DNA of 64,000 nucleotides. Source: Bilabrum cf. latius (lineage: Eukaryota). A program made the translations under genes and the position numbers. The stretch is taken from contig OZ237763.1 of NCBI GenBank assembly GCA_965178125.1, forward strand, positions 62,001 through 126,000. The letters are read 5' to 3'. The notes below the pieces were generated by a model. That model had not been told where the DNA came from and made no database searches. It worked only from the letters and a program-made list of their open reading frames with translations. Shown here one piece after another: positions 1 through 64,000 of the stretch. Position 1 is the first letter of the stretch; each line of letters opens with the position of its first letter.

Positions 1-3000
1 GGTGCTCTTGCCCGACCCGGAAGGACCCACGAGCGCGGTCTGCTTCCCCGGGGGCATGTCCAGGGTCACCCCCTGCAGCACCCTGACCTCGGGTCTGGAG
101 GGATACGCGAAGGTCACGTCCACCAGACGGAAGTGCCCCTTGTATTCGCTATCCTCGGGCACGAAGCCGTCGTGCTGCCAGGGACCAGCGGCGGCGGCCT
201 TCTCCTTCCTGACCAGCTCCTTGGCGGCCTCGGACCCGCGACCCCACCCCTTCGAGTGCGGCATGTTGCGGCCCTTGGGTGTCCGGTCGATCAGGTAGAA
301 GATGCTCTCCTTGGCTGCCTCGGCCCGCCCCTGGTCGCCCAGGAAGGACGACGCCTGCCCGGCGCCCGTGGCGGCAAAGGCCAGGGCGAAGAAGCAGCGC
401 GTGATGCTGCAAAAAAGGGAGAGTCAAGAGAAAACAAGGAAGGATGGAACAGGTAGCTCGGGGTGGGTGGCAAACACAAGTACAAGAGAGGGGCTAGCAG
501 TGGGAAGTAGCCGGCGATCAGCTCACTCTTCGAATCCCCCGATCCATCCCTTGTCCAGGAACTGTGCCCCGGCCCAGAATGCGAGTGCGTAGAAGGAGAA
601 GATGACCAGCTGGTTGGCGCCCATGGCCAGCCCCCCCGTGAGCCCCTTCTTGATCCCGATGGCGGCCTGGCCCTCCAGCTTCTGCTCGAACAGCCGCTGG
701 ATGAAGCCCTGCATGCGGAAGGACTTGACGATTCGGATGGCGGTCATGGCCTCGGTGGCGACCTGGGTGGCAGATTCCACCCCCTCCCGGCCCGCGTCCT
801 CCAGCCCCAGCTAAGCCCGCATCTGCATCTGGCCCGTGATCATGATCAGCGGCACGACTCCGATGATGACGAGTGACAGCAGCCACGTGGCGGTGAAGGC
901 GATGATGAGGCCGGCCAAGAACGTGAACATGATCTGCAGCTGCGTGCCCAGCCTCTCCCCCGAGGTCAGCCGCACCAGTGTGGCGTCCATGGCCAGTCGT
1001 GCCACCAGCCGCCCGCTCGCGTTCTCCTCCCGGTCGAAGAAGGACACGTCCTGCTCCATGATGGCCACCATCGTGGCGGCTCGTAGCCTCGTGGTGAGCC
1101 TCGAGCCCACGTAGTCGAACATAGACACCTTGATGTAGTCGGCGATGGCCGCCCCGATGGCCAGGCCGGCGAACCCCAGGGCATAATTGCGCACCCCGGT
1201 CTCCAGCTGCGAGTCCACCGGGTTGTAGTACACCGTGATCATCTCAGTCAGGATGATGGCGTAGACTGCGGGAATGAGGGGAGAGAAGGGACGGGGAGTG
1301 GCAGCAAAGGAAATGAGGTGCAGGGGTGGGGGTGGGGGCAATTCGAATCCAGCGCGAGCCTACGGTGCATTGCAGTGCGGTGCTCATCGATCTCACCGGG
1401 GAACACGGAGCCCATGCACGCGGCCGCCACGACGCCCGTCCAGAATGCGCACTGCTCGTCCTTCTGGTACTCGAGTATGCGAGATAGGTTCACGGGCGCC
1501 CTCGATGCGGTGACGAGCATGAAGAGCAACTTGGCGTCTCCGCTGGTGGAGGGCAGCACCAGCGCGCCCTCGGTCACGGCGGGCCGCAGGTCCTCGTCCC
1601 TGGCCTTGCCTGCCTTGAGCCTCTGCAGCTTCTGCTCCGCCAGCTTGGCCGCGCTGGCCGTCTCTGCGTCCTTCTTGTCTTTGCCCTTGCCCTTTCCTTT
1701 GGGGGTGCTGCCCTCGGCCTCCGCGGCCGCTGCAGCGTCTGCCTCTTCCTCGCCCGCGGCCTCCCCCCCCCCACCGTCCTTCCTCTCCTTGGCCTCCATC
1801 TCGAGGGCGGCCTGCGCGCTGGCAGAGGCTGCCTTCATGTACTTGTCCCCACTGCGGGGATGAGCCAGGTAGAGCCCCTGGGGCAGCTTGCCCTGCACCG
1901 CGGCGCGCACCGCTGCCTGGAACCCCTCCGAGTCGGGAGCGGGGAAGGGCTCCTGGCCCACGGCCTGGGCCTTGAGCGGGTGGCACTCCAGACCCGTCCA
2001 CCACCGGACGAGGTTCTCCCTCTCCGAGTCGCACATCCTGGACGTGGACCTCCACAGCGCGTCCACCTCGGGGCTGTCCGCGGTCAGGTACACCTCCCCT
2101 GAGGACCCCTCCTCGTCCTCCCGCTCCTCCATGGGCGTCTCGCGGCCGTCCACAAAGGCAGGTGACTTGCTTCTCCTCCTCTCGGCGGCCTCGGCCGTCT
2201 CGCCCTCCGGGCCCGCGTACTGCACCATGCCCTTCAGCACCTCCAGCACCTTCTCTGCTGCACTGCCGTCAGGCTGCGCGGGCAGAGCACCATCCCCGTC
2301 ACTTGTCGGCCCCTGCGGCTCCGGCTGGCCCACGCTGAGGTCCAGACCCTGACCCGCGCCCCCCGAGGCGCTGTTTTCCTTAGTCTCCTGCTCCTCGCCG
2401 TCGGTGAGGAGCACCTGGCCGGAGCTGGCCCCTGCCCCTGCTCCCGCCGCCTCGCCCTCTTCCTCTGCCTCCTCCTCGCTGTTGTCCCCCGTCTTGCGCA
2501 GCCGCTGCTGGTCGTACAGCCGGCGGTACACGCCCGGCGCGTCCTCCGCGGGGTCCATGAGCTCGGCATGCGTGCCCGACTCGATCAGCCTGCCCCCGTC
2601 AAGCACCACGATGCGGTCGGCCCGGGTCACGGTGGACAGCCGATGCGCGATCACGAGGCAAGTGAGCCCCTGCTGGGTACCGCCTCCCGTCTGCTCCTTG
2701 TTCCCTGCAGCGGATCCCGCCTTGGTGTTCCCTGCGATGAGCTCGTCGATGGCGGCCTGCACCACCCTCTCGCTGTTGGTGTCCAGCGCGCTCGTGGCCT
2801 CGTCCAGGCACAGCACGGGGGCCTTGCGCATGAGCGCACGCGCGATGGACAGCCGCTGCCGCTGGCCCCCGCTCACCTGCCCGCCCCTCTCCCCCACCCT
2901 CGTGGCGAACCCGCGCCGCATGTCCTCCACGAACTCCCTCGCGTTGCCCTCGTGGGCCGCACCCCGGAGCCGCTCCACCACGGCACGCAGGCGATCGGGG

Positions 3001-5436
3001 AGGTCGGCCGTGGGGTCCCCCTCGGGGGCAGGGGACCGCGCCCGGGCCGCCCCGGCGCTAGCCCTCGAAGCAGACCTCAGCAACCTCCTCTGGTTGGCCT
3101 CCTGCGCCAGGGCGCCCACCACCCTCTGCATGTCGGCGTCGGAGGGACGCTCGTCGGCGCGCATGCCCATGAGGATGTTCTCACACACGGAGGAGGAAAA
3201 CAGAGCGCTGTCCTGGGACACCAGGGCCATTTGTTCCCTGAGCCAGGCCACGTCCAGCTCCTTGACGTCCCTCCCGTCCAGCAGCACCTTCCCCTCGTCT
3301 GGGTCGTAGAACCGCATGGCCAGCTGGATGATGGTGCTCTTGCCCGACCCGGAGGGACCCACCAGGGCCACGGTCTGCCCCGGCTCGATCTTCAGGTTGA
3401 AGCGCTTCAGCACCGGCACGTCGGGCCTCGAAGGGTACGCGAAGGTCACGTTGCGGAACTCAATGGCGCCGCGCGCGGGCTGGCCGGGGACGGCGCCGTT
3501 GGGCTTGTCGTCGTCGGGTCTCTCGATCTTGGGCTGCCTGTCGATGACTTGGAAGATCCTGTACGCCGCTGCCCGCGCCGACGCCAGCGTTCCCACCACG
3601 GGCGAGAAGTTACCGATGGCGAAGGACCCGATGAGAGCGGAGAAGAAGACCAGCAGCACGTCTCCGCCCGTGATGCAGTCTGCGGCGAACACGTCCGTCC
3701 TGCACTCGGGGTGGTCCTCCCTCGAGTCCACGATCAAGATGCCGCCCACGGCGCACCCCACGGCATACGCCCCGAAGATCCCGATCCACAGCCCTCCGAC
3801 GGCCATGGCAACGACAGAGGCGCCCGCCTGGCCGACCCTCTGCGCCAGGCCGATGTGCTTGGAGTACCTCGTCTGCTCCGCCACGTCACCGAGGAAGCCG
3901 TGCACGGTCCGGACCTGGGTGATGGCCTCCTGGGCGATGGACCCTCCGCGCGCATAGGCGTCCCCCTGCAGTCGAGTGAGCCTCTGCTTAGAGACCACGA
4001 GGAGACCCATGGGAATGGCCATCAGGGGCAGCATCGCGGTGATGGTCAGCGCCAGCACCCACGCCTTGGGGGTCACGGCGAAGGCCACGATATACCCGGT
4101 GAAGAAGGTCGCTGCGTGCATGGCCCCCTGACCGATTTTCTCCCCCAGCGCCTCGGCGATTCCCATGGTGTCCTCGGTGAGACGGCCCGCGACTTCTCCC
4201 GGCTCGTTCTGGTCGTACCACGCGACGTCTGCCCTCAGCTGAGCCCTGAGGTAGGCGGCCCGGATGCGCTGCAGCTGGTTGTCCTGGGCCACTGAGAGGG
4301 CGAGGTTCTGCGGGGTGAAAGGGGAGGGGCGAGGAAGTGGGGGAGGGCAACGGGGTGAATGCACATGAGAATGAAGATTGAATGCAGTACTAGGGTGTGT
4401 GCATCCGTGACAAAGATCCAGGGGGGGAGGGGGGGGGAGGGGGGGGGGGATGCGGCGCGCCTTTGTTGGGCGACATGCAACGGACGCACTGAGAAACTGC
4501 AGGTCGTTTGTTGAAAGAGGGCCCCGCCTGTCTCTCACTGAGATGGTCGCTGCTACGGCAGCTCCTACTCCCAGGTACACGAAGTTGACTGCTACCCCAC
4601 TGCGGCGGAATTGGGTTCGTAGAAACGAATTTGCCAAGCACGGTGCGAGTGTTCGTCGCGGCGTGGCGGGCGAAATGGCCCGCAACCCCGCAAAAAATGG
4701 TACAACAGGGCTGTGGAGGCAGTGAGAGCCGAATGCCAAGCCACAAGGCATGCACACACTGAATCCAAATTACATACGCATATGCTGGATCGATCAAAGC
4801 GTGAATCGAGGTGTGGAAGCCGTGACACGCAAAAGGAGTAGCCAATCCCCGCATTTTGCGTGCAGCTCGTTCAACTCACGCGATCTGATCCGTGAGGTCG
4901 TCCGCCTAGAATCCATCGAACAAATCTCTGCGTGAATATCAAATGGAAAGCTGGCACTGGGTGAGACAGAATCACAGCAGGGCGCTACTTCTTGGGAGAA
5001 TGCAGATGCCACGTCCAAGTTGGCTTCGGGATGGTTCCCCCACATGGCTGGTACCTCCAAGCATAGCGTCTCACCGAAATAGAACAGCGAACAATGGCAT
5101 CACCGCACCCTGAGCGCACGAGAACACAAGTCCAATCACGGTTAGAAAGACATCGCAGCTGGTAGCAAACCGCCAAAGCGCGAAGCAGCCGGTCTGCTGC
5201 TGCGATTCATCCTCCTCTCCGCCGGCAGATGCTTCGTCAGAACTCTTTTTATCGTTATTACTTGGGCAGAGGAGCCGATAGCACGATACCTGAGCTAGGA
5301 TGCGCTCTTCCTCGATTCGAATCTGCGCTTGTCGGTCTGCCTCTACTTCGCGACCAGACCTTGCTTCGGTCTTTGGACCATCAGCAGGAGTTACCTAAGC
5401 CTATGTTTCATTGGTTTTGCTGGCTACTGCAGCCAT
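1..5436 (-). CDS. ABCB: ABC transporter subfamily B (P-glycoprotein/MDR-like, full-length TMD-NBD-TMD-NBD), 3' end beyond window
   Basis: NBD1 Walker [10 protein letters not shown], signature VSGGQRQR, Walker [12 protein letters not shown]; the second Walker A lies at the window edge. Introns 407-526, 1266-1396, 4308-4538, 4600-4879 and 4928-5074 are GTGAG..GCAG and keep frame. ATG at 5436. In-frame TAG at 811, 4906, 5395, 5401. Confidence 0.93.
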
Positions 5437-5618
5437 TTCCTTCCGACGACGTCCACCAACGGAAGGGGAAAATGAACAAAGTAGTTGCCTTCTCGAGCAA
5501 AATGTGAAAGATGAAGAGGATGGATTCCGATTTAGTACGATGAATCGAACGGTACAATGAATTGGTGCCTCGTCGACAGCAAATCAGATAAGTTTTTGCT
5601 GCGTACGGGCGGAAAGAC
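5437..5618. promoter_or_regulatory. Probable bidirectional promoter, ABCB/aldolase
   Basis: About 180 bp AT-richer spacer between divergent start codons. Confidence 0.5.
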
Positions 5619-7054
5619 ATGTCATCGTTTGCTGCTGAGCTGATTGCAACTGCTGTGAGTATTTAATTACACTGTAGAAGCAGAATATATGGTGTAAACT
5701 TCGTTTTTGTGGCGGAAACCACGTGCGAATACTCCATGTTCGGATCTAGTGTTTCTTGCGCGTCCGCTGCGCTGTGCAAGCTCCTGCGACTAGATCTTTG
5801 GTCTATGTACCCATTAATACATAAAATGGAATGATGTGGTCGTCTGACGGCCTGGGGTGCTCAGGGAGGCGATGTTGAGACGCAGATGCGCGGCAGATGG
5901 TCCACGATGTGTCGCGGTCGTGGCGCTGTCATGCGACCCTAGGGCCTTTGCAACATCGATCGCCTTCCATTCCCGTATATACGTGTGTAACCGTACCATT
6001 TGACCCGTTTGTATCGCAGAACGCCCTCGTGGCACCCGGCAAGGGCATCCTCGCGTCGGATGAGAGCACTGGCACCATTGGGAAGCGCTTCGCCCCCATC
6101 GGCGTGGAGAACACCGAGGACAACCGCCGCAAGTACCGCGAGCTGCTTTACTCCACCAAGGGCCTGGGCGAGTACATCAGCGGCGCCATCATGTTCGAGG
6201 AGACGCTCTTCCAGAACGCCGCCGACGGCACTCCGTTCGTGGACATGTGCAAGGCCCAGGGCATCATCCCCGGCATCAAGGTAGACAAGGGCGTGAAGCC
6301 TCTGGCAGGCACGGACGGCGAGACTGTCACTCAGGGCATCGACGGGCTGGGCGAGCGCTGCGCCAAGTACTACGCGCAGGGCGCCCGGTTCGCCAAGTGG
6401 CGCGGTGTGATCAAGATCACCGACTCGGGGGCCCCCTCCGAGCTCGCCATCGCGGAGAACACCTCCCGGCTAGCGCGCTATGCCTCCATCTGCCAGCAGA
6501 ACGGCCTGGTCCCCATCGTGGAGCCCGAGATCCTCATGGACGGCAAGCACTCGATCGAGCGCGCCGCCGCCGTCACCGAGAAGGTCCTCGTCGCGCAGTA
6601 CAAGGCCCTCTCGGACCACCACGTGCTCCTCGAGGGCACCCTGCTGAAGCCCAACATGGTGCGACCGGGTGCCGACTCCGGTGCCAAGACGGACCCCGTG
6701 GCTGTGGGCCGGTCCACCGTGCGGGTGCTGCAGCACGCGCTGCCCGTTGCCGTGCCCGGCGTGGTGTTCCTGTCGGGCGGCATGTCCGAGGAGGACGCCA
6801 CCGTGTGCCTGGACGCGATGAACAAGGTCGAGGCCAAGAAGCCGTGGAGCCTCACCTTTTCGTACGGGCGGGCCCTGCAGGCCTCGGTGCTCAAGGCGTG
6901 GGGAGGCAAGGACGAGAACATCAAGGCCGCGCAGGACGCGCTCACCGTGCGCGCCAAGGCCAATGGAGAGGCTTGCGAGGGCAAGTACGGCGGCGGTGCT
7001 GCTGCCGGAGGAGCCGCCTCCGAGAGCCTGCACGTGAGCGGGTACGTGTACTGA
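5619..7054 (+). CDS. FBA: Fructose-bisphosphate aldolase class I (cytosolic type)
   Basis: Exon 1 5619-5654 ([12 protein letters not shown]), intron 5655-6019, exon 2 with [27 protein letters not shown] (Schiff-base Lys), FSYGRALQ and C-terminal Tyr. Ends TGA; no internal TAG. Confidence 0.97.
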
Positions 7055-7442
7055 GTTCCGGCGGGAAGCTTCGCGGCGGCGCCTGCGCCTGTGCCTCCTC
7101 GCGGTTGCCTGTAGGTTTTGTCATTGCTCTGAATAGGGATATAGAATACAGCTGGGAACAATAGCTCAGCCTCGCTATGTGGCCGCGTCCAGCAATCGCA
7201 ACCGGCGGATAAGATAAAGTAGGACTCAAACTTCGCATCGGACAAACTCAATACATAGTTAACACACGGACAGTCTTGCAATAATACATGGCAATACCGT
7301 CCCGGCACGGTGCACGTGATGGCAGAGCACCGAATCCATCCGAGAATTCAGTGCCGTTCAGGCCGAATCCATCGCAATACCAGTGGGTCCTCCTGGCCCT
7401 GCGCCTGCAATCGAAGCACCGCAGGACCACAGGCCCCGGATA

Positions 7443-10400
7443 TCACTTCTTACGAGCCAGCACCTCGACGAGCTGCGGTCGACGGACCCCGGCGGTCCAC
7501 CCGTCCAACCGCCGCAGCTCGTCAGGCGCCCCTTGCTCGTCGCAGAGCCGATCCAGCGAGGACTCTATGGACGCCACGAGATGGTCCGCGACCATGGACT
7601 CGCACACGGGTACTCTCCGCATGGTTGGGGCCATCCTACCCACGGCCCTCAGCCAGAGCCCCTCCCTCTCCCCGGGCACTCCCGCCGACACCCCCCCCAC
7701 AGCGGAGAGCCCCTTGGTGCTGTCTGCCCAGCTCAGCCTGCTCCGCTCGTCGTCCTGCCTCCCCTTTACTTCCCCTTGTTCCCCAGCAGCAGCAGGGTCT
7801 GGCTCCCGCTCCCAGGTGTATCCCAGCTGCATGATCACCCCAGGCACCGTGTACATCCATCGGTCCAGCGACTGGGCCCGGCGCATTGACACGGCACCGG
7901 TTATGGCACCGCTTGCAACCGATGCAGCAGCAGCAGCAGCAGCAGATCTGCCAACCGCCTCTCTGTCGCTGTCGCTGTCCCTCTCCCGCGCGATCTCGGC
8001 CGCTGCATCATCAGCCGCAGCCGTCGGGGATCGAATCCACGCCGATCTGGTCTTTCCCCCTGTTCCCTATCCCCTGCCTGTTCCCTGCTCAGGCCCTCCC
8101 GCTGTTCCCCCCACCCTGTGGATCCTGTGTTCCCCCCTCCACAGCTCCTGCGAGTGCACTGCGCAGTCCAGTCGCTGCAGGGCCTCCGCACGGCCGGCGG
8201 GATCGTCCACCGGTGGATTGGCCGACACTCCGTGTGCCCTCGGGTCAGAGGCCACGGCGTCCCGAGTCGCCGCGTGCAGGGCCAGCAGGGTCTGCCTCGG
8301 TGTGCCTGCCGTGTGACGAGTGCTCGCTCCCGGGACTGGCGCCTGCCTTTGCTTCGGGCCTGCTTGCACTGCTCCATCCGCCTCTTGTTTGGCAGGCGTC
8401 CCTCCGCCTATGCCTGGCAGCATGCCCAGCAGCCCGCCCCACCCACTCCGGAGCACGGCAGCGGCCGCTTGCCAGCTGGCAGTCGGCGCGCTGGCACCAC
8501 CGTTGTTCCCTGGCCCAGCCCCCTCCTTGGCTCCTTGCTCCTTCCCATGGTGAACCCGCCGCCCTTCCCCTTGACCTCTGCCCAGCAATCCGCCCACCGC
8601 CATCACAGCCTCGAGGGTCACCTCCAGCACCCTCGCCGCGCCCTCCGCCACGTCAGCCTGCCTGCCGTCCCCCGCCCGCACATCTCGCTGCCTGCCGTCC
8701 TCCTCCCTGTGCCCCCAGCCTTGCTCCGCGCTGCCGTTCGCGCCCCCCGAGTTGGAGAGATTGCCTTGCCGCCCCTGTGACCCGTTCCCTGCTCTGGCAC
8801 TTTGACTGCTGGAAGGATTCGGAGCTGACGAGCCCAGCGATGAAGAAGACGCCTAGGACTAGGAGAGGGAGGGGTCTGCAGAAGCAGAAGCAGAACCAGA
8901 ATCGTGGGTTCCTGCCCACGACACCAGTCGGCCCCACAGCCCTGACCTGAGGCTCGCCTGCTGGCTCTCCTTCTCCCCTCCCGCTTCGCTGCTGCCAGCT
9001 GCTGCACCTCCTGCGCTGCCGGCCGACCCAACAGCAGCGCCTGCAGCAGCTTCCACGCCCACGCCACTGCGGCTCCCACTGCCAATACCCGCAGCCTCCC
9101 AAATCCCGCGGATAGCCTGTGGGACCCGCCCCAACCGACCCAGCCCAACCCCGAGCCCCTGGCCCAGCGCAGTCGCTCGGTCATACCAGCCCACGGGCAG
9201 CACCGCAGCGGGCTGCAGCTGCGGCACCAGGGCCCCCGCCACAGCCGCCCCCACCACCCTGATCTCGCTGAGGTAGTCGATCTCCGGGTCTCGCATCACG
9301 TCCAGCTTGAGGGCAGAGATGCTCTCCAGGTGCAGACGGGGGACCATGTCAGTCCCGTGCACGAAGGACCTGACCCCGCAGTCCTCCATAGCCTGCGCCA
9401 GCGAGGGGCTAAAGAAGGCTGGAGTGGAGAAACACCACCCCTCCACCCTCTCCCGGGCCACTCCCAGGGCCCAGGGGGCATCGTGAGCCGCGAGTGCGGC
9501 TACCCCCGCGCCCATGGAGTGACCCACGAAAGAAAGGCCGTACCCCTTCAGCCCCTCGGATCGGATCAGAGGCCCCAGCACCTCCCTGTACATGCTCTCC
9601 CTCAGGGTGCGGTACATCTGCAGCGCACCTGCGTGCACCCTCCCGCCGTGCCACGGCTCCGGCCTTGCAGCGATGGTGGCCACGCACTCCATGAGCGACC
9701 ACATGCCACGGATGACCACCACCACCTTCTTCCGGGAGTGGTCCAGCAGCACGAAGCTGCAGGGCCTGAGGTCATGCAGCGACCCACCGAAATCGCTCCA
9801 CACCAGCTCCACCGGACCGTGGGCGGGAGCAACCCCCTAGCCGCTACCGTTGCTAGCACGCGTGCCGTCCTCGCTCTAGACTCTTTTCAACCTGTCCCTC
9901 GCTCGGGCTGTCTGATCCTCCAGAAGCTCGGCAGGGTCTCCAAACCGTCGCACGCCAGCCCCCTTCTTTCCGTGCGGATCACGCAACCCCCTTGCGTCGT
10001 ACGGTCCCGTGGGCACCCTGCAGTTCTCTTTTACGGCCCGCCGCACCCCTGCCTCCCCCTCTTCGTACGAGGCCCCAGCCAGCGCCAGCCAGTGCCTCAG
10101 CTCCGAGACGTCCTCCCAGCCGAGCCCACCCACCGGGTCGAAGGCGAGAGGGAGAGGGAGTGGGAGAGAGAGGGGCGAGGTGAGCGCACCTCCGGTCTTA
10201 GGGAGTTGCTTCGCACCACTGGACTCGGAGTCTCTTTCTTGCCTGGCCCTATCCGCCGCTTGTTCCCTGAATGAAGCGAGGGCACCAGCGGGAGAGCCAC
10301 CAATCCACGAGAGGCCGTGGGCCGTGGATTCTCCTGCCGGTGCTCTCGAGTGGACAGGTAGGCCTGATCCAGCTCCCGCTTGGTCTCGCCGTGCTTCCGA

Positions 10401-11633
10401 CTCTGGCCACTCGCCATCCTCAGGCAGCTTCACCAGCCCCATGGTGACCCACGGCGACTCACTCACGATGGGCGGTGCCAGAGGCGGCCTTCCCCGCTCC
10501 CTCCTGGCCCGTTGTTCCCCCGTCCTGTGCCTCACCCACACCGTGGCACCGAGGAAGAGCAGCACGTCCTCCGCAGTGAACATACCGTCCTCCGTGCGTG
10601 CCAGGTCCAGGACGGTGCGGAGGACCAGTCGGGCGGAGGGGGGCAGCATGGGCACCACCGTGCGATGCATCAGGGCGGCCACGCGGGTCCATCGGTCCAG
10701 GGCCGCAGCGGCGGCGGCGGCATCAGCATCTGTGGATGTGGCAACACCGGCCGCTGCGTCAGCGCTGGAGAGGGACGCGTGGGATTGCGCGGCGCCCCTC
10801 GGTGCGGAACTACCGTGGTACTTCCCAAGTTTGCCGGTCTGATCGTCCCAGGGCAAAGCGCTAATACTATCTTTGCTTTGCTGGCTGTTTGCACGCCGCT
10901 GAGGGCGATCTCTGGCGGCGCCGGGGCCAGCGGGTGGCTCTCCGCCAGATCCGCGCAGCTTGCGGTTGCCCTGATGACGATTGCTTATATTTGAAACTTT
11001 TCGATGCCTGGGGAGCCTTCCGGGGCCATCTGCTGGTGCCGGTGGTGCATGGTTCGCTGTGCCGCTTCGCGAGGTAGTCCAAGCATCCAACAGGCCTTTT
11101 CCGCGTTCCCCACGTCGCCAAGCCTCCCGAAGTTCTTGCACTGCATCTGAGATCCCGTGTGGATCGTGCAACCGCGGGACATGCTGGGGATGCTACTCCC
11201 TGCTGTCAGATGGCCGGCTAGTATAGATCTACCGCCTCCACCAACCCTTTCGAGCACGGCGTTCTGCGCATGTAAAACAGAAGGAAAGATTGATAATGTA
11301 AGGGTTGAATGCTGCATGCTTATTGCAGTTGCTTGCATGGGGCTAGCTGATGGTAAACGTGTCACTGGCAGTTCGTGAAGCACTGTGGCACTGCCAGTGG
11401 CAGACCGAATACTAGCATTCATCATCGAGTGGTTTAAGCTATATGCAAGGAAACTACTCACCGGAATGGCACTAGGACTTCAAATTGCCTCTAACAACAC
11501 CAAAACTAAATCTATGCAAGAAACGGCTACGGGTCAAAGGGCCTGAATACCTCGCAGCTACGCCTCTCCTTCTGACTGCTTCATGGAATCCCACACGTAA
11601 AAGCGAACTGGCGCTGTGTAATTGGGATGGCAT
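7443..11633 (-). CDS. Lipase class 3 / DAG-lipase-like alpha/beta hydrolase, about 1330 aa
   Basis: VVVIRG, GHSMGAG nucleophile elbow, DMVPRL and late MVADH. Track ORFs 9876-11171, 8859-9812, 8067-8681 and 7443-7892 are one frame joined across TAGs (8067, 8853, 8859, 9837, 9876, 11193, 11229). Putative intron 11264-11461 and Arg-rich first exon are less certain. Ends TGA. Confidence 0.8.
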
Positions 11634-12302
11634 GCCAATCGGCACGAAAAGCCTGCGGTGCGCATGATCTTGGCAGGCTAGTTTTGATCTCCATCTTCAT
11701 TAATTGCAGTGAAGAAAGCACAGCGTGGTGCAGCACCGTATATCTTGAGGGGCTGCGCATTCACATTCGCTGAACACAGCAGTGGTCACTAAGTGAACAA
11801 TGGAGATGTGCTCTAATCCCGGCGAGTGTGGCTTGATGCGTTACCCTCTGCGTATGCGGCACCTGCCCACCGCTGCCGCGTCTGCCAGTGGCGACATTGT
11901 CAGTGCCGCCTCGTTGCCCCTCGTCTGTTTGCTATCACCGGGATACTTTCACCTGGATTGCTGCTCCTGGAAGTATGGCCCCCTCCACCTCCCAGTGCCA
12001 GGGTAGTCCTCACGCGCGCTCCTGCTGCTGGCGCTCCTGCTGCTCCTGCTGCCAGTGCTCCTGCTGCTGCTCCCGACCAGGTCCTGACGCGTGCTGATTC
12101 GAATCTTGACTGGCGCCGACCTCCAAACGCGGCCAGAACGGCGCTTTAGTGTTGCGTGCAGAAACTGAACCGCCCGCTGGTACCCCGCTCGCTCTCCCGC
12201 CGAAACGCAAGGTGCCAGACTGGCAATGCCAGTGGCGAACATTCGTGAAACCCTATACCACTCGGCAGATATTTCAGGGCGCCCCAGTAGGCGGGGAAGA
12301 GA

Positions 12303-13119
12303 ATGCAGCGATACGCAAGACTAGGTAGAGTGTTGAAGTCATCGCTTTTGTCTGCTGATGTCTGCAAGCGCTGCCTTTCGTAGCGAGCCGCTATCTGTGC
12401 CGTGACAGATTCTAGGCTTCCAGTTCTGAATTCGCGTGCAAGCCCTACGTTTGCTCATCGTATGCTTGGAGTAAGGTACATGGGAATCATGGACTCTGTC
12501 TCCGGGTACATGCAATCATCATAGGCAAAGGCATCTGCAGACAAGCAGAGTGAGGGCACCACGTTGACTGCATGCCGGCCTCTCACTTCAGCAGGCCATT
12601 CAGCACTAGTCTGTAACTGATGTACTTTTTATCGCAGAGGAGACATTTAAAGCTATTGTGACCTACATGTAGGAGCAAGAATCGTTCACATTGGCGAACT
12701 ACAAGCAGATGCTCGCTGATCTACGAGAATCGTCGGGCATCGATTCGTGGCGCTCCAAGATGACGCCAGCCGACCAGAAAGCGGCCGTTGAAGAGTTTTT
12801 CGTAGACCTTAAGATCCTTGAGAGCTGTCCCGAGGAGGACCTGGCGACCCAGGGCACGCAGCTGAAACGCTCGAGCCGCACCAAGATGGCCGAGGGCGCC
12901 AAGGTGAGCATGTCTCAGGTGGGCCAGATGCTCAAGTCGTTCGAGGAGCGGCTCCGCATGCACCAGTGGATCCACGCCCGCATGAAGAAGAACCTCCCCG
13001 TGCCCGAGGACTAGAACTCATTCATGGCCATGATGCAGTCCAGTCCCATGGGGCAGGCCAGCCGCAAGGCGCAGATGAAGGCCATGGGCCGCATGAGGGG
13101 CAAGCCGAGGAGGGTGTGA
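12303..13119 (+). CDS. Mitochondrion-targeted protein with SRP54/Ffh M-domain-like region (MAP67-like)
   Basis: Arg/Ser/Leu-rich presequence MQRYARLGRVLKSS; intron 12550-12637. FTLANYKQML and KILESCPEED..KRSSRTKMAEGAKVSMSQVGQMLKSF resemble the Ffh M-domain. TAG at 12381, 12522, 12670, 13012. Ends TGA; 242 aa. Confidence 0.7.
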
Positions 13120-13383
13120 CTGCTCGACAGGCCTGGGGATATACTGTTGATGGAATCGAATCGAGCAACGGTGCAAAGAACGGGATTTTACATGATTAAA
13201 CAATCAAGAGTACCACTCAAATGAATGCACGCTGTAAACGCATATCGCATGTGCACTGACCGCAAGGCCAGCCATGCATACCCTTACCGAGCAAGACAGA
13301 CGAACTATGTCTGATGCCAATGCTGGTAGAAAGGGCCAAGGGCAGCCCCGAGCATGACTCTCTCTGCCCCACTGCATCCTGAT

Positions 13384-16300
13384 TCACGTGCTCGCCCTCC
13401 TCCCTCCCCTGCTCCCCAAGCCCCTGACCTAGTCGTACCTTCCCCTTGTACCCCCAACGAGCTCCTCCTCCATCCTGGCAAGCTCCTCTTGTTCCCTGGC
13501 GAGCGCCTCCTCTTGTTCCCTGGCATCTGCCAGCTCCCGCTCCGCCGCCTCCAGCTCGGCCCCCAGCGCCCCCGTCCTCAGTGCATCCACGAGGGCCACA
13601 GCAGCAGAAGAAGAAGAAGAAAAAAGAGAGGAGGAGGACTACTAGTAGACCCCGCCACCACGGCCCTAAACAAACGCCGTGGAGGCTACGGACCCCTCAA
13701 GCTCACCCCGCCCCACCGTACTGCTCAGGCCCATTCCGTGCACCCTTGACAGCGTCAGCCCAGCACCCACAGGCACAGAGACATCCACGGGGACAGAAGG
13801 AGGCGAGTCAATTCCTGACTGAGAATGCGTGGCATGCAGTTGCGACTCGCCCAAGGGGTTGCCCGGCTGTTCCCTGCTGTGCGACCCTTGCTGTTCCCTG
13901 GTCCTCTGCATGGCCACCGACACCCCACCGGTGGAGAACAAAGAGGCCACGGAGGCGCTGGGCCCCAGCCCCACTGCACCCCCCATCAGCAGACCGGATC
14001 CATCGCCAGAGCCGAAGCCCAAGCCAGAGCCAGAGCCCATGGGGGACGCGGGCGGCCGCACCGAGGACCCCTCTTCCTCCTGCCCCATTGCACCACCATG
14101 CGATGCACCCATCCCCAGCGCCCTCGCCCCCATCCTCCCCAGCACCTCCGCGCCCATGGCCGTCCCCCTCCTCCCCTCGTCCCTCGCCCGCACAGCCGAG
14201 TCCAGCAGCCCCTGCACCCGGGGGCTCCTAGCAAAGTCAAGCGGGCGCCGGCCCCAAGCATCCCGCGCCTCTGGATCGGCGCCTGCCTCCAGCAGGGCGC
14301 GAACCGCCGCCGCGCTCCCAGACTCAGCTGCCATGTGAAGCGCCGTCTTCGCGGTCTCGGGCTCCCGGAGACCCACGTCCGGGCCTCGGAAGAAGTCCCT
14401 CCCGGGGGGCGCACGCCACACCAGGCCCTCCCTCGCGCGCAGCGAGAAATCGTCCGGCTGTTGCAGCACGCTGCCCGCCCCACTCACAGCTCCGATCGAC
14501 GATGAGGCACCTATTCCGGCTCCGAGTCTCGACCCCTCCGCCCCACGACCCTCCTCCATTGCCGCCCTTTGCCCCTGCCACCAGCCCACGAAGGCGAGCA
14601 GGCTGAAGGAGCCCTCCAGCAGACGGCGCACCACCTGCGCATAGGCGTGTCGCCGAGGCAGCCCCCTTCCTGTTTGTTCCTCCTGCTTGTGCCTGCCTGC
14701 TGCCTTGCCCTGGGTCTTGCTATTCCCTGGCTTGCCCAGCCGCGCTCCCGCCTGTCCAAGCGCATGCAAGCCCCCGCCCCTCCCCCTCCTCCTCGCCTCA
14801 CGTGTTCCCTGGGTGGCCCCCGCCCCCTCCTCTTCGTGTTCCCCGGGCTCTGCCCCTGCCGCTGCATCTGCCGCCCCCTCCGCTGCCGCCTGGGTGCGCG
14901 CTCCCCCAGCCGAGAGGCACGCCAGCATGAGCGCGTCTCGCCCGTCGGGGTCCGTGGCTCTGGGGTCTGCCGAGCCCAGCAGCAGGTCGTGCACCTGGGC
15001 GAGGTCACCCGCCCGCGCTGCCTTGAGGAGGGCTTGCTGCGGGACCCACGTGGGTCGCAGGGCTGACACAGAGTCGGGGCCCGGTGTGCCACCCGATTTG
15101 CCTCGAGCCGTGCCAGCCCCGCGTGTACTGGCGCCCGCGCCGATAGGACGGGTGTTCCTCTGGCTCGCTCGCTTCGGCTTATCGGTCTCGCCGCAATCTT
15201 TCGCTTTCGTCTCCTCCATTGTACTGTCCTCACTCTGATCTTCCTCCTCATCGGATACTACCTCTGATCCTGCCAATGTCTCCTTGCTAGGTCTAGATCT
15301 AGCCCGCTTGCCCCTGCGGATCGCCGCCTCTCTTGCCTTCCTATCCCGGATGCGCCTCCTCACCGCCTCCTTCTCCCCTCTCTCCTTCTCTCTTTGAGCC
15401 CTGACCCTCCTCCTCATGCGGTCGTCCACCGCCGCAGCGGCGCCCGCAGGCCCCGCCGACTCGAGCGCAAACCACTTCACGCAGTACCTCGAGCAGAACA
15501 CGCCGCACCCGCGCACGTACACAGGCCGCTGCATGAGGCCCTCCTTGGCGGCCTCCCGCCGAGCGATCTCCAGCCGTCTCGCGCCCCCTTTCGTCCCAGC
15601 CGCCCTCGTCACGCCCATGCCTGCGCCATCCCCTGCGCCCACCCACGTCTCCTGCAGCGCCCGCTCTCCGGCCGACCCAGCCGCCACCCGACCCGCCCTG
15701 GCCGCCACAGGCCCCCAGGTGCCCCCCCTCTGCGCCGCCCTCGCCTTCAACGCCTCGGGGGCGGGTCCTTTGACCACCAGGTCGTGCGACTTTGACCACC
15801 CCCACTCTGCGCGGTGGTTCGCGGCACCAGCTCTCCGGGCCGCCAGCGTGCGCTCCCTGGCACTTGTTCCCTGGTCACTCCCACTGCCCCGCGCCTTGCC
15901 CCGTTCAGCCCCCGCCCCCTTGCCCCTGCTGCGGGCCGCAAGGGCGCTGCCCCTCATCCCCCGAGCGTGGCCCGCCGGCCGAGTCACCCTGGCCACCGCT
16001 GGACCCTTGTTCCCCGCCAGCCCCGCGTCCACCGAGGCATTGTGCCTCTGCAGCGAATCCGTCCTGGACTCGAGTGGGAGGCGGTCCCCGCAGTAGACGC
16101 ACCGCACCTAGAAGCAGGAAAAAGGACATTTCTGGCCGGGTCTCAGCATCACTAGCGCGGCGCCGCGCCCGTGGAGAGGTTCCGCTTCCCGCCTGTGCTC
16201 CGCGCGGCGCCGCACCATCCGCCGCATGTCGTCGCTCCCGTCCGCAAGTGAGCCTCCGCCCGGGTCAAGCCCAGTCCCCGCACCACCGTGCAGTGCACTC

Positions 16301-18858
16301 TCGGCCTCGCTCCTGACCGCCTCCAGCGCCTCCTGTTTGCTCACGACGGGGGCATCCGGGGCGTGACGCGCCAGCAGCTGCAGCGGAACCTTGCCCTTGC
16401 GCGCGGGGCCCCGGGTGCTGCCGGCCACGGATCCCCTCCTGCCGACCGTGGAAGCAGCAGCTCCGCCGACGCTGCTGCTGCCTCCATCGCCCTGCTCCAC
16501 CACGGCCAGAGCCTTGGAGTCTTCGTCCTCTTGCTCTTCGTTATCGTCCTCTTTCTGGCCTTCGCTGCCGCCGGTCTCACTCCCCTCCCACGTTGGGGAC
16601 ATCCCCCTGGAGCGGGGGGTTGCCCCCACCGAGGGGTCCTCCCTCTCTCCCTCCAGCCACGGCTGCGGCCCCTGCCCCACCTCCCGCTGCCATCTCTCGA
16701 GGCCGGGCCCGGGAGCAGCCGCCCCCGACCCCACCCCCGCCGGCTGGCCCTCGTGCTCGTAGGCTGCCTCCCTCGATGCCTCGCTGCCCACTGAGGACGC
16801 CTCCTCCTCGTCGTCCTCGTCATCATCGCCCACGCCTTTGATCACGGCGCGTGTGCCTGCGAGGCCGGCCTATTTGCGACCACCGGTGGCTGCGCGGCGG
16901 CGGGCAGTCCCCCGCGGACTGCCTTCACTCGTCACACCTTGGATGTGAGGTTCACCCCCTTTGCCCAGCGCGGGCTGCCTGTCGCCAGGCTGCCTGCCTT
17001 CACCAGCACCAGCACCACGCTATGCTTTCACCTTCTGTCGCCGGCTATGATTCGACTGGGCTCGCTCCGTTCTGTTGCACCCCTCGGGCATCTTGTTCCC
17101 TGGAGTCTGCCTTGACCCTCCTCCTCCTCCCACCCCATTGCCTTCACCCCTCCTTGCCTTCTTCACCCCGACCGCCTCCTCCAGCTCCCCCCTGCCCATG
17201 GCCTCCCACCGCATGATTCCCTGCAGCTCCCTCTCCCTCCCTCGCTTGGCCTCGCCCCCGTGATACCACCGACTCACCTGCTCGTGCCGGCCCCTGGTCC
17301 CGCACAGACCGTCCAGACACCTCCCGTACAGGGCGTGTTCCTCAGCGGAGCAGCCCAGACCAAAAGGAGCCCGTCGGGCGACCCTCCCCGCGGCCCCTGA
17401 GCGAACCTTCACCGGTGCCCTGCCGAACTTGCCCTCCGTGTGCGTCCCGGGTGCCTGCGCCACCAGCAGCTCCCTCGCGATCGCCATCCTGTGTCTGTGC
17501 CGCTCAACCACGCCGCTCTCGCCCGCCCCACGCGGACCAACGCCGAAGGAGGGCGCACCCGCGGCGCGGCCCAACGTCGCCTCCGCCCCTTTGGCCATGC
17601 CGGGGTAGGCCCCCGGCCCTGGCCCGTCACCGGCGCCCCCGGCTGCACTCATCACACCCCCGTCCCGCTCTCCGATGCCCAGCCCCGCCGCCCGCCCCCC
17701 CTCCCACCCCGGCCCCTCCCGCGCCTCCACCGGCCCCCGGAACCATGACCTCAGGCCCACCGCAGCTGGCCCCGGCCCCTCCTTCCCGAGGCCCGCGCCG
17801 GGGACGGCAGCCGCCACCCACGCCTCCGTCCCTGCGCGCGTCTCCTCCCTCCCCGCTCCGAAGGCGACCTCCCGCGCCGAGCGGCAGTCTCCCCTGGCCT
17901 GCCGCCCCAGGGAACTCCCCCCGGGGATTTCCCCCCGCCCCACCCCGGGGTCCCCGCCCGGACCGGGGGCGGCTCCGGATGCCCGCGCCGCCTGCTGCGC
18001 CAGAGCCGAGCGGGAGGGGCCCCCGCCCAGCGTGCGGCCCTTGCTCGCACTCGTCATACCGGACCCGGCCGCGGCAGAAGCTGCCCGTGGTAGCGAGGGC
18101 ATCGAACGGCTCAGGTCGTGCAGCGCAGCGGCGGGCGACAGCGCGGACGCGCTCGTCACACTGAGCGCCGCGGCGCCGCGCACCGCCGGTGACCGCCGGA
18201 GCGACTGTGCTGCTGCCCACCCCAGGCTGCTGCCCCCGCCATCATGCTATGATCCGCTTCGGCCACGTCCGCCAGGCACCTGACGCAGCCGCCGGAGCGC
18301 CCCCCAGGGATTGTCGCGGGGCATCGCTGCCAACGATGTAGCCTAGGATAGACCACGATTGCTGTGACTGTCTAGCCTTGCGATGCCAACCGGTCCCGCG
18401 CTCCGCACAGAGGAGGAAAGCAGCAGCGGGTCTTGCGCTACTTTGGCCTCGGCGGCAGCGGCCTACGGGTGGCTCTCTGACACACCCAGGGCAGCTTCGC
18501 CCGGTCCGCCGAATCGTGGCGCATGCAAAAATGCGGAACTTCTAGTTTTGGGCCCGGGCGACCGCTATGCTGCCGTCTCTGCGTCCTTGACCGACTGCAA
18601 CTGCTTCGAGGCGGCGCTTGTAGCCACCATCGTGCGCTTCATGCTTTCATCCGCGCCGTGTGCTGTATTCTTCCACTAATGATAGAACGATGGCCTAGCT
18701 GGCTACCCGGTAGTGGCCTCTGGTGGTGGATGGCTGGACAGAATCGCCTTGACAAAGGCTCTACGAGGCGTCTCCTCCTCCATCTCGGATTTATGTCCGG
18801 GGTCATACCGCTCCAGAATTGCAACGGCTGTGTTGAAGTCGAGATCTCGCTCACTCAT
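13384..18858 (-). CDS. Giant (about 1824 aa) protein with PGPGAY-like repeats, Cys-rich zinc-binding motifs, ankyrin repeats and C-terminal coiled coil
   Basis: Single frame from ATG 18858 to TGA 13384, broken only by TAG (13429, 13639, 13642, 13666, 16108, 16870, 17020, 18247, 18343, 18463, 18565, 18676, 18703). Ankyrin motifs LLKAARAGD..GRDALMLAC and KTALHMAAESG..LLEAGADPEARDAWGRRPLD. Confidence 0.75.
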
Positions 18859-19011
18859 CGCATTGTGCAATTCCCTTCGCGCACAATTGGGACTAGTGTC
18901 GCAGTGCCGATCCGTTGTCGCACACGGTTGTAACCTCAGTGTCGGTTGCAACCACCTCGTGCTCGCAAGGTCTGGCTGGCGACAACAGTGTTGGTACAGC
19001 TGCCAATCATC
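18859..19011. promoter_or_regulatory. Probable bidirectional promoter
   Basis: About 150 bp between divergent ATGs. Confidence 0.45.
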
Positions 19012-19726
19012 ATGAGGGTCAGCTCCCTCCGCAGGGTTGTGCAAGCATCTAGACGAAGTGTGTCAACCGTCTCGAGGCGGCCCATGATGCCTAGGTTTTC
19101 TCCCCGAAGAGGGGTTGCGCCCAAATCGGAGGCTCACGCGGAGGCTAGCCATGGGGACGCTCATTCCAGCAGTGTGACTGAAAATCTCAGCCCTGAGATG
19201 CAAAAGTATATCAAAACAGACTCTTACTTGTTCGGAGAGAAGGTGAGCCCGCAATCCCGCCGTGGCCATACCAACCAAACTAACATGTTCGATTGCCGCA
19301 ATGTCTTGCGCCATTGGGCAACTTGCGGCCAGAAACCACAGGAATTCCATGTAATCCACTGGCTCTGTGTTTTATTACTATGTCTGATTGCCGCAGCCTT
19401 TGCCTGAGGGCGAGCAGCGAAAGCTGGAAGTTTGGGAGATTCCATTCTGGATCGTGGTGGCGTGCGCACTTGGACTCCCTTTCATCGTGAGCAACACAAG
19501 AGGCTCCCCGTCATTGTACGACTGGGCGAGAGACGAGGCGGAGGAGCGCATCCGCCGCAGGTTGGACGGGAAGACGGTCGAGTACGGCTACAACTACGCC
19601 GCCTTGCGGGCCATCCGAGAGGGCCTCGACGAGGTGGAGGTGCCCTCCGCCCTGGTGCCCGCCAAGGAACTGGCTCAGATCGAGGCGGCAGACGCAGGGG
19701 AGGGCACTGAGGATGATGACGAGTGA
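19012..19726 (+). CDS. NDUFB11: Complex I subunit NDUFB11/ESSS
   Basis: Mitochondrial presequence; YLFGEK|PLPEGEQRKLEVWE, a single TM segment, and WARDEAEER. Intron 19243-19396. Ends TGA. Confidence 0.82.
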
Positions 19727-19979
19727 ATTGATCGGTAGAGAGGGGACGGGGGCGAGGGCGCGTGGGCGGCAGCGAGCGGTGCCGTGTGCGGTGCCGAGCC
19801 GCCCCGTTGCAACCAGCAACCCTTTCTGCATACACACGCACGCATCGTGTAAGTAGCTGTTATCATCATTCTCCAGCACTCTCATGCTCGATCAGCTTGG
19901 AGGGGTGGACTGTGCCGTGCTATGCTATGCGCCGGCATGACCACAACCACAACCCCCACGCTCACACTCCAGCTCCAGC

Positions 19980-22826
19980 TCACCCTTCTCCGTCAGCGGA
20001 CTTTCCCTCCACACCTGCACCACCACGCGATACACCCGACGGTGTGCCCAGTCCCGGCTCCAATCGTCGCCTAGCCCCAGACCCAGGCCCAGACCCAGAC
20101 CCGCCCTCCCCTGCCCCTGCCCCCCTGGGGCTGGCCCGGCTGCCACCCTCCTCCCCTCTGCTGGCACGCACCCCGCCGCTGCTGCCGCCACCAACACCCG
20201 TGGATTTGCCCCCCGATGCAGAGGCGAATTTCGCTGCAGACGCGCGGGCGCTCCTCTGTTGCCTCCTGAGCATCGACCTGCCCACGGGGGACATGAGCGG
20301 CCTCCTCGCCCACGACGGGGTCAGCGCGCCGCCCGGCCCCGCGGGTGACCCCACACCGGGGGTGGTCGCCCCCGCACCCCTCCGGGGCGTCCGTCCCGGC
20401 CCCCTGGTCGCATTGGCGAGGAAGGAACCCCTGTCCCCCTCCCCCGCTCCCACTCCCGCCCCCGCCCCGCCCGCGCCCAGGTGCAGCCTCTCCTGCATCC
20501 TCACCAGGCCCATGTTGTACATGCTGCTGCGGAGCACCTGCGCCTGCACCTGCGCTGACTTCAGCTGACCCTGCAGGGCCGCCTTCACGCTCATGTATCC
20601 CTGGCTGTGCGTAACCCTCTGCTTCTCAAGCTCCTGTCGGTGGCTGTCCACCAGCCTAGTCCTGGCCTCGTGGTTCCTCTTCATGGCGTCCCGCTGCTTC
20701 TCCATCACCCGCTTGGCCTCCGACAGCTGCTTCCCCAGCTGAGACAGCTGCTCCTTGAGCGAGGACTGGACCTCACCCGCGGCACGCAGCTGGGACCTGG
20801 TCTGGTGCGAGGCCTCTTCCGAGGCCTCCTCCGCGCGGCGCCGCAGGTTCCGCTCCCGCTCTGCCTCCGCCCTCGCCTCCTTCAGATCCACACGCAGCTT
20901 CTCTGCGTCACGAGCCGCCTCCTCGCTCGCCGCAGACCCCGCACTCGCCCCAATGGCAGATCCAGTCTCTTGCGCCGCAGACACCGCCGCGTCCGCCCTC
21001 GCCCTCGCCAGCTGCCTGCCTAGATCCGCCTGCGCGCCCTCTGCGGTCCTCAGCTGCCCCCTGAGCTTCCTCAGCTGCACCCTCAGCGACTCCACCGTGT
21101 CCTTCTCCTTCTCCTTATCTTCCTCGTCCTCGCCAGGCCCCGCCTTGACTGCCTCTTCCTCTCCCTCTTCCTCCACCTCCTGCTCGTCCTCCCCTGGCGC
21201 CTCCTTCCCCAGCCCGCCCGCGTCCAGAGCGCCCAGCCCCACTGACTCCCGCCTGCCCCGACCCACCCCCTCTCCCTCCCCCCCATCGCCTCCATCACCT
21301 CCTCTTCCCACCATCGCGGCCCTCTCCCTCATCGCCTTCGCCTCTGCCTCCGCCGCCCGCAGTCTCCTCTTCAAGCCCTCCCTCTCGTCCTCCTCCTGCT
21401 GCCTGCGAGCCCGAACCGCATCCTTCTGCTGCTCCAAGTCCGCGATCGTGGCCTTCGAGAGCGTCGCCGCCGCGGTGAGCTCCACGTTCTGGTCCCGCAG
21501 CTCCCGCAGCTCCTCCTGCAGCTCCCTCACGCCCGCCGTCTCGGCCTGCAGCGACGCCCGCTGCTCCCTCTCCTGCGCCAGGTCCTGCTTCGCCAGCCTG
21601 AGCTCCTTCCGCAGCTGCAGCTTCTGCTCCTGCAGCTTGCCCACCTGCTCCAGCTTGGCCTGCATGCCTGCCATGTCCCTAAGCCTCGACCGCGCCAGGT
21701 CCAGCTGGTCGTCGCGCGCCTGCAGCTGCTGCTCCAGCCCCCTGAGTTTCTCGGCGGCCTCCTCCCGCGCCTTGGACACCTCGCTCTCCTTCTTGGCCAG
21801 CTGTGCGCCGAGCTCCTCCGCGGCCCGCTTGTGAGCCTCGGCAGCGCGGCGGGCGGCCCGGAGCGCGGCGCCGGTTCCGCTGCCCCCATCCCCAGAGTCC
21901 GCGTCGGGCGCGCCCCTGAATCCCCCCGCCGCTTGTTCCCTGAGCCTGGCCTCCGCCTCCTCTCGGGCCGCCTCGGCCTCCCTGAGCCTGGCCTCCGTGG
22001 ACATGAGGCGAGCCCTCAGGCCACGGGCGCCCGAGCCGGCCGTGCTGCCGCCCTCCTCCTCCTCCTCCTCCTCGTCCTCCTCGTCCTCGTCCTCTTCTTC
22101 GTCCTCGTCTTCCTCGAAGCGCTCGATCACGTCCTGCACCAGGCCCATCATGGCCCCCTGCGCAGCCCGGTCCAGCCCCGCCATGGCCTGCAGGTAGCGG
22201 GAGCGGGAGGGGCACCGCTCGGCGGCAGCCACGCACATGCGGCACAGGCCAAGGAGATCGCCGCCGTCCTAATCGTCGTCACTGCCGCCTGCCGACGATC
22301 CTTTGTCCTTGCTAAGCAACGCTTCGCGCTCCAGCTCCGCGACGGCATCGTGGTCCAGGTGCAGCCCGTCCTCCAGGTAGGACTTGAGAGCGGCGACCAG
22401 GCGCTGCTGCCTGCCGGTGTTGCTCGGCTCCCCTTCCAGCAGAGCGGCTGGAAAGTGACTAGAAGATCTGTGCGCACATGTGAAGGCAAACAAGGTCGTA
22501 GAGTTGGCTCCGTGGGCAGCTTGACCAAAGATAGCAAAAAAGCTCTGGCAATCATTTCGAGGAGCCTCTCTCAGGAAGGTAGTCAAGGTACACGCTCACA
22601 TATTGGAAAGAAGTTGTAGCAGTGCATCCCCGTTCATTAGGTCACCTGGCCCATCTAACTTAGTGCTAACCTCGTCCAGGCTACTGAGCTGCAACCAGGT
22701 GGAGAGGCAATGCATGGCAGCAGATCTATGGTGGAAGCAGGCTCGCAGAGCAATGCAACGCACACAAATTGCTATACTTACCCATTTGGCAACAGAATTA
22801 ACGGATGATGCGGCATCAAGCGCCAT
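19980..22826 (-). CDS. Hook-domain (CH-like) coiled-coil protein, dynein adaptor family
   Basis: N-terminus VAKWLSSL..DLMNGDALLQLLSNI..F, then LLGLCRMCVAAAERCPSRSRYLQAMAGLDRAAQGAMM, then a long coiled coil. Introns 22689-22781 and 22468-22599. TAG at 22269. Ends TGA. Confidence 0.8.
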
Positions 22827-22972
22827 CACAGGGCGATTCTAATTTATTCTTGCTGGATTCGTTCTGTTTGTAGCGATATGTTTAAACGCCCAGACAAAAT
22901 ACGGAATTGCTGGGCGGGAGAGGTGCTCCAGCAGAATTCTCGTTGACAGCGGCTACTAGAGTCGCTTCAGCC
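22827..22972. promoter_or_regulatory. Probable bidirectional promoter, Hook/CK1
   Basis: About 145 bp AT-richer spacer between divergent ATGs. Confidence 0.45.
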
Positions 22973-24634
22973 ATGGCCACCATGGAGCTCAGAGTAGGCA
23001 AGCGCTGGAGGATTGGAAAGAAGATCGGTAGCGGATCTTTCGGTGGTGAGGCGCGTAGAACCACGCCCAAACGACGGCAGCAACTCCTGCCGTTCGGCGA
23101 CCTCGAATTCAGGTGACAGGAGCGAGGTGCATCGCAACAGTTTTTCCTGTATTGATTATCTATATGCGCAGATATTTATATTGGAGAGAATGTTATGACA
23201 GGGGAGCAGGTTGCGCTGAAGTTGGAAAGGTGAGCAGCAGTCGCATAACAGCTTTTTCGTTTGGATCGTCCCTTGTGGCTGCAAATCAGTAAAAGACAAG
23301 CTACAGCCTGGGCCAATCGAACAAAACAAATTATCAAGTCACTGTGCGCGGCATTGGGGGGCATGATACTCTTTGTTTGACGAGCAGGTGCCTTGGTTGC
23401 TGTGTCGCCCATCTGCATCCTCTCGTTCGAGACGGTCGACGAGGTCGGTTAAAGTGGCGGCCACTGCAGCTCATTCATGTCATCTCACCGACGAGCAGCA
23501 TTGTGTTTGCCTTCGTTGCATTGCATCCGGTCAAACTGGTCATACTCTCTGTTCGGGAACGCGTGGTCCGATGAACTAGCGAAAAACGCCGAAGGCGGCC
23601 CAGCACGCAGTGGCACCTCCCAGCCCACCTCGTGAATTCTCTTGGCTCAACCTATCTATGTCTTTCGCAGCACACGAAGCAAGCACCCCCAGCTGGTGTA
23701 CGAGGCGAAGCTGTACAAGATTTTGCAGGGGGCCGTCGGCATCCCGTACATCCGGTGGTACGGCGTGGAGGGCTCGTACAACGTGCTGGTCATGGACCTG
23801 CTTGGCTACTCTCTCGAGGACCTCTTCAACCGCTGCGGGAGGCGCTTTTCCCTCAAGACTGTGCTGATGATCGCCGACCAGACACTCCTTCGCCTCGAGT
23901 ACATCCACTCCAAGTCGTTCATCCACCGCGACATCAAGCCCGACAACTTCTTGATCGGGACGGGCAGGCGCTCCAACATCATCTACGTGATCGATTTCGG
24001 GCTGGCCAAGAGGTACCGCGACCCCAAGACCCACGTGCACATCATGTACAGGGAGAACAAGCACCTGACAGGCACCCCGCGGTACGCCTCCATCAACAAC
24101 CACCTGGGCATCGAGCAGAGCAGGAGGGACGACCTGGAGTCCCTGGGCTACGTCTTCATGTACTTCCTGAGGGGCTCCCTCCCGTGGCAGGGCCTCCGCG
24201 CCAACACCAAGAAGCAAAAGTACCAGAAGATCATGGAGAAGAAGATGGCCACCCCCATCGATCTCCTCTGCAAGGGGTACCCCGACGAGTTCCGCATCTA
24301 CTTCGAGTACTGCAGGGCACTGCGCTTCGCCGACAAGCCCGACTACTCCTACCTCCGCCGGCTGTTCAAGGACCTCGCCCTCCGCAACGAGATCGAGTAC
24401 GACGGCAACTTCGACTGGAGGATGCTCCCCGACGCCGTGCCCAGGGCGTCCGGCTCTTCCGCGGCAGCAGGAGGGGCCGCGGCGGCCCCGGCACCCGCGC
24501 CGGCAGCGGCGCCCGCGCCCGCCCCAGCGGCCGCGGCTCCTGCCCCTGCGGCGGGGTACAGGGACGGCGGGAGGGAGACAGGAAGGGCCACCGGCCGCGA
24601 CACTGGCCGTGCCGCCCCCGGCGGGTACCGCTGA
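22973..24634 (+). CDS. CK1: Casein kinase I
   Basis: [59 protein letters not shown]. Introns 23046-23171 and 23230-23670. Ends TGA; no TAG. Confidence 0.97.
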
Positions 24635-25013
24635 GCCCGGCTCGCAGCAGCGGGCAACGGACCAAGCAGCCCATCGAAAATGGCCAAAGGTTTTTCCTTT
24701 CCTTGTTGGCGCGCCCAGTGGCACTGGCGGCGATGGGTCGCGAGGGTGCGTGCTCCGCTACAAGGTGGCTCGAGCTTGATTGATTGATGGGTCTTGAAAA
24801 TGGAGTACAGATTCTCAACTGACGGCATTTATGCACGAACAAGGTGAACTTTATCTGTGGAGTTTGTCTCCCGTGTCTCTCCACTGATTAGCGAGCTCAA
24901 AAAATAAAAAAGGAGTCTTGTGTGCCAAGTTGGATCGCCTGCGCCCATGATCCGACCTTAGCAGGAAGGCGGGAGATTTCTAACTACCATTTATCACTTA
25001 TTTCTAACAAGCA

Positions 25014-27482
<2,469 letters not shown>

Positions 27483-27855
27483 AGTTCCTCGTCGAAATCG
27501 ATTGGAACCGCTTTGTTAGGCCAGGCAGGAGGGCAGAATGCAGATATGGGTCGTTTTGCGCATGGTCGGAACACTTCCGCTCTTTCAACTTGCGGTCACG
27601 CAAAGGACTACAACTTGAGCTTCACCTTGATGGGTCTTGAATACAGATACCCAGCTGCCGGCATTCATACACATATGCCTTGAAAAGCTTCTGCATACCT
27701 ATATCCCGTGTCTCAATCCGATGCAGTCTCTCAGCAATTGATTTTCAGTGCAGAGTTCGCCCACCGGCGCCCGGTATCATTACGGGATGTGCATCAGCCG
27801 GAGCAGGAAGGCGGGAGATTTCTAACTACCATTTATCACTTATTTCTACCAAGTA

Positions 27856-29899
27856 TCATGTCTCCATCCGGGCAGTGCCGCCAGCAGCCGGCGATCGAGC
27901 ACTCACGACCTCGCTGGCCTCACGCCCGCCATCCATCCGGGCCGAGCCATCGCCGTACCCGGCGGCCCCCGGCACTACATCCGGGCCAGCACCAGTCCCA
28001 TCACCGCCATCCATCTTCATCCCGACCGACCCCGCCCCTGCACCTCTAGTCGCAGCTCCCGCACCCGCACCCGCACCCGCACCCGCACCCGCACCCGCAC
28101 CCGCACCCGCACCCGCACCCGCACCTGCGCCCGCACCTACACCCACACCCACACCTACACCGACCCCCAGACCAGAGCCCACCCCCGTGCTAGGCCCCGC
28201 CGCCCCAGCCCCAGCCCCGCTCCTCCCCTTTGCCGCAGCAGCCGCCGTCTCGGCCCTGCATGCCACCATCTCCGCGTACATGTGTGCCTGCAGCAGCCGC
28301 TGGGGCATCTCCTCCGGGTACCCCTCCTCGAACGAGCCGTCAAAGGGCCTGGGCATCAGCGGCTCCGGGGCCCGGCCCGCGATCGACGCAAAGAAAGGGT
28401 GGTCCAAACACTGCTGCACCGTCAAGCGGTCCTTTGGATCGAACCGCAGCATGCCCTGGACCAGGTCGGCGGCCTGCTTGGAGGCCTTGGGGAAGAGCGC
28501 CCTGTAGTCCGGACACTCGATCTTGCCTATCTTGGCCAGCAGACGCTTGGGGCCCGGGTGGTCGATGAACGCGGATTCCTCGGCGGACGGGGTCCCCAGT
28601 TTCCTCACGATGAGCTCCAGCTGCTCCTTGGTGCTCTTGCCCTTGAACAGGGGCCTCCGCTGCAGCAGCTCGGCCATGATGCATCCAGCGCTCCAGACGT
28701 CCACCGCGGCAGTGTACTTAGTGGCCTCGCACAGGAGCTCCGGGGCGCGGTACCAGCGCGTGACAACGTACTTCTGCGCGGGTTCTGACAGAGGAAGGCT
28801 CGGGAAGCACGGTGCACTACAGGCAGTAGGCATGGCTGGCAGCTCTGCCTGGCGAGCAAAGCAACTCAATTCTGCAGATAAAACCAGCAAATAATACATT
28901 CGGACAATTTAAGAAACTTGCCTTGAGCGCAGAACTACAATCTGGTCGTTAAATGCGGCAAGAAATGAATGGGAAAAAAGCTTCGCGAGCCGTCAAAACC
29001 GCGGAGCTCGATCTCGACTCACCGTCATCGGCTCCCCTCCCCCCGTCACGCCGCGTGCTAGGCCAAAGTCGCAGATTGCCAAGTCGCAGTTGGAGTTCAC
29101 AAGCAAGTTGCTCGGCTTGATGTCTCGGTGCAGCACACCGCCCGAGTGGATATACTTCAACCCGCGCAGAATCTGGTACATGAAGTACTGTGCGTGCTGC
29201 TCCGTTAGAGGTTGCGGCGACAGAACGATACGCTCCAAATCGCACTCGAATAGCTGTGTCACAATGTACAGGGTGTGAAAGTCCGGAGTGTCTGGGGGTC
29301 CCGTCATGATGTCGACAAGCTGCACGATGTTGTCGTGAAGGCCGTAGTATCGAAGCAGTTTGATCTCCCTTAGAATCCGTTTGGCATCGACGAGGTCATG
29401 AAACACGCGTGAAATCCTCTTGATCGCCACTCTTCGGCCTGTTTCCTGCGTGTTGATCACACTTACGAAGGGAAAAAAGCGAGAGAGAGTGCTGTAATGA
29501 TCGATCCAGACATTCAATAAGCACGGAACTTGGACATAGGATCTGTTGTACGGGACTTTAATCAGATCACATTATTCCGCTATGCACTGGAGGCCGAAGA
29601 TGCGCCATTGATAGCTTTCTGGAAGTATTGGCGGGAGATTGGCAATCGATTCGTAGCAGTGCGGTGCTCACAACGTCTGTTGCTGCCGCCACCAACCCAT
29701 ACGCACCACGTCCGATCGGCTTGAGATCATAGTAGCGAACATCTACCACAAACTCCGTTTTGCCCAACACAACGCGGTGGTACCGTCTGGGAGGCTTCAC
29801 GCGGCCAGCTCGACGAACGGTATCAAATGCAAGCTCATCTGGCGACATTTCGACTGCTTTCATGCTCGCTTCACCTCCTGACATGGCGCTGCTAGCCAT
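27856..29899 (-). CDS. MAP kinase paralog B (ERK/plant-like MAPK with TKY activation motif)
   Basis: [60 protein letters not shown]. Introns 29446-29671 and 28774-29022. Ends TGA. Confidence 0.93.
28061..28120. repeat. (GCACCC)n about 10 units, homologous to the expanded array in MAPK A
   Basis: Directly visible. Confidence 0.95.
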
Positions 29900-30252
29900 A
29901 GTTCCTCTTGTAATTCGATTGGAACCGCTTTATCGAGCCACACAGCAGGGCCGAGTGCAGGTATGGATCGTTTTATTCACGTGGTCGCGTTCCGCCGAAT
30001 CCACCTCACGGTGTGACAAGTGCGATGTGGCGATTTTTGTCGTGCCGAGCAAGCACATTCTGCCAAGAATGTAGAGTATGAAGTACCACCAGGACCCTAA
30101 TATTGCTGCACAGTTGAGCAGCGCGCAAGTGTGAGGCCCATTTAGACTCGTGCCATTGTGATATTCGGATTTGCTTCTTGCGAAGCGATAGATTTTCACT
30201 TGTCCGCTCCTTTGCCCCTTATAGTCACGAAAAGGACTACAAACCGCCATCA

Positions 30253-31669
30253 ATGCTTTTATCAGCGGATGGTGATGCCTCGCTAGGCATAAGTTCTTCC
30301 CTTCGCAAGCTTGAGGACACAGCAATGGAAATGCGGGCCGTGAATGAGCAGCAACCGGTAAGCGCCACGACATTATACGTCAAATACACAGATCTGCAGA
30401 CCGATCATTTATTTTCATTCTACATGCCTTCCCTCTTCGCAGATCATCCTGCTGGGAACTCCCGCGGCTGGAGCTCTCGTTGAGGCCGAGATATCCGTGG
30501 CTCGCGGCTGGCTCTGGGGCTCCCTGCTCTTCAGCTTTGTTCTCCTGGTGGCCCTCACCGCGAATATCAACGGGGCCGACTCCGTATCTGACGTGATCAG
30601 CACGCAGATATCTCCCTTTCAGGCCCAGCAGACGTACGGCAGAGAGAGCGCAACTTCGCCTCTTCAAGGGGGCGATGCCCCCTCAGGCTAGCCCCAGGAT
30701 GCACGGCGTGCTCTTGCGGGAGCAGACATAGACACAGGCACAAGCTCGGGCCCCGAAGTGTAGGTGCCTAAGGCTGATGGAGGCAACGACTCCAGCAGGA
30801 ACATGTAGCCCAAGGCTGCACTCCCGGGCCGCCCGAAACCCATGCTCACGTACAGGCGGTTCCCTGCACCACCCAGCACCAGACCCAGTGGCATGGAAAA
30901 TGATTCGTTGGTGCCTCACGAGGAGCCCGGCGAGGACGGTGTGACGGGTGATCCCACCGGGGCGCGGGGGCTCTGGGCACTGGCGGTGTGGGCCCAGCGG
31001 GCTGCTGCCGGAGCGGCGAGGCGCGCTGACCGGCTCGTGCACCGCAGTGCGATGCGCGCGGCGGAGCGGCTCGGGGCGGGGGCTGCCGTGTATCGGCAGC
31101 TGCACCGCAGTGCGGTGCACGCGATGGCTGCAGCCCCAGCGAGCTGGGAGATTCGTGAAGAGGGCGGAACGCGGGAAGGGGCGGGGGGCGGGGACGTGGG
31201 AGACGTGGGGCGCGTAGGTGCTGTGGGGACTGCCAGTAGTGATGGTCGAGGGGATACTGCGGCCGACTCTGGCCATCGCCGTCGGCGGCTCGATCCGAGG
31301 CTCAGTGAGGCGATGGTGCCTGCCCCGATCCCGATCGCGCGCTTCTTGTGGCCGGAGGAGCCCTCTGCGGGCGAGTCCGGCGGGCGGCTGCATCGCATGC
31401 AGGCGCGAGCGACGGTGTGTGCGGTTGCAACCGGCGTGCTACTGGGGCTGGTGGCGGTGGGTCTAGCGCTGGAGATGACCGTGCTGCTGCACGTCGGCGA
31501 GGCCCTCCTGATGGGCTGGTCGGTGCTGCTGCTGGGGCTCGCCCCCACGCAGTCCCTGGCCTGGCGAGCTGTGCTGGACGTGTTTGTGTCTCTGCTGGCG
31601 CGGAGGTGCAGGGTCATGCTCGAGCCAGCCGTGCACTCCGGGATCTCCGACCGGGTTGCGCCCATGTGA
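30253..31669 (+). CDS. Hypothetical multi-pass membrane protein (3' end uncertain)
   Basis: Exon 30253-30357, intron 30358-30442, then one frame with hydrophobic segments (WLWGSLLFSFVLLVAL; ATVCAVATGVLLGLVAVGLAL) joined across TAG at 30689, 30761, 30806. A further hydrophobic stretch at 31740-31900 may be another exon. Confidence 0.55.
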
Positions 31670-31935
31670 CGAGTGTTATGGGCGGTAGGTGGAGGGGGTG
31701 GTGGCAGGAGGGAAGGAGCCGTCCAGGTGTGCTCGCGTGGATTTGCGTGTTGTTTCTTGGTGCCTCACTGCGTTGGTGCTTTCTGGTATACGCGCGCCTA
31801 TCAACGCGCATTACGTGGTGGGCGCGCTCGTGTGTGGCGTGGCGGCCTTCGCAGCGTGCGCCGTGCTGCCAATTTCAAACTCGTCACTATGGCCTGCAGT
31901 CTTGCGCGAACGCAAGTGCTGCAGAAACAGCCAGT

Positions 31936-34900
31936 ATGGAGGAACCTGAAGCAGTTGTCAGGGCAATCAAGTAGTTTGTTGATGGTGTGGCGCCAAGTAC
32001 TGGGCATGATGGCTTGCGGTACGCCACTTTGCTCCTCGGATCTCAGATTGGCGGCGCTGCACCTGCAACGAAGGACTCCTCTGCGTACCTAGCGCACGAA
32101 TTAGATGTGTGCGCTGCCCGAGCTGGAGAAGCTATCGCATCGTGCGAGTAGTTTACCAGGGCTCGAAGATCTATTGAGCGTGCTAGCGAACGGGGATCTG
32201 CGCAGACACTAGGGTTAGCTCTTTTGAAAATGCGGGTCTCGGCGTTGGAACTAGTGACAGATATGTGCAGCCTATGCCTTCTAGCATAATCCAAAATGTT
32301 TGTATCGCGTATCTCTAATACTCCCTTTTCGCAGGTCTGTCGTACGGGTTCTCACCGAAGTGCACACGCGAGGTGCGGCCCAAGCGCTTGCGCTGACCGT
32401 CCCCACAGCACCCTCAGAGGAAGCTTCTGGTCCACAAACCGATCAAATTTCTGCAAGTACACCATTAGCTCCATCAAGTTCCTTTAATCGGCCCAAGGGC
32501 CGCGTAGCACTGGCCCGCGCGGCCGCCGCGGCCTCCCGAGGCGCCGCCACTGGCCCCGGGTCTCTCTTGCACTCGTCACGCGAGCGGCACCTCATCCCCA
32601 CCAGCGAGCAGGACCTGGTCCGAGCCCTCCTCATGGCGATGCAGGGTGTGACGAGCGAGCTGGTGGCCTGGGACGCGGGCCGCCGAGCCTTCGTGGTGAG
32701 CGAGGCACTGGCGCTGCCGGCCCCCGCCAGGCAGCTGGCCGCCAGGGTGTGCGAGGCGGGGTGGCTCTACCGGCGCGTGCGGAGGTGGTGTGACGAGTGC
32801 ACCGATCCAGCAATGGGGGCGGGGCCCGTGGAGCAGGCTCTCGGGGGGGCGGTCCGGGCCGAGCTGGACGCCTACCACCAGGCCCTGGGGGGCATGGGCG
32901 CGAGGGCCGTGCGGATTGTGACGAGTGGGTCGGCCGGTGGCGTGGGGGGCAAGGTGTCGGAGGCCACTGTGGGGGGCGTTGACTCTCCTGAGGCCCCCTT
33001 GTTCCCTGGGCTGACTCTCCGGCGGCTGGCGCTATGGGCCGCCGAGCCCGTCAGGCGGCTCTCGATCATCGCGCAGATGCTGGACGCGGCGGGCTCTCTG
33101 CGCGGGGCAGCGGCGGTGACGCAGGTGTGGAGATTCACGGGGCTGGGTGACCCCGTGCTGGCCGGGATTGCGGAACGTCTGGCGGTGCGCGGCGCCCGGC
33201 CAATCTTCGCGGCCATGCGCACGTGGGTGCGGGAGGGCCGTCTGGGCCAGGGAACAGCAGGATCCGGTGTGACGAGTGCGGACGGAGCCAGCGGGACGTT
33301 CTTCGTGCGGGTACGCCCGGGGATTCCGGCTGATAGGCTGTGGCAGGACAGATACAGGCTGGACGGCTGGCGCAGGCCGGGGTTCCTGGGCCGGGCCGAG
33401 TGCCGGCTCGTGTACCGGATCGGCAAGAATCTGAACTTTTTGCTCGAGTGCTGCGGAGACTAGGGCTGGGTGGCGGGCACGAGGGCTGGAGATGCTCCGC
33501 GGGGTGCTCTTGGGGGTGCAGGGGCAGGGGCAGGGGCAGGGGAGGGCGAGTCGTCGCTGGATGGCCAGGGTGAAGATGAAGAGTCATGGGCCCAGGCCGT
33601 GGATAGGGAAGAGCGGTTTCTGCTTCAATCAGGGAACAGCGGGTCGGAGTCGGGCGGGCATGTGCGTGCAGAAGCAGTCGGGTTCGGTGGGTATGGGGGC
33701 GGCAGCAGCAGCAGATCGGCGGGCGCAGCTGGTGAGATTGAGGGTGAGATGGCGCGGCAGGCGGCATCGCAGGCTATGCGAGAGGTAGGGACAGTTGGAG
33801 CACTTTCTGGTGCTGCACCTGCGCTTCCCGCCACCTCGCCGTACGGTGAGGGCAACAAGGAGGAGGAGGAGGATGAGGGGGAGGAGGATGATGGTGCCTC
33901 TGGTGCCGCGGCGGGCGGCCTGCCTCGGCTGCTGCGCCGACTGGCACGTCGCTCGGACACCCGCGTGCTCCGGCTGCTGTTCGGGCGGAACCGGCTCTGG
34001 TCCCACCTGGCAGCATGCCACCACTACCTGCTGCTCGCGCGGGCGGACTTCGTCACTGCACTGGTCCCTGCCCTTGAGCCCATCCTGGGGAGACCAGCCA
34101 CGGAGATCGGGCCCCACGTGCTGATCGCCGCCCTGGACGGTGCTCTCCGCTCCTCGAGCGCGGCCAGGGAACTGCCCCCCGAGTGCATCCAGCGGCTGTG
34201 CGTGCGACTGGAAAAGGCCCAACCGGGCGACACTGGCAGGGACATATTCGTGCTGGACTACCAGCCGCCACTAGCCCTCATGCCCGTGCTCTCCCACAGG
34301 CACTTGGCCGCCTACCGAAGGCTCTCGGGATTTCTGCTCCGAGTCCGTCGTGCGCGCTGGACGCTGACCGAGGACTGGAGCAGGCACGCGGGCACCGCGC
34401 GGAGCTTGCGGAACCGGCCAGAGCTACGGCAGGCGCTGCACGCGCTGCACCTCGCGCGGCAGGACATGGCCCTCTTCATGCACACCCTGGAGTCGTTCGC
34501 CACTCTCGAGGTGCTGGGAGGGGAGTGGAACCGCCTGAGGGACCGAGTGGCCGCTGCCAGGGCGCTGCCTGACGTGGTTGATGCGGTCGGGATGTACCTG
34601 CACGCGGCCATGGAGAGGCTTCTTCTGGCAGGGAGCAGGAAGAGGAGGAGACCCGCCCCCGCGCTGCAGGCGCTCATAGGGGAGTGCCTACGGTTCGCGG
34701 GTCTGTCTCAGAGGGTGCTTAGGAGGGCAGGGCGGGCGGAGGACGCGCTGGGGCAGGCCGAGCTGGACTGGAGGGAGGCCAGGGAACAAGAGGAGGATGC
34801 CAGGGAACAAGTTGCGCTGGGGGACGGGCCGGACGCGAGCCGCGAGGAGAGGCGGGCGGGCGAGGCGGCGCGGCAGCTCCTGGACAGGGCGCAAGCCAGA

Positions 34901-35170
34901 GTGCTCGCAGCCGAGGTGGAGAGAGACAAGGCCCAGAGGTCGCTGGAGGAGCTGGGGAAGAGCGCGCTCAAGGCGCTCGGAGGGGTAGTGGGCACGTACA
35001 GGCGTCACCTCATGGCTCTGCTGGCGGCGGTGCGCGCGGGAGGGGCGCGACTCCTAGAGTGGAGGGCGCTCACGGTGCAGTTCGACTTCAACGAATTCTA
35101 CGAGGGGAGGGCAAGGGCTGGGCTTGAAGGGACGGGGGCAGGGGCTGGCGCGGCTGTGGGGATGGCTTAA
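31936..35170 (+). CDS. GCP3: Gamma-tubulin complex component 3 (Spc98/GCP3)
   Basis: N-terminal LRYATLLLGS, EQDLVRALLMAMQG, VCEAGWLY, IGKNLNFL..CCGD, YLLLARADFV and C-terminal FDFNEFY. Intron 32214-32334. TAG at 31972, 32149, 33461. Ends TAA. Confidence 0.88.
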
Positions 35171-35338
35171 GTGATCCAGTGATCCCGTACGCCGGCATGC
35201 GATTCCTAATGCAATGTAAGCGCGTCTTGCGGCTGGTGATCAAGCGAAATCGAATTGCCGGCGAAACAATCACGTTGCCAGCTCCTGCCCCCATCTAGAA
35301 TCTAGTTAGATCTGAACTTTCTTACCGATTACAGCGGT

Positions 35339-38300
35339 TCAATTCATCGGGACACTGGCTCTAGCAGCCGCTGCCTCTTGCATCCTCCGCTTCCTCTGCA
35401 TCCCCGCTGCCCTCCTGAACCCAACGAGCACCCTACCCCGATCCCCAGGCTCCCTCAGCCAGAACCTTGCCCCCCTCCACCGACCCATCGCGTGCAGGCA
35501 GCGAAGGAACCGTCCGTGGTCCTTTGTGTAGGCGCATCGCACGATGGCCCTCGCCTGCTCGGCTTCTCCATGACACCCGACCCCAGCGAAGACCCACTCG
35601 GGGAGGGGCTCCTGCTGATTGGATGCTGCCGTCGAGACCGAACCACGATCCAGCTGGGCTGATGACTTTGCAGCCCTCTGCTCTGCTCTCGAGCTGGAGC
35701 TATGCCTTGCTGCGGTAGTTTCCTTTGTGGATGCAGTCCTGGCCACTTCGGAAGACGCCGTTCTGATACCGGCCTATGCACTCGCACCTACCTTCAAGTG
35801 CGGAAGCATGGCACCTTTTGCCTGCAGCTCGGTCAGTGACTCAGGTGCTCCCGGGAGGTCAGAGCCGTAGAACTCACGCATAAATTGCGTCAGGGTAGAG
35901 TGCTGAGGTGCTTCCAGATCTCGTACGCGGAAACCGTAGTAGATCTACCTGTCGTTGGACTGCCGGTCGGCCGCTCCGAACCGGATGAAATCACCAGGCG
36001 CAGTGGCATCTTTGATCGAGTCAAGGTCCATCCGCACGCCCTCGAGATCGATGCCAGACCCCGCCAGCCCGCGATCCACAGCCCTTTGCAACGAGAGAAG
36101 CAGCTGTGGGGCCGAGATCCGAGGAGGGGCTTTCCGACGGCTTACCTTTCGTCGGTACACGGTCTTGCCACCGCGCTTGCCCGACATTGGGACGCTCTTT
36201 GCGCCAGATAAGCCCTTATCGTTTGCACGTTTGTCTCTCCGCATCGCTGAGTTCTTTGCCGAGTCCACACATTGCCCATGCATGTCTATGCTCGCCCTAT
36301 CAGAGGCAAGGCAGTCTTGTCGGGATGCAGCAACACCTGCTCTAGTGAGATCATGTTCGGCGTTGTCTTCCGAGTTGTCTTGTTCTGTTCCGCTTGCTTG
36401 TTTCTGTCCTGGCGAGGCCCGGTTGTTGCTTCCACCGCTTGTGCTGCCAGGAGGCTCAATTTTGTCATGATTCAGCCCAAGCATCTCGCACATGGTAGCA
36501 ACAGGCGGATCTACTCCCCACCTGCCTCGTGCAGCCGCCTCCGCCACAAGCAGCCGATGCTGGTTGATCGTGGCTCTTGGCAGGCACACCTTGTCGAAGC
36601 TGCCCCGGAGCCTTGCCCCCTGCATCAGCAGCAGCAGCACTTTGTCAAGAGCACCCTCAGGATCCACCTCATAGCTCTCTGCCGCTGCCAGGATCGGGCG
36701 GCCATAGAAAAAGGTCATTGGGTCATAGGCTTGGTCCGCCCGCGCACCTGCCGCCAGCAGCCCAGCCACCGCCTCCAGACCCCTCACCCTGCATGCCTCG
36801 GACAGAGCAGATTGCGCGGCAGACCGCATGTATGCCGAGTCCCGGCACGTCATCAGCGCGACATACAGTGTGTCCGTGGTGCCGATCTTGCCGAGATTCC
36901 TGAGGAGCCTGTCCACCCGTGCATTGATTCGAGCGAAGTTCACCACCACGGACAGCTGCTTCGGGTCACCACCTCCACACTTTACGAGTCTGTTTGCCAC
37001 GTCCTCGATGGGCTCCTTCTCTATGCCATCCTGCCTGCTGGCACCACTCCCAGCTCCCATAAGGATAGGCAGCCCACTGGACCTAGCAGCGCGAGCAGCC
37101 GCCCAGCGCCGCTGCCAATCCGGGGGGCAATCAGCGTCCGTGTCCCGGTTGCTGGGCAGACTAGTGGCGAGCTGTAGCACCGTGCCGGAGCAAAGAGGGG
37201 TGTATTCCATGCTGCGGGCGAATCTACTAAAGACCACGTACCCCTCCTAGTGTTGATAGTCCACCCAATCCGTTGCGAGCACCCTTCCAACGGACCACAT
37301 GGCACCGTGGCTCCCTACTTCTGCTGAAGAGACTTGCAGCGGCGGCCGCTCATCGCTGCTACCCATAGCACCAGCACCAGCACCAGCACCAGCACCAGCA
37401 CCAGCACCAGCACGAGCGCCAGCACCAGCACCAGCACCAGCACCAGCACCAGCACCAGCACCAGCACCAGCACCAGCACCAGCACCAGCACCAGCACCAG
37501 CACCAGCGCCAGCGCCAGCACCAGCGCCAGCACCAGCATTTGCAGTAGGATGGCAGTCTGCACGCGTGTCTGAAACCGGTGCAGGTCTACCCCCCGTCCG
37601 AATGTTGCCGGCACTGCCCCTCCTTTTCCATCCCATGGCGGCGCTTGCACCTGGCAGAGGTGGGGCATAGCGCGATGGGGCCTGCAGCGACAAGTGGGCT
37701 AGGGCACGCCATGCGGCTTGCCTGAATGTCCCCGCAAGATGCCGGGTGCTCAACCGCAGCCACGCGGCAGAAGAAGCGCCCGCCAGGATGCCTCGCTCCA
37801 ACGCCTCGAAACTCGCGGTGCACTCCCCGAACCGCGTCGCCGTCGCACCTACAGCCGCAAATCCAGACAATGGTCCCGGCGCAGGAGAAGAGGGTGCTCC
37901 ATCCAAGCCGAGACGAGCCTCGTTGCCTCGATTGCACTCTTGATCGAGAATTCGAACAGCGGCTTCGACCGCGTCAACGCACTGGCGCATCGCGACCAAG
38001 CAGCTAGGAACATCGCCGCCAGAGCCAGATGATGATGCCTCACTCGGCTGCATGGGAGCCGCTTGGGCGCTGCAGGTGCGGTCGAGTTCGACCCGAAGAG
38101 CTTCGGCGGCGTCGCTGACAGTCAATCCGAGCCGTGCTGCGGAAACATTAGTACCTGGGCAATCTGGTGCATCGGGGGTTTGGTTGTCCGCTGAAACGCT
38201 AGCTCGCGTTGAAGACAACCCGCGGGACGCCTCGCCCGCGAGTAGCTGCGCGACTACACGCTGCCGCCTCATGGCAGAGAGCGTGAGCATTCCACCCGTG

Positions 38301-40690
38301 GATTGGTCCGGTTGCAAAGCCGTGGTGAGGCCGGGCATGCAAATCTTCGCGCCTGCCTCTGGTTCAATTCGAATCGCTGGGCTGCCAGTATTGTCCACGA
38401 CGTCGACCTAAAGCTGATCCAGACCACCTTGGATCAGCTTGTTCAATATAGGCCGCATCGCGTCCACCAGGTTGGATGCTCGGCCCAATTCGCTGTGCGA
38501 GTGCCCAAAACCGACAAAATCGTGCGATCTCCAGCTCAACCGATACATGGCCTTGCGTCCCCCCTCAAACTCGACATCCTCGATGGGAACCACTGGGTCT
38601 CCTCGTACTGGCCCTCGGGCTGGTGACCCTGACGCCGATGCACCTGCAGCTGTGGCGTGGGCGGCCGACTCGTGCTACATTCCTGCTATCGTGGCGTCGT
38701 CGTCACCACTAGTCTACGACTCAAGCGCTTGCCCCACCCTCTGAGCGAGCTTGGCCATGTATGCCCTGTTCGCCTGGACGCACGTGGTGCGGGACTACGG
38801 TGGCATGACCGCTCTGTGCATGGCTGTATCCTCTAGTTGAACCGCACTGCGATGGTGCGCTTCTCCACTTAAAGAATGCTCGCTGTTTCTTCCACCCACA
38901 CGTTGGCTCACTGCCCGCACCCATTTCTCGACATCCGCGTCCTCCCTTTCTGCAGCAGCAAGTATGGCCAGAGAGGCGAACAGCCGAGTGTCCTCCTTGT
39001 GCAATGCTGTTGACTCGACGGCCCGTGCCACGTAGTGCAGGGGCGTGGCCCCCCTGGAATTGCCCTGCAGCAACAAGCCCTCCCCGCCCTGGGCCAGCAG
39101 AGGGAGAGCGCCGGCCGTGTACTTGGCTGCCGCAGCCATTTGGGCCGCAATCGAGTGGGCTCGCGTGCTGAGCCTGGCCTCACCACAATGCTAGCCCTTA
39201 ACATGGCTCCCTCGCCGGTCGAGTGCGTTGCTGTCCATCTCCTCGTGCGCCTGCAGGATCCGTGTGACGACTGACTGCCTTCGTTGGATCGACTAGGCGA
39301 GCTCGAATTCTAGCTGGCTATCACTCACGTCCGCAGGAAGCACTGCAGTGGTCTATCTATCTGTGGGATACCCTAGCATGCCCCTTCCAAGGTCGTCCTC
39401 ATCCGCAGCATCCACCCTAGCCGTCCTCCATCGATTGGGACCCCCACCTTGCTGCCTCACCATATCATCCTAAACGTACCCGCCCAGCAGGCCAGCCCCC
39501 ATCTCCCGTGCGGCTGCATCTGCGAGCAGCATGAATCGAGTGAACCTCGCGCGGATTGACCGGCTGCCGCCTTCCAGCTCCACTGCAGCCTCCCTAGCAG
39601 CAGCTGCTGCTGCGCCACTAGCAGCAGCAGCAGCAGGATTATAATCATCGCAACTCATGGCCGAAGCTGCAGATGACATTGCACCAGGGCGTGTGCTGTG
39701 ACCTGCACCGCCGCGCAGTGTAGCCAGCAGCTCCCTAGTGATTGGCCCAGGCACCTTTGCTTTGCCTTTGCCCCTGCCCTAGCCATCATCAGCGCCTCGG
39801 TCTCTGTGGGTCCCAGTATCGTCCCGCATCGAGGATGAGCTCGATGTGCTTGCCGGTGTGCTTATGCCGGTTGTGGTGGTACCCGCAGGATTCGCATTCG
39901 AGCAAGATGCACCCACCGCCACTGCCACTGGCACTGGTGCTGGCAGCCCAGTCGGGCCACCATCGACCCTAGGGAAGTACAGCTGCAGCTCCCGCAGCTC
40001 CACCCCCGTTGTTGGCTCATTCCTAAGCAAACTAGCGCCCCGTGATACCAACGCGCGGACAGTTTCAATGTGTCTCTGCCACACCGCCAGCTGCAAAGGG
40101 GTGTAGTTCCCAGGCGGCTAAGAGGGGAGGCGGGCATCGGGATCGAAGTACAGCCCACTGTCTAGAAGCAAGGCACATGCCCCCACTCGCCCGTGGAAAG
40201 CGCAGAAATGCAGCAGCGTGCCATATTGTGGCGGGTATGGGATGTGTGCACCCCATCTTGGCCTTGCTCGCTGGATGGGGGGCAACCGATAGACTGCGGC
40301 AGCCGGAGAGACAGCATGACCGGCGCCGAGAACGAGGACGAGCATCGCGCGCTTAGCCTGCGGCAGACTTTCCGAAGCACGCATAATCTTCTTGATTGGA
40401 ATTCCGTGCAGTGGTTTATTGCGCCTCCACGGATTCACAGCTCGATCTTCTGCAACAATCCGAGCGACCTCGACATATAACCTGCAGATAAGTTCAAAGG
40501 CAACATCAGGCAGCTACTTCATCGTTCCAATGGCTACGATGAAACTGTAAGCTGCAGAATGCAGTGCATTGGATTCGGCGGTGAATTTGACTAGCACCAG
40601 TTCCTGCAAACTTGCTGGCACTGGACCAACCTAGCTGTACACAACATCTACCAACTCATGCAAAACCTTGGATATCGAGGCAATATCCAT
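35339..40690 (-). CDS. Giant (about 1783 aa) ankyrin-repeat-containing protein, tandem copy A
   Basis: One frame from ATG 40690 to TGA 35339, interrupted only by about 15 TAGs. Ankyrin motifs [67 protein letters not shown]. Confidence 0.75.
37368..37537. repeat. (GCACCA)n hexamer array coding (Gly-Ala)n within copy A
   Basis: About 28 units with a few variants; absent from copy B. Confidence 0.95.
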
Positions 40691-41566
40691 TTTTAAACGG
40701 TGCTGATTATCACTAAAATCGATCGGGAGAGGACACAATTTCATGCTCCGAATCCGAGTGAAACAGTGGAGCAGTGTGCAAATGCACTAAATTATGCGCA
40801 GGCTGCTGCTGCGGCAACTTTCAACTTCCGCTTCCTCTGCATCCCCGCTGCCCTCCTGAACCCAACGAGCACCCTACCCCGATCCCCAGGCTCCCTCAGC
40901 CAGAACCTTGCCCCCCTCCACCGACCCATCGCGTGCAGGCAGCGAAGGAACCGTCCGTGGTCCTTTGTGTAGGCGCATCGCACGATGGCCCTCGTCTGCT
41001 CGGCTTCTCCGTGACACCCGACCCCAGCGAAGACCCACTCGGGGAGGGGCTCCTGCTGATTGGATGCTGCCTTCGTGACCGAAGCGACGCGGCGGGCAGG
41101 AGTGGCCACGTTGCCACGGGCAAGCCTACTTTTGGAACTGGGGCTTGGGGCTACCTTTGGCACCGGTTTATCTTTGGAACTGGGCCTGGGAGCTGCCTTT
41201 GTCGCCGAACCAGGCCACAAGGACGCCTTCTGGGCAGGTCTAGGTCTGGCGGCCCCCATCTTGATGAGACCCCCGGGTTTGTGACCGCCAGAGAGCACTT
41301 CATTCGAGTCCGAATCGAATATGATGTCACATGCAACGTCGCTGTCACTGCGACTGTCTGACTCCGGCCCACGGGCCTTATGGGCCCCCTGTGTTGCGGG
41401 CTTGGGAGGTTTGGGCGTCTTCTTAGTCAGCTTGCTCGCCAATGCCTTGCCAGCTGCCTTCTTCGTGCTTGTGGAGGTCTTTTTCGCCCAAGGGCTCGGT
41501 TCCTTCTCGTCCTCTGAATTCGAGCTGGATTCTGATTCCGATTCCGTCTCGCTCCCTGTGTCGCTA

Positions 41567-41651
41567 CCGAGATCTAAACCCGGCTCTGTCGCAGCAGATT
41601 GCTTGATACCGAGATCTAAACCCAACTCTGTCGCAGCAGATTGCTTGATAC
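41567..41651. repeat. About 42-bp direct tandem duplication (GIKQSAATExGLDL x2)
   Basis: ccgagatctaaaccc..ctctgtcgcagcagattgcttgata occurs twice. Confidence 0.85.
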
Positions 41652-43978
41652 CGGCCGCGGCACCGCGCATCGCTGCGGCAGCAGTGGCAGATCTAGTAGC
41701 CGAGGAGCCTGCCGCTGCAAGTGCCCCAGTGGTGGGCTAGGCTATCAGTGCTTCCGATGCCAACGAGCCCAGTGCACCCTCACCTACCTTCAAGTGCGGA
41801 AGCATGGCTCCTTTTGCCTGCAGCTTGGTCAGTGACTCAGGTGCTCCCGGGAGGTCAGAGCCGTAGAACTCACACATGAACTGCGTCAGGGTAGAGCTCT
41901 AAGGTTGACCCCGGTCTCGTGCGAGGAAAGCGAAGTACAGGCTATTTGAGTGCCGGTCGGCCGTTCCGAACCGGATGAAATCACCAGGCGCAGTGGCATC
42001 TTTGATCGAGTCAAGGTCCATCCGCACGCCCTCCAGATCGATGCCAGACCCCGCCAGCCCGCGATCCACAGCCCTTTGCAAAGAGAGAAGCAGCTGTGGG
42101 GCCGAGATCCGAGGAGGGGATTCCTCTGGCTCCGAGTCGGCACCCGGCTCTGCGGTGGCAGCTCCAAGCTGCTGCGCGCCGTACGAGCTGCCTGGATTGC
42201 TCCTGTCGGCTGTCTTTCGCTGGATGCTGCTTCCCATCCACTTGTCCTTTTCCCCTCCAGGGGACAGGATGCCCCACTTGCCTGGCATCGCCCCCAAACC
42301 TGCCGTGGAGCTAGTCGAAGCATCTACAAACGGACCATGCATCCTGATGATAGCCTAATCGGCGGACATGCATCCATTCCGCGTCGTCTGCGCCGCTTCT
42401 TCACCCCTCAGTAAATCGCGGCACTCTGCCCTAGGCACCTATAAGCCGGCCCCTCTGGTATAATTCATGCATGGAGCAGCTGATGGCCTGGCGACATCTG
42501 CATGTTGTATACCAGAGGGGGCGGCTGGATGGTTGTTACCAGCCCCTTCCCCAACTCCTTCCCCTGATGGTTGCGCTCGCAGCCCAAGCATCTCGCACAT
42601 GGCAGCAACAGGCGGATCTACTCCCCGCCTGCCTCGTGCAGCCGCCTCCGCCACAAGCAGCCGGTGCTGGTTGATCGTGGCTCTTGGCAGGCACACCTTG
42701 TCGAAGCTGCCCCGGAGCCTTGCCCCCTGCATCAGCAGCAGCAGCACTTTGTCAAGAGCACCCTCAGGATCCACCTCATAGCTCTCTGCCGCTGCCAGGA
42801 TCGGGCGGCCATAGAAAAAGGTCATTGGGTCATAGGCTTGGTCCGCCCGCGCACCTGCCGCCAGCAGCCCAGCCACCGCCTCCAGACCCCTCACCCTGCA
42901 TGCCTCGGACAGGGCAGACTGCGCGGCAGAACGCATGTATGCCGAGTCCCGGCACGTCATCAGCGCGACATACAGTGTGTCCGTGGTGCCGATCTTGCCG
43001 AGATTCCTGAGGAGCCTGTCCACCCGTGGATTGATTCGAGCGAAGTTCACCACCACGGCCAGCTGCTTCGGGTCACCACCTCCACACTTTACGAGCCTGC
43101 TTGCCACGTCCTCGATGGGCTCCTTCTCTGTACCATCCTGCCTGCTGGCACCACTCCCAGCTCCCATAAGGACAGGCAGCCCCCTGGTCCTTGCAGCGCG
43201 AGCAGCCGCCCAGCGCCGCTGCCAATCCGGGGGGCAATCAGCGTCCGTGTCCCAGTTGCTGGGCAGACTAGTGGCGAGCTGCAGCACCGTGCCAGAGCAA
43301 AGAGGGGTGTAGTCCGCGATACGCCTAGCCGTTATCAACCTCCTAAGACTGCCATCGTAGTGGTCATCTTTCCAATGCATGGCCAGCGCACGGCCCACGC
43401 AATGTATTGCGTGGTGGCTGTGCAGCATCGTGCCAGCTGTCAAGGAGGGTTGCACGGCCCGTGACGCCCCCGTGTCATCGTCACACCTTTCTGATGGACA
43501 TGCGTCGCTATGGTGAGGCAGCGCGGTCAAATCTGCGACAGACAGATCCCCGCAATCGGCCTTGGTCATCTCTCCAGGGGTCAGGCGACGCTCCCCGGAC
43601 CCTAGGGACCCGCCTTGCGATCCGCCACCATGCCGTGTGGCAGCCAGGGACAGGTGCGCCAGCAGTGCTCCAGCGCCTCGCTCCACAGCCCCCGCCACAC
43701 GTCGAGTGCCCAGCTGCATCCATCCAGGAACAGCGAGGCCCTCCAGCTCTCTATCAAGGTCTTGTAGGCTTGCAATGCATGATGCCAGTCGCGCTGCGGA
43801 TGCACCCACTGCAGCCAGACCGAACAACCCACCGGTGTTGCCTTTGCTTCCCACAGCAGAGCTGGGCGTGTTTCGCGGCTGCCCTTTGCATTCAGCGGCT
43901 AGACCATGCACTGCCGTTGCAATTGCGTCTACGATGCGACGCATAATGTCTGCCTCTCCTGACCCATCGCCTCCTGCC

Positions 43979-44024
43979 CCGGACGATGCCCTGGACGATG
44001 CCCTGGACGATGCCCTGGACGATG
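43979..44024. repeat. 12-bp repeat (GGACGATGCCCT) about x4
   Basis: Directly visible; codes (SSRA)n on the minus strand. Confidence 0.85.
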
Positions 44025-44413
44025 CGGCGGTGCCCGGTGTAGCCTACTGCTCGATTTCTCCAGCACGATAAAGCTCCTTCCGCAGCGACGCTGCGCCGGC
44101 ATCTACAGCCAGCAACAAGCCCTAGGGCGATACGTCCGAGTATTTGCTTGCTGGGCTGCCTGCGTGCGCTGTTGCAGGGGGTGCACCACTCCTAGCATGC
44201 CGCGCATTTCTACGCGCCGCAGCCTCTGCAGCGCGGTACTACTTCCTCAAAGCAGAGAGCGTGAGCACTCCACCCATGGATTGGTCCGATTGCAAAGCCG
44301 TGGTGAGGCCGGGCATCATAATGGTAGCATCGGCCACGGGCTAGGGACGAGATTGGCCGCTGTGCAGCTGGCAGTAGTCGGTGGAGCTGTTCTTCGCACG
44401 GTGCTGCTGCCGC

Positions 44414-44415
<2 letters not shown>

Positions 44416-44448
<33 letters not shown>
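44416..44448. repeat. (CTG)n tract, poly-Gln (CAG) on the minus strand
   Basis: Directly visible. Confidence 0.85.
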
Positions 44449-47297
44449 AGATCTTCTTTTGCCACTGCCTGTGCCCTTTTTCCTGTACTTGCCACCGCGC
44501 GCCATGCTCACCTTGGAGGCAAGACTACGCTCCCTATTTCGCTCCTATTTGAGAAGCTGTCTGGAGTACCGCATTAGAAGGGCTGCAGATTCTTCCAACT
44601 TCTGTATCTACAAAGACTTTGCCTCCCCTGGGTCGTCGTTCGTTCCCTCCTGCTCCTGGGCATCATTATCAATACTGTCGATCGCATCGATGTCGACGGG
44701 CCGGCGGTACACGACCTCCACCTGGAGCTGTAGCAGTGAACCCTTGACCAGCTGATCACTGATCTTCTGCACGCTACTGGCCAAGTCAGTCACGTACCCC
44801 TGGACATTTACAGTCTTTGCCCTCCCCATGTCTCTATGTGGTGTCAATTTCAACCGATACATGGCCTTGCCTCCCCCCTCAAACTCGACGTCCTCGATGG
44901 GGACCACTGGGTCTCCTCGTACTGGCCCTCGGGCTGGTGACCCTGACGCCGATGCACCTGCAGCTGTGGCGTGGGCGGCCGACTCATGAACCATCTCCAT
45001 GTCCACGCTCATCGCCCTGTCACCAACGATGGCTCCGAGTGATGCGTCCACCCTGGCGGCCAGCTGCTGCACATGGGCTCGGTTGGCCAGCACCGTTGGA
45101 TTGTCCAGCTGATCGGGCAAGACTGCTCTCTGCACAGCCGCGTCCCGCTGCTTCAACGCACAGCGGTGATACTCTCCTTCGCTTAGTGTTTCCCCACCGC
45201 TGCCGCCACGATCTCTACCACTCACCCCCCGCACCCATTTCTCGACATCCGCGTCCTCCCTTTCTGCAGCAGCAAGTATGGCAAGAGAGGCGAACAGCCG
45301 AGTGTCCTCCTTGTGCAATGCTGTTGACCCGACGGCCCGTGCCACGTAGTGCAGGGGCGTGGCCCCCTTGGAATTGCCTCCATCGGCTGGGAGCCTCGCC
45401 TTGCTGCCTCACCATGTCATCCTGAACGTCCTCGCCCAGCAGGCCAGCCCCCATCTCCCGTGCGGCTGCATCTGCGAGCAGCATGAATCGAGTGAACCTC
45501 GCGCGGATTGACCGGCTGCCCCCTGCCAGACTGGTGGCATCAGCAGTCGCGATGGATTTGTCAGCACCAGCGCCCATGGATGCGATGCTGGTCGCACTTC
45601 GCTCCTCTATGTCCATCGGCTGGGAGACAGACCTTGGTAGGCCATCCGCCTCAGCTGCACCCCCATCCAGCGAATCTAACAGTTCTTGTGTGATCAATGT
45701 AGGCACCTTTGCCGTACCCTCGCCCCTGGTTTTGTCAGCGCCAGCGCCAGCCCTCATAGCATCAGTGCGTCTCTTCCAGTCTCTAGCTTTCCTAGCCGGC
45801 TCCTTGCGAGTCGTGTCGAAGGGATCTGATTTCCCTGGAGCCTTGGTGCCGCCCTTGCTGCTGCTGCCGTTGCTAAACCCCCCTTCGCCATCAATACCAT
45901 CATCAACATCACCAGCATCGTATTCATGCTAGTGGTCCTCGATACCAGCCATGGGGCCGCCATCCACCCTAGGGCTCCAAAGCTGAAGCTCCTACAGCTC
46001 CACCCCCGTTGTTGGCTCATTCCTAAGCAAACTAGCGCCCCGTGATACCAACGCGCGGGCAGTTTCAATGTGTCTCTGCCACACCGCCAGCTGCAAAGGG
46101 GTGTAGTTCCCAGGCGGCTAAGAGGGGAGGCGGGCATCGGGATCGAAGTACAGCCCACTGTCTAGAAGCAAGGCACATGCCCCCGCTCGCCCGTGGAAAG
46201 CGCAGAAATGCAGCAGCGTGCCATATTGTGGCGGATATGGGATGTGTGCGCCCCATCGTAACTGCCAAGGCAGCCTTGCTCGCTGAATTGGGGGCAAATC
46301 GTAGACTGCGGCAGCCGGAGAAACAGCATGACCAGCGCCGAGAACGACGGCGAGCATCGCGCGCTTGTCGTCTGGCATGCTTTCAAGGACATCTGCGATT
46401 GACCTCATTGGCAGGTGTAGCGGAATTGTGTTGTTTCGCTCAACAGTGTGACCACCGTCACTGTCGGTTAGCAGCTCAAAGCTGTGAGCTCGATCTTTGG
46501 CAACCATGCAAGCAATGCGTACATACAATCCACACAAATGCTCAAATGCTGAACCGCTCTATTTAGATTCAACACAAATGTTCTTCATGGCAACCAAAGC
46601 TGCAGACTTTGGATCCTTTCCTTCGGCCTACAATTCCGTGACTAGGAACGGCTGCCACTCAACCGGGATTGGGCCGACCTCATCCAACGCACTACCAACT
46701 AAAGCATGTAAACGGGCCTAATACGCATCAGATTGGTTCGACATTATGCAATGAGTGACAAATTTGGCTCTGAAATGTTGACAATCCGAGGATTCGGAAC
46801 TTCGGATCGGCAGGCGCCGCGCCGCGGCCCGGCCGTTCAGCGGAACCACTGGCACCCACCGCGGCACGACCTGGCGCTCAATGAGCAGCACAGCGCCAGT
46901 ATCCGTTGCGTAATCTGCGCTTAGTGTAATGCACGTTGACCGATAATCGGTGCTGTACGAGTGCCATGCTGGCTCAAGCCACACGGTTGTACGAACAAGG
47001 AAGGACAGACCCAGCAGGTGTTCCTCTCACGAGACTTGACGGAAATTACGGTCGCCCAGCCCTGCTGCATGCGGGCAGTCGTTGGGTGTGGTACTGCAGC
47101 GTGGGGTTGTCTACAGGCAGCTGCTGGTTCGATTCCGGTTTACCCCCAAGCGCACATCGACGTGCCCATGTTGATCTGGGGTCAGGAATCCGAATCCCCC
47201 AGGGATACGCCTGGGGTATTGTATCTAGCATGCTTGGTGGATATGCTGTGTCAAATGCTTGGTTAGCACCTCAAGAGATAGCAGTACGATTTTATCA

Positions 47298-50200
47298 TCA
47301 AGCAGTTGATGCCGTTCGTGCAGTGCAGACGTACCGACAACTCGAGCACAGCGACACCACCACACACACAAGCGCCATTGGGAATGCCACCGCCAGCACC
47401 TGCACACGCTGCGCACCAACAAGTGACGCATCCAGCCCAAACACCGCGACGTCCTCGGCCTCCTGCAGGGCCGATCTCACCAGCAGCCCGGACCCGCGAC
47501 CTGCAATCAGACGAGCCGCCGCCAGCGAGCATTGCTCCCACCCACACACGCCCAGCACGCACGCAATCGCCCACCCGCACACGCACATCACGCCAACATC
47601 CTCCAGCAGCCGCAGCCACCACCCATGCATGCGCACCACACCCAGCCGCGCGTGCATTCGGGCCACCGCTGCTGACTAGGCCCCCATCACAGAGCTGGTC
47701 GGCGATCCGCTGGAGCCTGACGACTAGGACGCCTGCCCGTCCGCTCCCATCAGCAGCGGCTTGCCCAGTGCAGTGGTTGCTTGCACCGTATCATCTCTCA
47801 TCGCGAGCCAGGCAGCCGCGCCCTGCGCCTCCCAGGCCAGGGTTGAGAGCCCACGCAGCACGGCACACAGGGTGGGTCTGCGCGCCAGCAGCCGCAGCAA
47901 GTCGCGGTTGGTTGCGACAGTTGCGCTGCCGCTAGCGGACGACGTTCTGGTTGACCTGATGGAAGTGGAGCCCGGCTGTGCCATAAACGAGCCTACAGGT
48001 GGAATCGTGCCATGGCTGGTTTCACCTGCGCCCTCGATGGCTGGAGCCGCAGGCATGAAGGTCCCCGACCCCGCCCTGCCCCGCGGTGCGACGGGCGGCC
48101 GAGAGCTCAAAGATTTTCGGGCTCCTGGTCTGCCCATCCACCTAAGGCTGGGCTGATCCTAGGGCTATTGGTCGTTGCCATGATTTGCACCGGTAGGTTG
48201 ACTTGGCCGCCTGATTCCAGTGCGCTGCGGAAGCCGCGACTGCAGTTGCGCACCCGACGGCTCACCGTGCGCACCCTGCTCGGAGTGTATGAAGACGGGC
48301 TTCGCTGAGTTCCTCGGGGGTGTTTTGCTGCCTCCTACCATGGAATCGCCCGTGTGTGGACCACGCGAGTCCATGCTGGAACCATCGCCCGAGGCTGTAC
48401 CCCTTCGAACTGTTCCCCGCTGTGTCCATGACTAGCCTCGAATGGGAGACGACGTCCTCACAGCCGGGCTGCCTTGGCTGGTGTGCCTCGACTCGTGCGA
48501 GCCAGCGCCCGCTGGTGGACCCAGGGGCGGACCCAGCTCCATTGAGTGAGGTGTATGCTGTGCGAAGGGGTCCTCAGCGCGTTGGACTGCCAGTGGTGGC
48601 CCACGGCCTTGCACGTCAAAGCCAGGGGTCTCGTAGGCAGCACCGTGTCGAGCATGCAGGGCAGTAGACCCCTCACCGATGTCCGTCGGACTGACGTCAC
48701 CGCTCGACTCGGAGTCATCCATACTGGCCGCAATGTCCTCGATTCCGTCGAAGTGGTCGAGGCCCAGGCCCGCGCTGGGAGACAGGCGGACGTCCTGGCT
48801 GTCAGCAAGCGCGGGTGTGCGGGCCTCTAGCCGCACAGGAACAACACGCGCGCTCTTGGTTGCTGCACCGTCGTCGTTCCGCCCCCGAGTACCACTTTGG
48901 CTGCTTGCGGAATCGGCGTCGCGTGTAGGAGATGCGGCTGCGTCCAAGACCATTCGAGCGACCTCATCCACGGGAGCTGCCGAGCCGGTGTGCTGCGCTT
49001 GCAACTCTTTAGCACCATGGCCTTCATCGCCGGGTTGAAGGCAGGTGTGTAGATCAGTTGCGCTGCTCGCCGCCGCATGGTCATTGATCGTGCCTCCTAT
49101 ATCACCCGTCGATCGCAACCTCGAGCGCGTGGTGCTACCCATCTCTTTGCCTCTGATTTGACCTCCACCATCCCGGTCCCCGGTAGACCCATCAGGGAAC
49201 AGATTTTCCACCCTGGCAGCGGGGTCTCTTAGATGCAGCTCCCACGCATCGCTGTCACCAAAGAGGTTCGGTGCATCAATGTGGTCCTGCGTCTCGCTTC
49301 CCAGGATGTTCTGCCCGTACGATACCACTTCCAGTCCCAGTGATCGATCGCTCTTTACCCCGCTTGCATCGTGCGGTGAAACAGAGGAGGAAGAGCTCTC
49401 GAGCATGTCGCCAGTGGCCCCCCGCTCTCTGCTCTGGACCCGCAGAAGATCGTCAGTTCCTACCCCGGCGTTGCTCGTTGTGTTCAGTAGGTCGTCAGTG
49501 CCGAGCATTGCATCGCTCTAGGAGGTGCCGGTCGCTGATTCTCGGCGCTGCCGCTGGCTCTACATCGGCAGTGATTGCTTCGAATGGCTATATATATGAG
49601 ACCTGCTGTTGTTAGGCACCGGACCGAGCTGTGATCTCGAATTGGTGGATCGCCCTCTTGAACCACTGTCGGCGTGCTACCTTGACCCAGGCCCTGATTC
49701 CGACCAAGGTCCTGACCCATTCGAGGAGGGCACACTGCGGCTCACAACGACAGATCCGGAAATACTGCTGGACCGGCTCCTCGGTGGGTCTACCCCCAGC
49801 TCCCCGCACCCAGTCAGCACCCGAACCACCTCGCAGAATCCACCTGGCACGGCATCCCCGTCAATCTGCTTGGGTGCAAGGATGTCGAACTGACCCGTGA
49901 GCACCATGACCATGCGCAGCAGCACGATCATGGATAGCCAGATACCCATGATAAGGGCGGGCAGCGAGCACTCGGCGCGCACTAGCTCCACCACCAGCAC
50001 CCACATCCACGCCAGACGAAGAAACTGCACAGTCACGCTCAATAGCAGCACCCACGCAGGTGACACGGCACCCCGACTGCTTCCGGTATCATTGCCCGTG
50101 CCGGTGTTGCGAGATTCAAACCCACTACCAGGAGCCAGCTGCATGGTGCCCATCACCTGCAGCACGCGGTCAAGCTCCGGGTCTGCTGCCTCCAGCCACA

Positions 50201-53200
50201 GCCCGTCGTTGGGATGCATGCTGGGCGTGGTGCTGCTACTTCCGCCACCAGACGCGCTCTCTTCGCCGTGCGAATTGCATAAGTCTTTGCAGCAGCTAGC
50301 CATCGTCGGCACGCACAGAGCTACCGCAAAGGCAAGCGTCAGGCACGCCAGCACCAGCTGCGTCACCACGCGCCCACGACCAGCCCACTCGACCCACCCA
50401 TCCACACACACATCGTCGTACCCGCCGCCCATCACATGCAGGCAAGGCAGCACCACGCGCACCGACACGGATCTCTCGTCCACCGCCAGCAGCCACGTAC
50501 CGCCCTCGCTCCCTGGCCGCTCCCCCCGCAGTGTCGCTGTCAGTCGCTGGGCCACAGCACCAGCCGACCTGCCCCGCTGCAGCGCCGCGTGTGTTTCTTC
50601 TTCCTACTCCTGACTGTCCACCAGCACAGGATGCAAGTCCACGCGCACTGACACGCGCATGGGCAGAGATGGAGGCGGCACGCACAGGCTGCTGTTCCAC
50701 ACCCCGTCTTTGGGGTACGGGTCAGCACCTCCCGCCGAGGCCATTGCCTGCACTCTTTCGATCCCGACCCTCCAAGCTCGGTCGTCTTCCGTGTCCCCGG
50801 CCAGGTCCCTCAGGTCATCCAGCAGATCCTGAACCATCCATTGCTGCTGTTTCGGGCCGGGGTTTGGGTAGTCCAGCCCTGGAGACCGGTCTATATCGTT
50901 CCAATCAGCATTGCCTTGAGCCGGCAGCCACACGTTCCGGTCGAACACCAGGTCAAACCGTAGCTGAGCCCGCCCCACCACCTCCCGCTCTGCCCACGCC
51001 GACCCATACCCCTGCACGACCGACCCCCATCCCGGCTTGTTCTCTGGCTGGCAGGACATGTCCGGCGACCTGTCCACCCACCCCGACGGTCCATCATCGT
51101 CGTCATCATCAATTCCAGTACCGGCCGCGTACTTGGGCCACGTGTCAGCGCTCTCCACCGGTGTCTCACTGGCCACCAGATGACTCACTGCAGGCACGCG
51201 GGCCAGCCTGCCTTGCTGCAGCAGCTCTGGAGACTGCTCCAGCCGAGGGTGTCCCAGCCACTCACCGTACCAAACGCGCACTACGCTCGCCACCTGCTGC
51301 CACACCGACCCACGCGCCCCGCCCACGCCCATCTCCAGCCTAGCGTCCACAGCCAGCCGGTTGGACTCCCTGCAAGTGGCCTGGCACACTGCCCTCCCCG
51401 CGAAGTGGCCCATGAGGCTGCTGCGGTGGCAGGCCCAGGCCCCTCCCCGGATGGATGGCAGGGAGCGGGAAGGGGGCCAGGGGTACAGCCGACTGGTGAC
51501 GGCCCCACGGTATAGAGCTGTCGGGCCCATGATGCTGGGCTCGAACGCCTGCAACCCTTTGTCACCAGGCACCTTGAGGGGGACGTCGATGATGGAGTTG
51601 GCTCCCCTGAAGTCCGTGTAGTTGTTCCTGACAGTGTCTGGCACGTCTTCAGGGATGGGATACCTGCCCCTGGCAGCCGGAAAAATAAATGGTTGGGCGC
51701 CGATCCGCGGATCCACAGATTTGTACCATATGCCTGGCTGCTCCCTGCCGCCGAGCTGCAGCCCCCTCGTGTTCTGCGAGGCGGGCATGTCCATGGGCAT
51801 CAGATCCACGTTGTGCTCCCGCAAGTCAGCATCGTAAGCGATCGAGCAGCCCAGTCTGGCCCGAGGAAACACACCCTTGACCGCGTCCGTGCTTGCATAC
51901 TGGTCCAGCAGCTGTCTAAGGCTGGGTCGTGTACCCCACGTGGCTCCACCCACATCAGGGGTGCAGTTGCGATGGTTCACGCACCAGGGGTCGTCCAGCA
52001 GCACCAGCGCACTTGGGCCAATGGTTCGCGCGCCGTCACGGCTGTATGTAAATGTAGAGCAGTCCATGGAACGCCCCGCTCTGCTCCCAGAGGTCGTGCT
52101 GTTGCCCTCACCCAGCACGTCAGTCGGCAGGTCGATGTCAAGAGCGATCACGTGCACCCGATTCACCCTCCAGCTGTAGTCAGGGTAGTCCCCCGCCACA
52201 GTCATGTTCTCAGTGGCAGGCAGCACGGCCACTGTGCCGGGCGGATACACGGTCAGCAGCGACTGGTGCCAGCGCGGGGTCGGTCTCGTGGCATCGATCG
52301 TGGGCCGCACCTGGAGGTTGATCGTTCCTTTGCTGCACACCACTGCTTCAGACCCAGCGTAATTCCCGCCGGAAACGCCCGAATCAGGGAAAAACGAATC
52401 GAGGTTCTGTCCAGCGTATGGCGGGCAGCTTTTGTTGTTGCGTCCGGCGATGTTGCTGCCACACTGAGCATCCCGGGCAGCTGCCTCCCCACCGCCCGCA
52501 CTGATGCTGGCTCTAAGCACTTTCGCCGGTGGTGGTAGCCACCGCTGCTTCGTGGGCCACACGGTGAGCTGCCTACATACGTCGTTGCCCTCTATGGTGG
52601 TGTTCCAGGTCGTGTTGGCGGTGCTGTAGATGGACCGCGGGCATTGCGCCACGCTGACCAGAGCACACACGTCGACCGAAACAAGCCCAAGCCCTGCAAA
52701 ATTCACGCTGAATTCGGTTGTTGGAAGGTCTCGCGTCGCCGCATAGCCCAGTCGGTATCCCGTGCTGGCCACCGTCGGCGTGGTGGCGTACATCTGGGGG
52801 CTCTGGGCGATGAGGTTCGTCTTGAAAAACGGGTTTACGATGGAGAACCACTGCTCCACGCTCCAGGGCTCTGCCGATCGCAGGGGAAGGTTCAAGCCAT
52901 GCATGTACTCGCTGCTGCCTAGGTGTGCGGGCTGCTGCTGGGCCGTGATGAGACTGGGTGTGCCTCCAGCCAAGGCAGGCGAAGCCAGCCTCGGCAGTCT
53001 GGGCTCGGCGATGGGACCGGCCGCTTGCGACTGCTCTCGAGACAGCTTCAGCGTGCTCGGCTGCCCAGGGCCAGTCGGCCAGCAATACCTGAATCCTTTC
53101 GTTCTCCACTCGTCCGATTGAAATAAGCCCTTGTCCCAAGGGCGACGGAAAAGTGTAGCTGCTCGGCCTCGCCCACTCGATTGCAGGTAGGGCGCATCGC

Positions 53201-53555
53201 CCTTGAGAACGCGAGCTTTCTTGCAACAGTCCACACATACACCTAAAGTGAGGGGGTCGTCGACCCTGTACCATGTGTCTGCGAAAGCAATTTGTCGCCG
53301 ACCTTGGAAATGCACAAGAGAGTATCGGCTCGGCGGACTCTCCACGACATCTCATCGGCCACTAGAGCTCTCACCATTGTACATGAAACTAAGAGAGTCT
53401 TCATGTCCAGCGTGATATGTATTTGAGCCCATCGGAAGCGCAACCGAGGGTAGCCTTGTTTGCATCTGGTTCGTAATCGAACAGTCAGATGCTCCAGCAC
53501 CGCACCAAACGAACAGGCATGCTGAAACAACAGCCACGCGGCCAAGCCAGAGCAT
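47298..53555 (-). CDS. Giant (about 2060 aa) signal-peptide-bearing membrane protein of unknown function
   Basis: Signal-like MLWLGRVAVVSACLFVWCGAGA; intron 53303-53374. Six track ORFs are joined in one frame across TAG (50604, 49677, 49560, 49518, 48432, 48165, 48159, 47724, 47676). TM segments at about 49900-50370 and 47340-47590. Ends TGA TGA TAA. Confidence 0.7.
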
Positions 53556-54025
53556 AGGCAGAGGATTTTGGACCCCGATTCCGATTCATATACTAGAAAT
53601 AATGCGCTTCTTGCCAGCAAATCTTGATAAACCCGAATATCGTGCGGCCTCCGGCGCCGGCATCATGATGCACTGCATGATGGCGATCACCAATCACCAA
53701 TACAGAAATACATTGTTGGGACACCAATCACCACAACCATTGTTCGGTTATGCTTGACCTTAAATCAGATTTCAGATTTCAACCGAAGCGCACAAACAAA
53801 CCGAAGGGTGTGCAACGCGGACTGGGGTCATCTGGACAAAGGTAATAGCCATTATCTAAGGAGGGATACATTTACACGCGAAGAGATGGCCAGCACAGGC
53901 GGTTCAACAAGTTGGCTAGTGTTCCGCGGAGTAATTCAAGTACATTGCGCCCGGTGCCAGCTTGGAGGACAATGACCGATTCATTCGTTGGATAATTAGA
54001 TGACAACGCTAAGGAGGCAAATCTT

Positions 54026-57000
54026 TCACGCGACGTAGTGGTAGAGCTTCCCGTCCTCGTCGTCCCTCTCCATGTAGTCCCTGTCGATGAGGCTCTCGAT
54101 GCGCTTCTTGACGTAAATCGCCTCGACGGGGAACCGAAGCTGCCGGAACACCTCTGATTTCAGCTCTGGATCCGACAGGGTCTTCCTGCTCTTCATGACT
54201 CGCACGATGCACGCGTCCGTCTGGTATACGCGCTGCTGCTCCACCCTCTCGTCCGTCTCCTTCCGCTCGGCCGCCGTCTCCCGCGCCTGGATGGCATTGA
54301 TACGGAGCACCCTGCTCTTGTGCCGGAACCCCTCGTTGAATCGAAACACGTCTCCCTCCCCTATGCTCGTGCCTTTCTTCTCCTTCTGGATGACCCTCAC
54401 CTTGCCCAGGCACAGCGAGGCCAGCGTGAGCTTCAGCTCCCCCTCTGGGCTCATGCCGGTGCCGTCCCGGATCGAGGCGTAGCTCAGGCCCCCGCCGCTC
54501 TGACCACCCGCGGCAGCACCACCGCTGCCACTTTGACCACCACCATCGCCCCCGCCGCCCTCCCCGTTGAACTGCATCAGCACGACGGCCTGCGCCATGG
54601 ACACGGCCAGGTCCTTCCTGCCTAGCGAGAAGTTGGCCCCCAGCCTGCACTGCCCCAGAGCCAGCTGCCAGGCCAGCCGCCTGCCGGTGTGCCTGACGCC
54701 CAGGTACCACCGCTCGTACGCCACCATGGGCACCTGCAGCGAGGGAGGCAAGTTTGCCGTGAGCTTGGGGATGGGGGGCCAGTGGGTCGTCGTGAGAGTG
54801 TGCACCGTCATGTCCTCAGGTGCTGGCATGTAGCGCATGTCAGGATGGACACCGGCACTAGACCACGCACCTGCTGCACCGCTTGTTCCAGCACTGCTCC
54901 CTGTCCCGGCAACGCTATCATCCCCCTCGTCCCCATCTTCCCCGTCTTCCATGGCTGCACTCCCACTCCCACTGCCAGTCCCACTACCAGCCCCACTGCT
55001 GGCGCCGGCAGCTGCTGAAGATGATGAGGACGAGGACGACGAGGAAGACTCTCCCGATTTGCCCGCCCCTCTCCCCACCACTGTCTTGGCAGACCCGGGC
55101 GGTGGCAGCTGAAGCGGGTGCGCGGGAGCCCCCTCGCCCCCTCGCATGGCCTGCTTGAGGTACGTCTGGAACGCCTTCATGGTCTCCTTGCCCGTGGCCA
55201 TGTCCTGGAACATACCCTCCATCTTGCTCGTGTACGCGGGCCCGCACTCCCCTTTGAGCTTGGTGATCACGCGCTGCTCCAGGTCGCTCGACACCGACTT
55301 GCCCAGGAGCAGCCGCTTCGACAGGTCCTTCTTGTAGTACTCCTCGAAGACGTCCTTGGCGCGCACCGCCGAGAAGAGCTCAAGGGCCTTGTCGATGATC
55401 ATCTCAGGGGTAGACTCGCCGCCGCCTCCGCCGCTCCCACTGCCCCCAGCTCCGGCCCCGGCCCCGGAAGCCGGCCCGCCCCCCGCCCCGCCGCCGACGC
55501 CCGTCGCTGCCGAGCCGGTCTTGGCGTTCCTCAGGTGCCCGTCGAGGAACTTGGCGATCAGCTGAGCGGGCACATTCTCCACGCTGTTCAGCGCAGACGA
55601 AAAACCGTCCCGGATGGCACGCCCCAGGGGCGCCGACCCCTTGCACGCGCCACGAGCCGCCTCGAGCCGGTCCCGCAGCCGCAGCAACCTCGGGACGAAC
55701 TTTCGTCGGAGTTCCTTCGCTTCCTTCCCCGCCACGCAGCTCTCCCTCACGATGGCAGTCGCCCTGCTCCTGGCCAGCTCGAACATGGCGGCGGCGGCGG
55801 CCAGCTCGCACTCGTGCGGCCGTGCAGCCCGGTCCCTACCGCTCTCCGGCCTGGACGCAGCCGCCCCGTCCCACCCCATCGCCTGTTCCCCGGCGGAAGG
55901 AAGCCTCACTTGTTCCCTGACCAGGAGGGGCCAGAGCAAGCCCAGCTCGGGCAGCCTGCCCTCCTGCAGCAGGCACACGAAGCCCCTCGCCAGCAGGGCG
56001 GGCATCCTCTCGGAGAGCATCCGGGTCTCCACCGCGCGGACCAGGGGCCCGAGGGCGGAGTGCGGCTCGAGACACGACAGCGCCATCTCCCGCTCCTCGC
56101 GCAAGCGACGGGTCACCAGCCTGGCGTACCTCCCCGCGGCATCCGCGGCCAGCTTTGTCCCCTGGGGGTCCTGCATGGCCCGCTCCACGGCGCGGCCGGC
56201 GGCTCCCACGTTCGAGCCCGACTAGGACCCGGAGCCGGAAGCGGCACCCCCCTGCATGGGGACCTACCCCCCGGAATCACCCGCTTTATCCCCCTCCCCC
56301 TTCTTATCTTCAGCCTCGCCATCGAACCCCAGGGCCAGCGTCTCCGCCCTCGCCTCCTCCCTGAAGAAGAGGGACGACTCCTACAGGAGAGCGGGGAGGA
56401 GGAGGAGCCGGTGGGATGCGGAACTCGTCACACCGGCGGAGGACGCGGAGGACGACCCGATGATTTCAGCTTGGTCCTCGTCTTCGTCCTCGTCCTCATC
56501 GTCGTCCAGCATGGCAGCCTGTTGCTGCCCGGCATCTCCCGCGCCCCCCCACCAGCCCACCTGCAGAGCAAGCCCAACTGACCGGCGCAGGAGAGACTCT
56601 GCCTCGCTCTCGCCGCCCACCCCACCCTCACCGCGGCGCCGGTTCCGCACGAGCCCCAGGCACGCCCGCACCAGACGGACCCTGACCTCGCCCAGGGGCC
56701 TCCCCAGCCCCTCCACCGCCGCTCGGAACTCCCTCTGGCCCTGGGAGGCCACGGGCAGCACGCCGGCCGTCTGGTTCGCGAAGGTTCGGTCAAGGTACAG
56801 GCAGATGTTCCTCACGCCGGCCAGGGATCGGAGCAGGGACGTCCACTCGCCCAGCGCCCGCTGCAGGTACCCGGAGTGGCCGTCTGCACCACCATGCGAT
56901 GCACCCAGGGGAAGGGCCGGGGGGGCCGGCGGGATGGACACGCCGCAGCTGCCCCCGGAGCCTGCCCCTGCCCCTGCCCCTGCCCCGCCGGGCGGGAGCA

Positions 57001-57913
57001 GGAGCAGAGCATCGGCATCCGCCGCCCCTGCGGCACCGGCTGAGGAATGGTCCCTGGCCGCCGCCGCAGCCCCCTCGACGTATTTGCCCACCTCTTGTTC
57101 CCCGGCGTGCCCAGGCCCGCACAGCCTCGCTACCACCCTCGCGCAGTGCAGCCTCAAGTCCCCCCTCAGCGCGTGGTACAGCCCCGGCCCCATCCTCCGC
57201 TTGCACAGGTCCTCCGCGATGCTGTACAGCTCCTCCCTCGAGGCCGGGAATGGCTGCTCGTGCAGGATGCTCCACATGGCGGGCCGCAGCTGCGCCCAGC
57301 CCCGGCGTAACAACGAGCGCGCATCCGACTGTTCCGGTTTGGGGCGGCTGGCGTCCACCGTCACCTTTAAGCGAGCCCGGGACGAGGCAGAGGAGGAGGC
57401 GGAGGAGGACAAGCCGCCGCCGCCGCGACCCCCGCGGCCGCCCCTCCCGCCCCTCCCGCCGCGACCGCCCCTAGATGACCCTCGGCCCCGACCACCGCTT
57501 CGTGGGGTGCCTGCCCCGCCGGTGCTCTGCGAGCCGCCGCTTGACGATCGTCGAACGAGCATGAAACCGCTTGTCGGCAGGGCTTTCGACTTCTGTCCGA
57601 AAGCAGTGGTACCACTGCTCAGGCGAACGCGCACACCACTTTTTTTCCCTAGCCTCCGCTTTTTTTGGGGGGCTTGCCCTTGCTCCAGGTTCCGGAAGAA
57701 CCCTGATTCAGGCTGTCCAGGATCAGACGAGCGCGACGTGCCGCTGGATGAAGATGAGCTGGACGCCTGCCGCCCAGAGCTGGAACCCAAACGATTCGAT
57801 AGTCCTGTAGACTGGTGGCTATGCCCCGGGGCTGCTTCTGCCTGCGATTCTCGGGGCCGCTTCTGCCCGGGCGATTCGTGATTTGGAAGCCTGGGCGGGC
57901 CACTTGGATCCAT
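54026..57913 (-). CDS. CUL4: Cullin (CUL4-like)
   Basis: SREELYSIAEDLC, RNICLYLDR, KDVFEEYYKKDLSKRLLLGKS..KLKGECG, neddylation motif DACIVRVMKSRK, KKRIESLIDRDYMERD..YHYVA. TAG at 56381, 56264, 56222. Ends TGA. Confidence 0.9.
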
Positions 57914-58185
57914 GCAGCGATTTGCGCTGCCGAGCTGCCGCAATTTAATATTGCGTACAGACGACCCTAATGATAAACGCCGGGGCTCGCTCTCGCTTTT
58001 CCTGCTTATACTGCCACGTCGTCCGTCGAGAAGAAATCAGTCCGGCGCCTCAAAAGAGCACGTTTCAAATATTCAGACGCAAAAAAGCGAACAACCCTGC
58101 GTATTTCTGCAAAGGGAGCACCATGGCAACCAGTATTTATTGCAAAATGGAATAGCCGCGAATCGTTGCACGAATCTGTGGCTTC
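57914..58185. promoter_or_regulatory. Probable bidirectional promoter, CUL4/eIF3m
   Basis: About 270 bp AT-richer spacer between divergent ATGs. Confidence 0.45.
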
Positions 58186-60144
58186 ATGTCGGAAAGACTG
58201 TCGGGCAAGGTTCCCTACTCGGATGAAGACCTGAAAGAACTTATGGAGGAGAATGAGGTTTCCTCGATCGAGGCCCTCGAGGGCCTCTCGGATAGCATTG
58301 TAGATAGCAAGAGATTGGATTCTTATAGAGTAGATCTTCGGATGCGATCGAGCGCCGGAAGGAATGTTGCAGAGCTGGCAAAGGAGTTGCAGCAGCACCC
58401 CGAGATTATCACTGGAGCCGGCGACGCGGACACCGTCGACGGGTTCGTAGCGCTCTTGGTGCACGCATTTAGAGCACTTGGCGACAAAGAGCACAGGGAT
58501 GCGCTGGACTCTGTCTGCGGCGCGATCTGCGAAGTCGCAGAGTTCGAGCGGGAGCAGAGCGGCGGCGCGGTCGAGGTGGCTGCCTCTGAGCACCTCGGCC
58601 TCCGCGCCATCGTTGGAATCTACAACATGATTGAGGACAGGCCGCTCTCCAGACTCGCCGCGCTCACCCGCGCGATCGAGCTGGCCAGGGGCACCTCCCT
58701 GCTCTCCCCGCTCGTCCCGCTGCTCGCCCGCGCCGACGTGCTCGCCTCGAGCTGGAGCACCTGCTCGGCCGTAGGGCCCAAGGACAGGCGGGCCCTCATC
58801 CTCGCCGCCGCTGGTGCCCTCCAGCAGGACGGCAGGGCGGCCGCGGCCCAGGCCCTTCGCCTTCGGTGCCTCGCTGATTTCCAGCCGGCCTTGGCATTGT
58901 CCACTCCATCCTCCCAGGCCTCCTCGGGCGCGGGCGCTTCTTCTTCTTCTGCTGCTGCTGCCCCCGAGGACCCCTCCAGCCAGGAAGCGAGGGAAATTGC
59001 CGCTGCTGTGGCCCGGGCCGCCCTGACCTCGGCGATGCTGTTCGTGCGGTCGTCGCCCCTAAGCTTTGCTGCCGTGAGTTCTTTCCATCTTGGCAACTGC
59101 ATGCACGTCGTGCTGTTGAAATTTTGTCGTTTGCTTGTTTGCTTCTCTTGCTTGTGGTTGCTATGAAGTTTGGCGAGCTGTTGCAGCGGCAGGTGCACGT
59201 CCTCCCTCGCCGATGATACAACGACTTGCAGCGGGCACCTCTTTCGGGGGAGCCCCGCTGCATCTCTTCAAGTTCTAGTATCGGATGAGTCGGGTGCCCC
59301 ACCCTCGCCCCTGGGGACCACCTAGCGGTGGAGCCCCCGGTCGTGTGCTTGGAGGGCACTTTGCTTACATGAGACGAACGTATTTTCTCTCTGAGGCGAC
59401 GATGCACGGGGGCGTGTGCTGGAGTGCGTGCCTGCGGGGTTGTCTGGCATTGTCCGTAGCTTGGCGGTTGCCATCAGCATTTTTCCACGCCTTCTTTGGG
59501 CCCTGTCACCTTCACCACACCGCCCCATTCACCTCCCTCTCCTGATTCCGGTGTTTGTCCCATTCAATGTTCAATCGCAGGTGCGCAACCTTGAGGGCAC
59601 GGACCTTGGGCTGCTCGTGAGGCTGCTGCGGGTGCTGCGGACTGGGGGCCTGGCAGACCTTGAGGGGGTGGTCAAAGAAGCGGGCGGGGAGGACGCTCTG
59701 CAGGGCGTGGCGCAGGTGTCCGTTGAGTCGCTCAGGAGCACGCTGCGGGTGCTGCTGCTGAGCTCGCTGTGCCACAGGACGCTGGGAAAGCCTCTGGGCT
59801 TCGCTGCCGTGACTCGAGAGCTGGGGCTATCCCTGTCGGCGGGCGAGGGCAAGGAGTCGGATGAGGCTGGAGACGCCGAGGAGGAGGCGGAGGAGTGGGT
59901 GCTGGAGGCGGTGCGGCAGGGGCTGGTGGAGGCCCGCGTCGACGAGGTGGAGGGCACGGTCCGTGTGACGAGGGCGACTCCGCGGGCGCTCGGAGATTCG
60001 GAGCGGGAAAGCGCCCGGCGGGTGCTGCTGGCCATGCACTCGGCGGTGGGCGCCCTCGAGGAGTCTGCCTTCGCGGGCACGGGCCGGGAGGCAGCCCCCA
60101 CTGCTGCGGCTGCGGGGCCCAGGAAGCAGAAGGCGGGCAGGTGA
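58186..60144 (+). CDS. EIF3M: Translation initiation factor eIF3 subunit M (PCI domain)
   Basis: AVRNLEG..LLRVL..G, LRVLLLSSL, EEWVLEAVRQGLVEARVDEVEGTVRVTRATPRALG. Intron 59074-59580. Ends TGA. Confidence 0.8.
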
Positions 60145-60374
60145 TTCGGTGACCCCGTGTATGGCCCGTGTGGTTTCATTGGACTTACAGTGGTTAGGGG
60201 ATGGGGAACCTAGCAGTCCGGCTGTTATAGTAGTCTCAAAGAATCTAGCAATCGGGTTGTGTGGAGGCTTTGTGCTTTGCTTTGAGTGCTACTGCGGCAT
60301 CATCGCATGCCTCGAGCAGGTAGTCTTAATGGCCGTCACAAACACCCCTGCATGGAGCTGCGCTCATCCACTCT

Positions 60375-62198
60375 TCACAGCCTCACCATCCCCACCCCGT
60401 GCACCGTCACCACCACGGCCCTCGACCCCTCCACCTCCTCCACGTCGAACCGAGCCCCCAGCAGGCGCTCCAGCAGTGCCATGGCCGTGGTGGCGTGCAG
60501 GGACAGAGGGCCCGTCCGGAATCGCGTTTGACCACCGGCCAAAGCCGCGAAGATAAGCACCTGGTCCGCTGCGTGCTCGTCCAAGCAGGCTCCGCACAGG
60601 ATGTCTTGCTCCAGCTTGCGGGCGCATTCCTCCACGATGGACTCCACAGTGCCACCGCGCCCACCACCTCCCCTGCCACCTCCACCTCCCCTACCTCTAC
60701 CTCCACCTCCACCTCCACCTCTGCCCCTGCCTCTGCCACCCGTCCCTCTACCTCCTTTCCCGCCTCTTTTCCCACCTCCTCTCAGCTCCACGATGGTCTC
60801 CTGGCTCAGGACCCACCCGTCCTCGGTGCGGGCGCTGCATCGCACCACACACCCCGGGCTGAGCACACCTCGACCCACGTGCTCGTTGGTCGATTCCACA
60901 GGTACCCGATTGCCCCCTGGCCCGCCCGATTTGCCACCAGCACCCGCACCTGCCCCGGTACCTGCACCTCCCATTGCCACATCCCCAGCTTCAGCTTCAG
61001 CCCTGACTCCGTCCCCCCCACCACCATCACCACCACCATCACCAGCCTCCGTGTCGAACGCCATGCCCAGCTCCAATGCCCTGGTCCTCGCCAGCCGATG
61101 CATAGCATGCTCCGCAGCCTTGAGAACCGCCGCCGCGGTTTCCAAGGGGAACTTGCCTCCGTGTCTCACCGTCGCCTCCAGTCGAACCACTCGGCCGCGC
61201 CGGGTGGCCCCAATGAGGGGACGCAGGGCGACCCCGGGGTCCAGCGGCATGACCCTCAGCTGAAACTTGCCCCCACCGCGGGGGAAAAATCCGTGGGGGC
61301 CGAGCGACATCACGCAGCGAATGCCGAAGCGGTTCAGCAGCGGAGACAGCGTTCGCTCGAGGAACATGGAAGGGGGCGCGAAGGCTGCGTCTGTTCCTCC
61401 CGTCATGTTGAGCACTGCCATGGCTGGGTCGTCAAGCGGGCCCATCGCGAATATGTCTGTCTTGGCTGGAGCAAGCTTGCTTTCTGGCACACCACAATCA
61501 CGCTTGGCACTGCCAGTGGCAGGGGCTTCGGTGCTCATCGTGGCTGTGGGGGCGGCACTTGGCGCGGTGCTGCCGGTGGCAGCTGCAACACCAGTCGATG
61601 CCTCGCTTGGTAGCTTGCTTGCAGCAACAGCACCGCCCGTTGCAGCCCCGGCAGCAGATGCCGGTGCAAATGTACCGTCTCGCTTGCTTTCTGCAGCCCT
61701 TGGGCCTGGTAATCGGGCCGGTGGTACCAGCAGCTTCTCCGTTCTCGCTGAGCCCAGGTACAGAAGTGTCGGCAACACGAGCTGAGCAACAAGCGCAGTG
61801 GATCCAGCGGTCCCTATCTCTACATCCATGGATTGCCCTATATTTGGGGAGCAACCTGTGGCGTCCAGTTCCACCGTCATTGATTTCACATTCGTTCCAG
61901 TAGCTCGGGCTCCATGCAGTGTTGCCCCAGTCACAATTCCCTTGGAATGCTGGGCTCGAAGGCCGGGAGTCGATCGCTTTCCCCTTACATTAATTACCTT
62001 GCATGCACCGCGAGTGATCAGCGTGCAAGCCGACGTGATGCGCAGCACCTGCCCTCCGCCTTCTCCCTCGCTGCCGTCGACGACGACTGCGTGCGATGGT
62101 GCGGTCTCAGCGGCAGCTGCACCGCCACTGGCAGTGCTGGATGGGTCCATCGCGACAGCTCTTTTCTCCATTTTGGAAGTTACACGCTCTCTTTCCAT
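60375..62198 (-). CDS. RTCA: RNA 3'-terminal phosphate cyclase
   Basis: DGSEGEGGGQVLR, PGLRAQH, TAGSTALVAQ, GGTD, GFFPRGGG, catalytic LDEHAADQ, SLHATT. Ends TGA. Confidence 0.93.
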   Translation of the reverse strand: MERERVTSKMEKRAVAMDPSSTASGGAAAAETAPSHAVVVDGSEGEGGGQVLRITSACTLITRGACKVINVRGKRSTPGLRAQHSKGIVTGATLHGARATGTNVKSMTVELDATGCSPNIGQSMDVEIGTAGSTALVAQLVLPTLLYLGSARTEKLLVPPARLPGPRAAESKRDGTFAPASAAGAATGGAVAASKLPSEASTGVAAATGSTAPSAAPTATMSTEAPATGSAKRDCGVPESKLAPAKTDIFAMGPLDDPAMAVLNMTGGTDAAFAPPSMFLERTLSPLLNRFGIRCVMSLGPHGFFPRGGGKFQLRVMPLDPGVALRPLIGATRRGRVVRLEATVRHGGKFPLETAAAVLKAAEHAMHRLARTRALELGMAFDTEAGDGGGDGGGGDGVRAEAEAGDVAMGGAGTGAGAGAGGKSGGPGGNRVPVESTNEHVGRGVLSPGCVVRCSARTEDGWVLSQETIVELRGGGKRGGKGGRGTGGRGRGRGGGGGGGRGRGGGGGRGGGGRGGTVESIVEECARKLEQDILCGACLDEHAADQVLIFAALAGGQTRFRTGPLSLHATTAMALLERLLGARFDVEEVEGSRAVVVTVHGVGMVRL

Positions 62199-62419
62199 GG
62201 ATCTTGTCTACGCACGAAGGGAAGCAACACATCGGCAACTCGAGCGAGCCAGACCGGAAGCGTGCACCAACCGCAAAGCACCAGCGAACGCCCAGTGCGT
62301 AAATCACAGTCTCCGTTTTCGTTCAATCACCAACGCGCTTCCTCCAGGCACACACCCCGGGGCGCGCACGCAAGCCAACCGCCCACTGCCACTGGCAAGC
62401 GGCACGATCCCGCCCTCCC

Positions 62420-63950
62420 TCATTCGTGCTTGCCTGCCCCCGCTCGGCGGTACGACTCCCCAGGGGTGAACGCCTCGATCCCAGTGATGCCCCGGCCCAG
62501 GATGAGCGCGTGCACATCCGCCGTCCCCTCGTAGGTCACCACGGCCTCCAGCCCCACCGCGTGCCGGATCACGCCGTACTCGTCACTCACCCCGTTCCCG
62601 CCCAGCATGTCACGGGCCTCCCTCGCGATGGCAAGGGCCTACACCGTGTTGTTCCTCTTCACCAGGCTGATCATCTCAGGGGGGCAACCCTCGGGCACAC
62701 CGTTGGCCAGCCCTTGTTCCTTGACCCGGGCCACCTGCACGGCCCCCAGTAGACCGAGGGAGATGTCCGTGGCCATGTCTGCCAGCTTCTTCTGCACCAT
62801 CTGGTTGGAGGCCAGCGGGGCACCGAACTGCTGCCGGTCCAGGGTGTACTGCCTTGCGGTGTCGTAGCAGTACTCGGCGGCGCCCATGGCACCAAAGGCG
62901 ATCCCCAGCCGGGCCGAGTTGAGGCAGGAGAAGGGGGCCTTGAGCCCCTCCGCGAGGGGCAGTTGGTTGGCCTGGGGCACCCTGCAGTCGTCCAGGAAAA
63001 TCATGCCGGTGGGAGAGGCGCGCAGGGCCACCTTGCCCTCGATCTTCGGAGTGTCGAACCCGGGAGTCCCCCGCTCCACGATGAACCCCCTGACTTTCCC
63101 GTCGGCCGTGTCCCGCGCCCAGATGATCGCGATGTCCGCGATGGGGCTCGAGGTGATCCAGTTCTTGGCCCCGGTCAGTGACCAGCTGCCGTCCGGCTGC
63201 TTGGTGGCTCTGGTCTCCATGCCCGCGGGGTCTGAGCCGTGGTTGGGCTCGGTGAGGCCGAAGCAGCCTACAAGCTCGCCCGAGGCGAGGCGGGGCAAGT
63301 ACTGCGAGGGAGAGGTGATGACGTGTGATGTGGGGCGTGCGTTGGGAGGTGGGGGTGCGATCAGCGAGCGTTTCGGGCAATGACCTGCCGTGAGAGACTA
63401 GCAACTAATCATTGTAATTGTTCTAGTCGAGCCTTTGCCATGGTGCGAGCCACAGTGTGAGGCCACGCAGGCGACTTCACCTGGGCAGCTGGCCGCCAAG
63501 AAAACGCCTCACCTTCTCCTTTTGCTCATCAGATCCAAACTTGTAGATGGGGTGCATCACCAAAGATGATTGCACGCTCATGGCGGATCGGTACGCACTG
63601 TCCACGCGCTCAACTTCTCGGGCAATGAGGCCGTATGCCACGGTGCTCACGCCGGAACAGCCGTAGCCTTCGATCGTGGGGCCAAGGAGGCCCAGTTCCC
63701 CCATCTCGCGGAATATCTCGCGGTCAAACGTCTCATTTCGGAAATTATCGGTCACTCTCGGCATCAACTTTGCCTGAGCATATGAGCGGGCGCTATCCAT
63801 CACTAGTTTCTCTTCTTCTGTGAGCAACGATGCCATGCCAAGCGGGTCAGACGGGTCAAATCGAGCTAGAGATGCCATCGATCGACGGCCAACATGTTTT
63901 AATGCCCGACGAGAGGCATAGCCAAGCTTTTCCCCGATCGTTCGCAGCAT
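62420..63950 (-). CDS. GCDH: Glutaryl-CoA dehydrogenase, mitochondrial
   Basis: Presequence, [42 protein letters not shown](TAG)[29 protein letters not shown]. Intron 63302-63512. TAG at 62639. Ends TGA. Confidence 0.95.
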
Positions 63951-64000
63951 AGTTGGGGAGATGTGCGTCTGCGCTAGGCGGAGTTTGCATCTTCATCTTT

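Follow-up and report, generated by a model that had tools for sequence, protein, structure and literature searches.

UAG as a sense codon, most likely for glutamine, in the GC-rich nuclear genome of a bicosoecid-like stramenopile

RESULTS

Genes and features of the window

The window, i.e. the whole stretch of DNA analysed (64 kb, 63% GC), holds ∼17 genes, at least 10 of which carry TAG. The following features are referred to below; (+) and (-) denote the strand, X6 and X7 are sequencing runs.

811..813 (-), TAG in TMD2 of ABCB (exon 526-1251), across which Arabidopsis ABCB1 and ABCB19 (PDB) align without a gap
5879..7054 (+), class I aldolase gene, 347 codons without TAG, ending in TGA; Pfam Glycolytic is matched to 349/349 at the last residue
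22269..22271 (-), in-frame TAG in the ORF of a long coiled-coil protein (19980-22595), in an acidic loop
23636..24634 (+), casein kinase 1 (CK1) exon without TAG, used for placement by identity comparison
26618..26620 (-), TAG in MAPK copy 1 (kinase exon), aligned to Q (AtMPK6) or R (AtMPK4, ERK5)
33461..33463 (+), TAG in the N-terminal domain of GCP3 (Pfam GCP_N_terminal over residues 121-410)
35168..35170 (+), TAA terminator of GCP3
35339..41167 (-), paralog A, a protein of ∼1,900 aa with Ank (ankyrin) repeats and 18 TAGs
40792..47026 (-), paralog B, in two frames (45020-47026 and 40792-45408) with 17 TAGs
54026..54028 (-), TGA that ends CUL4, adjoining the C-terminal end of the family (Cullin_Nedd8 matched to 63/63)
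56222..56383 (-), three TAGs of CUL4 (56381-56383, 56264-56266 and 56222-56224) between collinear CUL4A blocks
59074..59580 (+), intron of 507 nt, GT..AG, in a PCI-domain gene (58109-60649), skipped in X6 and X7
62639..62641 (-), TAG of GCDH, preceding the catalytic region at the C-terminus; the alignment to human GCDH (E 1e-108) is ungapped
63302..63512 (-), intron of GCDH, 211 nt, GT..AG, which one X6 contig and one X7 contig skip

The CK1 exon is 92% identical to its counterpart in Cafeteria roenbergensis and ∼75% identical to those of oomycetes; this difference points to a bicosoecid stramenopile, related to Cafeteria, a marine flagellate, as the likely source of the window.

Stop triplets in supported coding segments

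A strict census was limited to 19 segments, 8,506 codons in all, for which there was a Pfam or PDB alignment or conservation between paralogs. These segments contain 34 TAG, 0 TAA and 0 TGA in frame; read in the other two frames, they show 106 TAG, 32 TAA and 276 TGA. If in-frame triplets were drawn like the off-frame ones, where TAG makes up 26% (106/414), the chance that all 34 would be TAG is 7.6e-21, a figure to be read with the fact that the parent ORFs were picked as free of TAA and TGA. The length of an ORF alone is no proof, as TGA read as sense would also lengthen ORFs in GC-rich DNA; TAA is rare in the DNA of the window, and its absence in frame is therefore weak evidence by itself.

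Eleven long stop-to-stop ORFs carry 76 in-frame TAGs (12, 13, 18, 10, 7, 9, 3, 2, 1, 0 and 1), in good agreement with the ‘about 80’ of the initial annotation, and the five TAGs singled out there (in ABCB, the coiled-coil protein, GCP3, CUL4 and GCDH) are all in frame at the positions given there. Part of the 76 probably sit in 5′ leaders; in the lipase ORF, 7 of the 12 TAGs fall within the first ∼170 codons, which are not protein-like.

Among 16 gene ends we counted 14 TGA and 2 TAA; because TAA and TGA marked the limits of the ORFs, a TAG terminator would not appear as such in this count. Two genes with TGA ends, aldolase and CUL4, finish exactly at the C-terminus of their families. UAA and UGA are still used as terminators.

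TAG within conserved genes

Homology continues without a gap across the TAGs of ABCB, GCDH, GCP3 and MAPK, as the initial annotation had maintained; its placement of TAGs in TMD2 of ABCB, within a conserved domain of GCP3 and upstream of the catalytic region of GCDH also stood. The residues found in the aligned columns differ from gene to gene.

In ABCB the column holds M and L (TMD2) and L and L (TMD1), i.e. M/L in all four alignments shown. This column is the sole hint toward leucine.

GCDH is single-copy and carries one TAG. Its column has K in 66, R in 49, other residues in 5 and Q in none of 120 homologs, a set drawn from longer proteins that leaves out GCDHs of ordinary length, including any from a close relative. 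Elsewhere in this gene, columns dominated by K/R (K 85, R 9) and by M/L (M 62, L 36) are occupied by ordinary Q codons as well.

At the GCP3 site Q is present in all three PDB GCP3 chains; the column is variable, with Q in 9 of 150 representatives, 46 of them being unaligned at this position. A public protein call from a relative (P0282), an ortholog of GCP3 that is 94% identical over 331 residues, has Q at the site of the TAG, with identical flanks; the codon there would be CAG (or CAA). The start called for this protein is of the bacterial type and lies inside the gene, with M in place of the L of the window; the protein also terminates before the gene's end, exactly where the window has CAG.

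The three TAGs of CUL4 lie between two blocks collinear with CUL4A (query 161-234 corresponding to CUL4A 104-173, and query 399-473 to CUL4A 223-296). A search for CUL4 homologs returned none above 45% identity; for the three TAG sites, 34, 33 and 34 of the 41 homologs had no aligned residue. The CUL4 motif LL*ES, which had been listed among TAGs inside conserved domains, is correct as to frame, but it falls in a diverged insert and has no aligned column.

The assignment of a Hook domain to the coiled-coil protein was rejected as unproven: no Pfam family was matched, and the match to Hook3 reached only E ∼0.9.

TAG in spliced sequences

The intron of GCDH and that of the PCI-domain gene are kept in contigs of two runs (X1 and X5) and skipped in those of two others (X6 and X7). 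The contigs that skip the GCDH intron have 255 letters on either side; they span 62330-63301 (X6) and 62446-63301 (X7) with 0 differing letters. As they cover position 62639 unchanged, the TAG of GCDH would be present in processed RNA. X6 and X7 come from two studies; no run with the window is recorded as RNA, and their RNA nature is deduced from the two intron-less contigs. X6 and X7 also have contigs across the third TAG of CUL4, in which no letter differs. Altogether, the same TAG letters were found in four runs from four studies (X1, X5, X6 and X7).

TAG in duplicated genes

Two tandem MAPK copies offer a close comparison: at the site of the TAG of copy 1, copy 2 has CAG (29188-29190), and all four other differences in 319 nt are synonymous. 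Among the distinct proteins shown, R stands in this column in two of three.

The two ankyrin paralogs have a dN/dS of 0.49-0.54 over 1,565 codons; the pair is under purifying selection in the frame in which TAG is read as sense. One TAG is common to A and B at the same site. At 18 sites the codon opposite TAG could be compared: it was CAG at 5, coded for L at 1 and for S at 1, and was AAG, TTG or TCG at none; the others include CGG, AGG and, twice, AAA. Seven partners are one base away from TAG, namely CAG (5), GAG (1) and TAC (1), with AAG, TTG, TCG and TGG absent. The paralog-pair likelihood does not separate Q from K: over the 18 sites it was -58.3 for K, -61.6 for Q and -54.6 for background, and over the 7 well-flanked sites -16.9 for Q and -17.5 for K.

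DISCUSSION

Meaning of UAG

The proposal of the initial annotation that UAG is a sense codon in these nuclear genes is strongly supported by the 34 TAGs found against no TAA or TGA, by ungapped homology and by retention of TAG in spliced contigs. In the reading that we favour, the window comes from the nucleus of a bicosoecid-like stramenopile with GC-rich DNA, where UAG would be an ordinary sense codon, most likely for glutamine, with UGA (mostly) and UAA terminating translation; we give this reading a probability of roughly 0.8.

Glutamine itself is likely though not proven, judging from alignments and paralogs. The closest comparisons, the GCP3 ortholog P0282 and MAPK copy 2, all have Q or CAG. 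Four distant columns are usable: K/R in GCDH, L/M in ABCB, Q/R in MAPK and a variable one in GCP3. The initial choice of ‘most likely glutamine’ is thus borne out by the ortholog, by the MAPK duplicate and by the enrichment of CAG among paralog partners, but not by the distant columns of GCDH (K/R in 115/120) and ABCB. Of the single mutations of TAG, the change to CAG is the most frequent, and some of the excess of CAG could thus be due to mutation.

If UAG is read as glutamine, TAG would be a third, rare Gln codon beside CAG and CAA. By analogy with other lineages with UAG to Gln, one could expect that a tRNA-Gln would have the anticodon CUA and that eRF1 would no longer recognize UAG. ARAGORN predicted no tRNA within the 64-kb window, where no Rfam family was found at gathering scores and the eRF1 gene is absent.

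Alternative readings

It is unlikely, though the least so of the alternatives, that UAG is sense for another residue (Lys, Arg, Leu or Glu), or is decoded by several near-cognate tRNAs after loss of release at UAG and without a dedicated tRNA. The columns of GCDH and ABCB would fit such decoding, as would the partners CGG, AGG and AAA and the likelihoods, in which K is level with Q and background fits the 18 sites best. However, the nearest comparisons consistently have Q or CAG, partners AAG, TTG and TCG are missing from the 18 sites, and K/R and M/L columns are occupied in GCDH by ordinary Q codons as well. Somewhat less probable is a dual meaning, with UAG read as sense within genes and terminating close to the ends of transcripts, in the manner of Condylostoma, karyorelicts and Amoebophrya sp. 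ex Karlodinium veneficum. Codes of this kind are on record (bioRxiv 10.1101/2022.04.12.488043; PMC12005148, in the portions available), and our delimitation of ORFs by TAA and TGA would have hidden terminators of the TAG type; yet in aldolase and CUL4, whose ends are anchored by family models, the TGA follows immediately on the last position of the family, no TGA or TAA occurs in frame as it does in ambiguous codes, and the genome of the Amoebophrya is described as AT-rich (PMC12005148).

We consider it very improbable that the standard code applies and that the TAGs reflect nonsense mutations in pseudogenes, assembly errors, missed introns, RNA-edited sites or low-level readthrough. A TAG facing CAG between recent MAPK duplicates does resemble a fresh nonsense mutation, and low-complexity surroundings of many TAGs could be taken the same way. 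Against this reading, every one of the 34 in-frame stop triplets is TAG, the other MAPK differences are all synonymous and the ankyrin paralogs have a dN/dS of ∼0.5. The TAG-bearing, single-copy GCDH is spliced without any change of letter, alignments have no gaps at the TAGs of GCDH, ABCB, GCP3 and MAPK, and the letters are identical in four runs of four studies. A glutamine UAG remains the reading that we prefer.

Comparison with known codes

Few nuclear codes split UAG from UAA; a survey, as far as available to us, names Iotanema, one rhizarian, Scotinosphaera and some ciliates (PMC11687900). The type of code considered here, UAG alone to Gln, is already known, and the organism of the window would be an added case. 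Iotanema spirale (Fornicata) has UAG as Gln with UAA kept as stop (PMC5304391; PMC11687900, both in part); as in the reading proposed for the window, UAG is the single codon with a new meaning, Gln, and the nucleus is not that of a ciliate. It belongs to Metamonada whereas the window is placed among stramenopiles, and the window differs in its 63% GC, GT..AG introns and TGA as main terminator. NCBI table 15 is named for Blepharisma. ‘Genetic code 15’ is TAG to Gln (PMC9523058, in the part available), and among ciliates UAG alone is Gln in Protocruzia tuzeti and two phyllopharyngean lineages, according to the sections accessible (PMC11687900). The codon table of such ciliates is the same as that proposed for the window, whose CK1 is 92% identical to that of Cafeteria, which is not a ciliate.

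Other arrangements match less well. In Rhizaria sp. exLh UAG is Leu and in Scotinosphaera Ser (PMC11687900, in part); both share with the window a UAG uncoupled from UAA in a non-ciliate nucleus but differ in the residue, given L and S at one paralog site each and Q in the ortholog. The list of UAG-only cases in the initial annotation was incomplete, as it lacked Scotinosphaera (a green alga), Protocruzia and the phyllopharyngean ciliates, going by the same partial source. The UAR-to-Gln code (table 6 type: ciliates, Ulvophyceae, Hexamita) is not matched: TAA never occurs in frame and ends GCP3 and paralog B. Nor are the ambiguous codes of Condylostoma, karyorelicts and the Amoebophrya, with neither TGA nor TAA in frame here. 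The last organism, as described in the available text (PMC12005148), shares with the window in-frame stops in essential transcribed genes and GT/AG introns; there all three stops are contextual and occur in frame in AT-rich DNA, whereas the window has TAG only. On both counts this Amoebophrya was rejected as the source of the window.

Origin and implications

Cafeteria roenbergensis and C. burkhardae, the nearest organisms with a name, with ∼70% GC and 1.7-1.9 introns per gene, are GC-rich and intron-poor like the window; the genome report, in the portion available, gives UGA = Trp in the mitochondrion as a non-standard code and mentions no such change in the nucleus (PMC6972860). Full-text searches returned no report of an altered nuclear code in bicosoecids, although supplementary taxon tables might name one. 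An independent origin had already been suggested for this code, and placement beside Cafeteria, a stramenopile, fits that suggestion. Whether UAG was captured by Gln independently and recently within Bicosoecida appears to us evenly balanced; such a capture, in a free-living organism with a GC-rich, TGA-terminating genome, would be the first departure from the standard nuclear code among stramenopiles.

If so, close relatives such as Cafeteria would bracket the switch, and living species would show in what sequence TAG stops were lost, the tRNA changed and eRF1 changed. A bicosoecid case would add a new lineage at the supergroup level and would test the idea that GC-rich genomes with almost TGA-only termination free TAG for capture. 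Gene callers set to the standard code would truncate or split a large share of the organism's genes; proteomes, phylogenomic matrices and metagenome bins with this lineage would need TAG translated as Gln.

Frequency and context of TAG

We observed no context rule in the base 3′ of TAG (G 29, C 16, A 12, T 10), a count on which we do not rely as several of the counted segments were out of frame. Many TAGs fall in low-complexity regions. In the supported coding parts TAG makes up ∼10% of CAG, CAA and TAG taken together; it is absent from the most conserved genes, which are probably highly expressed, and frequent in fast-evolving, lineage-specific ones.

Gene content of the window

GC content is 60-68% along all 64 kb. 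At least 17 eukaryotic genes are present, on both strands; no tRNA gene and no Rfam family was found within the 64-kb window.

Genes of the window (coordinates, strand, product)
1-4769, minus, ABCB transporter
5879-7054, plus, class I aldolase
7443-11696, minus, lipase_3 protein
13384-19062, minus, ankyrin protein
19980-22595, minus, long coiled-coil protein
23636-24634, plus, casein kinase 1 (CK1)
about 25.0-27.5 kb and 27.9-29.9 kb, minus, two tandem MAPK genes (copies 1 and 2)
32258-35170, plus, GCP3
35339-41167 and 40792-47026, minus, tandem paralogs (A and B) of a ~1,900-aa ankyrin protein
47298-53351, minus, 2,017-codon ORF without any Pfam family
54026-58036, minus, CUL4
58109-60649, plus, PCI-domain gene
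60375-62303, minus, RNA 3′-phosphate cyclase
62420-63902, minus, GCDH

In the ORF at 47298-53351 the N-terminal half is rich in Cys and Asn, and hydrophobic segments occur midway and at the end; eight of its nine TAGs lie in a low-complexity region downstream of the N-terminal half. A small plus-strand ORF at 12568-13119 (GC3 0.79) weakly resembles SRP_SPB, at E 0.001, which falls short of the Pfam cut-off; the three TAGs in its listed reading are all outside the SRP_SPB-like part.

In-frame TAG codons

The initial annotation counted about 80 in-frame TAGs; we found 76 in eleven long stop-to-stop ORFs with TAG left open, part of them in probable untranslated leaders, and the five TAGs it had singled out were all in frame and correctly located. 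ORF length is weak proof, as reading TGA as sense lengthens ORFs too: ORFs of at least 150 aa number 273 (longest 1,589) with TGA as sense and 197 (longest 2,017) with TAG as sense. A strict census therefore counted codons only in 19 segments supported by an alignment to Pfam or PDB entries or, for the two large paralogs, by their mutual conservation. Their 8,506 codons contain 34 TAG, 0 TAA and 0 TGA in frame; the two other frames of the same segments contain 106 TAG, 32 TAA and 276 TGA, and the chance of all 34 in-frame stop triplets being TAG is 7.6e-21. Conserved single genes account for seven of the 34 (CUL4, three; ABCB, MAPK, GCP3 and GCDH, one each), and 27 belong to the paralog pair. 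There is no in-frame TAG in aldolase (347 codons), CK1 (273), the TMD1 and NBD1 of ABCB (571) or the cyclase (553).

The 16 gene ends comprise 14 TGA and two TAA, TAG being excluded by construction (the ORFs were delimited by TAA/TGA). The aldolase family model is matched to 349/349 at the last residue and the CUL4 Nedd8 domain to 63/63, with TGA directly after in both cases. The ORF at 47298-53351 has a tandem stop at 47289-47300 (TGA, then TGA and TAA at once); extra stop triplets also occur shortly behind the TGA of both MAPK copies.

Homology continues across the TAGs. GCDH aligns to human GCDH with no gap at TAG (E 1e-108), running 60 residues further to the end of the fold; the alignments of ABCB to Arabidopsis ABCB1 and ABCB19, of GCP3 to vertebrate GCP3 and of MAPK to plant and human MAPKs are likewise ungapped through TAG. 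CUL4 gives weaker support: its TAG had been placed inside a conserved domain, and it is indeed in frame between collinear human CUL4A blocks (query 161-234 to 104-173, query 399-473 to 223-296, one frame), but all three TAGs sit in a diverged insert. The Hook domain earlier assigned to the coiled-coil protein was not recovered, with no Pfam match and a Hook3 alignment at E about 0.9 only. Paralogs A and B differ mostly at third positions, and dN/dS is 0.54 (402 codons) and 0.49 (1,163 codons); thus the TAG-containing frame is under selection.

Transcripts and independent reads

In each of eight public sequencing runs, from four studies, over half of the words sampled from 54001-63900 were present, and contigs of four of these runs (X1, X5, X6, X7) were examined against the window. 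X6 and X7 each have one contig that jumps across 63302-63512, anchored by 255 letters on both flanks; the omitted 211-nt segment, GT..AG on the gene's strand, is exactly the GCDH intron predicted from homology. The intron-less contigs span 62330-63301 and 62446-63301 with zero other letters; being unchanged across 62639-62641, they place the GCDH TAG in the spliced product. Another GT..AG intron, at 59074-59580 on the strand opposite to GCDH, is likewise skipped in X6 and X7, and both introns are kept in X1 and X5. The two intron-less contigs have no counterpart in X1 or X5, and we infer from them that X6 and X7 are RNA; the RNA label of both runs is a guess, and X6 is also labelled 'probably DNA'.

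The third CUL4 TAG (56222-56224) is unchanged in the X6 and X7 contigs, and no row with another letter occurred in any of the four runs. With the TAG letters unchanged in spliced contigs and across runs, editing, splicing-out or assembly error is unlikely at the GCDH TAG and the third CUL4 TAG. Elsewhere in CUL4, all four runs show a summed contig depth at 56311-56640 that exceeds the adjacent bins 40- to 100-fold, and loose contig ends abound at 56474-56507, an acidic GAC/GAG-type repeat; the depth reflects a repeat common to many loci and is no feature of CUL4 itself.

Amino acid encoded by UAG

Distant homologs have no single residue at TAG sites. The GCDH column holds K in 66, R in 49, other residues in 5 and Q in none of 120 homologs; the ABCB column holds M or L in all four alignments shown; the MAPK column holds Q in AtMPK6 and R in AtMPK4 and ERK5. 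At the GCP3 site three of three PDB chains have Q, but over 150 representatives the residue varies: A 19, T 16, S 13, Q 9, R 8 and others fewer, 46 being unaligned. A likelihood computed with the substitution counts of the paralog pair itself gives Q and K about the same score. Among ordinary Q codons of the window's GCDH exon, 6/10 fall in columns with Q under 10%, two of these columns being K 85 / R 9 and M 62 / L 36; K/R or L/M columns at TAG are therefore no argument against Q.

Close comparisons are clearer. P0282, a protein from a 5,329-nt Logan contig, matches the window's GCP3 with 94% identity along 331 residues; its residue exactly opposite the TAG is Q, with identical flanks (48 residues before, 13 after). 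Its first residue, M, stands opposite a Leu of the window, a signature of gene callers of the bacterial type, which treat TAG as a stop; the Q of P0282 should therefore be a real CAG or CAA. The last residue of P0282 (compared with 32567-33592) immediately precedes a position where the window has CAG (Q); a TAG just there in the relative's DNA would explain where the called protein stops, which suggests that public bacterial-type gene calls may cut genes of this lineage at TAG.

The MAPK copies differ at five positions in 319 nt of kinase exon: four differences are synonymous (CGG/AGG, CCG/CCA, TCC/TCG, CGG/CGA), and the fifth is TAG (26618-26620) against CAG (29188-29190). Between paralogs A and B the codon opposite TAG is CAG at 5/18 sites, one further site having TAG in both; the seven partners one base from TAG are CAG (5), GAG (1) and TAC (1), with no AAG, TTG, TCG or TGG among them. 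Given that UAG is sense, we regard glutamine as its probable meaning (probability about 0.8), taking the distant and close comparisons together.

The tandem duplicates also differ in other respects. In the last exon of MAPK copy 1 (25156-25649) a 6-nt unit is repeated 82 times, giving an Ala-Gly tract of about 160 residues, and copy 2 has 16 repeats at the same place (28058-28155), a big size gap for very recent duplicates. Paralogs A and B (35339-47026) have ankyrin repeats as their only recognisable domain; they are almost identical along some stretches, several hundred residues long, and strongly diverged along others, and about 75 conserved residues at the C-terminus form a block that matches no known family.

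Mechanism and lineage

TAG is translated through, is kept in RNA and exchanges with CAG. UAG would be decoded by a tRNA-Gln(CUA), with an eRF1 blind to UAG; neither gene is in the window. Plausibly, TAG became open to capture because a GC-rich genome that relied almost exclusively on TGA for termination hardly used it.

The CK1 exon has Cafeteria roenbergensis as best named match (92%; other matches, 93-99% identity), then oomycetes (about 75%), pointing to a bicosoecid-like stramenopile as source organism. Named relatives of GCDH, CUL4 and GCP3 are distant, the highest identities being 64%, 45% and 39% with P0282 set aside. Cafeteria genomes have about 70% GC and 1.7-1.9 introns per gene, and excerpts of the same paper mention a non-standard code for the mitochondrion only (PMC6972860). 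Full-text searches, confined to main texts with few subscription journals among them, turned up no report of an altered nuclear code in bicosoecids or other stramenopiles. UAG-only reassignments described in PMC11687900 include Iotanema (Gln), a rhizarian (Leu), Scotinosphaera (Ser), and Protocruzia and phyllopharyngean ciliates (Gln or Leu). The code is thus already known elsewhere, and the novelty lies in the lineage carrying it.

Follow-up and report, generated by a model that had tools for sequence, protein, structure and literature searches.

We put at roughly 0.78 the probability that the GC-rich eukaryote whose DNA is analysed here, and whose genes have spliceosomal introns, uses a nuclear code in which UAG is a sense codon, most likely for glutamine, and UAA and UGA are terminators. 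The pattern corresponds to NCBI translation table 15: intact genes often contain in-frame TAG, the interiors of genes are free of TAA and TGA, and it is these two, never TAG, that close the gene models. The stretch of 64,000 nucleotides as a whole is referred to as the window, and the evidence base is this 64-kb window together with one 2-kb relative. A previous sequence-only reading had proposed that UAA stays a stop and that UAG and UAA are uncoupled, and the analysis supports this proposal, with 72 TAG and 0 TAA inside genes and with gene ends that use TAA in 2/17 and TAG in 0/17 models. As the contrast between TAA and TAG appears both inside genes and at gene ends, the two codons are likely to have different meanings in the window.

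TAG and TAA inside genes

The 18 coding segments of the window comprise 15,699 codons and contain 72 in-frame TAG, 0 TAA and 0 TGA; some of the counted segments take in short intron read-through, at the ABC ends, in the MAPK exon and in the CK1 tail. When TAG was read as sense, frames of 1400-2000 codons opened. The GCP3-like gene matches the Pfam profiles GCP_N_terminal (E 1.5e-35) and GCP_C_terminal (E 9.1e-43, profile 1-309 of 309), and the Pfam domains of both GCP3 and glutaryl-CoA dehydrogenase (GCDH) contain in-frame TAG. Coordinates of the features discussed are collected in Table 1.

Table 1. Coordinates of the genes, codons and gene ends discussed in the text (window positions, or codon number within a TGA-delimited frame)
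Feature	Position	Strand	Remarks
GCP3-like gene, last large exon	32633..35170	+	one in-frame TAG, TAA end; Pfam matches
In-frame TAG, GCP3 N-terminal domain	33461..33463	+	sister P0243 (94%) has Q, relative L001 (77%) has CAG
CAG (Gln) in GCP3	33593..33595	+	sister protein calls break here
TAA GTG ATC CAG TGA	35168..35182	+	GCP3 TAA stop (after ...GMA), then next in-frame TGA
Ankyrin-repeat copy A (ankA)	35339..40690	-	1783 codons, 15 in-frame TAG, TGA at 35339-35341; Pfam Ank_2
Ankyrin-repeat copy B (ankB)	40792..46744	-	frames 45020-46744 and 40792-45012; 17 in-frame TAG; ...AACA, then TAA 40792-40794; Pfam Ank_2
TAA, 16 sense codons, TGA (40743-40741)	40741..40794	-	would-be read-through stretch of ankB; copy A ATG 40690 downstream
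TGA TGA TAA	47292..47300	-	end of 1868-codon membrane-protein gene (47298-52904)
In-frame TAG, GCDH	62639..62641	-	column Lys or Arg in homologues
In-frame TAA, ABC	codon 8/1182		upstream of start
In-frame TAA, ankA	codon 44/1987		upstream of ATG at 40690
In-frame TAA, MAPK	codon 28/379		within GT-AG intron
In-frame TAA, GCP3	codon 971/975		near frame end
In-frame TAA, ankB	codon 1539/1556		near frame end

The count of 0 TAA in the 18 segments is circular, because TAA and TGA had served to delimit the frames. A non-circular test was therefore based on 13 validated frames delimited by TGA alone (15,321 codons). These frames contain five in-frame TAA, none of them in a gene interior: three are situated before a start or in an intron, and the other two precede the closing TGA by 4 and 17 codons. 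The statement that no gene has an internal in-frame TAA thus holds in both sets. If TAA were read like TAG, the in-frame TAA expected would number 34.9 from gene-wise CAA/CAG usage, 25.9 from four A/G pairs, 20.0 from pooled CAA/CAG usage and 5.6 from the most extreme A/G pair (CTA/CTG), and the probability of observing 0 ranges from 7e-16 to 0.004. Off-frame triplets in the same DNA include 54 TAA and 494 TGA, so the absence of TAA exceeds chance. It had been cautioned that TAA would be rarer in GC-rich DNA, and of the three triplets it indeed has the lowest counts (157 and 154 on the two strands, compared with 388/402 TAG and 687/746 TGA).

The metagenomic relative L001, 77% identical in GCP3, has one in-frame TAG and 0 TAA in 664 codons, and in this comparison of sequences the in-frame TAG is a trait common to the window and L001. 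In the sister, protein P0243 ends with ...ESWA at the window's CAG 33593 and P0242 begins two residues on; the sister probably carries TAG at this position. A scan of the prokaryote genome collection with the GCP3 query gave no match. With the aldolase as query, matches in that collection were limited to loci of 56-60% identity, mostly from Prochlorococcus, and those in the protein atlas to generic aldolase clusters.

Contigs of other sequencing runs carry the same letters as the window, and the contigs of the four runs compared behave as DNA. An apparent TAG-to-CAG variant at 39472 in the run contigs was attributed to cross-mapping rather than polymorphism, as the cluster of differences there matches the ankB paralogue.

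Stop codons at gene ends

The 17 gene models end in 15 TGA, 2 TAA and 0 TAG, and 12 of the TGA ends are well supported while three belong to weak models. The earlier tally had the two TAA ends right and gave 16 TGA ends, which the recount reduced to 15. The ABC gene runs past the window edge. From the off-frame ratio of TAA to TGA (54:494), 1.7 TAA ends are expected among the 17; by composition 4.3 TAG ends are expected, and observing none has P of about 0.007 in this small sample. Most genes close with UGA and a minority with UAA, a split that matches base composition. The aldolase ends with ...SGYVY before its TGA, like sister proteins P0001 and P0393, GCDH ends with ...GKHE, like sister protein P0121, and the Nedd8 domain of the cullin matches its profile at 2-63 of 63. 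By these matches, TGA genuinely terminates genes with conserved C-termini.

The positions previously given for TAA (35168-35170, 40792-40794 and 47292-47300) were correct on codon check. For GCP3, L001 has an unambiguous TGA stop whose position is a single codon away from that of the TAA in the window, and the tail after the RARAGL motif has 15 residues in L001 versus 14 in the window. P0242, a fragment from the sister, has the same last residue as the window's GCP3, but it was called under the standard code, and such a call halts at TAA whatever that codon means. For the ankyrin-repeat paralogues, protein identity is 84/89 until some 12-17 codons ahead of the stops; the start of copy A was chosen from its alignment with copy B. 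In that alignment the end of copy A lies 4 residues beyond the end of copy B, in agreement with the earlier observation that the two copies, one closed by TGA and the other by TAA, end a few codons apart. A search for shorter relatives of copy A returned one unrelated match, because low-complexity words filled the candidates, and it yielded no orthologue with which to compare the TAA end of ankB.

Over the 100 bases 3' of the two TAA ends, GC drops to 0.53 and 0.43, and the 16 codons past the ankB TAA have GC3 of 5/16. The TAA ends of GCP3 and ankB look like real ends by these features. Both sites are covered by run contigs from two studies with zero mismatches, and one of the runs may be the window's own source. 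Both TAA tails are unconserved, being low-complexity or lineage-specific. The caveat that a TGA follows shortly after both TAA ends was also borne out, at 4 and 17 codons, so read-through would be nearly harmless. Active termination at TAA, as opposed to mere avoidance of the codon, would be read from two gene ends only.

Three further features were set aside. The plus-strand frame 50652-53126, which ends in TAA, is an artefact lying antisense to the 1868-codon gene, with high GC1, low GC3 and a junk-like translation. The stop at 5073 in a frame resembling an ABC first exon is a TGA inside a GTGAGA splice donor, not a TAA. TGTAA as a poly(A) signal of the green-alga type was found within 400 nt of 7/17 gene ends, at distances of 5 to 235 nt.

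Competing readings of UAG and UAA

It is scarcely credible that the standard code applies and that the in-frame TAG are untranslated, as parts of pseudogenes, missed introns or assembly errors. No TAG occurs in MAPK2, in RTC or in the genes of highest GC3 (ABC, aldolase, cc752 and CK1), which would suit this explanation. However, decay would not yield frames of 1400-2000 codons with at most 15 TAG and no TGA or TAA, TAG occurs within the Pfam domains of GCP3 and GCDH, in L001, too, a single in-frame TAG stands in a frame that is otherwise uninterrupted, and the run contigs agree letter for letter. Table 6 of NCBI, in which UAR encodes glutamine, is used by many ciliates, Dasycladales, Cladophorales, hexamitin diplomonads, oxymonads and Amoeboaphelidium. 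The window resembles it in reading TAG as Gln and in having TGA as the commonest stop. Under this code of ciliates and ulvophytes, UGA would be the sole stop, TAA would merely be too rare in GC-rich coding DNA to show up, and the two TAA ends would be sense codons a little ahead of the true TGA stops. We consider this very improbable: the overall rarity of TAA and the TGA shortly past both TAA ends are compatible with it, but it predicts 6-35 in-frame TAA alongside the 72 TAG whereas none was seen, and TAA closes two genes. In addition, the TAG-rich genes are the most CAA-rich (e.g., ankA, with CAG 37 and CAA 25), and the sole two gene-body TAA fall in the last 5/975 and last 18/1556 codons, for which the chance under uniform placement is ~6e-5. 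The position of the GCP3 TAA within one codon of the aligned TGA stop of L001 also argues against it.

It is unlikely, though less so, that UAA is effectively unassigned or poorly terminated and hence avoided, the two TAA ends being tolerated given the TGA that soon follows. Only two gene ends use TAA, each with a close in-frame TGA, as this would require; however, TAA closes genes at the compositional rate, which does not look like avoidance. The least improbable of the alternatives, still with low odds, is that UAG and UAA are uncoupled as described and that the amino acid encoded by UAG is not Gln, with Lys, Ser and Leu as candidates, as in other UAG-only codes. The column of the GCDH TAG is Lys in 10/11 homologues, the 97% sister among them, and Arg in 1/11. 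At the 17 non-identical paralogue columns with TAG, four pair with CAG (context identity 6/12 to 11/13), and the other 13 pair with GAG, ACC, AAA (twice), CTG, CGG, GTT, GAA, GCA, TAC, AGG, AGC and GCC. Most of these 13 columns lie in poor alignment, and the CGG column has a 10/13 context. The two AAA pairs and the AGC pair would suit Lys or Ser, and codes with UAG=Leu and UAG=Ser are described in the available text of PMC11687900 and PMC8271138. Against these candidates, the two orthologue comparisons and the four better-aligned paralogue columns favour CAG/Gln, and the AAA and AGC pairs occur in contexts of only 2/7 to 5/13 identity. About 3% of GCDH residues differ between the sister and the window, which makes a change from Lys to Gln plausible. 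On the columns compared, Gln is most likely the meaning of TAG; it is the best supported assignment, not a proven one.

Relation to published codes and significance

For the uncoupled code, UAG would be decoded by a tRNA with the anticodon CUA, which is unable to pair with UAA, following the logic published for such codes; this tRNA probably originated from tRNA-Gln(CUG). Recognition of the third-position G by eRF1 would have been lost or weakened, with recognition of UAA and UGA kept. A tRNA-Gln(CUA) together with an altered eRF1 is the standard inference for UAG-only codes in the available text of PMC5304391. In Iotanema, eRF1 carries the change T32G in the GTS region. The tRNA scan of the 64-kb window found none, the Rfam scan of the window gave no match, and eRF1 is not among the genes of the window.

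It is true, as had been stated, that UAA and UAG are normally reassigned together, though the uncoupled state is already published (PMC5304391; PMC11687900). The published instances include Iotanema, several ciliates, a rhizarian and Scotinosphaera, and the present case is a further example of a rare code variant. In the fornicate Iotanema spirale (Panek et al. 2017; PMC5304391), UAG is described as Gln, with UAA and UGA as stops and UAA as the primary one; this is the code of table 15. The window is like Iotanema in its sense UAG (Gln), in keeping UAA as a terminator and in the tRNA(CUA)/eRF1 mechanism proposed, and unlike it in its preferred stop (TGA 15/17, TAA 2/17). The window has about 63% GC, mitochondrial-type genes (GCDH) and GT-AG introns; nothing ties it to fornicates.

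The ciliates Hartmannula sinica, Trochilia petrani and Protocruzia tuzeti also have UAG=Gln with UAA as stop (McGowan et al. 2024; PMC11687900), and they share with the window the UAG-only change to Gln and widespread in-frame UAG. In contrast to the window, with its opposite stop preference and higher GC, 86.9-98.3% of their genes are reported to end in UAA, with UGA the rarest stop and GC of 27-54% (PMC11687900). UAG is described as Leu in the rhizarian exLh and in TARA phyllopharyngean ciliates (PMC11687900) and as Ser in Scotinosphaera, with TAA and TGA as stops (PMC8271138). These codes likewise decouple UAG from UAA and keep UAA as a stop; unlike their Leu and Ser, the window's orthologue and paralogue columns favour Gln. 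Amoebophrya sp. ex Karlodinium, described as using all three stops as sense codons (PMC12005148), was rejected as a parallel since TGA is never in frame here.

What is unusual in the present case is GC-rich DNA with TGA as the main stop. In every host of the published UAG-only codes compared here, UAA is dominant according to the available text of the sources. The literature search found no GC-rich eukaryote with a UAG-only code, a result of partial coverage and not proof that there is none. Tentatively, and at somewhat less than even odds, the window and its two relatives from public data, a sister (94-99% protein identity) and a cousin (about 77%, in GCP3), may represent an undescribed GC-rich lineage with an independent change of UAG to Gln, UGA as main stop and UAA as minor stop.

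For genome annotation, the standard code or table 6 would be wrong for this DNA, which would need a code with TAG=Q, either table 15 or a custom one. Only a few codes split UAG from UAA, and they make clear that ribosome, tRNAs and eRF1 are able to keep apart two codons that as a rule are reassigned jointly. Such a genome would also be of interest to amber-codon engineering, as its eRF1 would tell UAG apart from both UAA and UGA. A GC-rich, UGA-dominant example would broaden the known conditions for UAG capture: if the reading is true, UAG can be captured in a GC-rich genome where it is expected to be a common stop, which would speak against a codon disappearance driven by AT pressure and for the ambiguous-intermediate route.

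In-frame TAA and TAG in the coding segments

Once TAG is taken as a sense codon, frames of 1400-2000 codons open in the window, and 72 in-frame TAG codons were counted in the coding segments. Because frames delimited by both TAA and TGA contain no TAA by construction, the test was redone with TGA-only boundaries. The 13 validated frames so bounded (15,321 codons) contained five in-frame TAA codons. Three of them are non-coding (ABC codon 8 and codon 44 of ankA, one of two ankyrin copies, both 5' of the start; MAPK codon 28, in an intron), and two are the reported ends of GCP3 (codon 971/975) and of the other copy, ankB (codon 1539/1556). No interior TAA was found in the TGA-only frames of the lipase (1418 codons), the 1824-codon ankyrin gene ank1824 (1893), the coiled-coil gene (872), the ankB N-part (669), the membrane protein (2018), the cullin (1337), RTC (643), and the aldolase (392). 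The absence of internal in-frame TAA claimed in the sequence-only reading holds with these boundaries as well.

If TAA were synonymous with TAG, the CAA/CAG ratio would predict 34.9 in-frame TAA codons when taken gene by gene and 20.0 when pooled; four A/G pairs would give 25.9, and CTA/CTG, the most GC-biased pair, 5.6. The probability of finding none is 7e-16 to 0.004 over these four predictions; therefore, the rarity of TAA in GC-rich DNA, raised earlier as a caveat, is a real effect but far from sufficient. Within the window, the in-frame TAA observation is confirmed, on solid statistical grounds.

TAG acts like a non-preferred codon. The genes rich in TAG are those with the most A-ending codons, such as ankA (CAG 37, CAA 25, TAG 15). 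Across the window, TAG density drops with rising GC3: ankA, both parts of ankB (N and C), and the lipase carry 7-15 TAG apiece (GC3 0.56-0.70), and the ABC, aldolase, coiled-coil, and CK1 genes carry none (GC3 0.84-0.89; e.g., 1248-4751, 5897-7054, and 19980-22238). TAG is also absent from MAPK2 (GC3 0.71) and RTC (GC3 0.62).

Gene ends and TAA as a terminator

The 17 gene ends in the window comprise 15 TGA, two TAA, and no TAG; the ABC gene extends beyond the window and is absent from the tally. Re-reading the codons showed every coordinate of the sequence-only reading to be correct, including its three TAA sites, but its 16 TGA ends were recounted as 15, 12 well supported and three from weak models. 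Off-frame, the same coding segments hold 54 TAA, 184 TAG, and 494 TGA; by arithmetic from these counts, 4.3 TAG ends are expected (P ~0.007), and the off-frame TAA:TGA ratio predicts 1.7 TAA ends. Together with the in-frame counts, these ends support the proposal that UAG and UAA are uncoupled in the window.

Features of the window and their gene ends
Feature	Position	Strand	Basis	Gene end or remark
ABC-B transporter			Pfam, eukaryotic gene	extends past window edge
Class I aldolase	5897-7054	+	Pfam	TGA, well supported
Class 3 lipase			Pfam	TGA, well supported
ORF	12568-13119			TGA, weak model
Ankyrin proteins			Pfam	ank1824 (-) and ankA: TGA, well supported
Coiled-coil gene				TGA, well supported
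CK1-like kinase			Pfam	tail: TGA, weak model
Two MAPK-like kinases	25014-26905 and 27856-29571	-	Pfam	tandem duplicate; both TGA, well supported
ORF	30362-31669			TGA, weak model
GCP3			Pfam	TAA, 35168-35170
ankA and ankB	35339-46744	-		head-to-tail tandem duplicate
Membrane protein (1868-codon gene), end	47300-47292	-		TGA TGA TAA; TGA, well supported
Cullin			Pfam	TGA, well supported
PCI protein			Pfam	TGA, well supported
RNA 3'-phosphate cyclase (RTC)			Pfam	TGA, well supported
Glutaryl-CoA dehydrogenase (GCDH)			Pfam	TGA, well supported

The evidence for TAA as a terminator is indirect but consistent. The TAA of GCP3 is followed by GTG ATC CAG TGA, and that of ankB (40794-40792, minus strand) by 16 sense codons and TGA at 40743-40741; the nearby downstream TGA pointed out earlier is present at both, and nothing suggests that it serves as a special back-up stop. 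GC content over the 100 bases past the two TAA codons falls to 0.53 and 0.43, as past most TGA stops, and GC3 is 5/16 in the 16 codons past the ankB TAA vs 0.64 within the gene. ankA and ankB are 84/89 identical until ~12-17 codons before their stops and divergent after; ankA (TGA) ends four residues beyond ankB (TAA), and read-through of ankB would add 17 residues.

In the representative search, GCP3 matched a sister lineage at 94% identity, split into two protein calls (P0243 and P0242), and a cousin (P0244) at ~73%. The last residue of P0242 is exactly that of window GCP3, which says little because a standard-code gene call stops at TAA anyway. The cousin DNA, a 2010-base metagenome contig (L001), holds a GCP3 frame of 664 codons with one TAG and no TAA, which stops at TGA. 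Its tail after the RARAGL motif has 15 residues vs 14 in the window, and the unambiguous stop of this orthologue is therefore at most one codon from the window TAA. Active termination at UAA is thus suggested, indirectly but consistently, by two gene ends and one orthologue comparison.

The final TAG of ank1824 lies just 15 codons before its TGA (13384-13430), and TAG near gene ends may have a context-dependent stop role. A leaky-stop context was not obvious at the in-frame TAG codons, the +4 base being G in 29, C in 18, T in 14, and A in 11.

The amino acid encoded by TAG

Alignments suggest that TAG encodes Gln, with a probability of roughly 0.8. Opposite the GCP3 TAG at 33461, the sister has Q and the cousin CAG. 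The sister calls break exactly at window CAG 33593, with the second resuming two codons later at the window GTG; this implies that the sister has a standard-code stop at the break, in the simplest case TAG. Both observations speak against TAG encoding another amino acid, as do four of the 18 ankA/ankB columns with TAG, which are TAG/CAG in better-aligned contexts (one more is TAG/TAG). Another amino acid would be favored by the remaining 13 columns, where TAG pairs with GAG, ACC, AAA (twice), CTG, CGG, GTT, GAA, GCA, TAC, AGG, AGC, and GCC; these lie mainly in poorly aligned stretches, with CGG in a 10/13 context. It would also be favored by the sole GCDH TAG (62641-62639, minus strand): at this column, 10 of the 11 homologues have Lys, the 97% identical sister (P0121) among them, and one has Arg; this is the one observation at odds with Gln.

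For TAG as Gln, a tRNA-Gln(CUA) derived from tRNA-Gln(CUG) would most likely decode UAG, probably accompanied by an eRF1 with poor UAG recognition. Anticodon CUA pairs with UAG and not UAA, and UUA would wobble-read both, which is the published rationale for UAG changing alone (PMC5304391; PMC11687900). In Iotanema, T32G in the eRF1 GTS motif has been proposed for poor UAG recognition (PMC5304391).

Genomic setting and comparison with published codes

The genes identified by Pfam are an ordinary eukaryotic set, with canonical GT-AG introns of ~200 bases. GC content is 60-68% across the 64-kb window, with persistent negative GC skew (14/16 4-kb bins), and the tRNA scan and Rfam returned no tRNA and no families within it. 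Orientation is strongly biased, with ~12/18 genes on the minus strand. Intergenic spacers are very short; 170 bases separate the convergent GCP3 and ankA stops, and 103 lie between the ankB TAA and the ankA ATG. The frame of ankB changes at 45012-45020, and ankB lacks a stretch found in ankA; an intron, a deletion, or a frameshift may account for this. Each MAPK-like copy has a kinase-domain intron and a long Gly-Ala-coding microsatellite, far longer in the copy at 25014-26369.

Named protein matches at 64-76% identity are scattered over plants, stramenopiles, and others. For the aldolase, 80 prokaryotic genome loci, predominantly Prochlorococcus, match at 56-60% identity, which is about as close as named plant/algal proteins (66-70%). 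DNA near-identical to 32600-42500 occurs in runs of four studies under four organism labels, and the sister and cousin lineages are present in protein and metagenome collections; the organism seems to recur in sequencing data labelled as other organisms.

UAG-only reassignment has been described in Iotanema spirale (Gln) and rhizarian exLh (Leu) (PMC5304391), in Hartmannula sinica, Trochilia petrani, and Protocruzia tuzeti (Gln) and three TARA phyllopharyngeans (Leu) (PMC11687900), and in Scotinosphaera (Ser) (PMC8271138); one ciliate has UAA as Lys and UAG as Glu (PMC10553269). The code table inferred for the window is therefore not new. In the literature searched, which was partial in coverage, no GC-rich UAG-only eukaryote was found. 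UAA is the primary stop in Iotanema, and 86.9-98.3% of phyllopharyngean genes end in UAA with UGA rarest, whereas TGA predominates here. The distinguishing feature is this setting: DNA of ~63% GC in which TGA closes 15 of 17 gene models and TAA two.
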